Shown: in pieces, positions 1-49,488 of the stretch
Layout of the letters: each line of letters begins with the position of its first letter
Position numbering within the stretch: position 1 is the first letter of the stretch
NCBI GenBank assembly: GCA_964431555.1
Contig: CAYSJW010000018.1
Coordinates: 1-49,488, forward strand
Source of the DNA: an uncultured Gammaproteobacteria bacterium
Lineage (GTDB): Bacteria > Patescibacteriota > Microgenomatia > UBA8517
Length of the DNA: 49,488 nucleotides
Direction of reading: 5' to 3'
Position numbers and translations under genes: made by a program
Notes under the pieces: generated by a model
Told to the model about the DNA's origin: nothing
Seen by the model: only the letters and a program-made list of their open reading frames with translations
The model's database searches: none

Positions 1-557
1 TTTTTTTACCAAAATTTATATACTCCTTTAAGATACTCCTTTTTTGTAAGATTAATAAAAGACAGGAGGTTGGAAATTTTACAAAAACTTAGAAAAGAAA
101 AAAATTTCCTCGTTGATATTGTTGCCTATTGTTTTATGCCAAATCACATTCATTTTCTTCTTAAGCAGTTGAAAAATTCAGGAATTTCTATTTATATGAG
201 TAATCTGTGTAATAGTTATACACGGTATTTTAATGCAAAAAGAAAAAGAACTAGTCCTATCTTTCAGGGTAAATTTAATGCTGTTAGAATAGAAACAGAT
301 AATCAATTATTGCATGTACAAAGATATATCCATCTTAATCCCTATTCCTTTTTATTGTAAAAAACTTAAATGAGCTTGAGAATTATCCTTATTCTTCTTT
401 ACCTGAATATCTTGGTTTAACTAAGGAAGAGCATTGTAACAAAAAACTGGTATTGGAAAGTCATTTTAAGGATATTCAAGATTACAGAAAATTTATATTT
501 AACCAAGCGGATTATCAAAGAAGTGTTGAAAAGATAAAGCATTTAACATTAGAGTAG
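1..557 (+). pseudogene. IS200/IS605-family Y1 (HUH) transposase / REP-associated tyrosine transposase (RAYT)-like gene, interrupted by a -1 frame change; 5' end may lie outside the window
   Basis: The frame of ORF 70..360 stays open back to nt 1. It carries an HUH motif (CFMPNHIHFLL) and a Tyr motif (QRYIHLNP). A stop falls at 358-360, but the -1 frame (339..557) continues with KNLNELENYPYSSLPEYLGL..., the expected continuation of Y1_Tnp-type proteins (HLNP....YP.SS...YLG). The frame change maps to the T5 run at 349-353. Confidence 0.6.
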
Positions 558-631
558 AAATATACCCGAGGTGTGAAGCCATTTTACCTTAGAGGTGTGA
601 TTGTGTGGATTTAATGGTGTAATATTTTCTG

Positions 632-1387
632 ATGTACCAGATTCCGGAACTTAAAAAATACCCCAAACTTTTTCATGCTTTTTCTACTAAAGAAGATGGT
701 AATATGGCTAATTCAATTTTGGGAAATTTATCAGATTTTAAAAAGGTTATGGCAACTCGTGAAAGATTTTTGAGTAAAATTGGGGTAGATATTAATCAAT
801 GTGTTTGTATGTGGGTGACTCATGGCTGTGAAGTTATCGAAGTTTCTGAAAAAAGTGTTGGATTGAGTATGAGGAATTATGAAAAGGCTTTAAAAGTTGA
901 CGGTTTGTTGACAAATAAGAGAGGAATTTATCTTTTTTTACTGATAGCCGATTGCCTACCGATAATTTTATATGATCCTCTAAAAGAAGCTATAGGACTT
1001 ATTCACGCGGGTTGGAAGGGGACTGATTTAAATGTTTCAAAAAAGGCTGTTGAGAGAATGATTAATCTGTATCGAACGAATCCAAAAGATCTGGTTGTGG
1101 GATTTGGACCTGCGGCAAGGAAGGATTCATACAAAAAAGAAGATCCTTCACAAAAAAGCGATCCCAAGTGGAGTGGTTTTATTGAGCCAATTGGTAGTAA
1201 TAAGTACAAGGTGGATTTTGTTGGACTTTGTAAGAAACAATTAATAGATGTAGGGGTTTTAGAAAAAAATATCTTTGACAGCAAAATTGATACGGTTAAG
1301 GATAAGTGCTTTTTCTCTCATACGAGGGAGAGAAATTTACCTTTAAGAAAACAGGGTAGGTTTGCTTGTGTTATCGGTTTGTTATAA
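632..1387 (+). CDS. pgeF: Peptidoglycan editing factor PgeF / YfiH-type (Cu-oxidase_4, DUF152) protein
   Basis: 251 aa. Family motifs appear in the correct order: THGCEV, DGLLTNK....LLIADCLPIILYD and GLIHAGWKGT. Confidence 0.85.
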   Translation: MYQIPELKKYPKLFHAFSTKEDGNMANSILGNLSDFKKVMATRERFLSKIGVDINQCVCMWVTHGCEVIEVSEKSVGLSMRNYEKALKVDGLLTNKRGIYLFLLIADCLPIILYDPLKEAIGLIHAGWKGTDLNVSKKAVERMINLYRTNPKDLVVGFGPAARKDSYKKEDPSQKSDPKWSGFIEPIGSNKYKVDFVGLCKKQLIDVGVLEKNIFDSKIDTVKDKCFFSHTRERNLPLRKQGRFACVIGLL

Positions 1388-1419
1388 AATGGTTTAGCGT
1401 CAAAAATTGACGTTTTTTT

Positions 1420-2445
1420 ATGAAAAGAAACTTGATTAAAAAACTTAAAGTTAGTAAAAGAATTTTTATATTCGCAATATTAGCCTTACTTTTGGGTGGG
1501 TATTTAATAATCAGAAACTTTTTCCCTTCCAAGAAAGGTTTTAAAGAAGCAAAAGTTGAAAAAGGGACGGTCAAAGAAGAACTCATTTTATCCGGAGAAA
1601 TCAAGGCAGATGAACATGCAAGACTTTCTTTTTTGACTTCGGGTGAGCTTGATTATCTGGGAGTCACCGAAGGTCAAAAGGTTAAGAAAGGAGAAGTTTT
1701 GGCAAAACTTGATACGACAGTCCTTTATCAAACTTATTTATCGGCAGAGGCTGATTTAAGGAGATTTGACGCATCCCGTGATAAGATCTATGACGATTTG
1801 CAAGGGCATGAGAAAGATGAGAGCTATGAGCAAATTGAGTTAAGAACGATAGCCGAAACTAACAGGGATAAGGCCTACCGTGCTTATATCGCGGCACAAA
1901 AGAATTTGGATAATGCGATTTTGAAAGCCCCATTTGATGGGATAATTGCAAGTATTACCCATCCCTATACTGGGGTTAATACCTCCTTGACTGAATCTCA
2001 AATTGAAATAGTAAATCCTGAAACTATCTACTTTCAAGTTACTGCAGATCAGACTGAAGTGAATAAAATTAGAAAAGATCAGGAGGTGGAGATTATTTTA
2101 GATGCTTTTCCCAATGAGGAATATAAAGGCAAGGTAGAGTATGTAGGTTTTACACCAAAGGCGGGTGAGTTAGGAACAGTTTATTCTGTTAAAGTAAGGA
2201 TGGTTGAAAGCATTGATATATCTAAAGTAAGGATTGGAATGACGGGTGATGCCAAGTTTGTTACGTCAAAAAAGGATAATGTTTTGTATATTCCAAGCAC
2301 TTTTATTAATTCTGATTCTAAGGGAAGATTTGTCTATCTTAAAAGACCAAAAAATAAGGTTTATGTGGAAATTGGCCTTGAGGGAGAAGAATTTACACAG
2401 ATTATAAGCGAGAAAGTTAAAGAGAATGATAAAGTATTTGATTAA
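1420..2445 (+). CDS. HlyD/MacA-type membrane fusion (periplasmic adaptor) protein
   Basis: N-terminal TM anchor (IFIFAILALLLGGYLII). A lipoyl/barrel-sandwich motif follows (GEIKADEHARLSF..SGELDYLGVTEGQKVKKGEVLAKLD), then a coiled-coil stretch and a second barrel half (ILKAPFDGIIASI). It lies directly upstream of the ABC ATPase and permease. Confidence 0.8.
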   Translation: MKRNLIKKLKVSKRIFIFAILALLLGGYLIIRNFFPSKKGFKEAKVEKGTVKEELILSGEIKADEHARLSFLTSGELDYLGVTEGQKVKKGEVLAKLDTTVLYQTYLSAEADLRRFDASRDKIYDDLQGHEKDESYEQIELRTIAETNRDKAYRAYIAAQKNLDNAILKAPFDGIIASITHPYTGVNTSLTESQIEIVNPETIYFQVTADQTEVNKIRKDQEVEIILDAFPNEEYKGKVEYVGFTPKAGELGTVYSVKVRMVESIDISKVRIGMTGDAKFVTSKKDNVLYIPSTFINSDSKGRFVYLKRPKNKVYVEIGLEGEEFTQIISEKVKENDKVFD

Positions 2446-2533
2446 GGAAGGAAAAGATCAAAGAAGTAAAATAGTAAATTAAGGTCTTTTATAAAAATTT
2501 AACTATCTGAAATAATTTCTTTACTTCAATAAA

Positions 2534-3211
2534 ATGATTAAACTTGAAAATGTTTGTAAATCTTACTTTTTAGGAGATGAAGAAGTAAAAGCTGTTTGTG
2601 ATGTAAATTTGGAAATAAGGGAGAAAGAGTATATAGGTATATTAGGTTCGTCAGGTTCGGGGAAATCGACTTTAATGTATTTAATTGGTCTTTTAGAACA
2701 ACCATCTGCGGGAAAAATTCTTCTTAATGGCAAGGATGTTTCAAAGCTTTCCGATGACGAACTTTCAAAGATAAGAAACAGGTTCGTGGGTTTTGTTTTC
2801 CAGTCATTTAATTTAATAAACCGTTTTAATGTTATCGAAAATATACTTTTACCAACTAAATATGCAAAAGAAAAGTTGGACTTCGATCCATTAAAGCGGG
2901 CTGAAGAACTTATGAAGAAATTTGGAATATATGAGAGGAGATCTTTTTTTCCAAATAAAATTTCAGGAGGCCAGCAACAAAGGGTAGCTATTGCTAGGGC
3001 TTTGATTATGAGCCCAAAAGTAATTTTGGCTGACGAGCCAACTGGAAACTTGGATAGTAAAACTGGCGATGAGATTTTAAAGATAATGGAAACCTTAAAT
3101 AAGGACTTCGGAGTTACTGTGGTTTTGGTTACTCATGAAAAAGATATAGCCAGAAGAACCAAGAGACAAATTTATATTAAAGATGGAAAAGTTGTAGATA
3201 AATATCTGTAA
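2534..3211 (+). CDS. ABC transporter ATP-binding protein (MacB/LolD-type)
   Basis: Walker A GSSGSGKST, Q-loop FQSFNL, signature ISGGQQQRVAIARAL, Walker B ILADEPTGNLD and H-loop VTHE. Confidence 0.92.
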   Translation: MIKLENVCKSYFLGDEEVKAVCDVNLEIREKEYIGILGSSGSGKSTLMYLIGLLEQPSAGKILLNGKDVSKLSDDELSKIRNRFVGFVFQSFNLINRFNVIENILLPTKYAKEKLDFDPLKRAEELMKKFGIYERRSFFPNKISGGQQQRVAIARALIMSPKVILADEPTGNLDSKTGDEILKIMETLNKDFGVTVVLVTHEKDIARRTKRQIYIKDGKVVDKYL

Positions 3212-3213
3212 AA

Positions 3214-4431
3214 ATGAGAATTCAAAACGGTTGGTTACACCTAGTAAAAACAGCACTATCTGATTTTAAGAGAAATAAGATAAGAACAGCTTTGACTGCC
3301 TTGGGAATTATGATAGGGGTTATGTCGGTGGTTTTGCTTATTGCTTTGGGAATAGGTTTAAAGAATTATCTTAATGAGCAGTTTGAAAGTTTGGGAGCAA
3401 ATTTGGTGATTGTTTTCCCCGGAAATCTATCAGGAAGTGATGAAGGAGGAGGCTTGTCAAATTTTGGAGCTGGTTTTGCGGGTGGGGCTAAATTTGATGA
3501 AAAAGATTATTTTAATCTGTTGAGAATACCGGAGGCTGATTATGTAGTTCCAGTTTTTATGAAAAGCGGTATTATTGAATCAGGCGGAGTAAGAAAGTAT
3601 GGTTATCTTCTTGGCACTAATGAGCAATCATTCAAAGTTTTGAATTTGGAACTTTTAACAGGTGAGTTTTTCAGCCGGGGGGATGTTTCGGCAAGATCCA
3701 AAAAAGCTGTTTTAGGAGAGGTGATAGCAGAAAAACTTTTTAAAGACCCCAAGAATGCTTTAGGAAAAACAATAAGGGTTTCAGACCAACGCTTTAAGGT
3801 AATTGGTGTTGTAAAGAAAAAGGGAGATCGCGAGCAGGATAATTCTGCCCATGTTCCCTATAGAGTAACCTTTGGCACGTTAAATCCGAATAAAAATTTT
3901 TTTACCATATACCTTGGAACAAAAGATGAAGAAATGGTTCCTATACTTAAAGAAAGAGCAAAAGAAGTGCTTTTGAAACGATATGAAAAGGACGATTTTA
4001 CGGTAACAGAACAAACTGAAATTTTATCAACGGTTAATCAGATATTTACAATTGTAAATAGTATCTTGGTGGCGATTGGTTCTATATCCTTATTGGTTGG
4101 AGGAATTGGAATTATGAATATTATGTACGCAACTGTAACCGAAAGGACTAAAGAAGTTGGAATAAGGAGGGCGGTTGGAGCAACCAAGAGTGATATTTTG
4201 AAGCAGTTTCTTACGGAGAGTGTGCTTCTTTCGGTTTTTGGCGGAATTTTAGGCCTTATTTTGTCTGCATTTACAGTATTGGGAATCAGGTTGTTTTTTC
4301 CAGCCGCAATTAATTTATTTTCAGTTATTGTTACGCTTTTTATTTCATCCGCAATAGGAATCTTTTTTGGAGTTTTTCCGGCAAGGCGAGCCGCCCAACT
4401 TCCCCCGATTGAGGCAATTAGATACGAATAA
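3214..4431 (+). CDS. ABC transporter permease, MacB_PCD + FtsX type
   Basis: 405 aa. TM1 is followed by a ~230 aa extracytoplasmic domain and three C-terminal TM helices, with the conserved MYATVTERTKEVGIRRAVGA and FPARRAA motifs. It starts 3 nt after the ATPase stop. Confidence 0.88.
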   Translation: MRIQNGWLHLVKTALSDFKRNKIRTALTALGIMIGVMSVVLLIALGIGLKNYLNEQFESLGANLVIVFPGNLSGSDEGGGLSNFGAGFAGGAKFDEKDYFNLLRIPEADYVVPVFMKSGIIESGGVRKYGYLLGTNEQSFKVLNLELLTGEFFSRGDVSARSKKAVLGEVIAEKLFKDPKNALGKTIRVSDQRFKVIGVVKKKGDREQDNSAHVPYRVTFGTLNPNKNFFTIYLGTKDEEMVPILKERAKEVLLKRYEKDDFTVTEQTEILSTVNQIFTIVNSILVAIGSISLLVGGIGIMNIMYATVTERTKEVGIRRAVGATKSDILKQFLTESVLLSVFGGILGLILSAFTVLGIRLFFPAAINLFSVIVTLFISSAIGIFFGVFPARRAAQLPPIEAIRYE

Positions 4432-4480
4432 AAGTGAATAACCACTTGTTAAAGCCCCTTTTATTTACTACGATTTAATT

Positions 4481-5635
4481 ATGGAAAAAATTGTCATTGT
4501 GATGCCAGCGTGGAATGAGGCAGAGAATATCAAAAAGATGATTGATGCACTTTTTGATGAGGTATTTCCGAAAATAAAGGCAGAAATGAATCTTTTGATT
4601 GTTGATAATAATTCTAATGACGGTATGACGGAGTTGGTAGGAGAGGAGATAAAAAGAAGAAAAGGACTTTATCTTATTCAACAAGGAACGGAGAAAGGTT
4701 TGGGAAACGCTTATATCAAGGGATTTAGGTACGCGGTTGAGATATTAAAGGCGGACGCTGTTATGGAGATGGATGCTGATGGTCAACATCCTCCGGAATT
4801 TGTCAAACCGATGGTCGAAGCTTATTTATCTGGTGCGGATTATGTTATTGGGTCTCGTTATATACCCGGAGGATCTATTCCCAAGGAGTGGGCTTTTTTT
4901 AGAAAATTTGTGAGTTATTTTGGAAATTTATATATTCGTTTGGTTCTTCTTAAACCTTCACTTCATGATTTGACAACTGGTTTTCGCTTGACGAAGGTTA
5001 AAGGAGTATTGGATAGGATAAATTTAGACAATCTAATGGAAAAGGAAAGATTTGCCTATAAGGTTGATCTTCTATATCAATCTATTAAAAACGCTAAAAA
5101 AACTGTTGAAGTTCCGTTGGAGTTCAGGCCAAGGACAACAGATAAGTCAAAATTTAACACAAAAGAAACAATAGCAACTCTGAAGGTAGCAACGATTCTT
5201 GGGATTAAAGACAAAGCTAAATTTATTAAGTTTGGCACGGTTGGATTTCTAGGCTATCTTGTTAATGCCTTTACTTTGTGGCTTTTCACTAAGTGGAATT
5301 TTCCGGGTCCAATTGCTTGGGGAGCTTCAACTGAATTGGCGATTGTAAATAATTTTATTTTAAATAATCTTTGGACTTTCAAGTCAGAAAAAATAACTGG
5401 ACTTGTAAATGTTTTAAAGAAATTTCTACAGTTTAATATGACCTCGGCTGGAGCTTTATTAATTCAGGTGGTTTTCGGAAGTATTTCCGATGTTCTTTTT
5501 GGTTCGCAATATAGACAACTTGCACTTCCTTTTATCATCGTGTTTTTGGTGCTTCCTTACAATTACTTTATGTACAACGTGGTTATTTGGAGAAGCTGGA
5601 ATTTAGAGAAGATCTTGAAAAGGAGTGTCAAGTAG
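4481..5635 (+). CDS. Fusion of a Dpm1/GtrB-like GT2 polyprenyl-phosphate glycosyltransferase with a C-terminal GtrA-like 4-TM domain
   Basis: GT-A motifs VMPAWNEAENI, VDNNSNDGM, MDADGQHPP and GSRY. C-terminal GtrA pattern FIKFGTVGFLGYLVNAFTLWLF ... AIVNNFILNNLWTFK plus further TM helices. Confidence 0.85.
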   Translation: MEKIVIVMPAWNEAENIKKMIDALFDEVFPKIKAEMNLLIVDNNSNDGMTELVGEEIKRRKGLYLIQQGTEKGLGNAYIKGFRYAVEILKADAVMEMDADGQHPPEFVKPMVEAYLSGADYVIGSRYIPGGSIPKEWAFFRKFVSYFGNLYIRLVLLKPSLHDLTTGFRLTKVKGVLDRINLDNLMEKERFAYKVDLLYQSIKNAKKTVEVPLEFRPRTTDKSKFNTKETIATLKVATILGIKDKAKFIKFGTVGFLGYLVNAFTLWLFTKWNFPGPIAWGASTELAIVNNFILNNLWTFKSEKITGLVNVLKKFLQFNMTSAGALLIQVVFGSISDVLFGSQYRQLALPFIIVFLVLPYNYFMYNVVIWRSWNLEKILKRSVK

Positions 5636-5858
5636 TTGTCTTTAAAATGCTTGCCTCCTGATCGGCGTTAAATATTTCCCCGCTTTTCTCCATATGACTA
5701 CTAAATATTTTTATTTTTCTTGAGGGACAATTTTCTTCAGGACAGATATCTCTTGGCGGAAAGTGAGGTTTCTGACAATATTGACAATTCGAACCTTCAA
5801 GTCTAAGAAGTTGGCCTTTTAATCTCCAATAGCGAGAAGGTGAATAATATTCTAGCAT
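5628..5858 (-). CDS. Short zinc-ribbon protein resembling the N-terminal rubredoxin-like ribbon of DUF35 OB-fold proteins (OB-fold part missing)
   Basis: 76 aa. The pattern CQYCQKPHFPPRDICPEENCPSRK matches the C..C....FPPR..CP..C pattern of DUF35_N. The 3' end overlaps the convergent GT2-GtrA gene by 8 nt. It may be a relic. Confidence 0.35.
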   Translation of the reverse strand: MLEYYSPSRYWRLKGQLLRLEGSNCQYCQKPHFPPRDICPEENCPSRKIKIFSSHMEKSGEIFNADQEASILKTTT

Positions 5859-5897
5859 GTAATATTAGTCTTTTTATAAATCTAAAAGTACACGTTC

Positions 5898-6737
5898 CTA
5901 TTGAAGGGATTTTGTGTATTGGTTGAATATTTTTATAAGTTTTAATGTATTTTTTCCCGGTTTTCCTTCAGCTATAGTTTTGTTGTCAATTTTTACAACA
6001 GGGAGTATTCCAATTGTGGTTCCGGTTAAAAAAACTTCATCGGCGGTTATTAATTCGTTTAGTTTTATGTCTTTTTCCTCGACAGAGAAATTTTTCTTTG
6101 CAAGTCTGAGAACTAAATTTCTAGTAATGCCTCTTAATATTCCGCTTTTGGGAGTTAAAAGTTTGTTTTTACGAAACAAAAAAATATTCGAAGTTGCTCC
6201 TTCTAGTACTTTTTTGTTTTTAATATAAAGGAGGGTAAAGGCTTTTTTCTTCTTAAGAGTTTTCCAAGATTTAACAAGTTCAATGTAATTTAAGGTTTTT
6301 ACCGAAGGCAAATCTCTTTGGTATTTTAGAGTTAATACTCTCACTCCTTGGGTGTACAAATTTTTATTCGGCTCTTTAAGTTTTCTGGTTGTTAAAAGAA
6401 AAGTGGGTTTTTTCCCCGGAGATAAACCGTCTTGGGATTCACCTCCCGTTACTATGATTTTGATGAGTGAATCTTTATTTTCTTTATTAATTTTAAGTAA
6501 TTTGTGGATTTCCTGTGAGATTTTATTTTTGCTGTAGGGAATTTTAAGATTAATCTTTTTGGCTGAAGTGAAAAGTCTCTGTATGTGCTCTTCTAGAAGA
6601 AATGGAGTTTTGTTGTAAGTTCTTAAAACTTCAAATATTCCATAGCCGCGCTGGATTCCGATATCAAAAATCCCAAATTTTGCTTCGTTTTCTTTTATTA
6701 TTTTCCCATTTAGAAAACAAAAATTTATTTTTTTCAT
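5898..6737 (-). CDS. Class IV (fold type IV PLP) aminotransferase: branched-chain amino acid or D-amino-acid aminotransferase
   Basis: 279 aa. N-terminal FLNGKI...EAKFGIFDIGIQRGYGIFEVLRTY...PFLLEEHIQRL. Candidate PLP-lysine in VKTLNY. C-terminal EVFLTGTT.GILPV. Confidence 0.8.
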   Translation of the reverse strand: MKKINFCFLNGKIIKENEAKFGIFDIGIQRGYGIFEVLRTYNKTPFLLEEHIQRLFTSAKKINLKIPYSKNKISQEIHKLLKINKENKDSLIKIIVTGGESQDGLSPGKKPTFLLTTRKLKEPNKNLYTQGVRVLTLKYQRDLPSVKTLNYIELVKSWKTLKKKKAFTLLYIKNKKVLEGATSNIFLFRKNKLLTPKSGILRGITRNLVLRLAKKNFSVEEKDIKLNELITADEVFLTGTTIGILPVVKIDNKTIAEGKPGKNTLKLIKIFNQYTKSLQ

Positions 6738-6798
6738 ATTTTTATGGCCATTTTTTTTGAATCATATCAGTGTCTAAGTCATTTTGTGTAAGATTTAA

Positions 6799-7956
6799 TT
6801 AAAGAAGAGGAGTCCAGTCCGATACAGGCATTACATTTTGCGAGATAAAGGAAAGAGAGAAAAGGTAAATAGGAATTAATAAAATCAAAAGTATTAATTT
6901 AAAATCTTTTTTAACCAAGGTTTCTGAAAATGCGCTAAATAAGAATGGAACAATTGGCAAAGCGTATCGCATAAGATCTCTGTGTGAGACAAAAAGTAAA
7001 GAAGTAAAAAATACACCAACAACCCATGCTAAAGGAGTTTCTTTTTTGTTTATTAAATTGATTAATCCGAGAAAGCCAAAAAGATAGATAAAGATTATCT
7101 CCTCGAGCCAGAATGTTCCCACCCATGCAGATGAATAATTAAATATCTGAAAAGGTGGGAAAAACAGATGGATATTATCGCCTGAATGAAAATAAGCGAA
7201 AAAGTCTTTAAGTTGGATTTTATAGATTAAAAATACAATTAGAAGACCAAGAGGAATAAGTGATATTGATAAATATCTTTTCAATTCAATTTTTTTGGAG
7301 GCATGCTGGGATGTTTCTATAATGATTCTTTTGAAGTCTGAAATAAAAAGAAATAAAAAGTAGGCTATAAATAGAAGAATTCCCGGAGATTTTGTGAGCT
7401 GAGCTAGTAATCCAAAGATTCCCGCTAGGAAGAATTTATTTTTTCTGAAAAAGTAAACCGATGCTATTATCATAGCCAAAAATAATGGCTCCGCTGAACC
7501 TACCGACCGAACGATTAGCCATCTTGCCGGAAAGACAGAAAAAATAAAGGTTAGCCAGAGAGCGTTTTTTTTGTTTGTGAATTCATTTGTGAAAATGTAA
7601 AAAAAGAAAATTGCCAAGATTGATGAAGTTGCAGTAACAAAAAGCATTGAATAGGGAGAGCCGAAAGTATAGGAAAAAAGTCTGATGAGTAAAGGAAATA
7701 GGGGGAAATGTGCAGCATAATATTCTGCCGGCAAGGTAAAACTGAATTTACCTACCATTTTAGGGTTATAAAGCGTCTTTGAAACAAGTATATAAAAAGG
7801 ACCATCATAATTGGCAACAATTGTCTCCATTCCGTTTTTGGGTAATGGAATTTTCCAGATGCTTTCAATACGGAAAAAGAAAGGAATCCAAATTAAAAGG
7901 GTAGGTATAAGTGAGATGGCCAAAATTGAGAAAAAAACTTTTAGCTTGAGAGCCAT
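6799..7956 (-). CDS. Polytopic membrane protein, PIG-V/GT-C-like mannosyltransferase family candidate
   Basis: 385 aa and about 10 hydrophobic helices. The first loop reads ANYDGPFYILVSKTLY ... AAHFPLFPLLIRL, resembling the WD..~Y..IA..GY / aFFPLyP pattern of Mannosyl_trans2-type proteins. Confidence 0.5.
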   Translation of the reverse strand: MALKLKVFFSILAISLIPTLLIWIPFFFRIESIWKIPLPKNGMETIVANYDGPFYILVSKTLYNPKMVGKFSFTLPAEYYAAHFPLFPLLIRLFSYTFGSPYSMLFVTATSSILAIFFFYIFTNEFTNKKNALWLTFIFSVFPARWLIVRSVGSAEPLFLAMIIASVYFFRKNKFFLAGIFGLLAQLTKSPGILLFIAYFLFLFISDFKRIIIETSQHASKKIELKRYLSISLIPLGLLIVFLIYKIQLKDFFAYFHSGDNIHLFFPPFQIFNYSSAWVGTFWLEEIIFIYLFGFLGLINLINKKETPLAWVVGVFFTSLLFVSHRDLMRYALPIVPFLFSAFSETLVKKDFKLILLILLIPIYLFSLSFISQNVMPVSDWTPLL

Positions 7957-7995
7957 TTGTCAAAATGATATACCGTTTGATCTATTATGACAAGG

Positions 7996-8361
7996 CTAAT
8001 TAATCTCTTCGAATTTTCCACTAAGGTAGAGGTAATAAAGATGAACTTTTAATTTCGGATATTTTTTGAGTATTTTGTTTTTTGCGGTTTTTAAATCTTT
8101 TACATGTCTTTCATAGGTGCTTTCTTTTCCATAGGCTCCGCAGTCTTCGTGGTGAATTAAATATACTTCTTTTGTTTGATGAAGTTTTACTGATAGTTCA
8201 ATTTGTTTTACGATTATAGCCAAGCTTTTAGTACTTCCCGCGTAACTCACTAAATCAAATGCTTTGCCTTTAAGCTTTTTATCTGTGAATTTACGGATGT
8301 ATTTTTGTAATCTGAAGTCCATGCAGTTAACAATTACTGCATCACATTTATGACTTGCCAT
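7996..8361 (-). CDS. Small beta-carbonic-anhydrase-like zinc-site protein
   Basis: 121 aa. The motifs CMDFR (CxDxR) and HHEDCGAYG (HxxCG) match the zinc-ligand spacing of beta-class carbonic anhydrases, but the protein is only about half the usual length. Confidence 0.45.
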   Translation of the reverse strand: MASHKCDAVIVNCMDFRLQKYIRKFTDKKLKGKAFDLVSYAGSTKSLAIIVKQIELSVKLHQTKEVYLIHHEDCGAYGKESTYERHVKDLKTAKNKILKKYPKLKVHLYYLYLSGKFEEIN

Positions 8362-8416
8362 ATTTTTATTTTAATACTTATTTTTAAAATGTAAATTATA
8401 GCAATTATTTTTTTTA

Positions 8417-8445
8417 TTGACTATTCGTTTTGGACTGATTAGAAT
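8417..8445 (+). promoter_or_regulatory. Sigma70-like promoter for the atp operon
   Basis: TTGACT (8417-8422), a 17-nt spacer, then TAGAAT (8440-8445), located just upstream of the first atp-operon ORF. Confidence 0.45.
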
Positions 8446-8455
8446 CTATTGAGAA

Positions 8456-8737
8456 ATGTTAATACTTTTCTCACCATTTGGTGGGAATTTTATTTTTATG
8501 AAAAGAAGACCTAGTTTCAAACTTGACTATAAACTGATCCTGAAATCATTTGTTGAAGCAAGTAGTATGAGTATTTCATTTGTCTTTTATCCAGTAATTA
8601 TATTGCTTTTGGCTACATTTCTTGGTAAAAGGTTTGGCAACTTGCCTTTATTTATAGTTAGCGCTGTCGTTTTAGGTTTTGTCATTTTTGTTTTTCAAGT
8701 TCGCAAAATTTTTAATCGATTTTCTAAAATAAAATGA
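8456..8737 (+). CDS. Small two-TM protein in the AtpI/AtpZ position of the atp operon
   Basis: Two hydrophobic helices (ISFVFYPVIILLLATFLG and LFIVSAVVLGFVIFVF). The stop overlaps the atpB start (ATGA at 8734). The ATG at 8498 (MKRRPSF...) is an alternative start because 8456 lies only ~10 nt after the putative -10 box. Confidence 0.4.
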   Translation: MLILFSPFGGNFIFMKRRPSFKLDYKLILKSFVEASSMSISFVFYPVIILLLATFLGKRFGNLPLFIVSAVVLGFVIFVFQVRKIFNRFSKIK

Positions 8738-9486
8738 AAAATTTGCACATATCTGTTTCGGCTGAGCCGATATTTCATATCGGGGGTTTGAAAATTACGA
8801 ACTCCCTTTTTATGAGTTTGTTGGTGACCTTTTTTTTGGTAATTATTGCCATTTTCGTTTATTTTCAAACACCTAAATCGGGCAAATCCAAAAAATCTTT
8901 ACTGTTTTTATTTTCGGAAATGATCATTGAGGCATTTTATAATTTTTTCAGAAATATAGCTGGTGAAATTACAGATAGATTGTTTCCTTTGGTTATAACT
9001 CTGTTTTTATTTATTATCTTTAGCAACTGGATTGGGCTTCTTCCGGGTGTTGGATCGATTGGTTTTTATGAGTATGAGGGTCAAGAAATAATATTTGTAC
9101 CTCTTTTTCGTGGACCAAATGCAGATTTAAATACAACGATCGCGCTTGCGCTTATATCAGTAGGTGTTACTCAATATTTGAGTATAAAAAACTTGGGGAT
9201 AAAAATTTATCTTGCGCGATTTATCAATTTTAAAAATCCAATAAAGTTTTTTGTTGGAATACTTGAACTAATTTCGGAGTTTGCAAAGATACTTTCTTTT
9301 TCATTCCGTCTTTTTGGTAATATTTTCGCTGGTGAAGTTCTTTTGATGGTTATGATTTTTCTTATACCGGTTTTAGTTCCTGTTCCTTTTTTGATTTTGG
9401 AGGTTTTTGTTGGTTTTATACAGGCCTTAGTTTTTACCATGTTAACAACAATATTTGTAGTTGTGGCGACGCAACACCATGATTAG
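8734..9486 (+). CDS. atpB: F0F1 ATP synthase subunit a
   Basis: 250 aa and polytopic. Hallmark FRLFGNIFAGE with the essential Arg, and LPGVGS, ADLNTT motifs. Confidence 0.93.
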   Translation: MKNLHISVSAEPIFHIGGLKITNSLFMSLLVTFFLVIIAIFVYFQTPKSGKSKKSLLFLFSEMIIEAFYNFFRNIAGEITDRLFPLVITLFLFIIFSNWIGLLPGVGSIGFYEYEGQEIIFVPLFRGPNADLNTTIALALISVGVTQYLSIKNLGIKIYLARFINFKNPIKFFVGILELISEFAKILSFSFRLFGNIFAGEVLLMVMIFLIPVLVPVPFLILEVFVGFIQALVFTMLTTIFVVVATQHHD

Positions 9487-9528
9487 ATTTTGACTATTTT
9501 TTTGTAAAAAGTGAGGAGGTGAAAATGA

Positions 9529-9747
<219 letters not shown>

Positions 9748-9772
9748 TAAATTTATTAAGCTTAATTAATAT

Positions 9773-10132
9773 ATGGAAAAACTAGGGATAGATCTTAAAT
9801 TGATAGTTGTACAGATTATAAATTTCTTGTTTTTGCTTTTGATACTAAAAAAAGTGGCTTATAAGCCTATTCTTAAAATTATTGAGGAAAGAAAAAGAAC
9901 CCTGGAGGATATTGAAAGAGAAAAGCAATCTATAGAAGTTAGTAAAAAAGAGTTAATTGAAGAGCAAAAAAAAATATTATCTGAGGCTTTAAAGGAGAAA
10001 AGAGCTATATTATCTTCTGCAAGAAGAGAAGCGGAAGCTTTGCGTAAAGAAATAATTGAAAAGGCTAATAGAGAAGCCAAAGAGATAATTACGGGGACAA
10101 AAAGACAAATCGAAAGAGATAAGGCTAGGTGA
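9773..10132 (+). CDS. atpF: F0F1 ATP synthase subunit b (short, 119 aa)
   Basis: N-terminal TM (VVQIINFLFLLLIL), then KKVAYKPILKIIEERKRTLEDI and a charged coiled coil. It ends well before the usual length of ~155-170 aa. Confidence 0.8.
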   Translation: MEKLGIDLKLIVVQIINFLFLLLILKKVAYKPILKIIEERKRTLEDIEREKQSIEVSKKELIEEQKKILSEALKEKRAILSSARREAEALRKEIIEKANREAKEIITGTKRQIERDKAR

Positions 10133-10181
10133 TTTATTAAATTTATTTTAAGTATAAATTTTTGCAAGTTCGGAAAATTCT

Positions 10182-11649
10182 ATGAATGAAGATAAAAGAA
10201 AAGGAGAGATTATTTCATTGGCAGATGGAGTAGTTTGGCTGAGTGGGATGATGGATGCTATGTTTGGTGAAATTATAGATTTTGGGAATAGTGTTTTTGG
10301 CTTGGTTATGAACTTAGAAGAAAAAAAAGTTGGGGTGATTGTTTTAGGTGGGTTTGAAAATCTAAATCTAGGCGGATTTGCTTATACTACTGGAAGACTT
10401 TTGGAAGTGGGAGTTAGTGAGGAGATGTTGGGTAGAGTTGTTGATCCTTTGGGAAAGCCAATAGATGAAGGTGCAAAATTCTCAAGGTTAAAACCGATGC
10501 CTATTGAAAGAGTAGCTCCAGGTGTGACTGAACGTAAACCCGTTGATACTCCCTTGCAAACTGGAATCAAGGCGATTGACTCCATGATTCCAATAGGAAG
10601 AGGTCAGCGTGAACTTATAATAGGGGATAGAAAAACAGGTAAGACTGCTATTGCTGTTGATACAATTATTAATCAAAAGGACTCAGATGTCATTTGTATA
10701 TATGTTTCCATTGGCCAGAAGAGAGTTAAATTGGCTGAGACTATAAAAAAACTTGATGAGTACGGTGTTTTAAAGAAGACAATAATTGTGGCTGCAACAT
10801 CTTCGGATTCGGCAGCATTAAGATATCTGGCTCCATATGCAGGATGTGCAATTGGTGAATATTTTATGGAAAAAGGAGGCCATGCTTTGGTGATTTACGA
10901 TGATTTAACAAAACACGCTTGGTCATATCGAGAAATTTCACTTCTTCTACGACGTCCAACCGGACGAGAAGCTTATCCGGGGGATATCTTTTATCTTCAT
11001 TCAAGGCTTTTGGAAAGATCGTGTCAGTTATCGGATGAAAAAGGTGGTGGTTCCTTAACTGCCTTGCCAATTGTTGAAACACAAGCTCAAGACGTCTCTG
11101 CTTATATTCCTACTAATATTATTTCTATAACAGACGGGCAAATCTATCTTGAACCGGATTTGTTTTTCGCTGGAATAAGACCGGCTTTAAATGTTGGTTT
11201 GTCGGTTTCAAGAATTGGAGGATCGGCGCAAATAAGAGCTATGAAAAAGGTGGCTGGAAAGTTAAGACTTGATCTTTCGCAGTATTATGAACTTTCAAGT
11301 TTTGCACAATTTGCCACCGATCTTGATCAAGCAACCAAACAAAAAATAGAAAGAGGGAAAAGGATTGTAGAAGTTCTCAAACAGAAGCAGTATTCTCCTA
11401 TGAAAGTTGAAGATCAGGTACTGGTTATCTATCTTGCGGTGAATGGGGTACTTGATGATGTAGCTTTGGATTTGATTCCTGAATTTCAGGAGGAGTTTTT
11501 AAAATTTGTTTACAGTAAATATGAGTCACTTGTTAGATATTTGGTAGAAAAAAAAGATTTTGATGAAAAGTTAGAGGTGAAATTAAAGAAAGTTGTTGAT
11601 GAGTTTAAAACTTTGTTTTTAAAGACTCACAAGACAGGGGAGATTGATT

Positions 11650-11672
<23 letters not shown>
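10182..11672 (+). CDS. atpA: F0F1 ATP synthase subunit alpha
   Basis: 496 aa. Walker [12 protein letters not shown], plus [26 protein letters not shown] and ITDGQIYLE. Confidence 0.97.
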
Positions 11673-14382
<2,710 letters not shown>

Positions 14383-14401
14383 AAGATTACTTCCTTTTTA
14401 T

Positions 14402-14857
14402 ATGTTGATAAAAGAGATAATGACAAAATCTGTAATTACTGTAAACCCGAATGATACTTTCTTGAAGGTGATTAAAATTTTAGTTAAGAATAAAATTTCC
14501 GGGGTTGTTGTTTTAGGAAGGGGGAAGAAAGTTTTGAGTGTTGTTTCAGAAAAAGACCTTTTTTACATGCTTTTTCCGGATCAGAAAAAGTTTTACAAGG
14601 ATATAGAATTTTACATTAATTATAAAAATATTGAGGGTGATGTAAAAAGATTGGTAAATAAAAAAGTAAAGAGTTTTATGAGAAAAAGGGTTTATACGAT
14701 AAATCCTGATGATCATGTTCTTAAGGCTTGTGCTATGTTTCTTGTTCATAACATCAGAAGGTTGCCTGTAGTGGAGAATGGAAGGTTGGTTGGTATAGTA
14801 ACGACAAACGATATATATAGAAATTATCTAAATAGATTGATTAGTAAAACTCGATAG
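14402..14857 (+). CDS. CBS-pair (Bateman) domain protein
   Basis: 151 aa with two CBS repeats (IMTKSVITVNPNDT...ISGVVVL...SVVSEKDL and FMRKRVYTINPDD...RRLPVVENGRLVGIVTTNDI). It lies 19 nt downstream of atpC on the same strand. Confidence 0.8.
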   Translation: MLIKEIMTKSVITVNPNDTFLKVIKILVKNKISGVVVLGRGKKVLSVVSEKDLFYMLFPDQKKFYKDIEFYINYKNIEGDVKRLVNKKVKSFMRKRVYTINPDDHVLKACAMFLVHNIRRLPVVENGRLVGIVTTNDIYRNYLNRLISKTR

Positions 14858-15121
14858 TTTCTTAACATCTTAATTATAATGTTTTGTTATTTAGAATTGA
14901 CTTTATTATATTAAAAGTTTGAGATTTATTTTTTTATAGTTAGTGTCTTACATTTTTTGTTTGAATAAAATTTTGCATTCGTTCTGTAAACCATCTTTAG
15001 TATTTTTTTCTTAAACTTTATAAGATCTTCAATAATATTGATTTCGTGGATTGTTTGAATTTTGACGATAGCAAATTTTATTGGAAGTTTGATTCGTATT
15101 TGTGCTAGACTTCAATAATAT

Positions 15122-15832
15122 ATGGTGAAGGTAATAAAAGAGATATCCGTTTTTTTTCCGACTTACAATGAAGAAAAAAATATCAGAAAGGTTGTATCTG
15201 ATGCAAAGAAAGTTTTAGAGGAGATTTCTCAAAGATGGGAGATAATAATTGTTGAAGATGGTTCAAAGGACAAAACTCCTCAGATAGTTGACCAAATAGC
15301 GAAAAAAGATAGAAGAATAAGGGTAATTCATCATAGACCCAATCGCGGTTATGGGGGTGCTTTGAAAACTGGCTTTTCCAACGCCAAATATGAATGGGTA
15401 GCTTTTTCTGACTCTGACGGGCAGTTTGACTTTTCGGAAATTACAAAATTTATTAGTAAACAAAAAGAAACAGGTGCAGATCTTATTTTAGGAATAAGGA
15501 GGCAAAGAGCTGATCCTTTTATTCGTAAAGTTTTTACCTTTTTTTGGTCAAAACTTTTGCCAAGGATTTTGTTGGGTCTTAAGGTTAAGGATTATTCTTG
15601 CGGCTTCAAAATGATCAGAAGGAAGGTATACCAAAGTGTACAGCCTTTGGTGGGCGAAGAGAAGGTTACACAGATTGAGATGCTAACTAAAGCGAAACGA
15701 TTTGGTTTTGAATTTGCGGAAGTTGAGGTAAGTCACTATCCAAGAAAGTTTGGGAAACAAACTGGCGCTGATTTAAAAGTGGTTTTTCGCAGCATTCGAG
15801 ACCTTTTGAAACTTTGGTGGCAGTTGAAATGA
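15122..15832 (+). CDS. GT2, Dpm1/GtrB/ArnC-like polyprenyl-phosphate sugar synthase
   Basis: 236 aa. Motifs VFFPTYNEEKNI, VEDGSKDKT, SDSDGQFD (DXD) and GIRR. The stop overlaps the ATG of the next GT-C gene. Confidence 0.8.
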   Translation: MVKVIKEISVFFPTYNEEKNIRKVVSDAKKVLEEISQRWEIIIVEDGSKDKTPQIVDQIAKKDRRIRVIHHRPNRGYGGALKTGFSNAKYEWVAFSDSDGQFDFSEITKFISKQKETGADLILGIRRQRADPFIRKVFTFFWSKLLPRILLGLKVKDYSCGFKMIRRKVYQSVQPLVGEEKVTQIEMLTKAKRFGFEFAEVEVSHYPRKFGKQTGADLKVVFRSIRDLLKLWWQLK

Positions 15833-17433
15833 AGAGAAAATTTAGGGTTTACCATTTACAACTTAGAAAATGGTTTAAAAAAAATCGTTGGGAGGCAATC
15901 TTTTTATTTGCGATACTTTTAATCGCAGCCTTTCTAAGACTTTATAGGATAGATGAATATATGACTTTTTTGGGGGATGAGGGAAGAGATGCGATTGTTG
16001 TCAGAAGACTCCTTGTAAATTTCGATCCGATTTTGATAGGTCCAGGGACATCAATTGGTAATATGTATTTGGGGCCTTTGTATTATTATCTTATTGCACC
16101 GAGTTTGTTTTTGGCAAATTTTTCACCGGTTGGACCGTCGATTTTTGTGGCTTTTCTAGGGATTTTTACTTGTTTTTTAGTTTGGTGGGTAAGTCGGGAT
16201 TGGTTTGGTAAGGGGGCAGCTTTTGTAGCCGTTACTTTATATTCTATTTCACCGGTTGTAATTGCCTATTCACGCTCATCTTGGAATCCAAATATAATGC
16301 CTTTTTTTGCATTACTATGCATTTATTCGGTATGGAAGATCTGGTTAATTCCGACAAAAAGTACCAATAGTTTAAGGAAGGAAAATTTGTTTTGGCAAAT
16401 TGTGCTTGCAGTTTCTTACGCGTTTGTTCTTCAATCACATTATTTGGGTTTGCTTCTTGCTCCTGTACTTGTCTTATTTTGGTTTTTGGGTTTTAAAAGG
16501 GTATTTAAATTGACAAGAGGAGATGAATTAATTAAAAAGAATTTCATTAAAAGTTCAGTATTAGGCTTTGGCATTTTTTTATTTCTTATGTCTCCTTTGC
16601 TGATTTTTGATGCCCGTCATGGTTGGAATAATTTTTCGGCGATAAAGACCTTTTTCACGGTGAGGCAGACAACCGTTTCGGCACGTCCTTGGAGTGCTAT
16701 TCCCAAATTAATACCTTTAACTCAGAAGATTTCAACAAGACTGATTACTGCTACTAATGAAAAATACGGAAAGTGGTTAAATACAATTTTATGGGCAGGA
16801 TTTATATGGGTTATTTTAAGATTGAGAGAATTTGGATTGAAGGGCAAAAAAAAACGGGCTTTTTTAATTTTATTAGCCTGGATGGGTTTTGCACTATTGG
16901 GCTTGGGTGTTTATAAACAGGAAATTTATGATCATTACTATGGTTTTTTTTCACCTGGTCTATTTATCTTTTTGGGAGGAGTGTTTCAGGTATTTCTGGA
17001 GGAAAGAAAATTTAGCTTTTTTCATGTTTTGATTGGTTTTTTTGTATTTTTTTTGGTATATCTGGATATTCAAAATAATCCCTTGAAATATCCTCCCAAT
17101 CGCCAGATGCAAAGGGCTCGGGAAGTTGCCAACTTGATAGCTGAAAAGGCGGGAAATTCAAGATTTAATTTAGCGGTTATTGCGGAGAGGAATTATGAGG
17201 ATGGATATCAGTATTTTTTGGAAAAAAATGGCAAAAAGGTTTTGGATATAAATCCTCTTAATTTGGAAAAAACTCTAGCTGATATTTTATTTGTCGTTTG
17301 TGAGTTGCCGAAAGAAAAATGTGATCCTACTCATAGTCCTAAAGCGGAAATTGCCAATTTTGGTTGGAGTAAGATTGATGGTGAATGGGATATTTCAGGA
17401 GTAACGGTCTATAAACTTGTGCATGTTGAGTGA
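15829..17433 (+). CDS. GT-C-like polytopic membrane glycosyltransferase, paralog family 1 (D-x-G-R-D / YYYLIAP type)
   Basis: After TM1 the sequence reads LRLYRIDEYMTFLGDEGRDAIVVRRL...IGPGTSIGNMYLGPLYYYLIAP. There are many TM helices and a C-terminal soluble domain (~120 aa). I place the start at ATG 15829 (ATGA overlap) rather than TTG 15814. Confidence 0.65.
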   Translation: MKRKFRVYHLQLRKWFKKNRWEAIFLFAILLIAAFLRLYRIDEYMTFLGDEGRDAIVVRRLLVNFDPILIGPGTSIGNMYLGPLYYYLIAPSLFLANFSPVGPSIFVAFLGIFTCFLVWWVSRDWFGKGAAFVAVTLYSISPVVIAYSRSSWNPNIMPFFALLCIYSVWKIWLIPTKSTNSLRKENLFWQIVLAVSYAFVLQSHYLGLLLAPVLVLFWFLGFKRVFKLTRGDELIKKNFIKSSVLGFGIFLFLMSPLLIFDARHGWNNFSAIKTFFTVRQTTVSARPWSAIPKLIPLTQKISTRLITATNEKYGKWLNTILWAGFIWVILRLREFGLKGKKKRAFLILLAWMGFALLGLGVYKQEIYDHYYGFFSPGLFIFLGGVFQVFLEERKFSFFHVLIGFFVFFLVYLDIQNNPLKYPPNRQMQRAREVANLIAEKAGNSRFNLAVIAERNYEDGYQYFLEKNGKKVLDINPLNLEKTLADILFVVCELPKEKCDPTHSPKAEIANFGWSKIDGEWDISGVTVYKLVHVE

Positions 17434-17522
17434 GTGGTGGTTCTAAGTCTTTTTGCTTTACTGTTTCAGCGCAATAAAGCAAGACATTATGGTATTTTCT
17501 TATGGTTTTTTAGAAAAAATAT

Positions 17523-18461
17523 ATGAAGGAAGAAATAAATAAAATAGGTATTAAAGCTTACACTCTAAAACTTCTTAAAGAAAAAGGGATTTTTAAGGAA
17601 AATTTGTATATCTCTCCAAGTTTACCTTCAAAGGAAAAATTTATTAAAGACTTAGAAAATTCTGGATTCGAAGACGGAGATGAATTATCTTGCAGATTTT
17701 CTCATCCGACTAAAACGATACATTTGCCACGAACTATAGCGAACAGTTTTGATAAGGCTTATGAATTTTATCTTAAAAATATTCGCAAGGATTTGACAAT
17801 TCTTATCCATAATCTAATGCATGCAAAGTATGCGGGAACAATTAGCAAGATAAAAGAAGGTCTCCTTTTGGAATTTATTGAAGGGGATTGGAATGCAGAT
17901 TATTCGCTGAATATGGATAGTGCAATTTTTGGTGAAGGTGAGAGTATCTGGTATTTATATCAAAAAGAGAGAAAAGTACCTTATGTGGTAGAAGGATGCG
18001 TTAAATATAAAACCATATATCCTGTAAAAGACGATTTAGCCAAAAAAATTTTTAGGAATTTTTTGCCCAAAATTAATATTGTTAGAGGTATTTTGTCTGA
18101 TAGTTATAATTCACTGGAACTTTTAATAGATGAAGATGGAAGTTTTTATCCTCTTAAACTTTTAAATATAGAACATCTTTCTAAAAATGTAGTATTTGAG
18201 AAAGTTGAAGATTTTTATGAAATTAAAACACCTTACGATCTTAAAAAATGGGATAAAAGAACAAAACTTTTGATTTCAATTCCTGCTAATTTTGATAAGG
18301 CAGATGCTTTAATTAAAGTTATATCTAAAGTAAAAAAATATACAGATAGCGTTTATATAAGTTATGGTATATTATCTCACCCTGCAATTTTGATGAGAGA
18401 GGCTGGGCTTAAAGTTGAAAGAAAGAGGTCAGATTATAGGGTTTTGAAGTTTAAATATTGA
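17523..18461 (+). CDS. Hypothetical protein with degenerate PPDK_N-like N-terminus and a PEP-utilizer mobile-domain-like C-terminus
   Basis: 312 aa and soluble. N-terminal GIKAYTLKLLKEKGI (compare GGKGANL..L...GI). C-terminal YISYGILSHPAILMREAGLKV resembles the swivel-His motif G..tSHaAI.ARE.GiP. Confidence 0.3.
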   Translation: MKEEINKIGIKAYTLKLLKEKGIFKENLYISPSLPSKEKFIKDLENSGFEDGDELSCRFSHPTKTIHLPRTIANSFDKAYEFYLKNIRKDLTILIHNLMHAKYAGTISKIKEGLLLEFIEGDWNADYSLNMDSAIFGEGESIWYLYQKERKVPYVVEGCVKYKTIYPVKDDLAKKIFRNFLPKINIVRGILSDSYNSLELLIDEDGSFYPLKLLNIEHLSKNVVFEKVEDFYEIKTPYDLKKWDKRTKLLISIPANFDKADALIKVISKVKKYTDSVYISYGILSHPAILMREAGLKVERKRSDYRVLKFKY

Positions 18462-18493
18462 GTGTTTATATCTGTTAATTTCAGTACCGAACC

Positions 18494-18522
18494 TTGCATG
18501 TATCATATTGTAATATTAAAAT
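18494..18522 (+). promoter_or_regulatory. Promoter-like element upstream of nrnA
   Basis: TTGCAT (18494-18499), a 17-nt spacer, then TAAAAT (18517-18522). AT-rich DNA produces such matches by chance. Confidence 0.3.
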
Positions 18523-18562
18523 GGAAGGCTTGAGATGAATTTCTAAATTGAAAATTTCTAAA

Positions 18563-18630
18563 TTCAAACCGAAAGGTTTGAACGTAATCAACCCGTCGGG
18601 TTGAATAGGTTTGAACCTTTCGGGTTTTTG
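18563..18630. repeat. Imperfect palindromic repeat element, copy A (intergenic, ends 5 nt before the nrnA ATG)
   Basis: A perfect local hairpin ttcaaacc-gaaa-ggtttgaa spans 18563-18582. The central palindrome aacccgtcgggtt spans 18590-18602. The right arm ggtttgaacctttcgggt spans 18608-18625 and is followed by tttttg. Left and right arms are largely reverse-complementary around the centre at 18595-18597. By manual count, 45 of 51 positions are identical to 24584-24634, with identical internal spacing. Confidence 0.75.
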
Positions 18631-18635
18631 TAAAA

Positions 18636-19640
18636 ATGAACTACAATTACAAGGAAGCTAAAAAAATACTAAAAATAATTAAAAAATCAGAAAGTATTTT
18701 GCTTAATTGTCATCGAGGTCCTGATCCTGATTCAATCGGAAGTACATTGGCACTTTTTAATGTTTTAAGAAATATGGGTAAAAAGGTAGATGTAGTTTGT
18801 CCAAGTAAGGAGCTTTATGAGGGAGTAGAATTTTTGGATAATTATGATTTGATTAAGAGAAATGTTAATTTTTTTGATTTTGATTTTAAAAATTATGATT
18901 TATTTATAATTTTGGATTCATCCAGTTGGGATATGGTAACAAGTGACATAAAAGCACCTCGTCCTTCAATACCATCAATAGTTGTTGATCACCATTATAC
19001 AAATTCAAGATATGGTGATATTAATATTGTTGATGAAAAAGCTTCCTCAACAGGAGAAATTATCTTTAGATTGTTTGAAGATTGGCGGATTAAAATTGAT
19101 TTAAATACGGCCAATGCCCTTTTAACAGCGATAATTAGCGACACTGGTCTTTTCAGGTATCCTAATCAGACTGAAAAGACTTATTCTGCCTTTTTAAAAC
19201 TTTTAGAAATGGGCGCCGATAAGGATTTGATAGTGTCTCGTTTATACAGGAACAATGATATTAAATTGCTTAAATTTTGGGGCGAGGTTTTGACTAGGCT
19301 TAAGGTTGACAAGGAGAATAAATTTGTCTACTCTGCTATTCCTTATGAAATTTATCGTAAGTTTGGTAAACTTCGAAATGCAAAAGATTCTTCTTGTGAT
19401 CTTTTTGCACAATCAACAAGTGAAACTGATTTTGGCTTCTTTGTTATTGAGGAAGAGAAAAATGAAATATCAGTGAGTTTTAGATCAAGAAATTATTTTG
19501 ATACGTCAAGAATAGCTTTGGAATTGGGAGGAGGAGGTCATAAAGCGGCATCGGGTGCTAAAATTCACGGAAAATCATTTAAAAGTGCTTTAAATCTCAT
19601 TTTAAATGTGGCTAGAAAGTATACGAAAATTTCCCAATGA
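18636..19640 (+). CDS. nrnA: DHH/DHHA1 phosphoesterase, NrnA-like oligoribonuclease / pAp phosphatase
   Basis: 334 aa. Motifs HRGPDPDSIGS, ILDSS, VVDHH, ISDTGLFRY and a C-terminal GGGGH. Confidence 0.85.
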   Translation: MNYNYKEAKKILKIIKKSESILLNCHRGPDPDSIGSTLALFNVLRNMGKKVDVVCPSKELYEGVEFLDNYDLIKRNVNFFDFDFKNYDLFIILDSSSWDMVTSDIKAPRPSIPSIVVDHHYTNSRYGDINIVDEKASSTGEIIFRLFEDWRIKIDLNTANALLTAIISDTGLFRYPNQTEKTYSAFLKLLEMGADKDLIVSRLYRNNDIKLLKFWGEVLTRLKVDKENKFVYSAIPYEIYRKFGKLRNAKDSSCDLFAQSTSETDFGFFVIEEEKNEISVSFRSRNYFDTSRIALELGGGGHKAASGAKIHGKSFKSALNLILNVARKYTKISQ

Positions 19641-19702
19641 GCTTCTTTATTAAAAAATATCAAAAGCCTAATCTTATTTAGTTAGAAAAATATTTAGACT
19701 TT

Positions 19703-21247
19703 ATGAAAATTATAAAAAAATTTAAGAATTTGCTATTTAAAAGTATAAGACGTTATAAATTTACTTATGCGGTTCTAGCGTTAATATTATCTTTTAGTTT
19801 TTTTCTAAGAATTTATAGAATTTCAGAACTTTTAGGTTTTTATTATGATCAGGGAAGAGACGCTTTAGTTATTTGGAGGTTTTGGCACGAAGGAAAGCCT
19901 TTTTTAGTTGGGCCTGTTACAGGATTGGAAGGAATTTTTTTAGGACCTTTTTATTATTACCTGATTGCCCCCTTTTATTTGATAGGTGGTGGAAATCCTA
20001 TTTATCCAGCCATATTTTTGGCTTTTTTGTCGGTGATAGCAATAGGTGTTGTCTTTTATTTGGGATGGCGGATGCAAAGCTTATTTACAGGTTTGATAGC
20101 AGCTATAATTTCTGGTTTTTCTTATTACTTTGTTCAGGCAGGTCGTTGGCTTGCAAACCCAACGCCGATTTTATTGACCAGCGTTTTACTCCTTCTTTCT
20201 ATGTGGAAGATAATTGAGGATAAAACTGAAAAAAGTGAGACCTTCTGGTTTTCTGTAGCAATTTTGGTTGGAATTTCACTTCAGCTTGAGGCAGCAAGTG
20301 CTATATTTTACATTCCTATGGTGATTATTTTTATTGTCTATCTAGTTTTGCTTAGAAAAAAATTGTTTTCTTTCAAAACTTTTATATTCTCGACACTAAT
20401 TCTTTTGCTTACCCTGCTTCCGCAAATTATTTTCAATTTTAGACACGAGAATATACTTCTGGATAATTTTAGTAAAGTGATATTTGAAGAGAAAAGTTTT
20501 AAAAACCCTTTTACTTCTTATAATTTAATAAAAAAAAGAGATTATTTCTGGAATGTTTTTAGTTCTAAAATTTTTCCAAGAGAAATAAAATACTCTGGCG
20601 TTTATTATCTACTTGGATTATTGGGTATATTTTTGACACTTAAAAAAAATTCGAAGGCAATAATTATTTTGTCAATTTTTATCGGTATTCCTTTGATTGG
20701 TTATATCTTTTTTCAAGGAAATTACGGCAATATTTATGACTATTATATGACAGGTTATTATCTACCTGCGGTTTTGCTTTTTTCGATTGGGCTAGGATAC
20801 TTTTGGAAAAATTTATTAGGTAAGATTTTAGTTTTGCTTTTTTTAGTTGTATTTTTGAATGTAAACATACCACTCATTAAGAATTATATTTCTGCCGGAA
20901 CAGATGGTCCGACTCACATAACTTTGGGTAATGAACTCGATGCTGTGAATTGGGTTTTTGACGACGCGTCTGAATTGGATAAATTTAATATAGATGTATA
21001 TGTTCCTCCGGTGATTCCTCATTCCTACGAATATCTATTTTTATGGCAGGGGAATGTGCGTTGTGGGAAAAGTCTTTGTAACTGGGAAAAAAACAAGCAG
21101 GAGAATGTAGTTTATGTATTATTTGAAATTGATCCACCTCATCCTGAAAGATTGGAAAACTGGCTTTCAAGATATGAGGAAAATAGTATTCTGGAAAAGG
21201 AAGTGAAATTTGGCGGGGTTACTGTTCAGAGAAGATTGAGAATATGA
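19703..21247 (+). CDS. GT-C-like polytopic membrane glycosyltransferase, paralog family 1
   Basis: LRIYRISELLGFYYDQGRDALVIWRF...VGPVTGLEGIFLGPFYYYLIAP aligns by eye with 15829..17433. It has 12 or more hydrophobic helices and a C-terminal soluble domain. Confidence 0.65.
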   Translation: MKIIKKFKNLLFKSIRRYKFTYAVLALILSFSFFLRIYRISELLGFYYDQGRDALVIWRFWHEGKPFLVGPVTGLEGIFLGPFYYYLIAPFYLIGGGNPIYPAIFLAFLSVIAIGVVFYLGWRMQSLFTGLIAAIISGFSYYFVQAGRWLANPTPILLTSVLLLLSMWKIIEDKTEKSETFWFSVAILVGISLQLEAASAIFYIPMVIIFIVYLVLLRKKLFSFKTFIFSTLILLLTLLPQIIFNFRHENILLDNFSKVIFEEKSFKNPFTSYNLIKKRDYFWNVFSSKIFPREIKYSGVYYLLGLLGIFLTLKKNSKAIIILSIFIGIPLIGYIFFQGNYGNIYDYYMTGYYLPAVLLFSIGLGYFWKNLLGKILVLLFLVVFLNVNIPLIKNYISAGTDGPTHITLGNELDAVNWVFDDASELDKFNIDVYVPPVIPHSYEYLFLWQGNVRCGKSLCNWEKNKQENVVYVLFEIDPPHPERLENWLSRYEENSILEKEVKFGGVTVQRRLRI

Positions 21248-22728
21248 CGAAATTTTTGACTAAATTTGTCTTTATCTTTACAATTATCTTGATTATTTTT
21301 GTCAGTTTTTATTTAAGAATTTTTGACGCTGAAAGGCTTTTGTCCTATAGCCACGATTATGATTTGGCTGGATGGATTGTTAAAGATATTGTTTTCGACA
21401 AACACTTTCGCCTAATTGGTCAGGAGACTTCAACCCAAGGTATATTTATAGGTGGGCTTTATTATTATTTACAAATTCCTTTTTATCTTATGTTTAATAT
21501 GGATCCATATGGGGTTGTGTTTTTGGCTTCACTTTTGGGGGTTTTTACTACGATATCCTATTTTTATGTTTTTAATAAAATATTTAACAAATTTATTGCA
21601 TTGGTGGCTTCTTTGATTCATGCGGTTTCTTTGTTTATTGTTTTTACTGAAAGAGAGGTGGTCCCTACTGCACCTGTTTTTTTATGGTCGGTTTGGTTTT
21701 TGTATACTGTTCATCTTTTTTTGATAAATGAACAGTTAAAGGCATTTATTTTGTCTGCTGTCCTTGGCGCTTTGATTTGGCATATTAATTTTGCCCTAAT
21801 TTTGCCTTTTTCATTGTTATTTATTGTTTTGTTTTTCTTTATAAAGAAAGTAAATATTAAATTTCTACTGCTGGGACTTTTGTTTTTTATTGTATTAAAC
21901 ACACCTTTGATCGTTTTTGAGATTCGTCATAATTTTATTCAAACAAAAGCTTTAATAACTTCTCTCACCACCAACCAGATGGATGTTTATCATGGCATAG
22001 GTAAATTTATCAGAGTATTTCATTTGATGGGAAAAAATTTGAACGACCTTGTTTTTGGAGGTGCAACAAATATCAAATACGATTTGTTTTCTCTAATTCC
22101 TTTGGTGGTTCTTTTGATGATGATATACAGGAAAGTTATTAGGAGAGATTTAGGAATTATTTTTTTATCCTGGATTTTATTATATGTAGCTTTTTTTTCG
22201 ACATATTCAAAAATTGTATCAGAATATTATCTAAATGGCGTTATTGTTGTTTATATAGCTGTGATTTCAATCTTGGTTGGCAATTTATTGGAAAGAAGAA
22301 AGACTCGAATTATTGGAATTATTTTTCTTATTGTTTTTTGCTATTTTAATTATAAAAATCTTGTTAATTATCCATTTAATAGGAGTGGATATTATGAGAG
22401 GAAAAATTTAGTTAAAGAAATACGCAGGAATGCGATTATGAACGGTTATCCTTGTGTTTCGGTTTCTTATATTACCAAACCTGGTTATAATTTGGGCTAT
22501 AGATACCTTTTTTGGTGGTTAGGAATGCATGTTAACAGACCTGAAAGTAATTCTCCTGTTTACACAATAGTTTTTCCGTTAAGAGATGATATTAAAGTTG
22601 ACAAGACTTTCGGGTCGCTTGGTCTTATTTATCCTGATTATTCGCGTTATACTAAAGAAGAAGTAACTGAAAGTTGTTCGGGAGAAAATTCAAATTTGAC
22701 AGATCCCATGTTTGGATTTACTAAGTAA
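21244..22728 (+). CDS. GT-C-like polytopic membrane glycosyltransferase, paralog family 1 (divergent copy)
   Basis: ATGA overlap with the previous gene. LRIFDAERLLSYSHDYDLAGWIVKDI...IGQETSTQGIFIGGLYYYLQIP has the same architecture, with GRD replaced by YDLAG. Confidence 0.6.
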   Translation: MTKFLTKFVFIFTIILIIFVSFYLRIFDAERLLSYSHDYDLAGWIVKDIVFDKHFRLIGQETSTQGIFIGGLYYYLQIPFYLMFNMDPYGVVFLASLLGVFTTISYFYVFNKIFNKFIALVASLIHAVSLFIVFTEREVVPTAPVFLWSVWFLYTVHLFLINEQLKAFILSAVLGALIWHINFALILPFSLLFIVLFFFIKKVNIKFLLLGLLFFIVLNTPLIVFEIRHNFIQTKALITSLTTNQMDVYHGIGKFIRVFHLMGKNLNDLVFGGATNIKYDLFSLIPLVVLLMMIYRKVIRRDLGIIFLSWILLYVAFFSTYSKIVSEYYLNGVIVVYIAVISILVGNLLERRKTRIIGIIFLIVFCYFNYKNLVNYPFNRSGYYERKNLVKEIRRNAIMNGYPCVSVSYITKPGYNLGYRYLFWWLGMHVNRPESNSPVYTIVFPLRDDIKVDKTFGSLGLIYPDYSRYTKEEVTESCSGENSNLTDPMFGFTK

Positions 22729-22740
22729 GATTATTTTAGA

Positions 22741-23511
22741 ATGGGAAGTATTTTATTATCGGTAATAATCCCATGCTACAATGAGGAATCGAACCTGAAA
22801 AGGGGAGTTCTTAAATCTGTTTATAATTATCTTAAAGATAAAAATTTTAGTTGGGAAGTTATTATTTCGGATGATGGAAGTTCTGATCAAAGCCTTGACT
22901 TAATAAATAAGGAAGTTAGTAAGTATAAGAATTTTAAGGTTTTGGAAAATCCACACGGGGGGAAACCGTACGCTTTGTTTTACGGGATAAAAAAGTCAAA
23001 AGGTAATTATATTCTTTTTACTGATATGGATCAGTCAACTCCAATAACAGAACTAGAAAAACTCATTCCGTATATTGAAAATGGTTATGATGCAATAATA
23101 GGTTCTCGAGGATTAAAGAGAAAAAATTTTCCTTTATACAGGAAATTAGGTTCTTTTGTTTTTGCTTCTTTTAGAAAGTTATTTTTGCTACCAAATATCG
23201 ATGATACCCAGTGCGGTTTTAAATTGTTTAAAAAGAGTGTTCTTTTAGAGACTTTTCCCAGTTTGGAATTTTTTAAAAAGACAAAAGAAGTTAAGGGATG
23301 GACTGTAACATCTTACGATGTTGAGCTATTACATTTAATTAATAAAATCGGAGGTAAAATTCGCGAAGTGAAAGTTTTGTGGAAAGATGAGGATATAAGC
23401 ACTAGTAAAGGCAGTGCTTTAAAAAGGTATTTAAAAGAATCTGTTGACATGTTTAAACAGGTATTAAGAGTAAAAATTAATGATCTCAAGGGAATGTATT
23501 CAAAGTTGTAA
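22741..23511 (+). CDS. GT2, Dpm1/GtrB-like polyprenyl-phosphate sugar synthase
   Basis: 256 aa. Motifs VIIPCYNEESNL, SDDGSSDQS, TDMDQSTP, GSRG and QCGFKLF. Confidence 0.8.
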   Translation: MGSILLSVIIPCYNEESNLKRGVLKSVYNYLKDKNFSWEVIISDDGSSDQSLDLINKEVSKYKNFKVLENPHGGKPYALFYGIKKSKGNYILFTDMDQSTPITELEKLIPYIENGYDAIIGSRGLKRKNFPLYRKLGSFVFASFRKLFLLPNIDDTQCGFKLFKKSVLLETFPSLEFFKKTKEVKGWTVTSYDVELLHLINKIGGKIREVKVLWKDEDISTSKGSALKRYLKESVDMFKQVLRVKINDLKGMYSKL

Positions 23512-23512
23512 G

Positions 23513-25159
23513 ATGATAAAGATAATTTTGAAGTGGAAAGTTTTTATTTTTTGGTTTTTTTTTATTTTGTTTTGCTCTTTTGGTCTTCGTGTTTTAAGAA
23601 TTTATTTTGATAAACAGCCAATATTTGGCGACGAGGCAATTTATATACATTGGTCTCAAATGATGAGATCTGAACCATCATTGAGGTTTGTCCCTTTATC
23701 TGATGGAAAACAACCTCTTTTTATGTGGATAACAATACCATTTTTAAAGATTTTTAATGACCCGTTATTTGCAGGAAGAATTTTGTCCGCAATTTGTGGT
23801 TTGATCTCAACGGGAGGAATTATGATTTTATCGCTTTTATTATTTGAATCAGTAAAGGCTAGTTTAGTTTCTGGATTAATCTACGCGATTTCCCCATTTA
23901 CAGTTTTTTTTGATTCTATGGCTCTTTCTGATTCTATGCTTTCTATGTTTGGAGTTTTATTTATTCTTTTTACTATTATTACTATAAAGAAAGTAAGATT
24001 AGATACCGCGATTTTAGCCGGGTTTTGTTTAGGAGGAGCTTTATTGACCAAATCTCCAGCTTTAATTTTTGTTTTGTTTTTACCATTAACATTATTTATT
24101 TATAATTGGCCTAAGAAGTTTAAGGACAAATTTTATGATCTTTCTGTTTTTGTTTTTCTTTTTACCTTCACTATTTCGATAGCTTACGGGTTTTATAACA
24201 TATTAAGATTAGGACCTAATTTTCATATGATATCTATAAGAAATAAGGATTATGTTTATCCACTTAATCACTTGGTAGAAAGTTTTTTCGATCCGCTTTT
24301 ACCCTTTTTAAGTAGAATCTGGGAATATTTTTGGATAATGGGACCAAGTTTTATTGTATTACTATTTTTAGCGGGACTTTATTGGGGCTTTAAAAAGTTT
24401 AGAAGAGAAACATTGGTTTTAGTTGCCTTGGGTTTTATACCTATTTTCGTTGTTGCTGAATTTTCAAAAATATTGACAGCTCGTTATATTTATTTTTCCA
24501 TCCCTTATTTATTTATTTTAACTTCTTTGTTTTTTTACCCATTTGATCCTATTAACAAGTTTGTTTTTACTAAAAAGGGGAGGGGTTTGAACCTATTTAA
24601 CCCGTCGGGTTATTTAGGTTTGAACCTTTCGGGTCGGTTCGGAAATTTGTTTGGAAAAAAAATTTATTTTTTATCTTTTTTGACTTTTTTTATATTTATT
24701 TTTCATAGTCTTTACATTGATTATCTTCTTATAACTGAACCTCAATCAGCTAATCTTCCAAGAAGCGAAAGGTCAGGATATTTTGAAGAGTGGACATCGG
24801 GATATGGTATTAAAGAAATATCAATGTATTTGAGAAATCTTTATGAAAATAAACCGAACGAGAAAATAGTAGTAGGGACAGAGGGGTATTTTGGAACTTT
24901 GCCCGATGGATTGCAGATATATTTAAATGATTTACCTGAAATAACCGTGGTGGGGGTCGGACAGCCAATAAGAGAAATTCCCAAACCGCTTATCGAGTCT
25001 AAAGTTTCAGGGAATAAAACGTATCTTGTAGTGAATTCATCAAGGTTATTATTAAATTTAGACAACCCTAAAATTAAGCTTATTGAGAAGTTTCCAAAAG
25101 CACTTATGCCCGATAATACTCGAGAAGAACTTTATTTAATTGAAATTATCGGCAGTTAG
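23513..25159 (+). CDS. ArnT/PMT_2 (GT39-like) polytopic membrane glycosyltransferase carrying an in-frame palindromic-repeat insertion
   Basis: After TM1 the sequence reads FGDEAIYIHWSQMM...PLSDGKQPLFMW. Many TM helices follow, then a C-terminal soluble domain (EGYFGTLPDGLQIYL...). I prefer the ATG at 23513 (TAAGATG junction) over 23480. Confidence 0.7.
   Translation: MIKIILKWKVFIFWFFFILFCSFGLRVLRIYFDKQPIFGDEAIYIHWSQMMRSEPSLRFVPLSDGKQPLFMWITIPFLKIFNDPLFAGRILSAICGLISTGGIMILSLLLFESVKASLVSGLIYAISPFTVFFDSMALSDSMLSMFGVLFILFTIITIKKVRLDTAILAGFCLGGALLTKSPALIFVLFLPLTLFIYNWPKKFKDKFYDLSVFVFLFTFTISIAYGFYNILRLGPNFHMISIRNKDYVYPLNHLVESFFDPLLPFLSRIWEYFWIMGPSFIVLLFLAGLYWGFKKFRRETLVLVALGFIPIFVVAEFSKILTARYIYFSIPYLFILTSLFFYPFDPINKFVFTKKGRGLNLFNPSGYLGLNLSGRFGNLFGKKIYFLSFLTFFIFIFHSLYIDYLLITEPQSANLPRSERSGYFEEWTSGYGIKEISMYLRNLYENKPNEKIVVGTEGYFGTLPDGLQIYLNDLPEITVVGVGQPIREIPKPLIESKVSGNKTYLVVNSSRLLLNLDNPKIKLIEKFPKALMPDNTREELYLIEIIGS
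24581..24642. repeat. Imperfect palindromic repeat element, copy B (inside CDS 23513..25159, read in frame)
   Basis: ggtttgaac (24584-24592), aacccgtcgggtt (24599-24611) and ggtttgaacctttcgggt (24617-24634) have the same order and spacing as copy A. The element is translated as GLNLFNPSGYLGLNLSGRFG between two hydrophobic helices. Confidence 0.75.
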
Positions 25160-25210
25160 AGAATAATACTTCTAGACTTTCTTTGTGATATTATCAATAA
25201 ATGATTATCA

Positions 25211-25936
25211 ATGAAAAAAGAATTTGAACTATCAATCGTAATTCCTGCCTATAATGAAGAGAAAATAATTAGAAATACCCTTCGTAAAGTTCTCTTTTAT
25301 TTGGAAAATAGGAATTTTAGCTGGGAGGTTCTAGTGGTGGATGATGGAAGTAAGGATAGAACTTCGGAAATTGTCAAAAAATTCGCGGAAAAGAAGGTTC
25401 AATACATTAGGCTAAAGGAAAATAGAGGCAAGGGGGCTGCATTAAAAAGAGGGATTCTTAAAGCAAAAGGTGAATTTATTATCTTTATGGACGCTGATTT
25501 ATCGGTTGATCTTAGTAATATTGAGAAATTTTTAAATGTTTTAAAAGGGGGAGAGGATGTAGTGATTGCTTCAAGGAGAGTAAAAGGAGCAGAAATTAAA
25601 GTGCACCAACCCTGGTATAGGGAAAATATGGGTAGAATTTTCACTTTTTTGACGAGGACGTTTATGGGAGTGAAATTAACCGATTTTACCTGCGGATTTA
25701 AAGGATTTAGTAAGGTAGCTGCAAAAAAGATTTTTAAGAATTCTTTGATTCCAGGATGGGCTTATGATGCCGAAATAATGTTTTTGGCAAAAAAGTACGG
25801 TTATAAAATTGTTGAGCTACCAGTGAATTGGGTAAATAGGAAGGATACCAGAGTAAAGTTGAAAAAAGTTATTTTTGAAACATCCAGAGATTTATTTAAA
25901 ATTCGTCTTAATAATTTATTTGGCTTTTATGATTGA
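25211..25936 (+). CDS. GT2, Dpm1/GtrB-like polyprenyl-phosphate sugar synthase
   Basis: 241 aa. Motifs IVIPAYNEEKII, VDDGSKDRT, MDADLSVD, ASRR and TCGFKGF. Confidence 0.8.
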   Translation: MKKEFELSIVIPAYNEEKIIRNTLRKVLFYLENRNFSWEVLVVDDGSKDRTSEIVKKFAEKKVQYIRLKENRGKGAALKRGILKAKGEFIIFMDADLSVDLSNIEKFLNVLKGGEDVVIASRRVKGAEIKVHQPWYRENMGRIFTFLTRTFMGVKLTDFTCGFKGFSKVAAKKIFKNSLIPGWAYDAEIMFLAKKYGYKIVELPVNWVNRKDTRVKLKKVIFETSRDLFKIRLNNLFGFYD

Positions 25937-25976
25937 GGTAAATTTTCAAAAGAAAAATTGTTAATCATAATCTAGT

Positions 25977-27635
25977 ATGAGCAAAATCTTTTTTTTACTT
26001 TTTTTACTTTGTATTCCCTCTTTTTCTTCTTTGCTTCGCCCGGGTTTTTATCCAATGCATGATGATATGCAGGCTATGCGTCTTTTGCAGATTGATAAGT
26101 GCATATCTGATGGGCAAATTCCCTGCCGTTGGGTACCTGATATGGGATATGGGTATGGTTATCCTCAATTTAATTATTATGCTCCGCTTCCGTATTATAT
26201 TATGTGGGTTTTTCATTTTTTCGGTCTGGGTTACTTGGACAGTGTTAAATTGTTTATAGTGTTTTCGGTTTTAGTCTCCTGTTATGCTATGTGTCTTTTG
26301 GCAAGTTCTTTGTGGGGTAAACTAGGAGGAATATTAAGCTCGGTATTTTATATTTATGTTCCGTATAGAGCTGTTGATATGTATGTAAGGGGAGCGCTAG
26401 GAGAGTTGGCTGCCCTTTCAATTATACCTTTTATCTTTTGGTCAGCAAGAAAGCTTGTTTTAAAAGAAAGAGATCATATCTTATATTTGGCATTATCTAG
26501 TGCTGCTCTATTTACGTCGCACAGTATTACAGCTATGTTCTTTACCCCTTTGATTTTTCTCTGGGTATTATTTTTACTTCATCAAGAAAAAAGATTTAGA
26601 TTATCTGAAGTAATAATTACGGCCAAATATTTGGGAACTTCCTTAATTTGGGGTTTGGGATTATCTTCATTTTTTATATTACCTGCTTTTTTTGAGAAAC
26701 ATTATGTTCATATAGATACGCTAATCTCTGGATATTTTAATTACATTTCACATTTTGTGGGTATTAAAAGCTTGTTATTCCAAAGCTATTGGGGTTATGG
26801 TTCGTCGGAGGGTGGTGGATACGATGATGCGTCATTTTCGGTAGGATTATTGCATTGGACTTTGCCGTTGGTTGTTTTGGTTAGTTTTCTTTTTTTAAGA
26901 AAGAAAAAGGAAATAAGATTGTCTTTATTTTTGCTAATTTTAGGTTTTATCTCGCTTTTTATGATACATCCTAGATCATTGATTATCTGGAGGGTATTTG
27001 ATTCATTTTTATCGTATTTACAATTTCCATGGAGATTTTTGTTATTATCGATTTTTTTCTTCTCTTTGTCTTTGGGTGGAATAGGTTATCTTTTAAGGGA
27101 AAATAAAAATGTTTCGAGGATAGTTGCGGGAGTATTGATTGCTTTGGTTATGCTTTTTAATGTTTATTATTTTAGACCTTTGAAATGGTTTGATATAAAT
27201 GATGATCAAAAGTTTTCGGGTGAATCATGGCAAAAACAACTTACGATAAGCCTTTATGATTATCTGCCGGTTTATGCCAAAAAAGCCCCAGATGAGCCTG
27301 CTCCAGAGAAGCCAATTTTAATCAGTGGAGATATTAGTGTCTTAAGTTCTCAAAAGGGTAGTAACTGGCAAACTTATAAAATTGTTTCCAATGGAGAATC
27401 TCGAATTCGGTTACCTTTGTATTATTTTCCTAATTTTAGGGTAATTTTAAATGGTAAAGAAACCCAATTTGATTATGAAAATGAGTTAGGTTTAATTACC
27501 TTAAATCTTATCAACGGTGAAAATGATGTTGAAGTGAGGTTATATGATACACCAATTAGATCTTTTTCAAATATAATTACTTTTATATCGTTTCTGGTAA
27601 TACCGATATATAAAAAGAAAAAAATGAAGAAATGA
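25977..27635 (+). CDS. Polytopic membrane protein, PTPS_related-type (uncharacterised, GT-C-like), tandem paralog 1 of 3
   Basis: PGFYPMHDDMQAMRLL...SDGQIPCRWVPDMGYGYGYPQFNYY, YVPYRAVDMYVRGALGE, LQFPWRFLLLSIFF and a C-terminal YYFPNFRVILNGKE. Confidence 0.6.
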   Translation: MSKIFFLLFLLCIPSFSSLLRPGFYPMHDDMQAMRLLQIDKCISDGQIPCRWVPDMGYGYGYPQFNYYAPLPYYIMWVFHFFGLGYLDSVKLFIVFSVLVSCYAMCLLASSLWGKLGGILSSVFYIYVPYRAVDMYVRGALGELAALSIIPFIFWSARKLVLKERDHILYLALSSAALFTSHSITAMFFTPLIFLWVLFLLHQEKRFRLSEVIITAKYLGTSLIWGLGLSSFFILPAFFEKHYVHIDTLISGYFNYISHFVGIKSLLFQSYWGYGSSEGGGYDDASFSVGLLHWTLPLVVLVSFLFLRKKKEIRLSLFLLILGFISLFMIHPRSLIIWRVFDSFLSYLQFPWRFLLLSIFFFSLSLGGIGYLLRENKNVSRIVAGVLIALVMLFNVYYFRPLKWFDINDDQKFSGESWQKQLTISLYDYLPVYAKKAPDEPAPEKPILISGDISVLSSQKGSNWQTYKIVSNGESRIRLPLYYFPNFRVILNGKETQFDYENELGLITLNLINGENDVEVRLYDTPIRSFSNIITFISFLVIPIYKKKKMKK

Positions 27636-29296
27636 GAAAACTGATTCCTTATATCATACTTTTAATCTTTACATTGCCTACTTATTCTTTTCTTTTCACA
27701 CCGGGGTATTTCAATATGCATGATGACCTTCAAGCGATGCGTATTTTAGAAATGGAAAAGTGTTTTTCCGATGGGCAAATTCCTTGCCGTTGGGCGCCTG
27801 ATATGGCATGGGGTTATGGTCAGGCAATGTTTAATTTTTATAGCGCACTGCCCTATTATTTAGGTATTTTAATAAGAATATTGACTCCCTTATCAATACT
27901 TGCAACTGTAAAATTGCTTTTTGCAATTTCACTGGTTGCGTCAGTATTGGGAATGTATCTACTCGCGAAAGAATTCTGGGGAAAGCTGGGAGGATTTTTA
28001 TCCGCTGTTCTTTATACTTACGCACCCTATCATGCCTTGGATATTTATGTGAGAGGTGCGCTGGCGGAATCATTTGCTTTGGCAATACTTCCTTTTCTTT
28101 GGCTTTTAATTTATAAAATTATCAAAATGCCTTCTTTTTCAAATATAGTTTTGGGGTCTATTTCGGTGGCATTTTTACTTATGACTCATAATATATCAAC
28201 AATGATCTATTTCCCTTTTACTTTATCATGGGTTATATTTTGTTTGCTGAAGTTAAAAAAGCTAAAAAATATATTTTATCTTGGATTATCAGGATTTTTG
28301 GGTTTAGGATTAGCTTCTTTTTTTTTAATTCCCGCCTTATTTGAAAGATCGCTCATACAATCTTATTATCTGACATCAGATTATAGCGATTTTAGGGCTC
28401 ATTTTGTATCTTTGCATCAGTTATTTTTTAGCCGTTTTTGGGATGACGGACCATCTGTTTTTGGAACTAATGATGAGATGTCCTTTCAAGTTGGTTGGCC
28501 GCACTGGTGGCTAATATTTCTTTTGCTTCCATTGGCTTTATTATGGTTAAGAAAGAAAGACAGAAGATTAGACGCAATTTTAACCTTTATGTTTTTGGGA
28601 CTTTTCCTTTTCAGTACATTCCTTACTCATTCTCGTTCAATTTTCTTTTGGTTAAACGTGCCAATGATAGAGTTTGTTCAGTTTCCATGGAGGTTTTTGG
28701 GTTTGTCGATTTTTTTCTTGTCTTTTGCTGGTGGTGCGTTAGGAAAGATTTATCGATTAGTGTCAATACCTCTTGTTGGTATAACAACCATTTTAGCAAT
28801 AATATTGAATGTGAAATATTTTGTTCCTCTAGTTTATTCGTTTAAAGTGACTGATGAAGAAAAATTAAGTGGTGAGGCTTATAAGTTGCAGCAGAAAGCG
28901 GCTATTTTAGATTATCTTCCAAAAACAGCTAAAATTGCACCTACCTCTAAAGCTTTTGATAAGCCAATTATTATAAAAGGATCCGGTAATATTGAAAATT
29001 TTCAAGTTTCTTCAAATAGATTCAGTTTTGATGCAAATATATATGAAGAAAGTAAAGTTGAAATTCCTGTTATGTATTTCCCTAACTGGATTTTGATAAT
29101 CGATGATAAGCTTATCAAGCCGGATATTCACGGTGATTATGGTCTTATAAGTACCACTCTTAGAAAGGGGAGTTATTTGGTTCGTGGCAGGTTTATTAAT
29201 ACTCCAATAAGAACTCTTGCAAATACAATTTCAGTTATTACATTTTTGGGATTAATAACTTCTCTATTAATCTATGCAGCTAGAAATGAAGAATAA
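27632..29296 (+). CDS. Polytopic membrane protein, PTPS_related-type, tandem paralog 2 of 3
   Basis: ATGA overlap with paralog 1. PGYFNMHDDLQAMRIL...SDGQIPCRWAPDMAWGYG, YAPYHALDIYVRGALAE, VQFPWRFLGLSIFF and MYFPNWILIIDDK. Confidence 0.6.
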   Translation: MRKLIPYIILLIFTLPTYSFLFTPGYFNMHDDLQAMRILEMEKCFSDGQIPCRWAPDMAWGYGQAMFNFYSALPYYLGILIRILTPLSILATVKLLFAISLVASVLGMYLLAKEFWGKLGGFLSAVLYTYAPYHALDIYVRGALAESFALAILPFLWLLIYKIIKMPSFSNIVLGSISVAFLLMTHNISTMIYFPFTLSWVIFCLLKLKKLKNIFYLGLSGFLGLGLASFFLIPALFERSLIQSYYLTSDYSDFRAHFVSLHQLFFSRFWDDGPSVFGTNDEMSFQVGWPHWWLIFLLLPLALLWLRKKDRRLDAILTFMFLGLFLFSTFLTHSRSIFFWLNVPMIEFVQFPWRFLGLSIFFLSFAGGALGKIYRLVSIPLVGITTILAIILNVKYFVPLVYSFKVTDEEKLSGEAYKLQQKAAILDYLPKTAKIAPTSKAFDKPIIIKGSGNIENFQVSSNRFSFDANIYEESKVEIPVMYFPNWILIIDDKLIKPDIHGDYGLISTTLRKGSYLVRGRFINTPIRTLANTISVITFLGLITSLLIYAARNEE

Positions 29297-30989
29297 ACTA
29301 AGGAGTTTTTTTAAAAGAGAGTGGATATTATTGATTTTATTTTTTATTCCATCTATCTATTATTTGGTACTGCCAGGTTTTTATGAACCGCACGATCTTC
29401 ATCATTTTGCTGATATTTATCAAATGTACAAGGCATTTGAATCAGGGCAATTGCCACCAAGATTGGGGCCGGATTTTAGTTGGGAATATGGCTATCCACT
29501 TTTTAATTATTATTATGTGCTACCTTTTTATATCGGTGCCTTTTGGTTTTGGATTACGGGAAGTTTAATTTCTTCCTTTAAATTTGTTTTTATAATCACG
29601 CTAGTACTTTCGTTTTTAGGGATGTTTCTTTTATTAAGAAAGTTCTTTGAAATAAATGCTTCTTTTGCTGGTGCTTTTCTTTTTGTTTATACCCCTTACA
29701 GAGCAGTTCAAATTTATGTAAGAGGTGCTATGGGTGAAGCTTTGGCATTGGCGTTTTTACCTTTTGTATTTTGGGCAATTAAGCGATTGATTGAAAAACC
29801 TGAATCAGAAAATATCGTGATTTTATCGCTAATTTTAGCGTTATTCATCTTATCTCATAATTATATCTGGCTTTTGTCATTGGTTTTTATTGGATCTTTT
29901 GCGTTGTTGGAATTATTCCGGATAAAGAATAAGATAAAAAGTCTAGTATCTTTGGTGAAATCATTTTTTCTAGGTGTTGGCCTTAGTTTCTATTGGTGGT
30001 TTCCTGCAATCAGCGAAAAGCATATTTTTCCATCAAGAACGCATTTTTTATTGGAAGACCACTTTCCTTTTTTTAAACAGTTGATAATTCCTTCCTGGGG
30101 TTATGGGGCATCGGTTTGGGGTTCGGGAGATAGTCTTTCTTTCCAAATAGGATTTGTAAATTTGGCCGTATTTATAATATCTTTACTATTTCTCGTTGTG
30201 AATCGAAGGTTATTAAAAGAAAAGTCTATAAGAAATTTAATTACGATAGCAATTTTGGGCTTTTTATTGGCTTTGTTTTTTATGAATATACGATCACTGC
30301 CTTTTTGGAAATTACTTCCGATATATCAGATGGTTCAGTTTCCCTGGAGACTCTTATTCTTAACAACCTTTTTTACTGGTATTTTAGGAGCGTTTGTGGC
30401 TGAAAGCTTACCTGGAAAGACTAACCTTTGGAGTGCCTTTTTGATTATTTTTTTATCTTTGGGATTGACCTTTTCTTACTTTAAGCCGAGTAAAATAACT
30501 TATAAAAAAGATGATCAGTATTTGAAAACCTTTTTCGCTAGAGAAGAAATAAGCGGAAAAAGTGGAAGTGTTTCAGAAGAATATAAAAATTACAGTGAAG
30601 ATTATTTACTAATGCCTGATTGGGTGGTAAAGAGACCAAACAGTTTACCATCTTTTAAAATCGAAACGGAGGCTGATATTATAAGATTAACTAAAACTTC
30701 GAGTGTGGATTGGAGGGTTATTGTCCAAAGCGAAAAGCCTACTCAGGTGATTTTTAATTCACACTATTTTCCTGGTTGGTATGCAAAAGTAGATGGTATA
30801 GAAAAGAGTATTAAAGTTATGGAGCCTTACGGTCAGATTGCGGTTGATATCAATTCGGGAGTGCATGAGGTAAGATTTTTTTGGAAGGAAACTCCCTTGA
30901 GAAAGTTTGCTGATTTTATGTCTATACTTTCTTTTTTTGTGGTATTGTTAATAACATTGAGGAAAAAGTTTAATTTGGATTTGTTTTGA
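29286..30989 (+). CDS. Polytopic membrane protein, PTPS_related-type, tandem paralog 3 of 3 (divergent loop-1 motif)
   Basis: PGFYEPHDLHHFADIY...ESGQLPPRLGPDFSWEYGYPLFNYY, YTPYRAVQIYVRGAMGE, VQFPWRLLFLTTFF and HYFPGWYAKVDG. The start is ATG 29286 or 29274; both overlap the previous gene. Confidence 0.6.
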   Translation: MKNKLRSFFKREWILLILFFIPSIYYLVLPGFYEPHDLHHFADIYQMYKAFESGQLPPRLGPDFSWEYGYPLFNYYYVLPFYIGAFWFWITGSLISSFKFVFIITLVLSFLGMFLLLRKFFEINASFAGAFLFVYTPYRAVQIYVRGAMGEALALAFLPFVFWAIKRLIEKPESENIVILSLILALFILSHNYIWLLSLVFIGSFALLELFRIKNKIKSLVSLVKSFFLGVGLSFYWWFPAISEKHIFPSRTHFLLEDHFPFFKQLIIPSWGYGASVWGSGDSLSFQIGFVNLAVFIISLLFLVVNRRLLKEKSIRNLITIAILGFLLALFFMNIRSLPFWKLLPIYQMVQFPWRLLFLTTFFTGILGAFVAESLPGKTNLWSAFLIIFLSLGLTFSYFKPSKITYKKDDQYLKTFFAREEISGKSGSVSEEYKNYSEDYLLMPDWVVKRPNSLPSFKIETEADIIRLTKTSSVDWRVIVQSEKPTQVIFNSHYFPGWYAKVDGIEKSIKVMEPYGQIAVDINSGVHEVRFFWKETPLRKFADFMSILSFFVVLLITLRKKFNLDLF

Positions 30990-32631
30990 CTATTTTAAAT
31001 GCGATTATTCCGTTGGGATAATATATTTCCTTTACCAATTTTAAATTGTGTTCCTGAATTTGCCCATCGGATATTGCGAGCCTATCTCCTATCAGATATT
31101 GTTGTTTAATTGTGTCGTATTCCCAGTTTATCGGCCTGATTTTAATGTTTCCCAAATTCCAATTATCACGTCGCGTCATTTTAGTATAGTATTCAGAGGG
31201 TGATACTTCAAAATTATCATTTTGGAATCTCCTGGGATCGTATTTTAGGAAGAATAATAATTCAATATAAGGACCGTGTCTGGCGGTATCTACAATAATG
31301 GGTATATTTGGTTCAAGATTTTTAATGGTTTGAGCTACCTCCTCCCAACCATAATCCCATTCATTTGCACGGTGATATTCATTTAAAATAATTATAGAAC
31401 TATATAGTTTTCCGAAGGAATGGATTATTGAAAGAAATAAAAAAATTAAAAATGCTATTTTTGAAAGTTTTTTTCTTAGTCTTTCCCAAAAGCTTATAAG
31501 ACCCAAGCCTATTATAATTAAAAGCGGAATTACCATTTGCAGGGATCTTATTGAAGAATATGGATCATGAGTAACTGCTGCAGGCAAAGGAGATATTAAA
31601 AGCATTGCAAGCGTAAAATATCTTAATTCCTTAAGATTTTTATCTTTAATTATTTTATAAAGGCCCAAAAGATAAAAGGGTAATTGCCAGATAAAGAATG
31701 TTGAAAGTTCGGGAAATGAACTCCTCGGACCGTAATCGCCTAAAAGAAACATATTTCTTGGAGAAAAGTAGGAAATATAAAGAGATACAAATTCTTTGGA
31801 AATTAGAAAGATTTTATTATTCGCTATTGGTTTGATAGAATCGGGTAGTTGATTTAAAGTGCCACTGGGGGTGTGTTTATCTGCGGAAAAGATGTTTAAA
31901 CCTCGTGCCCTTGCTAAAAATCCCGGTGTTGTGGCAACAGACAAGGTAGGTATAGATATTAAAAGGGCAATTACTCCCCCTAAAATTAAGGGTTTTAAGT
32001 ATCGATTTGATAAAAGATTTTTTTTATGTCTTATAAAAAGAATCAAAACCATTAAAGGAGTAACCAACCTTTGAGCGTGATAAGAAGGTATGGCAATAGC
32101 AAGTAAAATAGCAGAAATTATCAGGTTTTTGGGTTTGCTTAAACCTTTATGGAAAAAGTAAATTCCGGAAATAAGAAAAAATAAAGCTACATTGCACTCA
32201 AAGTTGGTTCTGCCAAAGAGAATGTGCCATGGGGAGATTGCAAGGAGAAATATTGTTAAAAGAGGGATAGATTCTTTATATTTTTTTGGGGTAATTTTTT
32301 TAAGTAGAAGATATAAAAAGGGTAGTGTTAGTATACTAAATAAAAATGAGGGAAATCTAACCGTAAATTTAGTTAATCCGAATATTGGTATCAGAGGGAC
32401 TATTAAATAGATATAAACAGGAGTTTTAAAGTCAGTAAAGGACCTGAATACTATCGGGAAAGCCTTTCCGAATTCATCCTTTCCTGTTTTTAGGATAGAA
32501 TAGGCACTATAACCTTGTCCCGCTTCATCTAAATATAAGCCTTTTGGAGCTTCACCAAGTTTATAAAATCTTGTGATTATGGCAAGGATTATCGATGAAA
32601 CCAGAATTGTTAATTTTAATTTTTTACTCAT
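30970..32631 (-). CDS. GT39/PMT_2-like polytopic membrane glycosyltransferase, paralog family 3
   Basis: RFYKLGEAPKGLYLDEAGQGYSAYSILKTGKDEFGKAFPIVFRSFTDFKTPVYIYLIVP and ISPWHILFGR. The 3' end overlaps the convergent gene by 20 nt. Confidence 0.7.
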   Translation of the reverse strand: MSKKLKLTILVSSIILAIITRFYKLGEAPKGLYLDEAGQGYSAYSILKTGKDEFGKAFPIVFRSFTDFKTPVYIYLIVPLIPIFGLTKFTVRFPSFLFSILTLPFLYLLLKKITPKKYKESIPLLTIFLLAISPWHILFGRTNFECNVALFFLISGIYFFHKGLSKPKNLIISAILLAIAIPSYHAQRLVTPLMVLILFIRHKKNLLSNRYLKPLILGGVIALLISIPTLSVATTPGFLARARGLNIFSADKHTPSGTLNQLPDSIKPIANNKIFLISKEFVSLYISYFSPRNMFLLGDYGPRSSFPELSTFFIWQLPFYLLGLYKIIKDKNLKELRYFTLAMLLISPLPAAVTHDPYSSIRSLQMVIPLLIIIGLGLISFWERLRKKLSKIAFLIFLFLSIIHSFGKLYSSIIILNEYHRANEWDYGWEEVAQTIKNLEPNIPIIVDTARHGPYIELLFFLKYDPRRFQNDNFEVSPSEYYTKMTRRDNWNLGNIKIRPINWEYDTIKQQYLIGDRLAISDGQIQEHNLKLVKEIYYPNGIIAFKIVKTNPN

Positions 32632-33455
32632 TTATATACAAAGAAAATCCGGCTTAATTCTATAATGCTATTTAATAAGAAAAGTAAGTAAAAAAGATAA
32701 GTTGAAAGTTTATTTTTGTTAAGTGACAATTTTTTCCATCCATTTAAGTAAAAGTAAGCCAGAGGAAGCCAGAGGATAAAGTCGCTTTCATCAAATATTT
32801 CAATGAAGGTTAGACTTAATATTCCGGAGACTAAAATTAGTATGAAAAATCTTTTGTGTTTCACCATTTTTATTCCAATAAAACTTAAGAAAAATGGAAT
32901 TATTGCTAAAAATGGATATTTAATTAAGTTTTTATTTACCAAAATTCCCTCTCTCGGGTGAAAACTAAAAAAATAATTACCCGGGTCAATTAATGCGAGA
33001 AGGTTTCCTATCATCTTGTCGCTTATGATTTTTGCTTTGTTTTGATAAATACGGGCAAAAAGTGGGTTAGGATAAAGGTTAATTTCTCTTAAGATCTTTT
33101 GTTTTGATTCATATTCTAATTTAAAGATGGATTGGGAAATGAATTGTTTTCTAACTATAAAGAGAATAAGTAAGCTTATGAAAATAAATATGGCCTTGAA
33201 TTTTAAAGAGTGATTTTTATGAGTGAAGATAAGTAAGGCTGCACATATAACCGGAAAAAGAGCTAATTTAGAATCAACTAAAGGTATTAAAATTATCGGA
33301 AGAGGGTAAAATTTACTTTTTTTCTTGTAAAGAAAAAAAGAGGCTAAAATTAAAAGAGCTGGTGAAAAATATACCCAAAGCTTGTTTGTTTGATTTGTTA
33401 AATACAAACCTAGTGGCCAAAATACCAAGCCTAAAAATATAATTATTTTTTTCAT
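32628..33455 (-). CDS. Polytopic membrane protein, possibly a truncated (C-terminal-half) relative of the family 3 GT39-like proteins
   Basis: 275 aa and about 8 hydrophobic segments. Its stop TGA overlaps the ATG of 30970..32631 (ATGA on the minus strand). It has no acidic loop-1 motif. The central segment QNKAKIISDKMIGNLLALIDPGNYFFSFHPREG resembles NNK......Y.S...lF..G segments of 30970c, 44748 and 47813. Confidence 0.35.
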   Translation of the reverse strand: MKKIIIFLGLVFWPLGLYLTNQTNKLWVYFSPALLILASFFLYKKKSKFYPLPIILIPLVDSKLALFPVICAALLIFTHKNHSLKFKAIFIFISLLILFIVRKQFISQSIFKLEYESKQKILREINLYPNPLFARIYQNKAKIISDKMIGNLLALIDPGNYFFSFHPREGILVNKNLIKYPFLAIIPFFLSFIGIKMVKHKRFFILILVSGILSLTFIEIFDESDFILWLPLAYFYLNGWKKLSLNKNKLSTYLFYLLFLLNSIIELSRIFFVYK

Positions 33456-33694
33456 TTCCCTAAAAAATTTTAACCTATAAAATGCCTTATTACTATTTTT
33501 ATTTTTGTGGATATTTTGAATAATGGTTAAGATTTAATTTTGAGTAAGTGATTAAACCAATCAGGACGATAAATCTAAATAAGTTTCAATTAATTATATT
33601 TGCTCTTTCTTTATAAAATCTATTTGGTTGGGATATAGGGATAGTAGTTTATTCTTTCTCTATTGGTGTTAAAATTTGAGTAATTAGTTTAATA

Positions 33695-35179
33695 ATGAGT
33701 TTTTCATCTGATATTGGTCCAAATATTGAAGTAAGTCTTGAGACTGTTAAAAGTAAAGCTATAAAGGGGGTTGTTGCTTTGACTGGACGGGCTTTGGTAT
33801 TGAGAGTTATATCTTTTATAGCACAAGGTTTATTGTGGGCTTTTTTGGAACCAGAGCATTTTGGAGCTTTTCTTTTGGTTTCTGCCACGGTTAATTTTTT
33901 GTCATACTTTGCTGATATTGGGTTGGGAGCAGCGCTGATACAAAAAAAAGAGAGGCCAAATGAGATTGATTTGAGAACAGTTTTTACTGTCCAAGAAGTC
34001 TTGGTTATTTTAATTTCAATTATACTTTTACTTTTTTCTCCGGTTTTGGTTAAAACCCATTCTCTTTCAAAGGAGGGAGTTTATCTTCTTTATGCTTTAG
34101 TCGGAGCATTCTTTCTTGCTTCCCTGAAAAATATCCCATCGATAATTTTAGAGAGAAAGTTGGAATTTGGAAAATTTATCATCCCCCAAATTGTGGAAGA
34201 TCTAGTTTACAATGTTTTGGTTGTGTATCTTGCCTGGAGAGGTTATGGATTATCAAGTTTTACTTGGTCTGTTCTGGCAAGAGGAGTCGTGGGGGTTGTT
34301 GCCATTTATATTTTGCAGCCATGGAAACCGGGAGTGGCTTTGTCGATAAAATCATTGAAGAGTTTGCTGGGTTTTGGTATACCTTATCAACTAAATAATT
34401 TTTTGGCCACGGTTAAAGACGACGGTTTAACTATAGTAATGGGAGGAATATTAGGACAGGCGGGATTGGGTATTTTGGGAGTAGCTCAAAGAGCCTCACA
34501 ATATCCGCTACGTTTTTTTATGGACACGGTAACCAAGGTTACTTTTCCAGCTTTTTCGAGGATGCAGGATGATCAAAATCAACTTGCACAAAGCCTTTCT
34601 AGGTCTGTTTTTTTTATTTGTTCTTTGGTTTTTCCCAGTTTGGTTGGATTGTTTGTTCTTTTTCCCTCGATAATAAAAGTTATACCGAAATACCAAAAAT
34701 GGGAGCCTGCCTATTTGCCCTTACTCTTTTTTAGTGCAAATGCGGCAATTGCTTCTTTCACCACTCAATTCACAAATACTTTAAATGCTATTGGCAAAAT
34801 TAAACTTACTTTTAAACTCATGGTTATGTGGACTTTACTTTCTTGGCTTTTTATTCCTTCTATGGGAATTAGATTTGGTTTTGTTGGTGCGTCGTTTGGT
34901 CACTTTCTGGTTAGCTCTTCTTCTATTGTGGCTTACTTTTACCTAATTAAGTTTGTTAAGCCGGATATTTTATATTCATTAGGTAAGCCTTTTCTAGCCT
35001 CATTATTTATGGGTCTCTTTTTGTATCTTATGCAAAGTTTTTTTGAAAATATGAATTTATTTAGACTTTTTTTAATGGTGTTTTCAGGAATTATTGTTTA
35101 CGGAATTGGCCTTTATTTATTAACGGGTAAAGTTTTAATTGAAGATGTCAAAAAAACTTTTCAAAATGTATTTAAATAA
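33695..35179 (+). CDS. wzx: Wzx/RfbX-type oligosaccharide flippase (MOP superfamily, Polysacc_synt)
   Basis: 494 aa and about 14 TM helices. N-terminal KGVVALTGRALVLRVISFIAQGLLWAFLEPEHFGAFLLVSATVNFLSYFADIGLGAALIQKK. Mid-protein FPAFSRMQDD. Confidence 0.75.
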   Translation: MSFSSDIGPNIEVSLETVKSKAIKGVVALTGRALVLRVISFIAQGLLWAFLEPEHFGAFLLVSATVNFLSYFADIGLGAALIQKKERPNEIDLRTVFTVQEVLVILISIILLLFSPVLVKTHSLSKEGVYLLYALVGAFFLASLKNIPSIILERKLEFGKFIIPQIVEDLVYNVLVVYLAWRGYGLSSFTWSVLARGVVGVVAIYILQPWKPGVALSIKSLKSLLGFGIPYQLNNFLATVKDDGLTIVMGGILGQAGLGILGVAQRASQYPLRFFMDTVTKVTFPAFSRMQDDQNQLAQSLSRSVFFICSLVFPSLVGLFVLFPSIIKVIPKYQKWEPAYLPLLFFSANAAIASFTTQFTNTLNAIGKIKLTFKLMVMWTLLSWLFIPSMGIRFGFVGASFGHFLVSSSSIVAYFYLIKFVKPDILYSLGKPFLASLFMGLFLYLMQSFFENMNLFRLFLMVFSGIIVYGIGLYLLTGKVLIEDVKKTFQNVFK

Positions 35180-36878
35180 TAAGCAAATATTTTGGTTGAT
35201 ATTTGTAGGATCTTTGCTTTGGTCTTTAACAATGGTTAAGAGTGGTATTATTTATTCATATGGTATGGGTTTTTGGGGACCGAATGGACATGATGGTGTT
35301 TGGCACATAGCTTTGGCAGAAAGCATTTCCAGGAATAGTTGGGAGATCCCCATATTTGCAGGAGAGGTTATAAAAAATTATCATCTTGGTTTTGATTTGA
35401 TATTGTCTTGGCTTCATAAAGTTACCTTTATACCGATAGTTGTTTTGTATTTTCAAATACTGCCTCCGATATTAGCTTTTTTTATAGGTTTTTATTCTTA
35501 CAAATTTATAAATTATTGGACGAAAGACAAAAATAAGGCTTTTTGGGGAACGTTTTTTGTTTATTTCGGTGGAAGCTGGGGTTGGTTGGTAAATCTTTTG
35601 AGGGGTGAAAAACCTCTGGGGGAAAGTATGTTTTGGTCGCAGCAATCAATTTCCACTCTTTTAAATCCACCTTATGCTCTTTCTTTATTGCTGATTTTTT
35701 CTGGTTTGTATTATCTTTTGGTAGGTTTAGATAAAAAAGATAAGAATAAACTTGTTTTAGCTACTTTTCTTTTTGGAATTTTAGTTCAGATAAAGGTTTA
35801 TGCCGGTATATTGATGTTGATTTCTCTATTTGTGGCGAGCGTTTGGAATATCTTTAAAAGAGAGGGGTTTCAGATTTTTAAAATATTTAGCGGTTCTTTA
35901 ATAATATCTCTTTTAGTTTTTTCCCCTTTGACTAAAAATTTGGATAAGAGTTTAATTTATAAACCCTTCTGGTTTTTGGAAACGATGATGGTTTTTTCTG
36001 ACCGACTGAGATGGGCAAAATATGGTGAGGCGATGGTGAATTACAAATTTTCAGGATTGTGGTTCAAAGCTTTTTTGGCTTATTTTTTGGCATTTTTAAT
36101 TTTTTTAATAGGCAATTTGGGAACAAGAATTATTGCTCTTGGTTGGCTTTGGAAGAAAAGGAAAATTTTTTACAGTTTTCAGTTTATCGATGTGCTAGTT
36201 GTAAGTGTAATATTTACGGGAATTTTGATACCTACTTTATTTATTCAAAGCGGAACCTCTTGGAATACAATCCAATTCTTATATTATTCGTTAACTTTTG
36301 TGGGAATTTTAGCAGGAATATATTTCGGCGGTTTAATTAAAAAATTTGAGTCAAATGCTTCGATGATTCGAATCATCAAAGTGGGTTTAGTGTTTTTGAC
36401 AATACCGACAAATTTGGGAACGCTTTATTATCATTATTTACCTAAAAGACCTCCGGCAATGATATCTAAAGAAGAATTAGCTGCTTTAAAATACCTTTCG
36501 GGTGAACCTTATGGAATAGTTCTGACACAGCCTTTTGATAAAGACAAAGCCAATGCGGCTATTCAAAATCCCCCAAGGCCGCTTTATCTTTATGAATCAA
36601 CAGCTTATGTTTCCGCCTTTTCTGGCAAACCTACTTATTTGGAAGATCAGGTGAATCTTGAAATAACTGGTTACGATTGGGTTTCAAGAAGAAGGGTTAT
36701 AGAAAATTATTTTTTCGCTAAGATGTCAGAAGATAGTTTGGAATTTTTGCTTGATAATGAAATTAGCTATATATATGTTGTTAAAAATTTTGGTAGGTTT
36801 GGTTTTGAAAAAGATGAAAGGTTAAATAAGATATTTGAAAACGATGAAATTGAGATTTATCGAGTAAAAAAGCATTAA
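35145..36878 (+). CDS. Large polytopic membrane protein with C-terminal soluble domain; GT-C-like transferase / polymerase / ligase candidate
   Basis: About 577 aa, overlapping the wzx 3' end. The first loop reads GFWGPNGHDGVWHIALAESISRNSWEIP. It has at least 12 hydrophobic helices and a ~140 aa soluble tail (YLSGEPYGIVLTQPFDKD...). I did not recognise a confident family match. Confidence 0.4.
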   Translation: MSKKLFKMYLNNKQIFWLIFVGSLLWSLTMVKSGIIYSYGMGFWGPNGHDGVWHIALAESISRNSWEIPIFAGEVIKNYHLGFDLILSWLHKVTFIPIVVLYFQILPPILAFFIGFYSYKFINYWTKDKNKAFWGTFFVYFGGSWGWLVNLLRGEKPLGESMFWSQQSISTLLNPPYALSLLLIFSGLYYLLVGLDKKDKNKLVLATFLFGILVQIKVYAGILMLISLFVASVWNIFKREGFQIFKIFSGSLIISLLVFSPLTKNLDKSLIYKPFWFLETMMVFSDRLRWAKYGEAMVNYKFSGLWFKAFLAYFLAFLIFLIGNLGTRIIALGWLWKKRKIFYSFQFIDVLVVSVIFTGILIPTLFIQSGTSWNTIQFLYYSLTFVGILAGIYFGGLIKKFESNASMIRIIKVGLVFLTIPTNLGTLYYHYLPKRPPAMISKEELAALKYLSGEPYGIVLTQPFDKDKANAAIQNPPRPLYLYESTAYVSAFSGKPTYLEDQVNLEITGYDWVSRRRVIENYFFAKMSEDSLEFLLDNEISYIYVVKNFGRFGFEKDERLNKIFENDEIEIYRVKKH

Positions 36879-36897
36879 AAAATGATAAAATTAGTTT

Positions 36898-37800
36898 GTG
36901 ATGAAAGCATCGGTTGTTATTAATGTTACCGATAGGGAAGTAGATGATTTGCCTCGAGTTTTGAATTCGGTTAGGGATTTTGCTTCTGAAATTGTTATTG
37001 TTGATATGACTTCGGGTGACGCTCTTTTTGAAATGGCAAGAAAATATCGTGCCAAATGTTATAAGCATGAGCTAGTTCCTTATGTTGAGATTGTTAGGAA
37101 TTTTGGCATTTCCAAAGCACAAAATGAATGGATTTTAATAGTGGATCCTGATGAGATAATCTCATCCGATTTGAGTTTAAAACTTAAAGAAGTGATGTAT
37201 AAAAATGAGGCTGATTATTTTCGCTTACCTCGTAAAAATATAATTTTTGGAAAATGGATTAAACACTCACGTTGGTGGCCTGATTATAATATTCGTTTTT
37301 TTAAAAAAGGTAGTGTTTATTGGAATGAAGTGATTCATTCTATTCCTTTGACAAAGGGTAAAGGAATTGATTTGGATGCTATCGAAAATAACGCAATAAT
37401 TCATTATCACTATCAGACGATAGAGCAATATATTGAGAGAATGAATCGTTATACCACAGCCCAGGCTAACGGGTTGATAAAGAACGGGCAAAAGTTTAAT
37501 TGGTTTGATTTGATAGTGAAACCTTCCAATGAATTTCTAGGCCGCTATTTTCAGGGAGAGGGATATAAGGATAGTTTGCACGGGCTTGTTTTAGCTGGAC
37601 TTCAAGCCTTTTCCGAGTTTGTAGTTTATCTTAAGGTATGGCAAAAGACGAGATTTAAGGGCAACGATTTAGAGGTTAAAAATGTTATTTCGGTAATGAA
37701 AAAGGTAGAATCAGATTTTCACTATTGGCAGGCAGATACTCTTCTTAAACAAAATGGAAGTTTTTATCAAAGATTGAAAAGAAGATTTAAGCTTCCTTGA
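36898..37800 (+). CDS. GT2 family glycosyltransferase (WWPDY type), paralog of 38794..39567
   Basis: VVINVTDRE, IVDMTSGD, LIVDPDE and SRWWPDYNIRFFKKG. The start is GTG 36898 or ATG 36901. Confidence 0.75.
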   Translation: MMKASVVINVTDREVDDLPRVLNSVRDFASEIVIVDMTSGDALFEMARKYRAKCYKHELVPYVEIVRNFGISKAQNEWILIVDPDEIISSDLSLKLKEVMYKNEADYFRLPRKNIIFGKWIKHSRWWPDYNIRFFKKGSVYWNEVIHSIPLTKGKGIDLDAIENNAIIHYHYQTIEQYIERMNRYTTAQANGLIKNGQKFNWFDLIVKPSNEFLGRYFQGEGYKDSLHGLVLAGLQAFSEFVVYLKVWQKTRFKGNDLEVKNVISVMKKVESDFHYWQADTLLKQNGSFYQRLKRRFKLP

Positions 37801-37810
37801 TATTTTATCT

Positions 37811-38740
37811 ATGTTTATCTCAATAGTTATAGTTAATTGGAACAGAAAAAAAGATACACTGGATTGTTTAAAAAGCTTGTTGAAGATAAGAAGAGATTTT
37901 AAGGTAGAAATTATCATTGTTGATAACGCTTCCAATGATGATTCAGTAGAACAAATAAGAAAATTTCTAAATGGTAGAAATTTTAAAACCTCTGGTTTTA
38001 GTTATAAGCTGATAATAAATGAAAATAATTTAGGATTTAGTGGTGGAAACAATGTTGGTATTAAACATGCCCTAAATCATCAAGCTGACTACGTTTTACT
38101 TTTGAATAACGATACATATGTCGATAAAGATTTTTTGACAAATTTAGTTAAGGTTTTTCAAAGATATCCTAAAGCCGGGATTTTATCACCTAAGATATAT
38201 TTTGCTCCAGGATATGAATTTAAAAAGGATTTGTATAAAATAAGTGATTTTGGAAGTGTGATTTGGTATGCTGGAGGGGATTTAGATTGGGATAACGTTT
38301 ACGGAGTTAACCACGGTGTTGACATTGTAGATAGTGGGCAATTTGGAATTATTCAGGATACTGATTTTGCAACAGGAGCTTGTATGTTAATTAAGCGTGA
38401 AGTTTTTGAAAGGGTTGGTTTTTTAGATGAAAAATATTTTATGTATTTTGAAGATGCTGATTTAAGTTTGCGGGTAAGAAGAAGGGGTTGGAGAGTCCTT
38501 TTTGTTCCTCAGTCCCGGATTTGGCATAAAGTTTCCCAAAGTTCAGGAATCGGAGGGGCTTTGAACGATTACTTTATAACAAGAAATAGACTTCTTTTTG
38601 GGATGAGATATGCAGGATTTAAAACTCGCTTGGCTTTATTTAGGGAAAGTTTAAGGTTGTTAATTAGTGGGAGAGAATGGCAAAAAAGGGGTGTAGTAGA
38701 TTTTTATTTTAGAAAGTTTGGCAAAGGTTCTTGGAAATAA
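37811..38740 (+). CDS. GT2 family glycosyltransferase (WbbL/rhamnosyltransferase-like)
   Basis: ISIVIVNWNRKKDTLDCLKSL, VDNASNDDS, GFSGGNNVG, LLNNDT and GACMLIKREVFERVGFLDEKYFMYFEDADLSLR. Confidence 0.85.
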   Translation: MFISIVIVNWNRKKDTLDCLKSLLKIRRDFKVEIIIVDNASNDDSVEQIRKFLNGRNFKTSGFSYKLIINENNLGFSGGNNVGIKHALNHQADYVLLLNNDTYVDKDFLTNLVKVFQRYPKAGILSPKIYFAPGYEFKKDLYKISDFGSVIWYAGGDLDWDNVYGVNHGVDIVDSGQFGIIQDTDFATGACMLIKREVFERVGFLDEKYFMYFEDADLSLRVRRRGWRVLFVPQSRIWHKVSQSSGIGGALNDYFITRNRLLFGMRYAGFKTRLALFRESLRLLISGREWQKRGVVDFYFRKFGKGSWK

Positions 38741-38793
38741 TTAAATTTAAATAGATTAAATGAAAAATAATTTAATATGAAGTTTATTTTTTT

Positions 38794-39567
38794 ATGAAGA
38801 TTTCTGCAGTTATTATAACCAAAAATCAGGAAGAGAAAATTACCGATTGTTTAAAATCGGTTTCTTGGTGCGATGAGATTGTAGTCGTTGATACTGGTTC
38901 GCAAGATAAAACGGTTGAAATAGCCAAAAAATTAAAAGCCAAGGTTTTTAAATATCCTAAAGGATGTTATTCAGATTGGAGAAATTACGGTCTCGAAAAG
39001 TCAAAAGGTGAGTGGATTTTATATATAGATTCTGACGAGCGTGTAACTCAGAAACTTGAAGATGAGATAAAGGGGATAATTTCTAAAAATTATGATTTTT
39101 CTTATGCTATACCAAGAAAGAATATAATTTTAGGAAAAGAGATGAGGTACGGTGGTTGGTGGCCAGATTATGTGAAAAGATTGTTTAAAAGGAAGCTACT
39201 GAAAAAGTGGATTGGTGAGCTTCACGAGGAACCGGTTTTTGAGGGAGAACTTTGTAATCTTACAAATGCATTGGTTCACATAAAAGAGGATAATCTTTCG
39301 GATATGGTTGAGAAAACCAACAAATGGAGTGAGATTGAAGCAAAATTAATGTATGAGTCAGGTCATCCCGAGATGAATGTTTTTCGTTTTTTTTCAGCAA
39401 TTTTTAGAGAATTTTACTTCAGATTTGTTAAATACAAAGCCTTTCTTGATGGGACTGAAGGAGTTATATTTGGGATTTATCAGGTGTATAGTAAGTTTAT
39501 TTCTTATGCAAAACTTTGGGAAATGCAGTTAAAAATTAAAAATTCAGAGTTCAAAATGCAAAATTAG
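38794..39567 (+). CDS. GT2 family glycosyltransferase (WWPDY type), paralog of 36898..37800
   Basis: AVIITKNQEEKI, VVDTGSQDKT, LYIDSDERV and GGWWPDYVKRLFKRK. Confidence 0.75.
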   Translation: MKISAVIITKNQEEKITDCLKSVSWCDEIVVVDTGSQDKTVEIAKKLKAKVFKYPKGCYSDWRNYGLEKSKGEWILYIDSDERVTQKLEDEIKGIISKNYDFSYAIPRKNIILGKEMRYGGWWPDYVKRLFKRKLLKKWIGELHEEPVFEGELCNLTNALVHIKEDNLSDMVEKTNKWSEIEAKLMYESGHPEMNVFRFFSAIFREFYFRFVKYKAFLDGTEGVIFGIYQVYSKFISYAKLWEMQLKIKNSEFKMQN

Positions 39568-39639
39568 TTCAGGAATAGAAATCCCAAAAAGTTACCAGTT
39601 GGAAAAGTGAGACATTTTCTAAAATATTTTTAATTTAAT

Positions 39640-40662
39640 ATGAAAGCAGCTATTTATAATCCTTACCTTGATACACTTGGTGGCGGAGAAAGGTATACAA
39701 TGGGTTTTGCCAAGGTTCTTGAAGAAGAAGGTTATGAAGTTGATGTTTATTGGAGGAATCAGGAAATTAGGAAAAAACTTGAGGATCGTTTTGGATTGGA
39801 TTTGAAGAAAGTTAATTTTGTAAAAGATATAAAAAGAGGGGATGGCTATGAAATTTGTTTCTGGGTTTCGGATGGTAGCATTCCACTTCTTCGAGCACGC
39901 AGAAATTTTTTGCATTTTCAATTTCCTTTTAAAGATGTAGGTGGTCGCTCACTAATAAATAAAATGAAGTTGTATCGTGTAGAAAAAATTATTTGTAACT
40001 CCTATTTCACAAAGGAATTTATTGATAAGGAGTATGGAGTTAATAGTGTCGTAATTTATCCGCCAGTTGATATAGCTAGAATGAAACCGAAAAAAAAAGA
40101 GAATGTGATTTTGTATGTCGGGCGCTTTTCGCAATTAACGCAGAACAAGGGTCAAGAGGTTTTGGTTGAGGTTTTTAAAAAGTTTTATAAAGTTTATAGA
40201 GATTGGAAACTAGTTTTGGCGGGAGGAATTGAAGTAGGCGCTGATGATTACGTTAAAAAACTGGAGAAGTCAGCGAAAGGATATCCTATTGAGATTGTTA
40301 AAAGCCCTACATTCAAAGAAATTATAAATCTTTATGGCCGTGCAAAGATATTCTGGTCTGCATCTGGTTTTGGAGTTAATGAGAAAAGAAATCCTCTGAA
40401 AGTTGAGCATTTTGGAATCACATTGGTAGAGGCAATGGCGGCTGGTTGTGTTCCGGTAGTATATTCGGCGGGTGGTCATAAAGAGATTATTGATGATGGA
40501 GTTAGTGGTTTACTTTGGTTGAAAAAAGAGGATCTTTTAAGAAAAACGAAAAATTTAATAAAAAATCGAAGTTTCTTAAAACAAATGTCTTTTTCGGCAA
40601 TTGAAAGTGCCAAGGTTTATGAATATGAAAGATTTGAGACGGAAGTTTTGCAGATTATTTAA
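39640..40662 (+). CDS. GT4 (Glycos_transf_1) GT-B fold glycosyltransferase
   Basis: 340 aa. YVGRFSQLTQNKGQEVL, and an EX7E region EHFGITLVEAMAAGCVPVVYSAGGHKEII. Confidence 0.85.
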   Translation: MKAAIYNPYLDTLGGGERYTMGFAKVLEEEGYEVDVYWRNQEIRKKLEDRFGLDLKKVNFVKDIKRGDGYEICFWVSDGSIPLLRARRNFLHFQFPFKDVGGRSLINKMKLYRVEKIICNSYFTKEFIDKEYGVNSVVIYPPVDIARMKPKKKENVILYVGRFSQLTQNKGQEVLVEVFKKFYKVYRDWKLVLAGGIEVGADDYVKKLEKSAKGYPIEIVKSPTFKEIINLYGRAKIFWSASGFGVNEKRNPLKVEHFGITLVEAMAAGCVPVVYSAGGHKEIIDDGVSGLLWLKKEDLLRKTKNLIKNRSFLKQMSFSAIESAKVYEYERFETEVLQII

Positions 40663-43066
40663 GTTAAATTTCTTGAAATTCTGGCCTTTTGTTTTTATTT
40701 TTTTTATTTCCATATTATTTTTCTACCCTTTACTGCTGAAAAATAGAGTTCCTCTTCCCTTGGATGCATTGGTTGGGGCACATCTTCCTTGGACTGAAGT
40801 TTTATGGGAAGGATATCCTGTGGGAGTGCCAATTAAGAATTTGGAGATAACCGATTCTATTTCTCAGTTTTATCCTTGGAGAAGTTTAGTTGGGAGGTTT
40901 TGGAGAGAAGGTCAATTTCCGCTTTGGAATAAATATATGCTTTGTGGAGTTCCTTTTTTGGCAACCCTTCATTCAGCTGGTTTATATCCTTTAAATTTTT
41001 TGTATCTTATATTAAATGATATTGATGCATGGTCTCTTTTGATTTTTCTTCAAATATTTCTTTCGGGAATCTTTATGTTTTTATTCCTTTTGGAACTTGG
41101 TATTGACAGGTTATCTTCTTTGTTTGGAGCTATTGTTTTTTCCTTTTCTGGTTACATGATAGCTTGGTTGGAATTTGCAACTGGAGGGCATGCGGGTTTA
41201 TGGCTTCCCTTAATTTTGATGTTAGAGCTTAAATTTGTATTGAGAGGCGAAAGAAAGTATTATCTTTTCATTCCATTTATTTTTTTCTTTATATACACAG
41301 CTGGAGATTTTCAAATACCTTTATACATAACTTTGGTTTATTTTTTATTTGGTATATATTTGATTTTTAAAAATAAGAATCTCAAAAATAAAATAGTTTT
41401 ATTTGTAAAAGTATTTTTCAGTTGGGTTTTGGGGGTCTTGTTATCATTATTACAGCTTCTTCCCACCTTTGAACTTTTCAAAAATTCGGTAAGACTTAAT
41501 GACCCTTATGTTAAAGAATACTTTTACGGTTTAATGAGTTGGGAAAAGATTACCAATTTTTTATGGCCGGATTTTTATGGTAATGTTGTTACTGGGAATT
41601 ATTGGGGAAAATATAGTTTTCATGAATATCTAGCGTTTACAGGAATAGTATCGATTGGGTTTTTAATTTATTCTTTTATTTCTAAAAAGAATTTTTTAGA
41701 GAAGTTTTTTTGGTTTATATTTATAGTTTCTTTATTATTTCTTTTTCCTACTCCTTTAGCTTTTTTGCCATATAGATATAATTTGCCAGGCATTGGAACC
41801 AGCTTTGCGAGTAGAATTATTTTTTTGGTTGATTTTTCAGTTGCGGTTATCTCTTCTTATGGTTTATCTAAGTGGGTTAAAAGGCAAGATGGTAAGCTGG
41901 GTAAAGTATTTTTTTATATTTTGGTTATTTCATTCGGAATTGCCTTGGGTTTGATAATTTCTATCTTAATTTTAGAAAAAGGCCCATCTTTAGGTAAGCT
42001 TAGTATTTTGACTAATTTAAAGGTTTCGCTCAAAAACATGGTGCCATCAACTTTAATTTTAATAGCTGGTTTATTTGTTCTTTATTTGGGAAGAATTAAG
42101 TTTTTGAAAGGACATTGGTTGTATTTTAAAGGTATAAGAGTATTAATAATATTGTTACTCGCGATACTTGAACTTCTAAGATTTTCCTGGAAAAATACTC
42201 CTTTTTCCGAGAAAAAATTTCTCTATCCCAAAACCAAAGTAATAGATTTTCTAACTAGTCAAAAGAAACCTTTTCGGATAGCCGGGGCAGGTTTTCCGAT
42301 GAACTATTTTATGCAATATGATATCAGTTCAGTAGAGGGTTATGATCCACTCTATCCTTCAGACAGTGCATTGTGGTTATCCTTGATTAATACTGGTAAA
42401 CCTGAATTGATTACAAGAAGATATGGAGAGGTTTCAAAGTTTGTATCGCCTTTGTTAGATTATACTAACGCTAAATATGTAATAGATTATCGTAAAAATC
42501 CCAAGAATAAAATTCCTGGAATAGAAGGAGTATATGCTGAAGGAATTAATACTGAAAGGTTTAATAAAATACTTGAGGAGGGTAGAGTTGGTATCTTTGA
42601 AAATAAAACGGTTTTACCAAAAGTATGGTTAACCACTAAATATTATATAGCCAAAGATAAGGATGATTTATTTAAAAAGGTTAATGATCTTAAGTTTTCG
42701 GAGAAAAAAATAGTACTTGAAAGGAGTATCAATTTACAGATTTTTGAAAAGGATTTAAATTATGAAATATCAGATTACAATGAAGGGTTTAATAAGATTT
42801 CTTTTGTTACTAAGTCGACTAATGATGCCTTGCTTTTTTTGTCGGAATCATATAACCCCGGATGGAAGGCATATGTTGATGGAATAAGAACTGATATTTT
42901 AAGAGCTAACTATATTTTTCAGACAATATTTTTGCCAAAAGGAGAACATAATGTTGAGTTTATTTATTATCCAGAATCGTTTAAGATAGGTAAAAAGGTT
43001 TCATTATTAAGCTTTGTGCTAATTGTTGTGCTTTTAACCTATGAAAATAAAAAAAGATATCACTAA
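40601..43066 (+). CDS. YfhO-family polytopic membrane glycosyltransferase (GT-C)
   Basis: 821 aa. N-terminal FFYPLLLKNRVPLPLDAL...ITDSISQFYPW, about 14 TM helices, and the typical C-terminal SESYNPGWKAYVDG....RANYIFQTIFLPKGEHNVEFIYYP with a final TM. The start is uncertain (40601, 40619 or 40625); all options overlap the GT4 gene. Confidence 0.8.
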   Translation: MKVPRFMNMKDLRRKFCRLFKLNFLKFWPFVFIFFISILFFYPLLLKNRVPLPLDALVGAHLPWTEVLWEGYPVGVPIKNLEITDSISQFYPWRSLVGRFWREGQFPLWNKYMLCGVPFLATLHSAGLYPLNFLYLILNDIDAWSLLIFLQIFLSGIFMFLFLLELGIDRLSSLFGAIVFSFSGYMIAWLEFATGGHAGLWLPLILMLELKFVLRGERKYYLFIPFIFFFIYTAGDFQIPLYITLVYFLFGIYLIFKNKNLKNKIVLFVKVFFSWVLGVLLSLLQLLPTFELFKNSVRLNDPYVKEYFYGLMSWEKITNFLWPDFYGNVVTGNYWGKYSFHEYLAFTGIVSIGFLIYSFISKKNFLEKFFWFIFIVSLLFLFPTPLAFLPYRYNLPGIGTSFASRIIFLVDFSVAVISSYGLSKWVKRQDGKLGKVFFYILVISFGIALGLIISILILEKGPSLGKLSILTNLKVSLKNMVPSTLILIAGLFVLYLGRIKFLKGHWLYFKGIRVLIILLLAILELLRFSWKNTPFSEKKFLYPKTKVIDFLTSQKKPFRIAGAGFPMNYFMQYDISSVEGYDPLYPSDSALWLSLINTGKPELITRRYGEVSKFVSPLLDYTNAKYVIDYRKNPKNKIPGIEGVYAEGINTERFNKILEEGRVGIFENKTVLPKVWLTTKYYIAKDKDDLFKKVNDLKFSEKKIVLERSINLQIFEKDLNYEISDYNEGFNKISFVTKSTNDALLFLSESYNPGWKAYVDGIRTDILRANYIFQTIFLPKGEHNVEFIYYPESFKIGKKVSLLSFVLIVVLLTYENKKRYH

Positions 43067-43964
43067 TTCGGATTGGGTCTCATTAATAATTCCAAATTTT
43101 AACGGGGAAAAATTACTTGAAGAGAATCTTTCATTTGTGTTTGAGGCTTTTGCTAACAAAGAAAATAAAATACTAGAGATTATTATTGTAGATGATGCTT
43201 CAAATGATGGAAGTGTTAATTTTATTAAAAGAAATTATCCCGATATAAGGTTAATTAAACATAAACTTAATCGCGGCTTTCCAGCAGCGGTCAATACTGG
43301 TGTAAGAATGGCTAAAGGTGATTATATAGCTCTTCTTAACACTGATGTTAAGCCGAGTAGAAATTTTTTAGTGGATTCGTTGGTTCATTTTAAAAATGAA
43401 AAAGTTTTTGCTGTTTCTTTTCATGAAAAAGGTTATGGCTGGGCTAGGGGGTATTTTGAAGATGGCTTTATAAATCATGAGCAAGGCAAAGAAAGTAAAA
43501 GCGTCCATGAAACATTTTGGGTGAGCGGAGGAAGTGGAATTTTTAGAAGAAGTATGTGGCTAAAATTGGGAGGAATGGATGAGAAACTTTTTACTCCCTT
43601 TTATTGGGAAGATATTGATATATCTTATCGTGCAGCAAAAAGGGGTTGGCTTTTGTTGTGGGAACCTAATTCAAAAGTAATTCATGAACATGAGTCAACC
43701 ATGAAAAAAATTTCAATTAACTATAGAAAAAGAATTCAGGAAAGAAACCAATTAATCTTTATTTGGAAAAATATAACCTCTCCTCAACTTTTAAAAAGAC
43801 ATTTTGCTGGTTTAATTAAGAGAATTTCTCGTCACCCAGGCTATCTAAGGATAGTTTTTTTGGCATTAAAGAAAATAAGAATTGTTATTAAAGCCAGGAG
43901 AAAGGAAATCAAAGAGGGTAAGATATCGGATGAAGCGATTTTTGCAAAATTTAAAAATGATTGA
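43041..43964 (+). CDS. GT2 family glycosyltransferase (WbbL-like)
   Basis: SLIIPNFNGEKLL, VDDASNDGS, GFPAAVNTG, LLNTDV and YWEDIDISYRAAKRGW. Confidence 0.85.
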   Translation: MKIKKDITNSDWVSLIIPNFNGEKLLEENLSFVFEAFANKENKILEIIIVDDASNDGSVNFIKRNYPDIRLIKHKLNRGFPAAVNTGVRMAKGDYIALLNTDVKPSRNFLVDSLVHFKNEKVFAVSFHEKGYGWARGYFEDGFINHEQGKESKSVHETFWVSGGSGIFRRSMWLKLGGMDEKLFTPFYWEDIDISYRAAKRGWLLLWEPNSKVIHEHESTMKKISINYRKRIQERNQLIFIWKNITSPQLLKRHFAGLIKRISRHPGYLRIVFLALKKIRIVIKARRKEIKEGKISDEAIFAKFKND

Positions 43965-44793
43965 TATTTCTATAATTATAGTAAGTTTTAATACTAAAAA
44001 TTTAACGGTTCAATGTATTAAATCTGTATTTAAAGAAGGAAGTAAGTTGGAAAAGGAAATTATTGTTGTTGATAACGGTTCAGTTGATGATAGCGTAAAA
44101 GAGATTGAAAAGCTGAAAATTAAAAACAGAAAATTAGGATCTAAGATAAAGATTATTGTTAATTCCGAAAATCTTGGTTTCTCAAAGGCAAATAATATAG
44201 GTATCAAAGAAGCGAAGGGAAAGTATATATTGCTTCTTAATTCAGATACAGTGGTAAAAAAAGGGTCAATTGAAGCTCTTTTGGAATTTGCTAGAAAGAA
44301 AAAAGATGCAGGAGCAGTTGTTCCCAAACTTATTAATCCAGATGGGACTACACAGGCATCTGTCTTTCGATTACCCAATATAAAACGCGCTATTGAACAG
44401 TATTGGTTAGGGAAAGAAAAGCTTCTTGATAAATATTATCCGGAAGGAAACACTCCTTCTATCGTCGAATCTGCCGTTATGGCTGCTTTTCTTATTACCC
44501 CCAAAACATTAAAAATGGTAGGTTTGTTAGACGAGCGTTATTTTATATATTTTGAGGATCTTGATTATAGTAGAAGAATTCAAGAAAAGGGTTTGAAGAT
44601 CTATTATCTCCCAAGTGCAGAGGTAATTCATTATCACGGTGCAAGTGGAAAAAATTTAATTGATGAAAGAAACCAGTGGAGAAGACTAATTCCTTCGAGT
44701 AAAATTTATCACGGAACCTTAAGACATTATTTGTTTAACTTTATATTATGGTCAGGTCAAAAGTGGAGAAACTTTTTCAAAAATCAAAATTAG
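43957..44793 (+). CDS. GT2 family glycosyltransferase (WbbL-like)
   Basis: ISIIIVSFNTKNLTVQCIKS, VDNGSVDDS, GFSKANNIG, LLNSDT and YFEDLDYSRRIQEKG. I prefer the ATG at 43957 (ATGATTGA overlap) over the upstream 43882. Confidence 0.85.
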   Translation: MIDISIIIVSFNTKNLTVQCIKSVFKEGSKLEKEIIVVDNGSVDDSVKEIEKLKIKNRKLGSKIKIIVNSENLGFSKANNIGIKEAKGKYILLLNSDTVVKKGSIEALLEFARKKKDAGAVVPKLINPDGTTQASVFRLPNIKRAIEQYWLGKEKLLDKYYPEGNTPSIVESAVMAAFLITPKTLKMVGLLDERYFIYFEDLDYSRRIQEKGLKIYYLPSAEVIHYHGASGKNLIDERNQWRRLIPSSKIYHGTLRHYLFNFILWSGQKWRNFFKNQN

Positions 44794-46520
44794 CTTTAAT
44801 TGTCATACTTATTTTATCCTCCTTTCTAAGACTTTGGAGGATTTCGGATGTACCTGTTTCTCTTTTTGGTGATGAACTCGATGTGGGTTATCATTCTTAC
44901 TCGATTTTAAAAACGGGAAAAGATTATCAAGGAAATTTCATGCCTCTTCATTTTCATTCTATTGCAGAATGGAGAACTCCATTATATCTGTACTTTGCAG
45001 TACCAACAGTAGCTTTATTTGGAATAACTCCTCTTGGAGTTCGTTTACCTGCGGCTATTTTTGGAATTATAGGAGTTTGGGGAATATATTTATTAACTAA
45101 AGAAATTTTAAAAATTTCCAATTTTGATAAATTATCAAGTTTTAAAGGTTTAAAACTGGGGGTTCTTACTAGTTTTTTGTTGGCAATTTCTCCTTGGCAT
45201 ATTCAGTACTCGCGGGCAGCATTTGAAGTAACTCAACTTTTAGCATTTTTAATTTTTGGGCTTTATTTTTTCTTTAAGAGCTTGGAAAAATCTAAATACC
45301 TTTGGGTTTCTGTGACTTTTTTTACTTTTACTCCATGGATATATAGCACTGCAAAACTTTTTGCTCCGCTTTTTATAACTTTTCTTTTTTTAATTTGGAA
45401 AAATCAAATACTAAAAATGTCAAGGTTTGAAATTGGAAAGGCTGTCTTAGCAGGTGTATTAGTAGGTTTTCCAATTTATTATAGTACTTTTTTTGGACAA
45501 GGAGCGCAAAGAGCGGTTTATACAAGTATTTTTACTGACCCGACTGTTGAGCCAGAGATTGGTGTTGCCAGGATGGTAGATAACATAATGAGGGGAGATA
45601 TGATCGTAGGATACAAACCAAGCTTGTGGGATAGAATTTTTCACAATAAAGTGGTTTTCTGGGTGGATGGAATTGTAAAAAATTATCTTCAAAGCCTCTC
45701 TTTTTCTTTTCTTTTCGAAGATGGTGATCCAAATTTGCGTCACTCTATAAAAGGAATGGGTCAGTTTTACAAAGTGGAAGTAATTGGTTTTGTTTTGGGA
45801 GTTTTCTTTTTCTTTAGTTCAAAGATAGATAGAAAGTTAAAATATTTATTTGCATTTTGGATATTGGCTGGAATTTTGCCTGCTGCTTTAACCCGTGATG
45901 GTGGTAATCATGCAACCCGACTTATCATTATACTTCCGCCTTTAATATTTTTGATTTCTTATGGAATTGTCGAAACTGCAACTAGATTAAAAAATAAGTT
46001 GGGGTTAATTTTTCTTGCTTCTTTCTTCTTACTTCTTACTACCAATTTTATCTTTTACCAGCATATATACTGGATACATAATCCTTGGGATAGCGAACGC
46101 TGGTGGCATGCTGGTTTTAAAGATTTGATTCAATCAATTAAAGAGCTGGAAAAAGATTATGATAAGGTAGTTATTTCTATGGCAGGAGAACCAGCTTGGA
46201 TCTTTTTTGCAGGTTGGTATCAGTATCCTCCGGATAAGTGGCAAAAAAATTTTCCAATAGGTAATGATGTAGAGCTAAAGGGATTTGGCAAGGTTTCTCA
46301 TATAGAAAATTATTATTTTGGAAATTTTAATGTTCCTGGAGAAAGCCTTTATGATCTCCCCAAATATATTGACCGGAGAACTTTGTATTTAAGTGTTGCA
46401 AAAGAAATCTCCGTAAATTTACTACGGGAACCTGAAAGGGTACCTCCAGGATTGGAACTTCTGAAATCAATTCCCTATCCTTCGGGGGAACCTGCATTTT
46501 ATATTTTCAAAAAAGAGTAA
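44748..46520 (+). CDS. GT39/PMT_2-like polytopic membrane glycosyltransferase, paralog family 3
   Basis: LRLWRISDVPVSLFGDELDVGYHSYSILKTGKDYQGNFMPLHFHSIAEWRTPLYLYFAVP and ISPWHIQYSR, plus a C-terminal soluble domain. Confidence 0.7.
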   Translation: MVRSKVEKLFQKSKLALIVILILSSFLRLWRISDVPVSLFGDELDVGYHSYSILKTGKDYQGNFMPLHFHSIAEWRTPLYLYFAVPTVALFGITPLGVRLPAAIFGIIGVWGIYLLTKEILKISNFDKLSSFKGLKLGVLTSFLLAISPWHIQYSRAAFEVTQLLAFLIFGLYFFFKSLEKSKYLWVSVTFFTFTPWIYSTAKLFAPLFITFLFLIWKNQILKMSRFEIGKAVLAGVLVGFPIYYSTFFGQGAQRAVYTSIFTDPTVEPEIGVARMVDNIMRGDMIVGYKPSLWDRIFHNKVVFWVDGIVKNYLQSLSFSFLFEDGDPNLRHSIKGMGQFYKVEVIGFVLGVFFFFSSKIDRKLKYLFAFWILAGILPAALTRDGGNHATRLIIILPPLIFLISYGIVETATRLKNKLGLIFLASFFLLLTTNFIFYQHIYWIHNPWDSERWWHAGFKDLIQSIKELEKDYDKVVISMAGEPAWIFFAGWYQYPPDKWQKNFPIGNDVELKGFGKVSHIENYYFGNFNVPGESLYDLPKYIDRRTLYLSVAKEISVNLLREPERVPPGLELLKSIPYPSGEPAFYIFKKE

Positions 46521-47791
46521 TGAAAAAGATCTTTCTGCTTATAATTGTATTATCTTTATTTATACGTTTTCTTTTGGTTCTTTCTGCGTACCATGGAGAT
46601 CTAAACAATAATATTTCTTGGGGAGATCTTTTGCTTGCCAGAGGAACGAATGGTTTTTATGGTTCATCTGATGCAAATGACTGGCCTTATTCTGCACCAA
46701 ATCAGCCACCTTTATATCTTTATATTTTCGCTTTAACCTCATGGATAAATAAAAGTGTTGAAGACGCAGCATTTTGGTTAAATAAGAATTTCAAAGATTT
46801 TCCATCAAGGTTTATTTGGTTTTGGCAGGAAAAAGGAAAAGTTATTGCAGTAAAGCTTCCCGGTATTATTGCAGATATAGGTGTTTCTTATTTAATTTTT
46901 TCTTACCTTAGTAAAAAAGGAAAAATGAAAACTGCCTTAATCATAACCACTTTATGGCTTTTTAATCCTGTTGTTATCTATAACTCAACTGTCTGGGGAC
47001 AAACGGATAGTACTGTAAATTTTTTTGGTTTGGCTTCTGTTTTATCATTGCTTGCTGGAAATTTAGCAGTTGCTACACTTCTTTTCACTCTGGGATTTTT
47101 GTATAAAGGCTCTTTACTAATTTTTATTCCGATAATTTTGGTTTATTGTTTGAAGAAGAAATTTACTTTAAAAGTTTATGTTAAGGCTATAGTTTTGTCA
47201 TTAGGCGTTGTTTTTTTAATTTCTTTCCCGTTTCATCCCTATTTAGATTTTCCTTTGTGGTTTGTGAATCTTTATAAAGAAAGAATTATACCCGGTGAGA
47301 TAGGCTATTTAACAGCAAATGCATTTAATTTTTGGTGGTTGATAAATCCGGGAAAGGTCTTAGATAGTACAAAATATCTTTTTTTTACAGCTAGGGTTTG
47401 GGGAATGTTAATAACCTTTTTTTTGATTGGTTTTATTTCTTTTAGATTTTATAAGAATCCTAAAGAAGAAAAAATTTTTTTCTATTTATCGTTAGTTGCA
47501 TGGCTTTCATTTTTGTTTATGACACGTATGCATGAGCGATATCTTTACCCCTTTTTTCCTTATTCGACCATTTTGGTTGGTTTTTATCCTATTACCATTT
47601 GGGTCTACATTTCCGTGTCTATTGTTCATTTGCTGAATCTTTATCATTTATTTTGGCAGCCTGAAATACCGGTTTTAATTGATTCTTATAACAATGAGTG
47701 GTTTCCGAAAATTTTATCTGTTTTTATTTTGTTTTTATTTTTATCGTACGTATGTTTGGTAAAATTGAGTGAAAAAAGAAAAATGAGTTAG
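46520..47791 (+). CDS. Polytopic membrane protein, DUF2029/GT87- or PIG-V-like GT-C candidate
   Basis: 423 aa with a TAATG junction. The first loop reads YHGDLNNNISWGDLLLARGTNGFYG...WPYSAPNQPPLYLYIF, followed by about 10 hydrophobic helices. Confidence 0.45.
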   Translation: MKKIFLLIIVLSLFIRFLLVLSAYHGDLNNNISWGDLLLARGTNGFYGSSDANDWPYSAPNQPPLYLYIFALTSWINKSVEDAAFWLNKNFKDFPSRFIWFWQEKGKVIAVKLPGIIADIGVSYLIFSYLSKKGKMKTALIITTLWLFNPVVIYNSTVWGQTDSTVNFFGLASVLSLLAGNLAVATLLFTLGFLYKGSLLIFIPIILVYCLKKKFTLKVYVKAIVLSLGVVFLISFPFHPYLDFPLWFVNLYKERIIPGEIGYLTANAFNFWWLINPGKVLDSTKYLFFTARVWGMLITFFLIGFISFRFYKNPKEEKIFFYLSLVAWLSFLFMTRMHERYLYPFFPYSTILVGFYPITIWVYISVSIVHLLNLYHLFWQPEIPVLIDSYNNEWFPKILSVFILFLFLSYVCLVKLSEKRKMS

Positions 47792-47812
47792 GTTTGGAGT
47801 ATAATTTTAAAC

Positions 47813-49488
47813 ATGCGGAAGTGGTTATTGATAGTATTAACTGTTTTAGCAGTATTTCTTCGGGTTTATAATTTGTCATCTTATCCTTCTGGTTTTACCC
47901 CTGATGAAGCGTCTTTTGCCTATGACGCTTTTTCGATATTAAAAACGGGCAAAGATCAGTGGGGAAAGCCTTATCCTTTACTTTTAGAGTCGTTTGGAGA
48001 TTATAAATCTCCTCTTTTGGCATATTTGACAATTCCCTTTGTTTATTTTTATGGCTTGACTAAAGAAGCGGCAAGATTACCAAATGCTCTTTTATCTATC
48101 TTATCTTTAGTTGTTGTTTACTTTCTTGCAGGGGAGATAGCAAGGTTGGGGGGTATGAGAAAGCAAACAGTAAAGTTGTATCAGTTGATTTCCTTTATTT
48201 TTTTAGCTTTTTCTCCTTGGCATATTATGTTAAGTCGAGGTGCTTTCGAAGCAAATCTAACTACCTTTTTTCTACCAGCTGGAATTTTATTTTTTTTAAA
48301 AGGACTTGAAAATGAAAAATTTTTGAATTTGTCTTCTTTGTTTTTTTCTTTAAACTTATTTACATACCATTCAGCAAAAATTGTGACGCCTTTGATCGTC
48401 TTTTTCTTGATTATCCTGTTTTATAAGGATCTTAAAAGTATTAGTTTTAAATATTACTTACTTGCAATATTAATTTTAGGTGCTGGGTTAATTTTAACAA
48501 TACACACTTTTTTTCAAGGTGGAGCTACAAGGGCAAAAGATATCAGTATAGTTAATGGAGCTATAAATGAAGCTGCAAGTGAGAGGTTGTTGTCGATAAA
48601 TGCGGGGGTTCCCTTTTTTTTGGCGAAGCTAGCAAATAACAAATTTACAGTTATTTTAAGAAGATTTTTTGATAATTACACACAATATTTTTCGTTTCAG
48701 TTTCTTTTTTCTGATGGACCTTCTGAGACTACTTATGGCATGATTCCTGGAAGAGGGGTCTTGTATTACTTTGAGATTATTCTTCTTTTCTTTTCCTTAT
48801 ATTCATTATTTATTTTTAAGGATAAAAAACCGATTTATCTACTTTTCTTTTGGCTTTTTATTTCTCCTATCCCAGCAGCGTCGACAATGGGAAAGGGTTT
48901 TGCCGCTAATCGCAGTGCAATAATGATGCCGGCTATACAAATGATTTCATCTATTGGTTTTATTACTCTTTTTGATTTTGTTAAAAGTAATTACCCTAAA
49001 CTTAAAAATGTTTTTTCGGCATTTTTCTTTTCAATATTTTTAGTGTCGTTTGTTTCTTTCCTTAAAGATTATTTTTTAATATCTCCTTTTATTGCTTCTG
49101 AAGGTATGCTTTACGGCAATTTGGAAGCTGCCTATTTACTTAAATCAAAATTTGCAAGTGAAAAAAAGATAGTTGTAAGCAAAAGACTTTCAGAACCCCA
49201 TATTTATATAGCTTTCGCAGAAAAGATAGACCCCAATTTTTACCAGAAGAATTCTCAAAGATGGAATTACCAGGAACAAGGTGTTTTATGGGTTGATCAG
49301 ATGCCTGATTATGAACTTGGGAGATATGTTTTCAAGAATATTGATTGGAACTCGGATAGCGGGAGTAATAATTTGTTGGTAGGAAAACCAGACGAATTTC
49401 CTTCATCAATTGAGCCTTTGGTTAAGATCAATTATCCAAATAGTAAACCTGCGATTTTTATCGTCAAACCAAACATCCAAAAGTATGC
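47813..49488 (+). CDS. GT39/PMT_2-like polytopic membrane glycosyltransferase, paralog family 3; 3'-partial (runs off the window; not in the ORF track)
   Basis: My manual translation from ATG 47813 shows no stop through 49488. It reads MRKWLLIVLTVLAVFLRVYNLSSYPSGFTPDEASFAYDAFSILKTGKDQWGKPYPLLLESFGDYKSPLLAYLTIPF ... FSPWHIMLSRGAFE ... and aligns with 30970c and 44748. Confidence 0.7.
   Translation, partial: MRKWLLIVLTVLAVFLRVYNLSSYPSGFTPDEASFAYDAFSILKTGKDQWGKPYPLLLESFGDYKSPLLAYLTIPFVYFYGLTKEAARLPNALLSILSLVVVYFLAGEIARLGGMRKQTVKLYQLISFIFLAFSPWHIMLSRGAFEANLTTFFLPAGILFFLKGLENEKFLNLSSLFFSLNLFTYHSAKIVTPLIVFFLIILFYKDLKSISFKYYLLAILILGAGLILTIHTFFQGGATRAKDISIVNGAINEAASERLLSINAGVPFFLAKLANNKFTVILRRFFDNYTQYFSFQFLFSDGPSETTYGMIPGRGVLYYFEIILLFFSLYSLFIFKDKKPIYLLFFWLFISPIPAASTMGKGFAANRSAIMMPAIQMISSIGFITLFDFVKSNYPKLKNVFSAFFFSIFLVSFVSFLKDYFLISPFIASEGMLYGNLEAAYLLKSKFASEKKIVVSKRLSEPHIYIAFAEKIDPNFYQKNSQRWNYQEQGVLWVDQMPDYELGRYVFKNIDWNSDSGSNNLLVGKPDEFPSSIEPLVKINYPNSKPAIFIVKPNIQKY

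Follow-up and report, generated by a model that had tools for sequence, protein, structure and literature searches.

The window, that is, the whole 49,488-nt stretch of DNA analysed, is a metagenome contig from Candidatus Woesebacteria (Microgenomates, CPR), a host with a small genome. Its last 34 kb, read from the sequence, encode 13–14 predicted GT-C membrane glycosyltransferases adjoining likely lipid-sugar donor synthases (Table 1), and GT-C genes take up 21.9 of these 34.4 kb. All 13 polytopic ORFs that a previous sequence-only reading had proposed were found at the coordinates given; they comprise 423–821 aa and a crude hydropathy scan places 7–12 hydrophobic segments in each of the 13. 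The two other hydrophobic ORFs of this interval, those for the Wzx-type flippase and for x6, are no GT-C candidates, and the sequence-only reading had left both out of its count. The longest ORF for D opens at 23480, an alternative start for B3 lies at 29286 and the gene caller sets the start of G at 35166.

Table 1. Features of the glycosyltransferase locus and the profile scores or other evidence assigned to them
Feature	Description	Coordinates	Strand	Score or remark
GT2-GtrA	GT2 catalytic domain fused to GtrA/DPMS-type TM domain	4481..5635	+	Glycos_transf_2 78 bits, GtrA_DPMS_TM 54.5 bits
H	polytopic protein of 385 aa, probably a divergent GT-C, lacking a C-terminal domain	6799..7956	-	PMT_2 25.1 bits (gathering score 26.1)
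s1	short soluble GT2 resembling polyprenyl-phosphate sugar synthases	15122..15832	+	GT2 127.6 bits; ATGA overlap with A1
A1	PMT_2-type GT-C, GDEGRD, 120-aa C-terminal domain	15829..17433	+	PMT_2 22.6 bits, below gathering score
DHH/DHHA1	NrnA-like phosphoesterase within the cluster	18636..19640	+	Pfam DHH 63 bits, DHHA1 36 bits; NCBIfam NrnA E 1.9e-28
A2	PMT_2-type GT-C, YDQGRD	19703..21247	+	PMT_2 27.5 bits, above gathering score
A3	PMT_2-type GT-C, HDYD	21244..22728	+	PMT_2 24.6 bits; ATGA overlap with A2
s2	short soluble GT2, donor-synthase-like	22741..23511	+	GT2 103 bits
D	PMT/PMT_2-type GT-C, FGDEAIY, 150-aa C-terminal domain	23513..25159	+	PMT_2 52.6 bits, PMT 31.3 bits
s3	short soluble GT2, DPMS/PgfS-like	25211..25936	+	GT2 134.8 bits
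B1	PTPS_related/YfhO-type GT-C, MHDDMQ	25977..27635	+	PTPS_related 25.2 bits, below gathering score
B2	PTPS_related/YfhO-type GT-C, MHDDLQ	27632..29296	+	PTPS_related 29.5 bits; ATGA overlap with B1
B3	PTPS_related/YfhO-type GT-C, PHDLHH	29274..30989	+	PTPS_related 59.4 bits
C1	PMT_2-type GT-C, LDEAGQ	30970..32631	-	PMT_2 46.9 bits
x6	275 aa, about 7 TM, without family	32628..33455	-	same direction as C1, 4-bp overlap with C1
Wzx	Wzx-type MOP flippase	33695..35179	+	Polysacc_synt_3 179 bits
G	unannotated GT-C family, GFWGPNGHDG motif	35139..36878	+	oligosaccharyltransferase-like fold (AF2 and Foldseek)
t1, t2, t3 and GT4	soluble GT2 (t1–t3) and GT4, cytoplasmic	36898..40662	+	GT2 46, 81.5, 65.6 bits; Glycos_transf_1 89.9 bits
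E	821-aa YfhO-type GT-C	40601..43066	+	YfhO 60.3 bits, residues 731-800 only
t4, t5	two soluble GT2 genes	43041..44793	+	GT2 80.6, 99 bits
C2	PMT_2-type GT-C, GDELDV	44748..46520	+	PMT_2 25.8 bits
F	423-aa GT-C, PIG-M/ALG-like, without C-terminal domain	46520..47791	+	Alg6_Alg8 21.4 bits, below gathering score
C3	PMT_2-type GT-C, TPDEAS, cut by contig end	47813..49488	+	PMT_2 16.6 bits, weak; without stop codon

Profile or fold evidence places all 13 ORFs in the GT-C superfamily, as the sequence-only reading had supposed, and none of them was assigned a transporter fold. Direct profile matches exist for 11, and B1 and B2 are tied in through homology to B3. The Pfam matches were to PMT_2, PMT, PTPS_related, YfhO and Alg6_Alg8, and the scores of A1, A3, B1, C2, C3, F and H lie under the gathering threshold. 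Among the PMT-type proteins, the profile of A1 orthologues aligns over its full length with that of D (hhalign probability 98%, E 1.6e-13), and the A proteins are related by blastp (A2 to A1, E 2e-20; A3 to A1, E 7e-17, and to A2, E 6e-15); AglB matches A1 weakly (E 0.019). Similarly, C2 matches C1 (E 3e-54), C3 matches both C1 (E 1e-61) and C2 (E 2e-61), and an orthologue of C2 is present in relative locus L085 (835 bits). For the F family, a profile search of the PDB retrieved GPI mannosyltransferase I (PIG-M, E 4e-14). B1 and B2 share 40% identity (E 2e-118), and E matches the NCBIfam families PgfM2 (E 1.2e-8) and PgfM1 (E 1e-6). The fourteenth candidate, H, stands as a probable GT-C member although its own PMT_2 score falls short of the gathering score; PMT_2 was matched by 9 of 28 H orthologues, the 'cell surface glycopolymer formation protein' AZOBR_p60025 of NCBIfam was retrieved under its cutoff (E 2e-15), and hhalign gave a probability of only 25% for H against D.

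AF2 models were made for the two families with the least sequence support, B (as B3; pLDDT 89.8, pTM 0.90) and G (pLDDT 83.5, pTM 0.86), and only GT-C enzymes were found at the top of the fold searches. The best 25 PDB matches of B3 in Foldseek were all GT-C enzymes (STT3, AftA, Pmt4, AglB, PglB, EmbB, ArnT, AftD), and its modelled C-terminus consists of a beta-sandwich followed by a TM anchor; the sandwich weakly resembles carbohydrate-binding modules (Foldseek E-values 0.1–0.6). G has no match in Pfam, NCBIfam or PDB sequences, and its best Foldseek match was STT3 (E 1.5e-8, TMq 0.56), then AglB, PglB, DPY19 and AftA; according to its model, G belongs to the GT-C enzymes and its fold resembles that of oligosaccharyltransferases.

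Each of the acidic motifs that had been quoted for ten of these proteins (Table 1) does lie in the first loop after TM1, and when orthologues were compared an invariant loop-1 Asp was seen in every GT-C family. Invariant positions are D51 and E52 in loop 1 of D, D55 in that of E, N49 and D51 in that of H, and D35, D52 and R92 in the C family. Whole-protein K/R tallies, based on crude hydropathy, were opposite to an outward loop 1, or tied, for D, B1, C1, C2, C3 and G. A soluble C-terminal segment, claimed for most of the proteins, was found in 12 of the 14 candidates, extending 120–270 aa beyond the last core TM; it is missing from F and H, and in B1, B2, B3 and E it is followed by one extra TM. 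Alternatively, the polytopic ORFs could be transporters or other membrane proteins which match GT-C profiles through hydrophobic composition alone. Many Pfam scores at or slightly under the gathering thresholds would fit such an explanation, as would the lack of PDB sequence matches for B, G and H. However, transporter folds reached a probability of at most 0.15 in the fold searches of G and B3 as compared with 0.97–1.00 for GT-C, invariant polar and acidic loop-1 residues occur in every family, and the ORFs consistently adjoin GT2 donor-synthase genes, and we give this explanation hardly any credence.

All three short GT2 genes were confirmed, with scores for Pfam Glycos_transf_2 of 103–135 bits, and a hydropathy scan detected no TM segment in s1, s2 or s3. 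The top PDB match of s1 is ArnC (E 1.4e-20, residues 5–218), followed by GtrB and DPMS; ArnC is also the second-best NCBIfam match of s2, and s3 matches DPMS in the PDB (E 1.6e-22, residues 5–231) and PgfS in NCBIfam (96 bits). By sequence, the three are closest to the polyprenyl-phosphate sugar synthases ArnC, GtrB and DPMS. The GT2-GtrA fusion, which contains the sole GtrA-like module of the window, is a candidate fourth synthase of this kind. The quoted junctions, an ATGA overlap at 15829 and TAAGATG at 23513, are both present; ATGA overlaps were also seen at 21244 and 27632, and the gap upstream of B1 measures 40 bp. In relatives, a short GT2 gene lies upstream of D in 69 of 77 cases and of A1 in 50 of 65, and the fusion adjoins H in 33 of 37. 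The proposed wiring of GT-C genes to donor synthases is thus borne out both by the best matches in PDB and NCBIfam and by an adjacency that relatives have kept.

A second group of genes surrounds Wzx and G. Wzx matches the MOP flippase family of NCBIfam (E 6e-36); TuaB and the O-glycosylation flippase rank next. G directly follows Wzx in 41 of 48 cases among relatives, and a Wzx-G fusion of 1639 aa is known (P0399). No TM segment was detected by hydropathy scan in t1–t3 or GT4, the genes of which have the same order in relatives. An initiating phosphoglycosyltransferase, a Wzy- or WaaL-type protein, an LCP ligase and a stand-alone GtrA flippase were not found within the window.

The sequence-only reading had regarded the locus as hyper-expanded and combinatorial. 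When 21.5 kb around the D orthologue were compared in 47 species-representative relatives, the median number of GT-C-like ORFs per slice was 7 (range 2–10) and 34% of the relative loci had at least 8, the number in the window; relatives are routinely as dense, and a genome-specific expansion is largely refuted. The gene order GT2-GtrA, H, s1-A1, A2, A3, s2-D, s3-B1-3, Wzx-G, three GT2, GT4, E, two GT2 and C2-F-C3 is common to Woese-, Ames-, Davies-, Shapiro- and Blackburnbacteria. D is the most widely conserved member, being present in at least 561 loci of species-representative genomes, and best-hit orthologues numbered 72 for A1, 64 for A2 and 40 for A3. The orthologues of every paralogue form a separate group at 400–800 bits, so the paralogues are ancient and fixed, and their identities of only 24–40% in blastp likewise indicate that they are old. 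A lineage-specific hyper-expansion, giving variable surface glycosylation with a role in surface variation or host attachment, could draw on the varying copy number of modules among relatives: B is present in 1 to 4 copies, the modules C, E and F occur in only 8, 5 and 8 of 80 loci, respectively, and the s3-B1-B2-B3 cassette is limited to a subset of loci and inverted in L017. However, the density of the window within the clade spread, the age of the paralogues with 1:1 orthologues in many species, and the kept gene order make such an expansion improbable. No repeats, invertible elements or phase-variation features were noticed incidentally. As a near-identical cluster is standard in relatives, the locus is a conserved one, probably an envelope-glycan assembly line, and the reading as a one-off expansion was dropped. 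The suspected large investment for a small genome was confirmed, as a trait of the Microgenomates clade.

The best explanation, which we favour with somewhat better than even confidence, is a Microgenomates version of two-tier envelope-glycan assembly, with a fixed multi-step pathway preferred to a variable arsenal. Against it stand the genes missing from the window, the K/R tallies, the Pfam scores under the gathering threshold and the weak E-values of the B3 sandwich. The sequences show gene content, family or fold assignments, invariant residues and a synteny conserved across the clade; both tiers, the first from homology and synteny, are inferred, along with donors, sugars, topology, step order and acceptor. 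In the first tier, the soluble GT4 and GT2 enzymes (t1–t5 and GT4) would build an oligosaccharide on polyprenyl-diphosphate at the inner membrane face, Wzx would flip it, and G might transfer or polymerise the flipped product at the outer membrane face. In the second, s1, s2, s3 and the GT2-GtrA fusion would be four polyprenyl-phosphate sugar synthases making lipid-linked monosaccharide donors, each adjoining the GT-C user or users of its product: s1 with A1 (then A2 and A3), s2 with D, s3 with B1–B3 and the fusion with H. These paired GT-C enzymes, together with C1–C3, E and F, would each make a single type of linkage on the outside of the membrane, presumably by means of the Asp that is invariant in their first outer loop, and their C-terminal soluble domains may hold the acceptor. 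The system type is already known: in mycobacterial LM/LAM synthesis, GT-A/B enzymes with nucleotide sugars act before GT-C enzymes with polyprenyl-P-sugars (PMC2157549, PMC3123699), and the C-terminal domain of EmbC is a lectin-like carbohydrate-binding module (PMC3044687). What is new is family G and, throughout the clade, such a density of GT-C genes in genomes no larger than about 1 Mb.

A wall- or lipid-anchored heteropolysaccharide is the most likely acceptor, and some GT-C members may glycosylate protein; for GT-A and GT-C pairs working through Und-P-sugar, acceptors of both types have been described (PMC12041528). D, E and B resemble the protein-glycosylating enzymes Pmt, PgfM1/2 and PgtC2, and therefore the acceptor could be protein instead of polysaccharide. 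If the locus were mainly protein glycosylation machinery, D would be a Pmt-like O-mannosyltransferase, E and B1–B3 would, like YfhO-type PgfM1 and PgtC2, decorate Ser/Thr-rich extracytoplasmic regions, and G would be an oligosaccharyltransferase that transfers the glycan flipped by Wzx in one piece to surface proteins such as S-layer proteins or pilins. Consistent with these roles, D matches Pfam PMT above the gathering score (31 bits), the PgfM2 and PgfM1 matches of E fall at its C-terminus, PgfS is the best match of s3, G is structurally nearest to the protein oligosaccharyltransferases STT3, AglB and PglB, and the O-glycosylation flippase family also scores on Wzx; streptococci glycosylate proteins through YfhO-type GT-C enzymes that pair with GtrB or PgfS (PMC12041528, PMC5856776). 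However, the WWDxG hallmark is absent from all 44 G members examined, G has no STT3 Pfam match, D has a weak match to ArnT, the B3 sandwich hints weakly at a glycan acceptor, and the window encodes no candidate acceptor protein. Moreover, Pfam PMT and PMT_2 also cover enzymes that act on lipids or glycans, for example ArnT, and, to our knowledge, 14 different GT-C enzymes far exceed any bacterial protein-glycosylation system. Protein as the main target therefore appears unlikely, though a good deal less so than a lineage-specific expansion. Apart from the glycosyltransferases, 34 of 80 loci have the DHH/DHHA1 phosphoesterase gene between A1 and A2, and the C1-x6 pair, in which x6 has no match in Pfam or NCBIfam, also occurs in relative locus L017.

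The DNA constitutes an entire metagenome contig (ENA ERZ27245602 k141_70574) of 49,488 bp with about 32% GC, of which a near-identical JGI contig is on record, and the named homologues of its proteins belong to Candidatus Woesebacteria and other Microgenomates (CPR/Patescibacteria). The sequence-only reading had proposed 13 polytopic GT-C-type glycosyltransferase genes, plus a fourteenth candidate (H), as a hyper-expanded set wired to GT2 donor synthases and serving combinatorial extracytoplasmic glycosylation. What it had observed was reproduced, and the assignment to GT-C and the link to donor synthases stood as well; its proposals that the expansion is unusual among relatives and that it serves combinatorial surface variation did not. 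The 13 ORFs are real, encoding proteins of 423–821 aa with 7–12 hydrophobic segments each in a crude hydropathy scan; each of the quoted acidic motifs is located in loop 1, after the first hydrophobic helix, and a soluble C-terminal segment of 120–270 aa follows the last core helix in 12 of the 14 candidates. The ATGA overlap at A1 and the TAAGATG junction at D are both present, and further ATGA overlaps join A2 to A3 and B1 to B2. GT-C candidates cover 21.9 kb of 34.4 kb. A promoter and terminator scan of positions 14800–34700 gave no excess over shuffles (87 sites against 79 expected; 12 against 12), and a Pfam profile search of the window detected no initiating phosphoglycosyltransferase, stand-alone GtrA flippase, Wzy, WaaL or LCP gene.

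Features of the contig, with Pfam matches of the GT-C candidates
Position	Strand	Handle	Feature	Pfam match (bits)
1420–4431	+		HlyD-like membrane-fusion protein, ABC ATPase and MacB-type permease; left end	
4481			GT2-GtrA fusion, right of the MacB/HlyD ABC system	
			Class IV aminotransferase, between 4481 and H	
6799c		H	385-aa polytopic protein	PMT_2 25.1, sub-threshold
			CBS protein gene, between H and 15122	
8734–14400	+		F-type ATP synthase operon, between H and 15122	
15122 to contig end			Near-unbroken run of glycosylation genes	
15122		s1	Short GT2	
15829		A1	Polytopic	PMT_2 22.6, sub-threshold
17523–18461	+		312-aa soluble ORF	
18636–19640	+	DHH	NrnA-like DHH/DHHA1 phosphoesterase, between A1 and A2	
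19703		A2	Polytopic	PMT_2 27.5
21244		A3	Polytopic	PMT_2 24.6, sub-threshold
22741		s2	Short GT2	
23513		D	Polytopic	PMT_2 52.6; PMT 31.3
25211		s3	Short GT2	
25977		B1	Polytopic	PTPS_related 25.2
27632		B2	Polytopic	PTPS_related 29.5
29274 (alternative start 29286)		B3	Polytopic	PTPS_related 59.4
30970c		C1	Polytopic	PMT_2 46.9
32628–33455	-		275-aa protein, about 7 TM	
33695		Wzx	Flippase	
35139–36878		G	Polytopic	No family
36898–40662		t1–t3, GT4		
40601		E	Polytopic	YfhO 60.3, C-terminus only
43041–44793		t4, t5		
44748		C2	Polytopic	PMT_2 25.8, sub-threshold
46520		F	Polytopic	Alg6_Alg8 21.4
47813		C3	Polytopic	PMT_2 16.6, sub-threshold

An all-against-all BLASTP comparison of the polytopic proteins yielded group A (A1–A3; 24–27% identity), group B (B1–B3; 31–40%), group C (C1–C3; about 30%) and the singletons D, E, F, G and H. 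Recent tandem duplication was rejected as the origin of the paralogues because identities are only 24–40%. The Pfam gathering score was reached or passed by A2, D, B2, B3, C1 and E; A1, A3, B1, C2, C3, F and H stay under it, yet their matches are consistent with GT-C enzymes, and PTPS_related and YfhO are families that we take to be members of the Pfam GT-C clan. The PMT match of D (gathering score 22.7) lies in a profile region common to ArnT-type enzymes, and D matches ArnT itself weakly (E 0.0059). The profile of A1 orthologues aligned with that of D over the full length at 98% probability, and the F profile matched GPI mannosyltransferase I (PIG-M; E 4e-14). For the B and H families, PDB profile searches gave no useful match and hhalign against D was weak (20% and 25% probability, respectively); H is a probable GT-C enzyme. 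The match of E to YfhO (PF09586) spans profile positions 764–834 only; some B3 orthologues carry precomputed PF09586 matches in addition to the PTPS_related matches of the B proteins, and the C-termini of B3 and E share 30% identity. In every GT-C family a loop-1 aspartate is invariant among orthologues, the invariant residues being D51 and E52 in D, D55, E56 and D59 in A1, D41 in B, D43 in G, D35 in C, D55 in E, D27 in F and D51 in H.

Evidence on the fold comes from two models, those of G and B3, which represent the families with the least sequence support. The B3 model (pLDDT 89.8, pTM 0.90) had GT-C enzymes as all of its 25 best structural matches (TMq 0.36–0.45), and its C-terminal beta-sandwich showed a weak likeness to carbohydrate-binding modules in the structure search. 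AftA, EmbB and AftD were among the structural matches of B3 and G. In the two structure searches transporter folds appeared only at negligible probability, and the polytopic ORFs were rejected as transporters; with none of the ORFs assigned to a non-GT-C fold by profile or structure search, the assignment to GT-C holds. Regarding topology, K/R-rich N-terminal tails are present in A1, A2, B3, E and G, and whole-protein K/R tallies, built on TM segments called by crude hydropathy, give conflicting answers for D, B1, C1, C2, C3 and G, with mixed parity.

In the case of G, sequence searches gave no match in Pfam or NCBIfam, in a PDB profile search or in hhalign against D, and its identity came from structure prediction only. 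The best structural match of the model (pLDDT 83.5, pTM 0.86) was STT3 of the yeast and human oligosaccharyltransferase complexes (E 1.5e-8, TMq 0.56), followed by AglB, PglB, DPY19, AftA, ALG12 and Pmt4. There is no STT3 Pfam match for G, and neither G nor any of 44 aligned homologues contains the WWD of the WWDxG motif, so that G is predicted to resemble STT3, PglB and AglB in fold only. G was also considered as a Wzy or WaaL and rejected, as no Wzy_C or O-antigen ligase profile in Pfam or NCBIfam matched; WaaL-, Wzy- and SEDS-type structures are missing from its 50 best Foldseek matches. The G profile recovers 1551 representative proteins, and the homologues examined have no Pfam match save fused Wzx domains, the named ones being labelled 'hypothetical'. 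Many family members (P0361, P0365, P0380 and other database homologues) are 1000–1160 aa long, with a signal anchor and some 400 aa of soluble domain, then a TM segment and a K/R-rich linker, in front of the G module; the soluble domain belongs to no family and gave only a weak match to DUF3863 and PDB 3lm3. This layout ahead of TM1 of the G module, as in P0361, lends indirect support to an outward first loop of G. The 33695 protein matches the Wzx/MOP flippase profiles (Polysacc_synt_3, 179 bits, residues 50–330; NCBIfam MOP flippase, E 6e-36, residues 18–489), and in one database protein, P0399 of 1639 aa, Wzx is fused to G.

The short GT2 proteins s1, s2 and s3 comprise 236–256 aa and lack any hydrophobic or TM segment. 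PDB searches matched s1 to ArnC over nearly its whole length (E 1.4e-20), GtrB (1e-14) and DPMS (2e-12), and s3 to DPMS (1.6e-22) and to ArnC and GtrB (about 1e-16), chondroitin synthase being second in rank; the top NCBIfam match of s3 is PgfS (96 bits). The s2 protein is less distinctive, with ArnC second among its NCBIfam matches. The 4481 protein carries a fused GtrA_DPMS_TM domain and is the sole candidate synthase with a TM domain. Equivalog cutoffs were missed by a wide margin by all four proteins. Judged by these matches, the GT2 domains of s1 and s3 appear closest to ArnC/GtrB/DPMS, s2 is less clear and 4481 is a fourth candidate synthase. The C-terminal membrane anchor (2 TM in ArnC and GtrB, 4 in PfDPMS) is absent from s1–s3, which is compatible with synthase function because soluble Dpm1/Ppm1-type catalytic subunits exist. 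Together with the kept adjacencies described below, the ArnC/GtrB/DPMS matches bear out the wiring of GT-C genes to GT2 donor-synthase-like genes, and the adjacency to such genes suggests a polyprenyl-phosphate-linked sugar as the putative donor of the GT-C enzymes.

To compare related genomes, a D-family alignment was scanned against one genome per GTDB species, which gave at least 561 loci; the best 80 of these derive from Woese-, Ames-, Blackburn-, Shapiro- and Daviesbacteria and unnamed Patescibacteria. ORFs were called in each of the loci and searched with the window proteins. Across the 47 loci whose flanks both extend the full 10 kb, GT-C-like ORFs numbered 7 in the median (mean 6.96, range 2–10), and 34% of these loci had at least 8, the number in the equivalent slice of the window. 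In L059, a complete 615-kb chromosome, a stretch of 21 kb contains 7 GT-C-like ORFs. Relatives are thus routinely as dense, and an expansion peculiar to this genome, as first supposed, is not observed: such density is normal for the clade, and the paralogues arose long ago. It is still high in comparison with bacteria in general; for S. pyogenes, for example, two GT-C enzymes are reported (PMC12041528), compared with 14 in the window.

Orthologues form a separate group for each of the window paralogues, at 400–800 bits, with best-hit counts of 72 for A1, 64 for A2, 40 for A3, 84 for D, 56 for B1, 43 for B2, 19 for B3, 50 for G and 54 for H. The kept order is GT2-GtrA, H(-), s1, A1, (DHH), A2, (A3), s2, D, (s3, B1, B2, B3) in the first half and (F), Wzx, G, t1, t2, t3, GT4, (E), t4, t5 in the second; two long contigs run on into C2, F and C3 as at the window end, or into similar genes, and a 920-kb contig has a layout like that of the window downstream of its ATP synthase operon. 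A short GT2 precedes D in 69 of 77 cases and A1 in 50 of 65, the GT2-GtrA gene precedes H in 33 of 37, Wzx precedes G in 41 of 48, and G precedes t1 in 30 of 40, which suggests functional modules. As GT2-GtrA and H abut s1-A1 in most relatives, H belongs to the cluster, which in this genome is split by the ATP synthase operon between the GT2-GtrA/H pair and s1-A1. An ATP synthase directly upstream of s1 is also seen in L003, L008, L055 and L056. Record titles such as 'uncultured Gammaproteobacteria', 'Clostridia', 'Alphaproteobacteria' and 'Bathyarchaeia' stand on loci of Microgenomates type in gene content and order (L008, L009, L017, L054, L060, L081 and others), which are probably mislabelled MAG records. 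Three MAGs (L012/L026, L050/L053 and L060/L064) have two contigs each with a D orthologue and flanking cluster genes, which may reflect either a duplicated locus or strains mixed within the bins.

A two-tier envelope-glycan pathway, likened to mycobacterial LM/LAM synthesis, is proposed as the likeliest way in which these modules work. Soluble GT4 and GT2 enzymes would assemble a lipid-linked oligosaccharide, Wzx would flip it, and G would transfer or polymerise the flipped product; in the second tier, the A, D, B and H enzymes would draw on lipid-linked monosaccharides made by the four GT2 synthases, C, E and F would act alongside them, and each GT-C enzyme of this tier would add one linkage at the outer face. 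The idea of combinatorial surface variation does not fit ancient paralogues with one-to-one orthologues and a kept order; such orthology argues for a fixed glycan product, and the differing copy numbers of B, C, E and F leave room for lineage-specific decoration. Protein glycosylation as the main or an extra role of the locus is a serious alternative, given that D is PMT-like, that E resembles PgfM1/2 and that G looks like an oligosaccharyltransferase, although the WWDxG hallmark of the latter is missing.

For the two-tier envelope glycan, the closest counterpart is the synthesis of LM/LAM and arabinogalactan in Corynebacterineae (Ppm1; MptA/B/C/D, PimE, EmbA-C, AftA-D), where GT-A/B enzymes act with nucleotide sugars and GT-C enzymes then act with polyprenyl-phosphate sugars (PMC2157549, PMC3123699), and where many distinct GT-C enzymes form one linkage each outside the membrane. 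EmbC has a C-terminal carbohydrate-binding domain (PMC3044687), and GT-C enzymes of the window may carry a counterpart, as the C-terminal beta-sandwich of B3 hints. Mycobacterial GT-C genes are scattered over about 4 Mb, whereas 13–14 stand in one co-directional cluster here, in a genome likely of about 1 Mb or less; unlike the LM/LAM system, the locus includes a Wzx step, and neither sequence-level orthology with the Corynebacterineae GT-C enzymes nor a Pfam match to Emb/Aft-type arabinosyltransferases or GT87 was found. The GtrA/GtrB/Gtr*, ArnC/ArnT and CsbB/GtcA/YfhO systems share the logic of a polyprenyl-phosphate monosaccharide made by a GT2 and used by an outer-face GT-C enzyme, the likeness to YfhO concerning E and, via orthologues, the B family. 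However, ArnC and GtrB have C-terminal TM helices that s1–s3 lack, the sole GtrA-like module at the locus is fused to the 4481 GT2 in place of a stand-alone GtrA/GtcA flippase, and four GT2/GT-C pairs are chained in one cluster in contrast to the three-component systems. Streptococcal Pgf (PgfS-PgfM1-PgfE-PgfM2) and GtrB-PgtC2, which serve protein O-glycosylation, combine a GT-A synthase with a YfhO-type GT-C enzyme, a logic that recurs in the window: PgfS is the best NCBIfam match of s3, and PgfM2 and PgfM1 are matched by the C-terminal part of E. These matches are partial and far under the family cutoffs, that of E covering about 80 C-terminal residues only, and the window has no epimerase or adhesin gene. 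Finally, the Wzx-dependent en-bloc pathways of Pgl N-glycosylation (PglB) and O-antigen (Wzx/Wzy/WaaL) resemble the locus in that soluble GT2/GT4 genes, Wzx and a polytopic enzyme of GT-C fold stand side by side; the window differs in that no initiating transferase was detected in it, and G in that it shows neither the WWDxG motif nor a STT3, Wzy_C or O-antigen ligase Pfam match.

Taken singly, the cluster proteins add new members to known superfamilies, and some proteins of the window type are already labelled ArnT-like glycosyltransferases in public records. Its single-locus organisation, its conservation across Microgenomates (genomes of roughly 0.6–1.1 Mb) and family G appear undescribed; the literature searched on glycosyltransferases of Patescibacteria and Microgenomates contained no account of the locus, which is weak evidence given the limited library. 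Glycosylation in Saccharibacteria has been termed unexplored in a preprint on their pili (bioRxiv 10.1101/2024.11.25.624915). The cluster does not show this particular genome to be exceptional. As one contiguous, strongly conserved unit of about 34 kb with 13–14 GT-C genes, four candidate donor synthases, Wzx and family G, and with related genomes as small as 615 kb, it defines a specific set of genes with which ideas on the envelope glycan of these organisms can be tested, names targets that lectin or metabolic labelling and cultivation work could use, and supplies several compact GT2 and GT-C pairs for biochemistry. CPR/Patescibacteria are abundant and mostly uncultured, and because the cultivated ones live attached to other microbes, surface chemistry probably matters greatly to their biology. 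A far-reaching possibility, which we regard as less likely than not, is that Microgenomates, and perhaps Patescibacteria more widely, make a complex LAM-like envelope heteroglycan by this single-locus pathway, that G, as its central enzyme, founds a new Wzx-coupled GT-C family of oligosaccharyltransferase-like fold without STT3 hallmarks, and that the glycan is a main determinant of the surface of these ultra-small cells and of host attachment. If true, this would explain why 10–14 GT-C genes are kept in such small genomes.

Several neighbouring genes were seen in passing. The soluble 312-aa ORF downstream of A1 belongs to no family and is confined to this contig and near-identical copies of it, being absent from the 80 related loci; its C-terminus (GILSHPAILMREAGLKV) appears to resemble the mobile domain of PEP-utilising enzymes. 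The DHH/DHHA1 gene that follows it occupies the same position between A1 and A2 in 34 of the 80 loci. The 275-aa membrane protein at 32628–33455 is also of no family. Its gene shares 4 bp with the beginning of C1, and L017 has the same two genes as a pair; the protein might serve as an accessory subunit in the membrane or as a flippase. The HlyD-like, ABC and MacB-type genes at the left end encode components of a tripartite system of efflux type, although the organism, like CPR bacteria in general, would be expected to have no outer membrane.

Follow-up and report, generated by a model that had tools for sequence, protein, structure and literature searches.

A candidate REPIN-like palindrome family linked to a RAYT-type transposase gene in Woesebacteria, with an in-frame copy in a GT-C glycosyltransferase gene

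The studied stretch of DNA (49,488 nt; hereafter, the window) contains two copies of a short palindromic sequence, one of which (copy B) lies between genes and the other (copy A) in frame inside a gene for a membrane glycosyltransferase. The preliminary description of the locus likened the in-gene copy to the Rickettsia palindromic elements (RPEs), and this raises the question of which family the palindrome belongs to, how it is spread, and whether its insertion into the gene is recent or old. As a result of the analysis, we regard it as likely that the palindrome represents a REPIN-like family tied to a RAYT-type transposase, with copy A being an old in-frame insertion in a loop of a GT-C enzyme. 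The features of the window that bear on this reading are collected in Table 1.

Table 1. Positions of the palindromic elements, the host gene and the transposase remnant in the window
Feature	Position	Strand	Evidence
RAYT-like HUH/Y1 transposase remnant	28..557	+	44% and 38% identity to L092 RAYT, in two frames
Variant half-element CCCGAGGTGTGAAGCCATTTTACCTTAGAGGTGTGATTG, CACC/GGTG subtype	565..603	+	Position and sequence similarity only
Copy B, intergenic full-length element, 55 nt	18569..18623	+	Fold; covariance model, 82.4 bits
Host gene, GT-C (PMT_2/PMT, ArnT/STT3-like) membrane glycosyltransferase, 548 aa	23513..25159	+	Pfam, AlphaFold2, Foldseek
Lineage-specific extra loop, penultimate-to-last transmembrane helix	24557..24655	+	Loop lengths in orthologues; AlphaFold2 disorder
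Copy A, REPIN-like compound hairpin within the host gene	24580..24632	+	Fold; covariance model R1, 72.9 bits at 24575-24637

The palindrome pair and its dispersed copies

The 51-nt core common to both copies occupies positions 18575-18625 and 24584-24634, as originally reported, with 45 of 51 bases (88%) being identical. All six mismatches fall within the two spacers, again as reported, and they include one compensatory change of a base pair (C-G in copy B, T-A in copy A). The center of the palindrome is the GTC of CCCGTCGGG, in agreement with its earlier placement. The gapped 51-nt pattern has exactly two matches in the window, compared with zero expected (100 shuffles), and a repeat finder also recovers the pair as repeat family D7. 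Outside the core the flanks of copies A and B are not homologous, which excludes segmental duplication. The initial claim that the window holds no other copies stands for full-length elements, as judged by a covariance-model search, but not for a degenerate variant half-copy at 565-603.

Folding of both copies, proposed earlier as a check, yields strong RNA hairpins, with -35.0 kcal/mol (z -6.4) for copy B (18569-18623; 22 Watson-Crick and 2 G.T pairs) and -30.7 kcal/mol (z -3.6) for copy A (24580-24630). The hairpin unit is 51-57 nt long (51-55 nt for the compound hairpins of the two window copies) and extends slightly beyond the 51-nt core on the 5' side. Copy B is indeed intergenic: its 3' end is located 12 nt upstream of the ATG (18636) of a DHH gene, and it is followed by TTTTT. 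A terminator role of copy B is suggested, by eye, by this T-run and the fold; the terminator scanner missed copy B because of its long stem with mismatches, and in copy A it called the inner hairpin alone. No T-run is present downstream of copy A. Rfam searches of the whole window at gathering thresholds, and around copy B at E-values up to 10, returned nothing except sub-threshold microRNA-hairpin noise, and no tRNA or tmRNA gene was found in the window.

The family is described by a consensus of a ~55-nt imperfect palindrome, CCGAAAGGTTYRAAC-CTAWTC-AACCCGTCGGGTT-GAWTAG-GTTYRAACCTTTCGG. Matches to the pattern AACCCGTCGGGTT-N(8-14)-AACCTTTCGG were identified on 11 metagenome contigs, all 11 of them in intergenic regions. 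The majority come shortly after a stop codon, and several have a T-run behind them. The search for copies beyond the window pair was thus successful, both on these contigs and beside transposase genes (see below). The possibility raised at the outset, that only two copies exist and that their flanks are homologous, does not agree with these copies at unlinked intergenic sites and with the non-homologous flanks. The same observations, together with the indel status of the in-gene segment, support the view of copy A as a dispersed palindromic repeat that is read in frame, as RPEs are.

Searches elsewhere were negative. The covariance model found no extragenic copy in ~1.5 Mb of GT-C neighborhoods from 80 related genomes, and a scan of viral contigs gave no copies. 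The strict two-arm pattern GGTTTGAAC-N(14-34)-GGTTTGAACCTTTCGG had no match in GTDB, where 185,579 species were each represented by a single genome; it was too strict, since the arms vary between TTTGAA and TTCAAA. Judging from these sequence searches, the family appears to be a low-copy one in Woesebacteria/Microgenomates (CPR), whereas classical REPINs are present in tens to hundreds of copies per genome. Of the features that define REP/REPIN elements, a short imperfect palindrome forming a stable hairpin and a RAYT gene flanked by copies (at L092, L100, L101/L102, and L103/L104) were observed, and a dispersed, mainly extragenic distribution is suggested by the 11 contigs and copy B. A terminal GTAG/CGTC tag is absent: no conserved GTAG or CTAC was found in the alignment of 13 copies, and CGTC occurs in the apical loop (CCCGTCGGG) only, never at the terminus.

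A RAYT-type gene beside the repeats

In four independent contigs, copies of the repeat flank a gene for a HUH/Y1 RAYT-type protein of 222-231 aa, typically in the order of full hairpin, gene, and half hairpin. The 231-aa transposase of L092 matches Pfam Y1_Tnp ("Transposase IS200 like"; 5.8e-8) and, as its best NCBIfam entry, REP_Tyr_transpos (1.5e-11); its gene is preceded by a full but diverged copy (1658-1716, 32 bits), and a half copy follows the stop codon. The transposases of L100, L101/L102, and L103/L104 (the latter two each being one gene on two contigs) are homologues with 59-62% identity. In L103/L104, a full copy (75.6 bits) precedes the ATG by ~60 nt and a half copy lies past the gene; in L100, a full variant element immediately follows the stop codon; and in L101/L102, elements of the CACCC/GGGTG subtype are found on both sides of the gene.

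The RAYT motifs are PDHFHFLL and SRYIHLNP, and none of the 28 homologues compared departs from H97, H99, and Y157, so that both the HUH motif and the catalytic Tyr of the Y1 transposase fold are present. One of the homologues bears the JGI name "REP element-mobilizing transposase RayT." NCBIfam NF047646 was the sole and best match, its 44.4 bits being under the curated cut-off of 80. In a comparison of the family profile with PDB, ISDra2 TnpA was the only match (E 0.027) and no solved RAYT was hit; phmmer with the RAYT against PDB gave nothing meaningful. Synteny holds across the four loci: the gene adjoins holB-gyrB in L092 and L100, whereas the L101 and L103 genes belong to a type IV pilus cluster close to holB. 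Many of the transposase homologues are located on very short contigs; the repeats are probably responsible for the assembly breaks and short contigs around the gene.

The window itself carries a remnant of such a gene, which has lost ~48 of its 5' codons at the contig end, is frameshifted between positions 348 and 375, retains the motifs MPNHIHFLL and QRYIHLNP, and ends with a TAG stop codon at 555-557. The variant half-element starts 8 nt past this stop codon, in the same place as the 3' half-REPs of L101, L092, and L103; it folds weakly, no better than shuffled sequence. Since this half-element belongs to another subtype than copies A and B, and since the remnant is frameshifted, the two full-length copies may be orphans here.

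The copy within the GT-C gene

The earlier assignment of the host gene to the GT-C type holds. The protein matches Pfam PMT_2 (7.6e-14) and PMT (1.6e-7), and its AlphaFold2 model (pTM 0.85, mean pLDDT 83) retrieves STT3, PglB, and ArnT in Foldseek, with E-values between 3e-9 and 1e-6; its multi-transmembrane fold of the PMT/ArnT type and its soluble C-terminal domain are those of a GT-C enzyme. An alternative ATG exists at 23480. In the frame of the gene, copy A encodes (R)GLNLFNPSGYLGLNLSG, and the repeat is read through without stops as GLNLFNPSGYLGLNLSGRFG, the peptide given previously. The predicted tryptic peptide from the insert is GLNLFNPSGYLGLNLSGR. The position of the repeat in a loop before the last transmembrane helix was likewise confirmed: the extra loop lies between the last two helices and comprises the element plus, on either side of it, ~8 codons more than in the L001 and L002 orthologues. 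AlphaFold2 predicts a disordered loop for the insert, with pLDDT below 50 at residues 349-376 and elsewhere only at residues 420-424. The topology of GT-C enzymes and the Lys/Arg residues on its flanks suggest that the loop is probably cytoplasmic. The family consensus reads GGT TGA ATA in the frame of the gene, whereas the in-gene copies have TAT or TGT; with the in-frame TGA removed from copy A, the element would be translated as ~17-20 extra residues.

Alignment of orthologues, suggested earlier as a test, demonstrates that the residues at copy A are a lineage-specific indel and that most orthologues lack the segment. The loop between the penultimate and last transmembrane helices is 64-66 aa long in most of the ~100 orthologues, compared with 102 aa in the window gene. 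The insertion was traced across GT-C orthologues down to ~50% protein identity, and the orthologues that encode the peptide also carry the palindrome; no case of the peptide without the nucleotide repeat was observed. The same element occupies the same site in the orthologues from L001 (56% aa identity) and L002 (67%). Between the window gene and L001, nucleotide identity is 94% in the element and 60% in the rest of the gene, and at third codon positions 88 and 39%, respectively; in this comparison the element is the best-conserved 17-codon stretch of the gene.

In the variants of L094, L095, L097, and L007, paired substitutions maintain the architecture: AACCC/GGGTT is changed to CACCC/GGGTG or CACCT/AGGTG, and U-A to G-C in the outer arm. 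The element has 25 base pairs, with 84.9% of cells paired and 9 pairs altered on both sides. Its covariation score is 0.206 vs. 0.142 after shuffling (0/500 shuffles reach 0.206), and slid controls do not exceed 0.07. All 11 in-gene variants examined, nested inserts included, have an open frame and a length that is a multiple of three. The element is kept in three clades of orthologues, absent from P0003, P0005, and P0012/L105, and degenerate in L004-L006. In L105, a single Val codon is found where the window gene has 22 codons (21 codons fewer). The left arm of the in-gene copies, AAGGGGAGGGG, differs from the family consensus CCGAAAGG and resembles the KKGRGL codons that are retained in L105, which lacks the element.

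The occurrence of the element at the same site in orthologues with 56-67% identity, its 94 vs. 60% nucleotide identity, and the compensatory changes indicate that the in-gene insertion is old, common to diverged orthologues, and conserved at the nucleotide level. The cause of this conservation could be either selection on the hairpin or homogenization against other copies.

Alternative explanations and known systems

The reading that we prefer builds on the observed hairpin repeat and its family, on the linkage of that family to the transposase gene, and on the indel with its conservation and covariation among orthologues. The element is interpretable as a pair of inverted REP half-sites with a common central hairpin of 5-7 bp, and we infer that the family is mobilized by the RAYT, presumably a single-copy HUH/Y1 tyrosine transposase that spreads it; neither a transposition event nor, in one population, a pair of empty and filled sites was seen. 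The extragenic copies, including copy B, are located after stop codons or between co-directional genes and probably act as RNA or DNA hairpins, i.e., as terminators or stabilizers of mRNA 3' ends. Copy A would represent an ancient insertion into the GT-C enzyme, in the short loop that connects its last two transmembrane helices, and the enzyme would tolerate the extra disordered residues.

An explanation that overlaps with this one considers the in-gene hairpin an exapted cis-element, selected for an mRNA or DNA function and with its REP origin as mere history; we hold it as tentative. In cis it might work as an internal attenuator, block RNase within the glycosylation operon, make translation pause ahead of the last transmembrane helix, or bind a protein. 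Exaptation would agree with the excess of third-position identity (88 vs. 39%) being limited to the element, the compensatory changes in the stems, the retention in three ortholog clades, the greater stability of the sense fold of copy A (-30.7 vs. -19.0 kcal/mol for the antisense fold), and the 15 G.U pairs on the sense strand of the six in-gene copies vs. 3 A.C pairs. However, the element is missing or decayed in many close orthologues and is therefore dispensable; bases of the loop and spacers are conserved as well, which is not expected under a pairing constraint alone; and copy A has neither an Rfam match nor a T-run. We are equally doubtful that an exapted intragenic REPIN is under nucleotide-level purifying selection in the glycosylation operon of several Woesebacteria lineages, where it could be an mRNA hairpin that sets transcript boundaries or stability, could delay translation until the last transmembrane helix is to be inserted, or could still be recognized and "refreshed" by the RAYT.

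Less probable still is the view of the elements as end hairpins of an autonomous IS200/IS605-like insertion sequence ("TIRtron"). Copies A and B would then derive from this IS, as solo ends or as MITEs, and would not be REPINs that depend on a domesticated single-copy RAYT. ISDra2 TnpA as the sole PDB match, the Pfam match to Y1_Tnp, the hairpins on both sides of the gene, and the frequent location of homologues on very short contigs, as with repeated IS copies, are all consistent with it. On the other hand, the neighborhood is conserved among homologues with 49-62% identity, which fits vertical single-copy inheritance, the protein is 222 aa long compared with 140-143 residues in the matched IS200 TnpA chains of PDB, the partner gene tnpB is absent, and the flanks are asymmetric (full at the 5' side vs. 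half at the 3' side), as in a REPtron. Finally, the segment might be ancestral coding sequence or a local duplication, with the likeness to copy B due to coincidence or segmental duplication. The presence of only two copies in the window and the resemblance of the left arm AAGGGGAGGGG to the KKGRGL codons of L105 point in this direction, but zero chance matches are expected, the flanks are non-homologous, most orthologues lack the segment, and identical cores occur at unlinked intergenic sites of other assemblies and beside transposase genes. We give this last explanation almost no credence and consider it effectively refuted.

Several other candidates were rejected. The arms do not fit, by eye, the attC consensus of integrons (RYYYAAC and GTTRRRY). 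A template/variable pair of a diversity-generating retroelement (DGR) does not agree with differences that are not specific to adenines, and the ORFs examined included no gene noticed as a reverse transcriptase. Programmed translational bypass of the T4 gene 60 or "byp" type is opposed by the open frame and the length divisible by three in 11/11 in-gene variants. The 9-nt direct repeat GGTTTGAAC was considered as a target-site duplication of the inner 24-nt palindrome and found no support; the arms vary independently, and the half-copies adjacent to RAYT genes carry the arm and the inner hairpin as one unit. A deletion in L105 between GTTTG direct repeats was also dismissed, as the 64-nt distance between these repeats is not divisible by three.

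To our knowledge, REP/REPIN-RAYT systems have been studied almost exclusively in Proteobacteria, and no description of a RAYT or REPIN in Patescibacteria or the Candidate Phyla Radiation was found in the literature searched. The preferred reading would place a system of this kind in the ultra-small, streamlined genomes of CPR, where repeats are expected to be scarce. The covariance model and the consensus can now be used to find further copies, and the in-gene copy offers a natural experiment in which the persistence time of a REPIN and selection on its hairpin are measurable. If exaptation were true, a selfish palindrome in a coding sequence would have been maintained for longer, and under stricter constraint, than the protein sequence around it. 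For annotation, it follows that a repeat gave rise to the odd low-complexity loop of this GT-C family.

The closest parallel is provided by the REP/REPIN-RAYT systems of E. coli and Pseudomonas (Bertels & Rainey 2011, PMC3116915; Bertels et al. 2017, PMC5581495). Common to both are short imperfect palindromes with two inverted half-sites that form one long hairpin, an apparently mostly extragenic location 3' of genes, copies on both sides of an apparently single HUH/Y1 gene in a conserved neighborhood, and lineage-specific repeat subtypes that differ between transposase lineages. The system considered here differs in its host (CPR/Patescibacteria, genome of ~1 Mb), the apparently low copy number, the lack of a GTAG tag, half-sites that share a central hairpin rather than being separated by a spacer, a protein that scores below the NCBIfam RAYT cut-off, and the intragenic location of copy A.

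The likeness to RPEs (RPE-1 to RPE-8) suggested in the preliminary description holds for behavior, i.e., palindromes in frame in coding genes, in loop or surface segments, with orthologous sites retained. The element is, more probably, of the REP/REPIN type, linked to a RAYT-like Y1 transposase gene, than a member of an RPE family; its host is a Woesebacteria-like CPR bacterium, whereas RPEs are, as far as we know, confined to Rickettsia. RPE-1 elements are described as longer palindromic insertions, and for the CGTC-tagged RPEs no dedicated transposase is known (PMC3733652).

Intragenic GTAG/CGTC REPs, i.e., units or dimers located wholly within ORFs, in frame and adding ~20-30 residues, have been described in several phyla and are thought to be neutral since they fall in loops or linkers (Di Nocera et al. 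2013, PMC3733652). Thus, the in-frame insertion of a palindrome is less rare than had been assumed; it is a known kind of event in a new lineage. Copy A resembles these REPs in lying within an ORF, in frame and in a loop, although it belongs to a different, untagged family in another phylum. Its deep conservation is the unusual feature, the insertion having been followed to ~50% protein identity with nucleotide conservation and covariation, whereas in-frame intragenic REPs and RPEs are themselves already documented. With TnpA of IS200/IS605 elements (ISDra2, IS608), the transposase shares the HUH motif, the catalytic Tyr, and, as its likely mode of action, the recognition of DNA hairpins near element ends; it differs in being apparently single-copy, syntenic, and longer, and in that its hairpins also occur as solo dispersed units.

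Two hairpin copies in the window

Both copies of the palindromic repeat reported in the preliminary description, copy A inside a GT-C gene and copy B in an intergenic region, were confirmed at their positions (see the table of features). The gapped 51-nt pattern has exactly two matches in the window and none in 100 dinucleotide-preserving shuffles; a search with R1, the covariance model of the repeat family, also finds no third full copy there, as had been stated, and only a variant half-element was added. The manual count of 45 identical positions out of 51 agrees with the 88% identity at which the pair was recovered in a repeat search, and all six differences indeed fall within the two spacers, one of them being a compensatory C-G to T-A exchange. 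Since the flanks of the two copies do not align beyond the core, the alternative of a segmental duplication fails.

RNA folding, which had been proposed as a check, identifies each copy as the core of a longer compound hairpin. The sense RNA of copy B (22 Watson-Crick and 2 G.T pairs) has a folding energy of -35.0 kcal/mol (z -6.4), and that of copy A -30.7 kcal/mol (z -3.6). The antisense folds are weaker (-29.8 kcal/mol for copy B and -19.0 kcal/mol for copy A), because several sense-strand pairs are G.U. Copy B is directly followed by TTTTT on its 3' side. In this copy only, the left arm can alternatively form an 8-bp hairpin with a GAAA loop (TTCAAACC-GAAA-GGTTTGAA). With only 12 nt between copy B and the ATG of the downstream DHH/DHHA1 gene, neither a promoter nor an obvious Shine-Dalgarno sequence can be accommodated, and expression of this gene would be hard to explain if the hairpin terminates transcription. 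No Rfam family, tRNA or tmRNA match to the window was found.

Features of the window and of fetched loci (L numbers, DNA of other genomes or contigs); window coordinates refer to the forward strand
Feature	Sequence	Position	Remarks
HUH/Y1 transposase homologue	window	28-557	28-348 and 375-554 align to residues 58-164 and 173-231 of the L092 protein
Transposase frameshift	window	~348-375	adjoins T5/A6 run
Half-element	window	565-603	CACC/GGTG subtype, 8 bases 3' of transposase stop codon
Glycosylation island	window	4481-7956, 15814-47791
F-type ATP synthase operon	window	8734-14857
Leader of DHH/DHHA1 gene	window	18462-18635	contains copy B
Copy B core; hairpin	window	18575-18625; 18569-18623	arm variants 18579-18580, 18612-18613
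PMT_2/PMT gene	window	23513-25159	contains copy A
Copy A core; hairpin	window	24584-24634; 24580-24630	arm variants 24588-24589, 24621-24622
Site without element	L105	3997-4098	compared with window 24569-24664
Nested hairpins	L098, L099	2024-2115, 5817-5915	in apical loop, in frame
Tandem REP-like units	L094, L099	6812-6943, 5766-5924	AKLIHPPGG... then ANLFHPKGV...
Transposase-holB-gyrB	L092, L100	1736-5194, 29-3496
Transposase in type IV pilus cluster	L101, L103	10001-16857, 3619-14287	holB nearby

The host gene and its insert among orthologues

By domain match the host gene encodes a PMT_2/PMT protein, and its AlphaFold2 model (mean pLDDT 83, pTM 0.85) has structural matches to the GT-C enzymes STT3, PglB, and ArnT. 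The stretch from TARY(I/V) to PRSERSGY comprises 102 residues, vs. 64-66 in most of approximately 100 orthologues; the orthologue alignment thus bears out a lineage-specific indel. In the model, only one long segment is of low confidence (residues 349-376), and it corresponds to the extra residues; it is flanked by helix 330-354 and the last transmembrane helix (376-408), where the preliminary description had placed the loop. GT-C proteins have the N-terminus inside and the C-terminal soluble domain outside; from this topology and the Lys/Arg residues flanking the insert we infer that the loop is probably cytoplasmic. The homologues with a named source come from Candidatus Woesebacteria, and therefore the window is a CPR/Patescibacteria contig. 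A large glycosylation island dominates it, with five or more PMT_2/GT-C paralogues, two or more PTPS_related membrane proteins, and several GT2 genes; the direct repeats D2 (two PTPS_related genes), D4, D6 (two GT2 genes), and D12 of the window look like paralogue similarity.

The same palindrome occupies the same position in the DNA of two orthologues, L001 (protein P0008, 56% identical) and L002 (P0002, 67% identical). Nucleotide identity between the window and L001 is 94% over the 17 codons of the element (88% at third positions) vs. 60% (39%) in the rest of the gene; the respective values for L002 are 86% (88%) and 69% (46%). No other 17-codon stretch anywhere in the gene is as well conserved in the comparison with L001, and the peak does not extend beyond the element. 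Variants of the same architecture were found in other long-loop orthologues (L094, with L003 scoring identically, L095, L096, L097, and L007), where the inner stem AACCC/GGGTT is changed to CACCC/GGGTG or CACCT/AGGTG and one outer-arm U-A pair to G-C; the element is degenerate in L004-L006. Of the cells in the 13-copy alignment, 84.9% are paired, and 9 pairs are changed on both sides. The covariation score of 0.206 (0.142 for shuffled alignments, 0/500 of which reach 0.206; slid controls at most 0.07) reflects few independent events in few independent lineages, as three variant sequences share several changes.

Additional hairpins are nested in the apical loop of the in-gene element in L098 and L099 (GGGACGT-caa-ACGTCCC plus CCACG...GTGGC in the latter), which points to the apex of the hairpin as a target of further palindromic insertions. 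The tandem units of L094 and L099 lie in the same loop and form a small intragenic, BIME-like cluster.

In a quick neighbour-joining tree of the orthologue proteins, built with the loop removed, insert-bearing orthologues belong to three neighbouring clades, mixed with insert-less or decayed ones, and a large sister group has no insert except in P0049. The in-gene element is dispensable, given how often it is lost or decayed in close relatives. The window, L001, L002, and L094 have in common a derived left arm of the in-gene copy, G(G/T)GA(A/G)GGG (family consensus, CCGAAAGG), which argues for one old insertion over repeated independent hits. Part of this arm may be native sequence, since L105 (P0012) has no element yet keeps the KKGRGL codons. 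The L105 site, which could be empty or excised, reads KKGRGL-V-KKF: the left flank and left-arm codons are kept, and one Val codon replaces 22 window codons.

The repeat family and a linked transposase gene

A metagenome scan for AACCCGTCGGGTT-N(8-14)-AACCTTTCGG retrieved 11 contigs, and in each of them the element lies between genes, in most cases a few to a few hundred bases 3' of a stop codon and in some followed by a T-run; copy number per genome seems low. The family consensus is CCGAAAGGTTYRAAC-CTAWTC-AACCCGTCGGGTT-GAWTAG-GTTYRAACCTTTCGG. Whether an arm has TTTGAA or TTCAAA does not depend on the other arm, and all four combinations were found (columns 14-15 and 48-49 of A3, the alignment of copies), with tandem G.U pairs, Watson-Crick pairs or C.A mismatches as the result. 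A single transition separates either form from the palindromic TTCGAA, seen only once (L099).

The R1 search of 1.64 Mb of fetched DNA revealed a second, diverged copy in L092, just upstream of a gene for a 231-aa protein with the HUH motif PDHFHFLL and the Tyr motif SRYIHLNP. The protein matches Pfam Y1_Tnp (5.8e-8); its only NCBIfam match, REP_Tyr_transpos (1.5e-11), is below the curated cut-off, the transposase being too divergent for the curated RAYT (REP-associated tyrosine transposase) model, and in PDB its profile reaches ISDra2 TnpA only. The family has 674 relatives at E <=1e-5, typically 221-224 aa long, one of which is named RayT by JGI. Three further loci, fetched for 59-62% identical homologues, have the same layout as L092, where the full diverged upstream copy (32 bits) is accompanied by a half copy, detected by pattern scan, after the stop codon. 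L103/L104 (the same gene on two contigs) has a full copy of 75.6 bits ~60 nt before the ATG and a half copy downstream; L101/L102 (likewise one gene) has a full upstream and a half downstream copy, both of the CACCC/GGGTG subtype that matches the in-gene variants of L094-L097; and L100, whose upstream side is lost to the contig end, has a full variant right after the stop codon. In L092 and L100 the gene lies directly upstream of holB (DNA_pol3_delta2)-gyrB; in L101 and L103 it is located within a type IV pilus cluster, with holB nearby. Such a conserved neighbourhood is more consistent with vertical inheritance of a single-copy gene than with an insertion sequence.

The window itself starts inside a RAYT-like homologue that has lost approximately 48 first codons to the contig end. 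It aligns to the L092 protein in two frames and is therefore frameshifted, through either pseudogenisation or an error of assembly. The half-element behind it folds poorly and was assigned by position and sequence.

Interpretation and known systems

The repeat and the transposase have the anatomy of a REP/REPIN family (short palindromic repeats, single or as two inverted units) with its RAYT: the hairpin consists of inverted half-sites, copies are mostly extragenic and 3' of genes, they flank a syntenic HUH/Y1 gene, and subtypes differ between transposase lineages. The transposase would mobilise the element, extragenic copies such as copy B could act as terminator-like or mRNA-stabilising hairpins, and the in-gene copy would be translated. 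Translation is supported by the frame, which was described as read through without stops and stays open in each of the 11 in-gene variants examined, nested inserts included, together with the replacement of a TGA that the family consensus has in the frame of the gene (GGT TGA ATA). At this place the codon is TGT in L002 and TAT in the window and L001, where the 5' side has a compensatory change.

Conservation of loop, spacer and third-position bases needs an explanation beyond protein coding. One candidate is selection on the hairpin, and the bias of sense-strand pairs (15 G.U vs. 3 A.C) points to RNA as its target; the other candidate is homogenisation against other genomic copies.

The defining features of REP/REPIN-RAYT systems have been described (PMC3116915; PMC5581495; PMC3733652). 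The terminal GTAG/CGTC tag, a criterion of classical REP families, is absent from the repeat family described here, and our literature search yielded no account of REP-RAYT systems from CPR bacteria. Intragenic in-frame REP units or dimers encoding 20-30 residues were catalogued in several species, and Rickettsia RPEs are the classic case of in-frame intragenic palindromes (PMC3733652); the behaviour is therefore already known. The one unusual feature is how deeply and strictly the intragenic copy is conserved.
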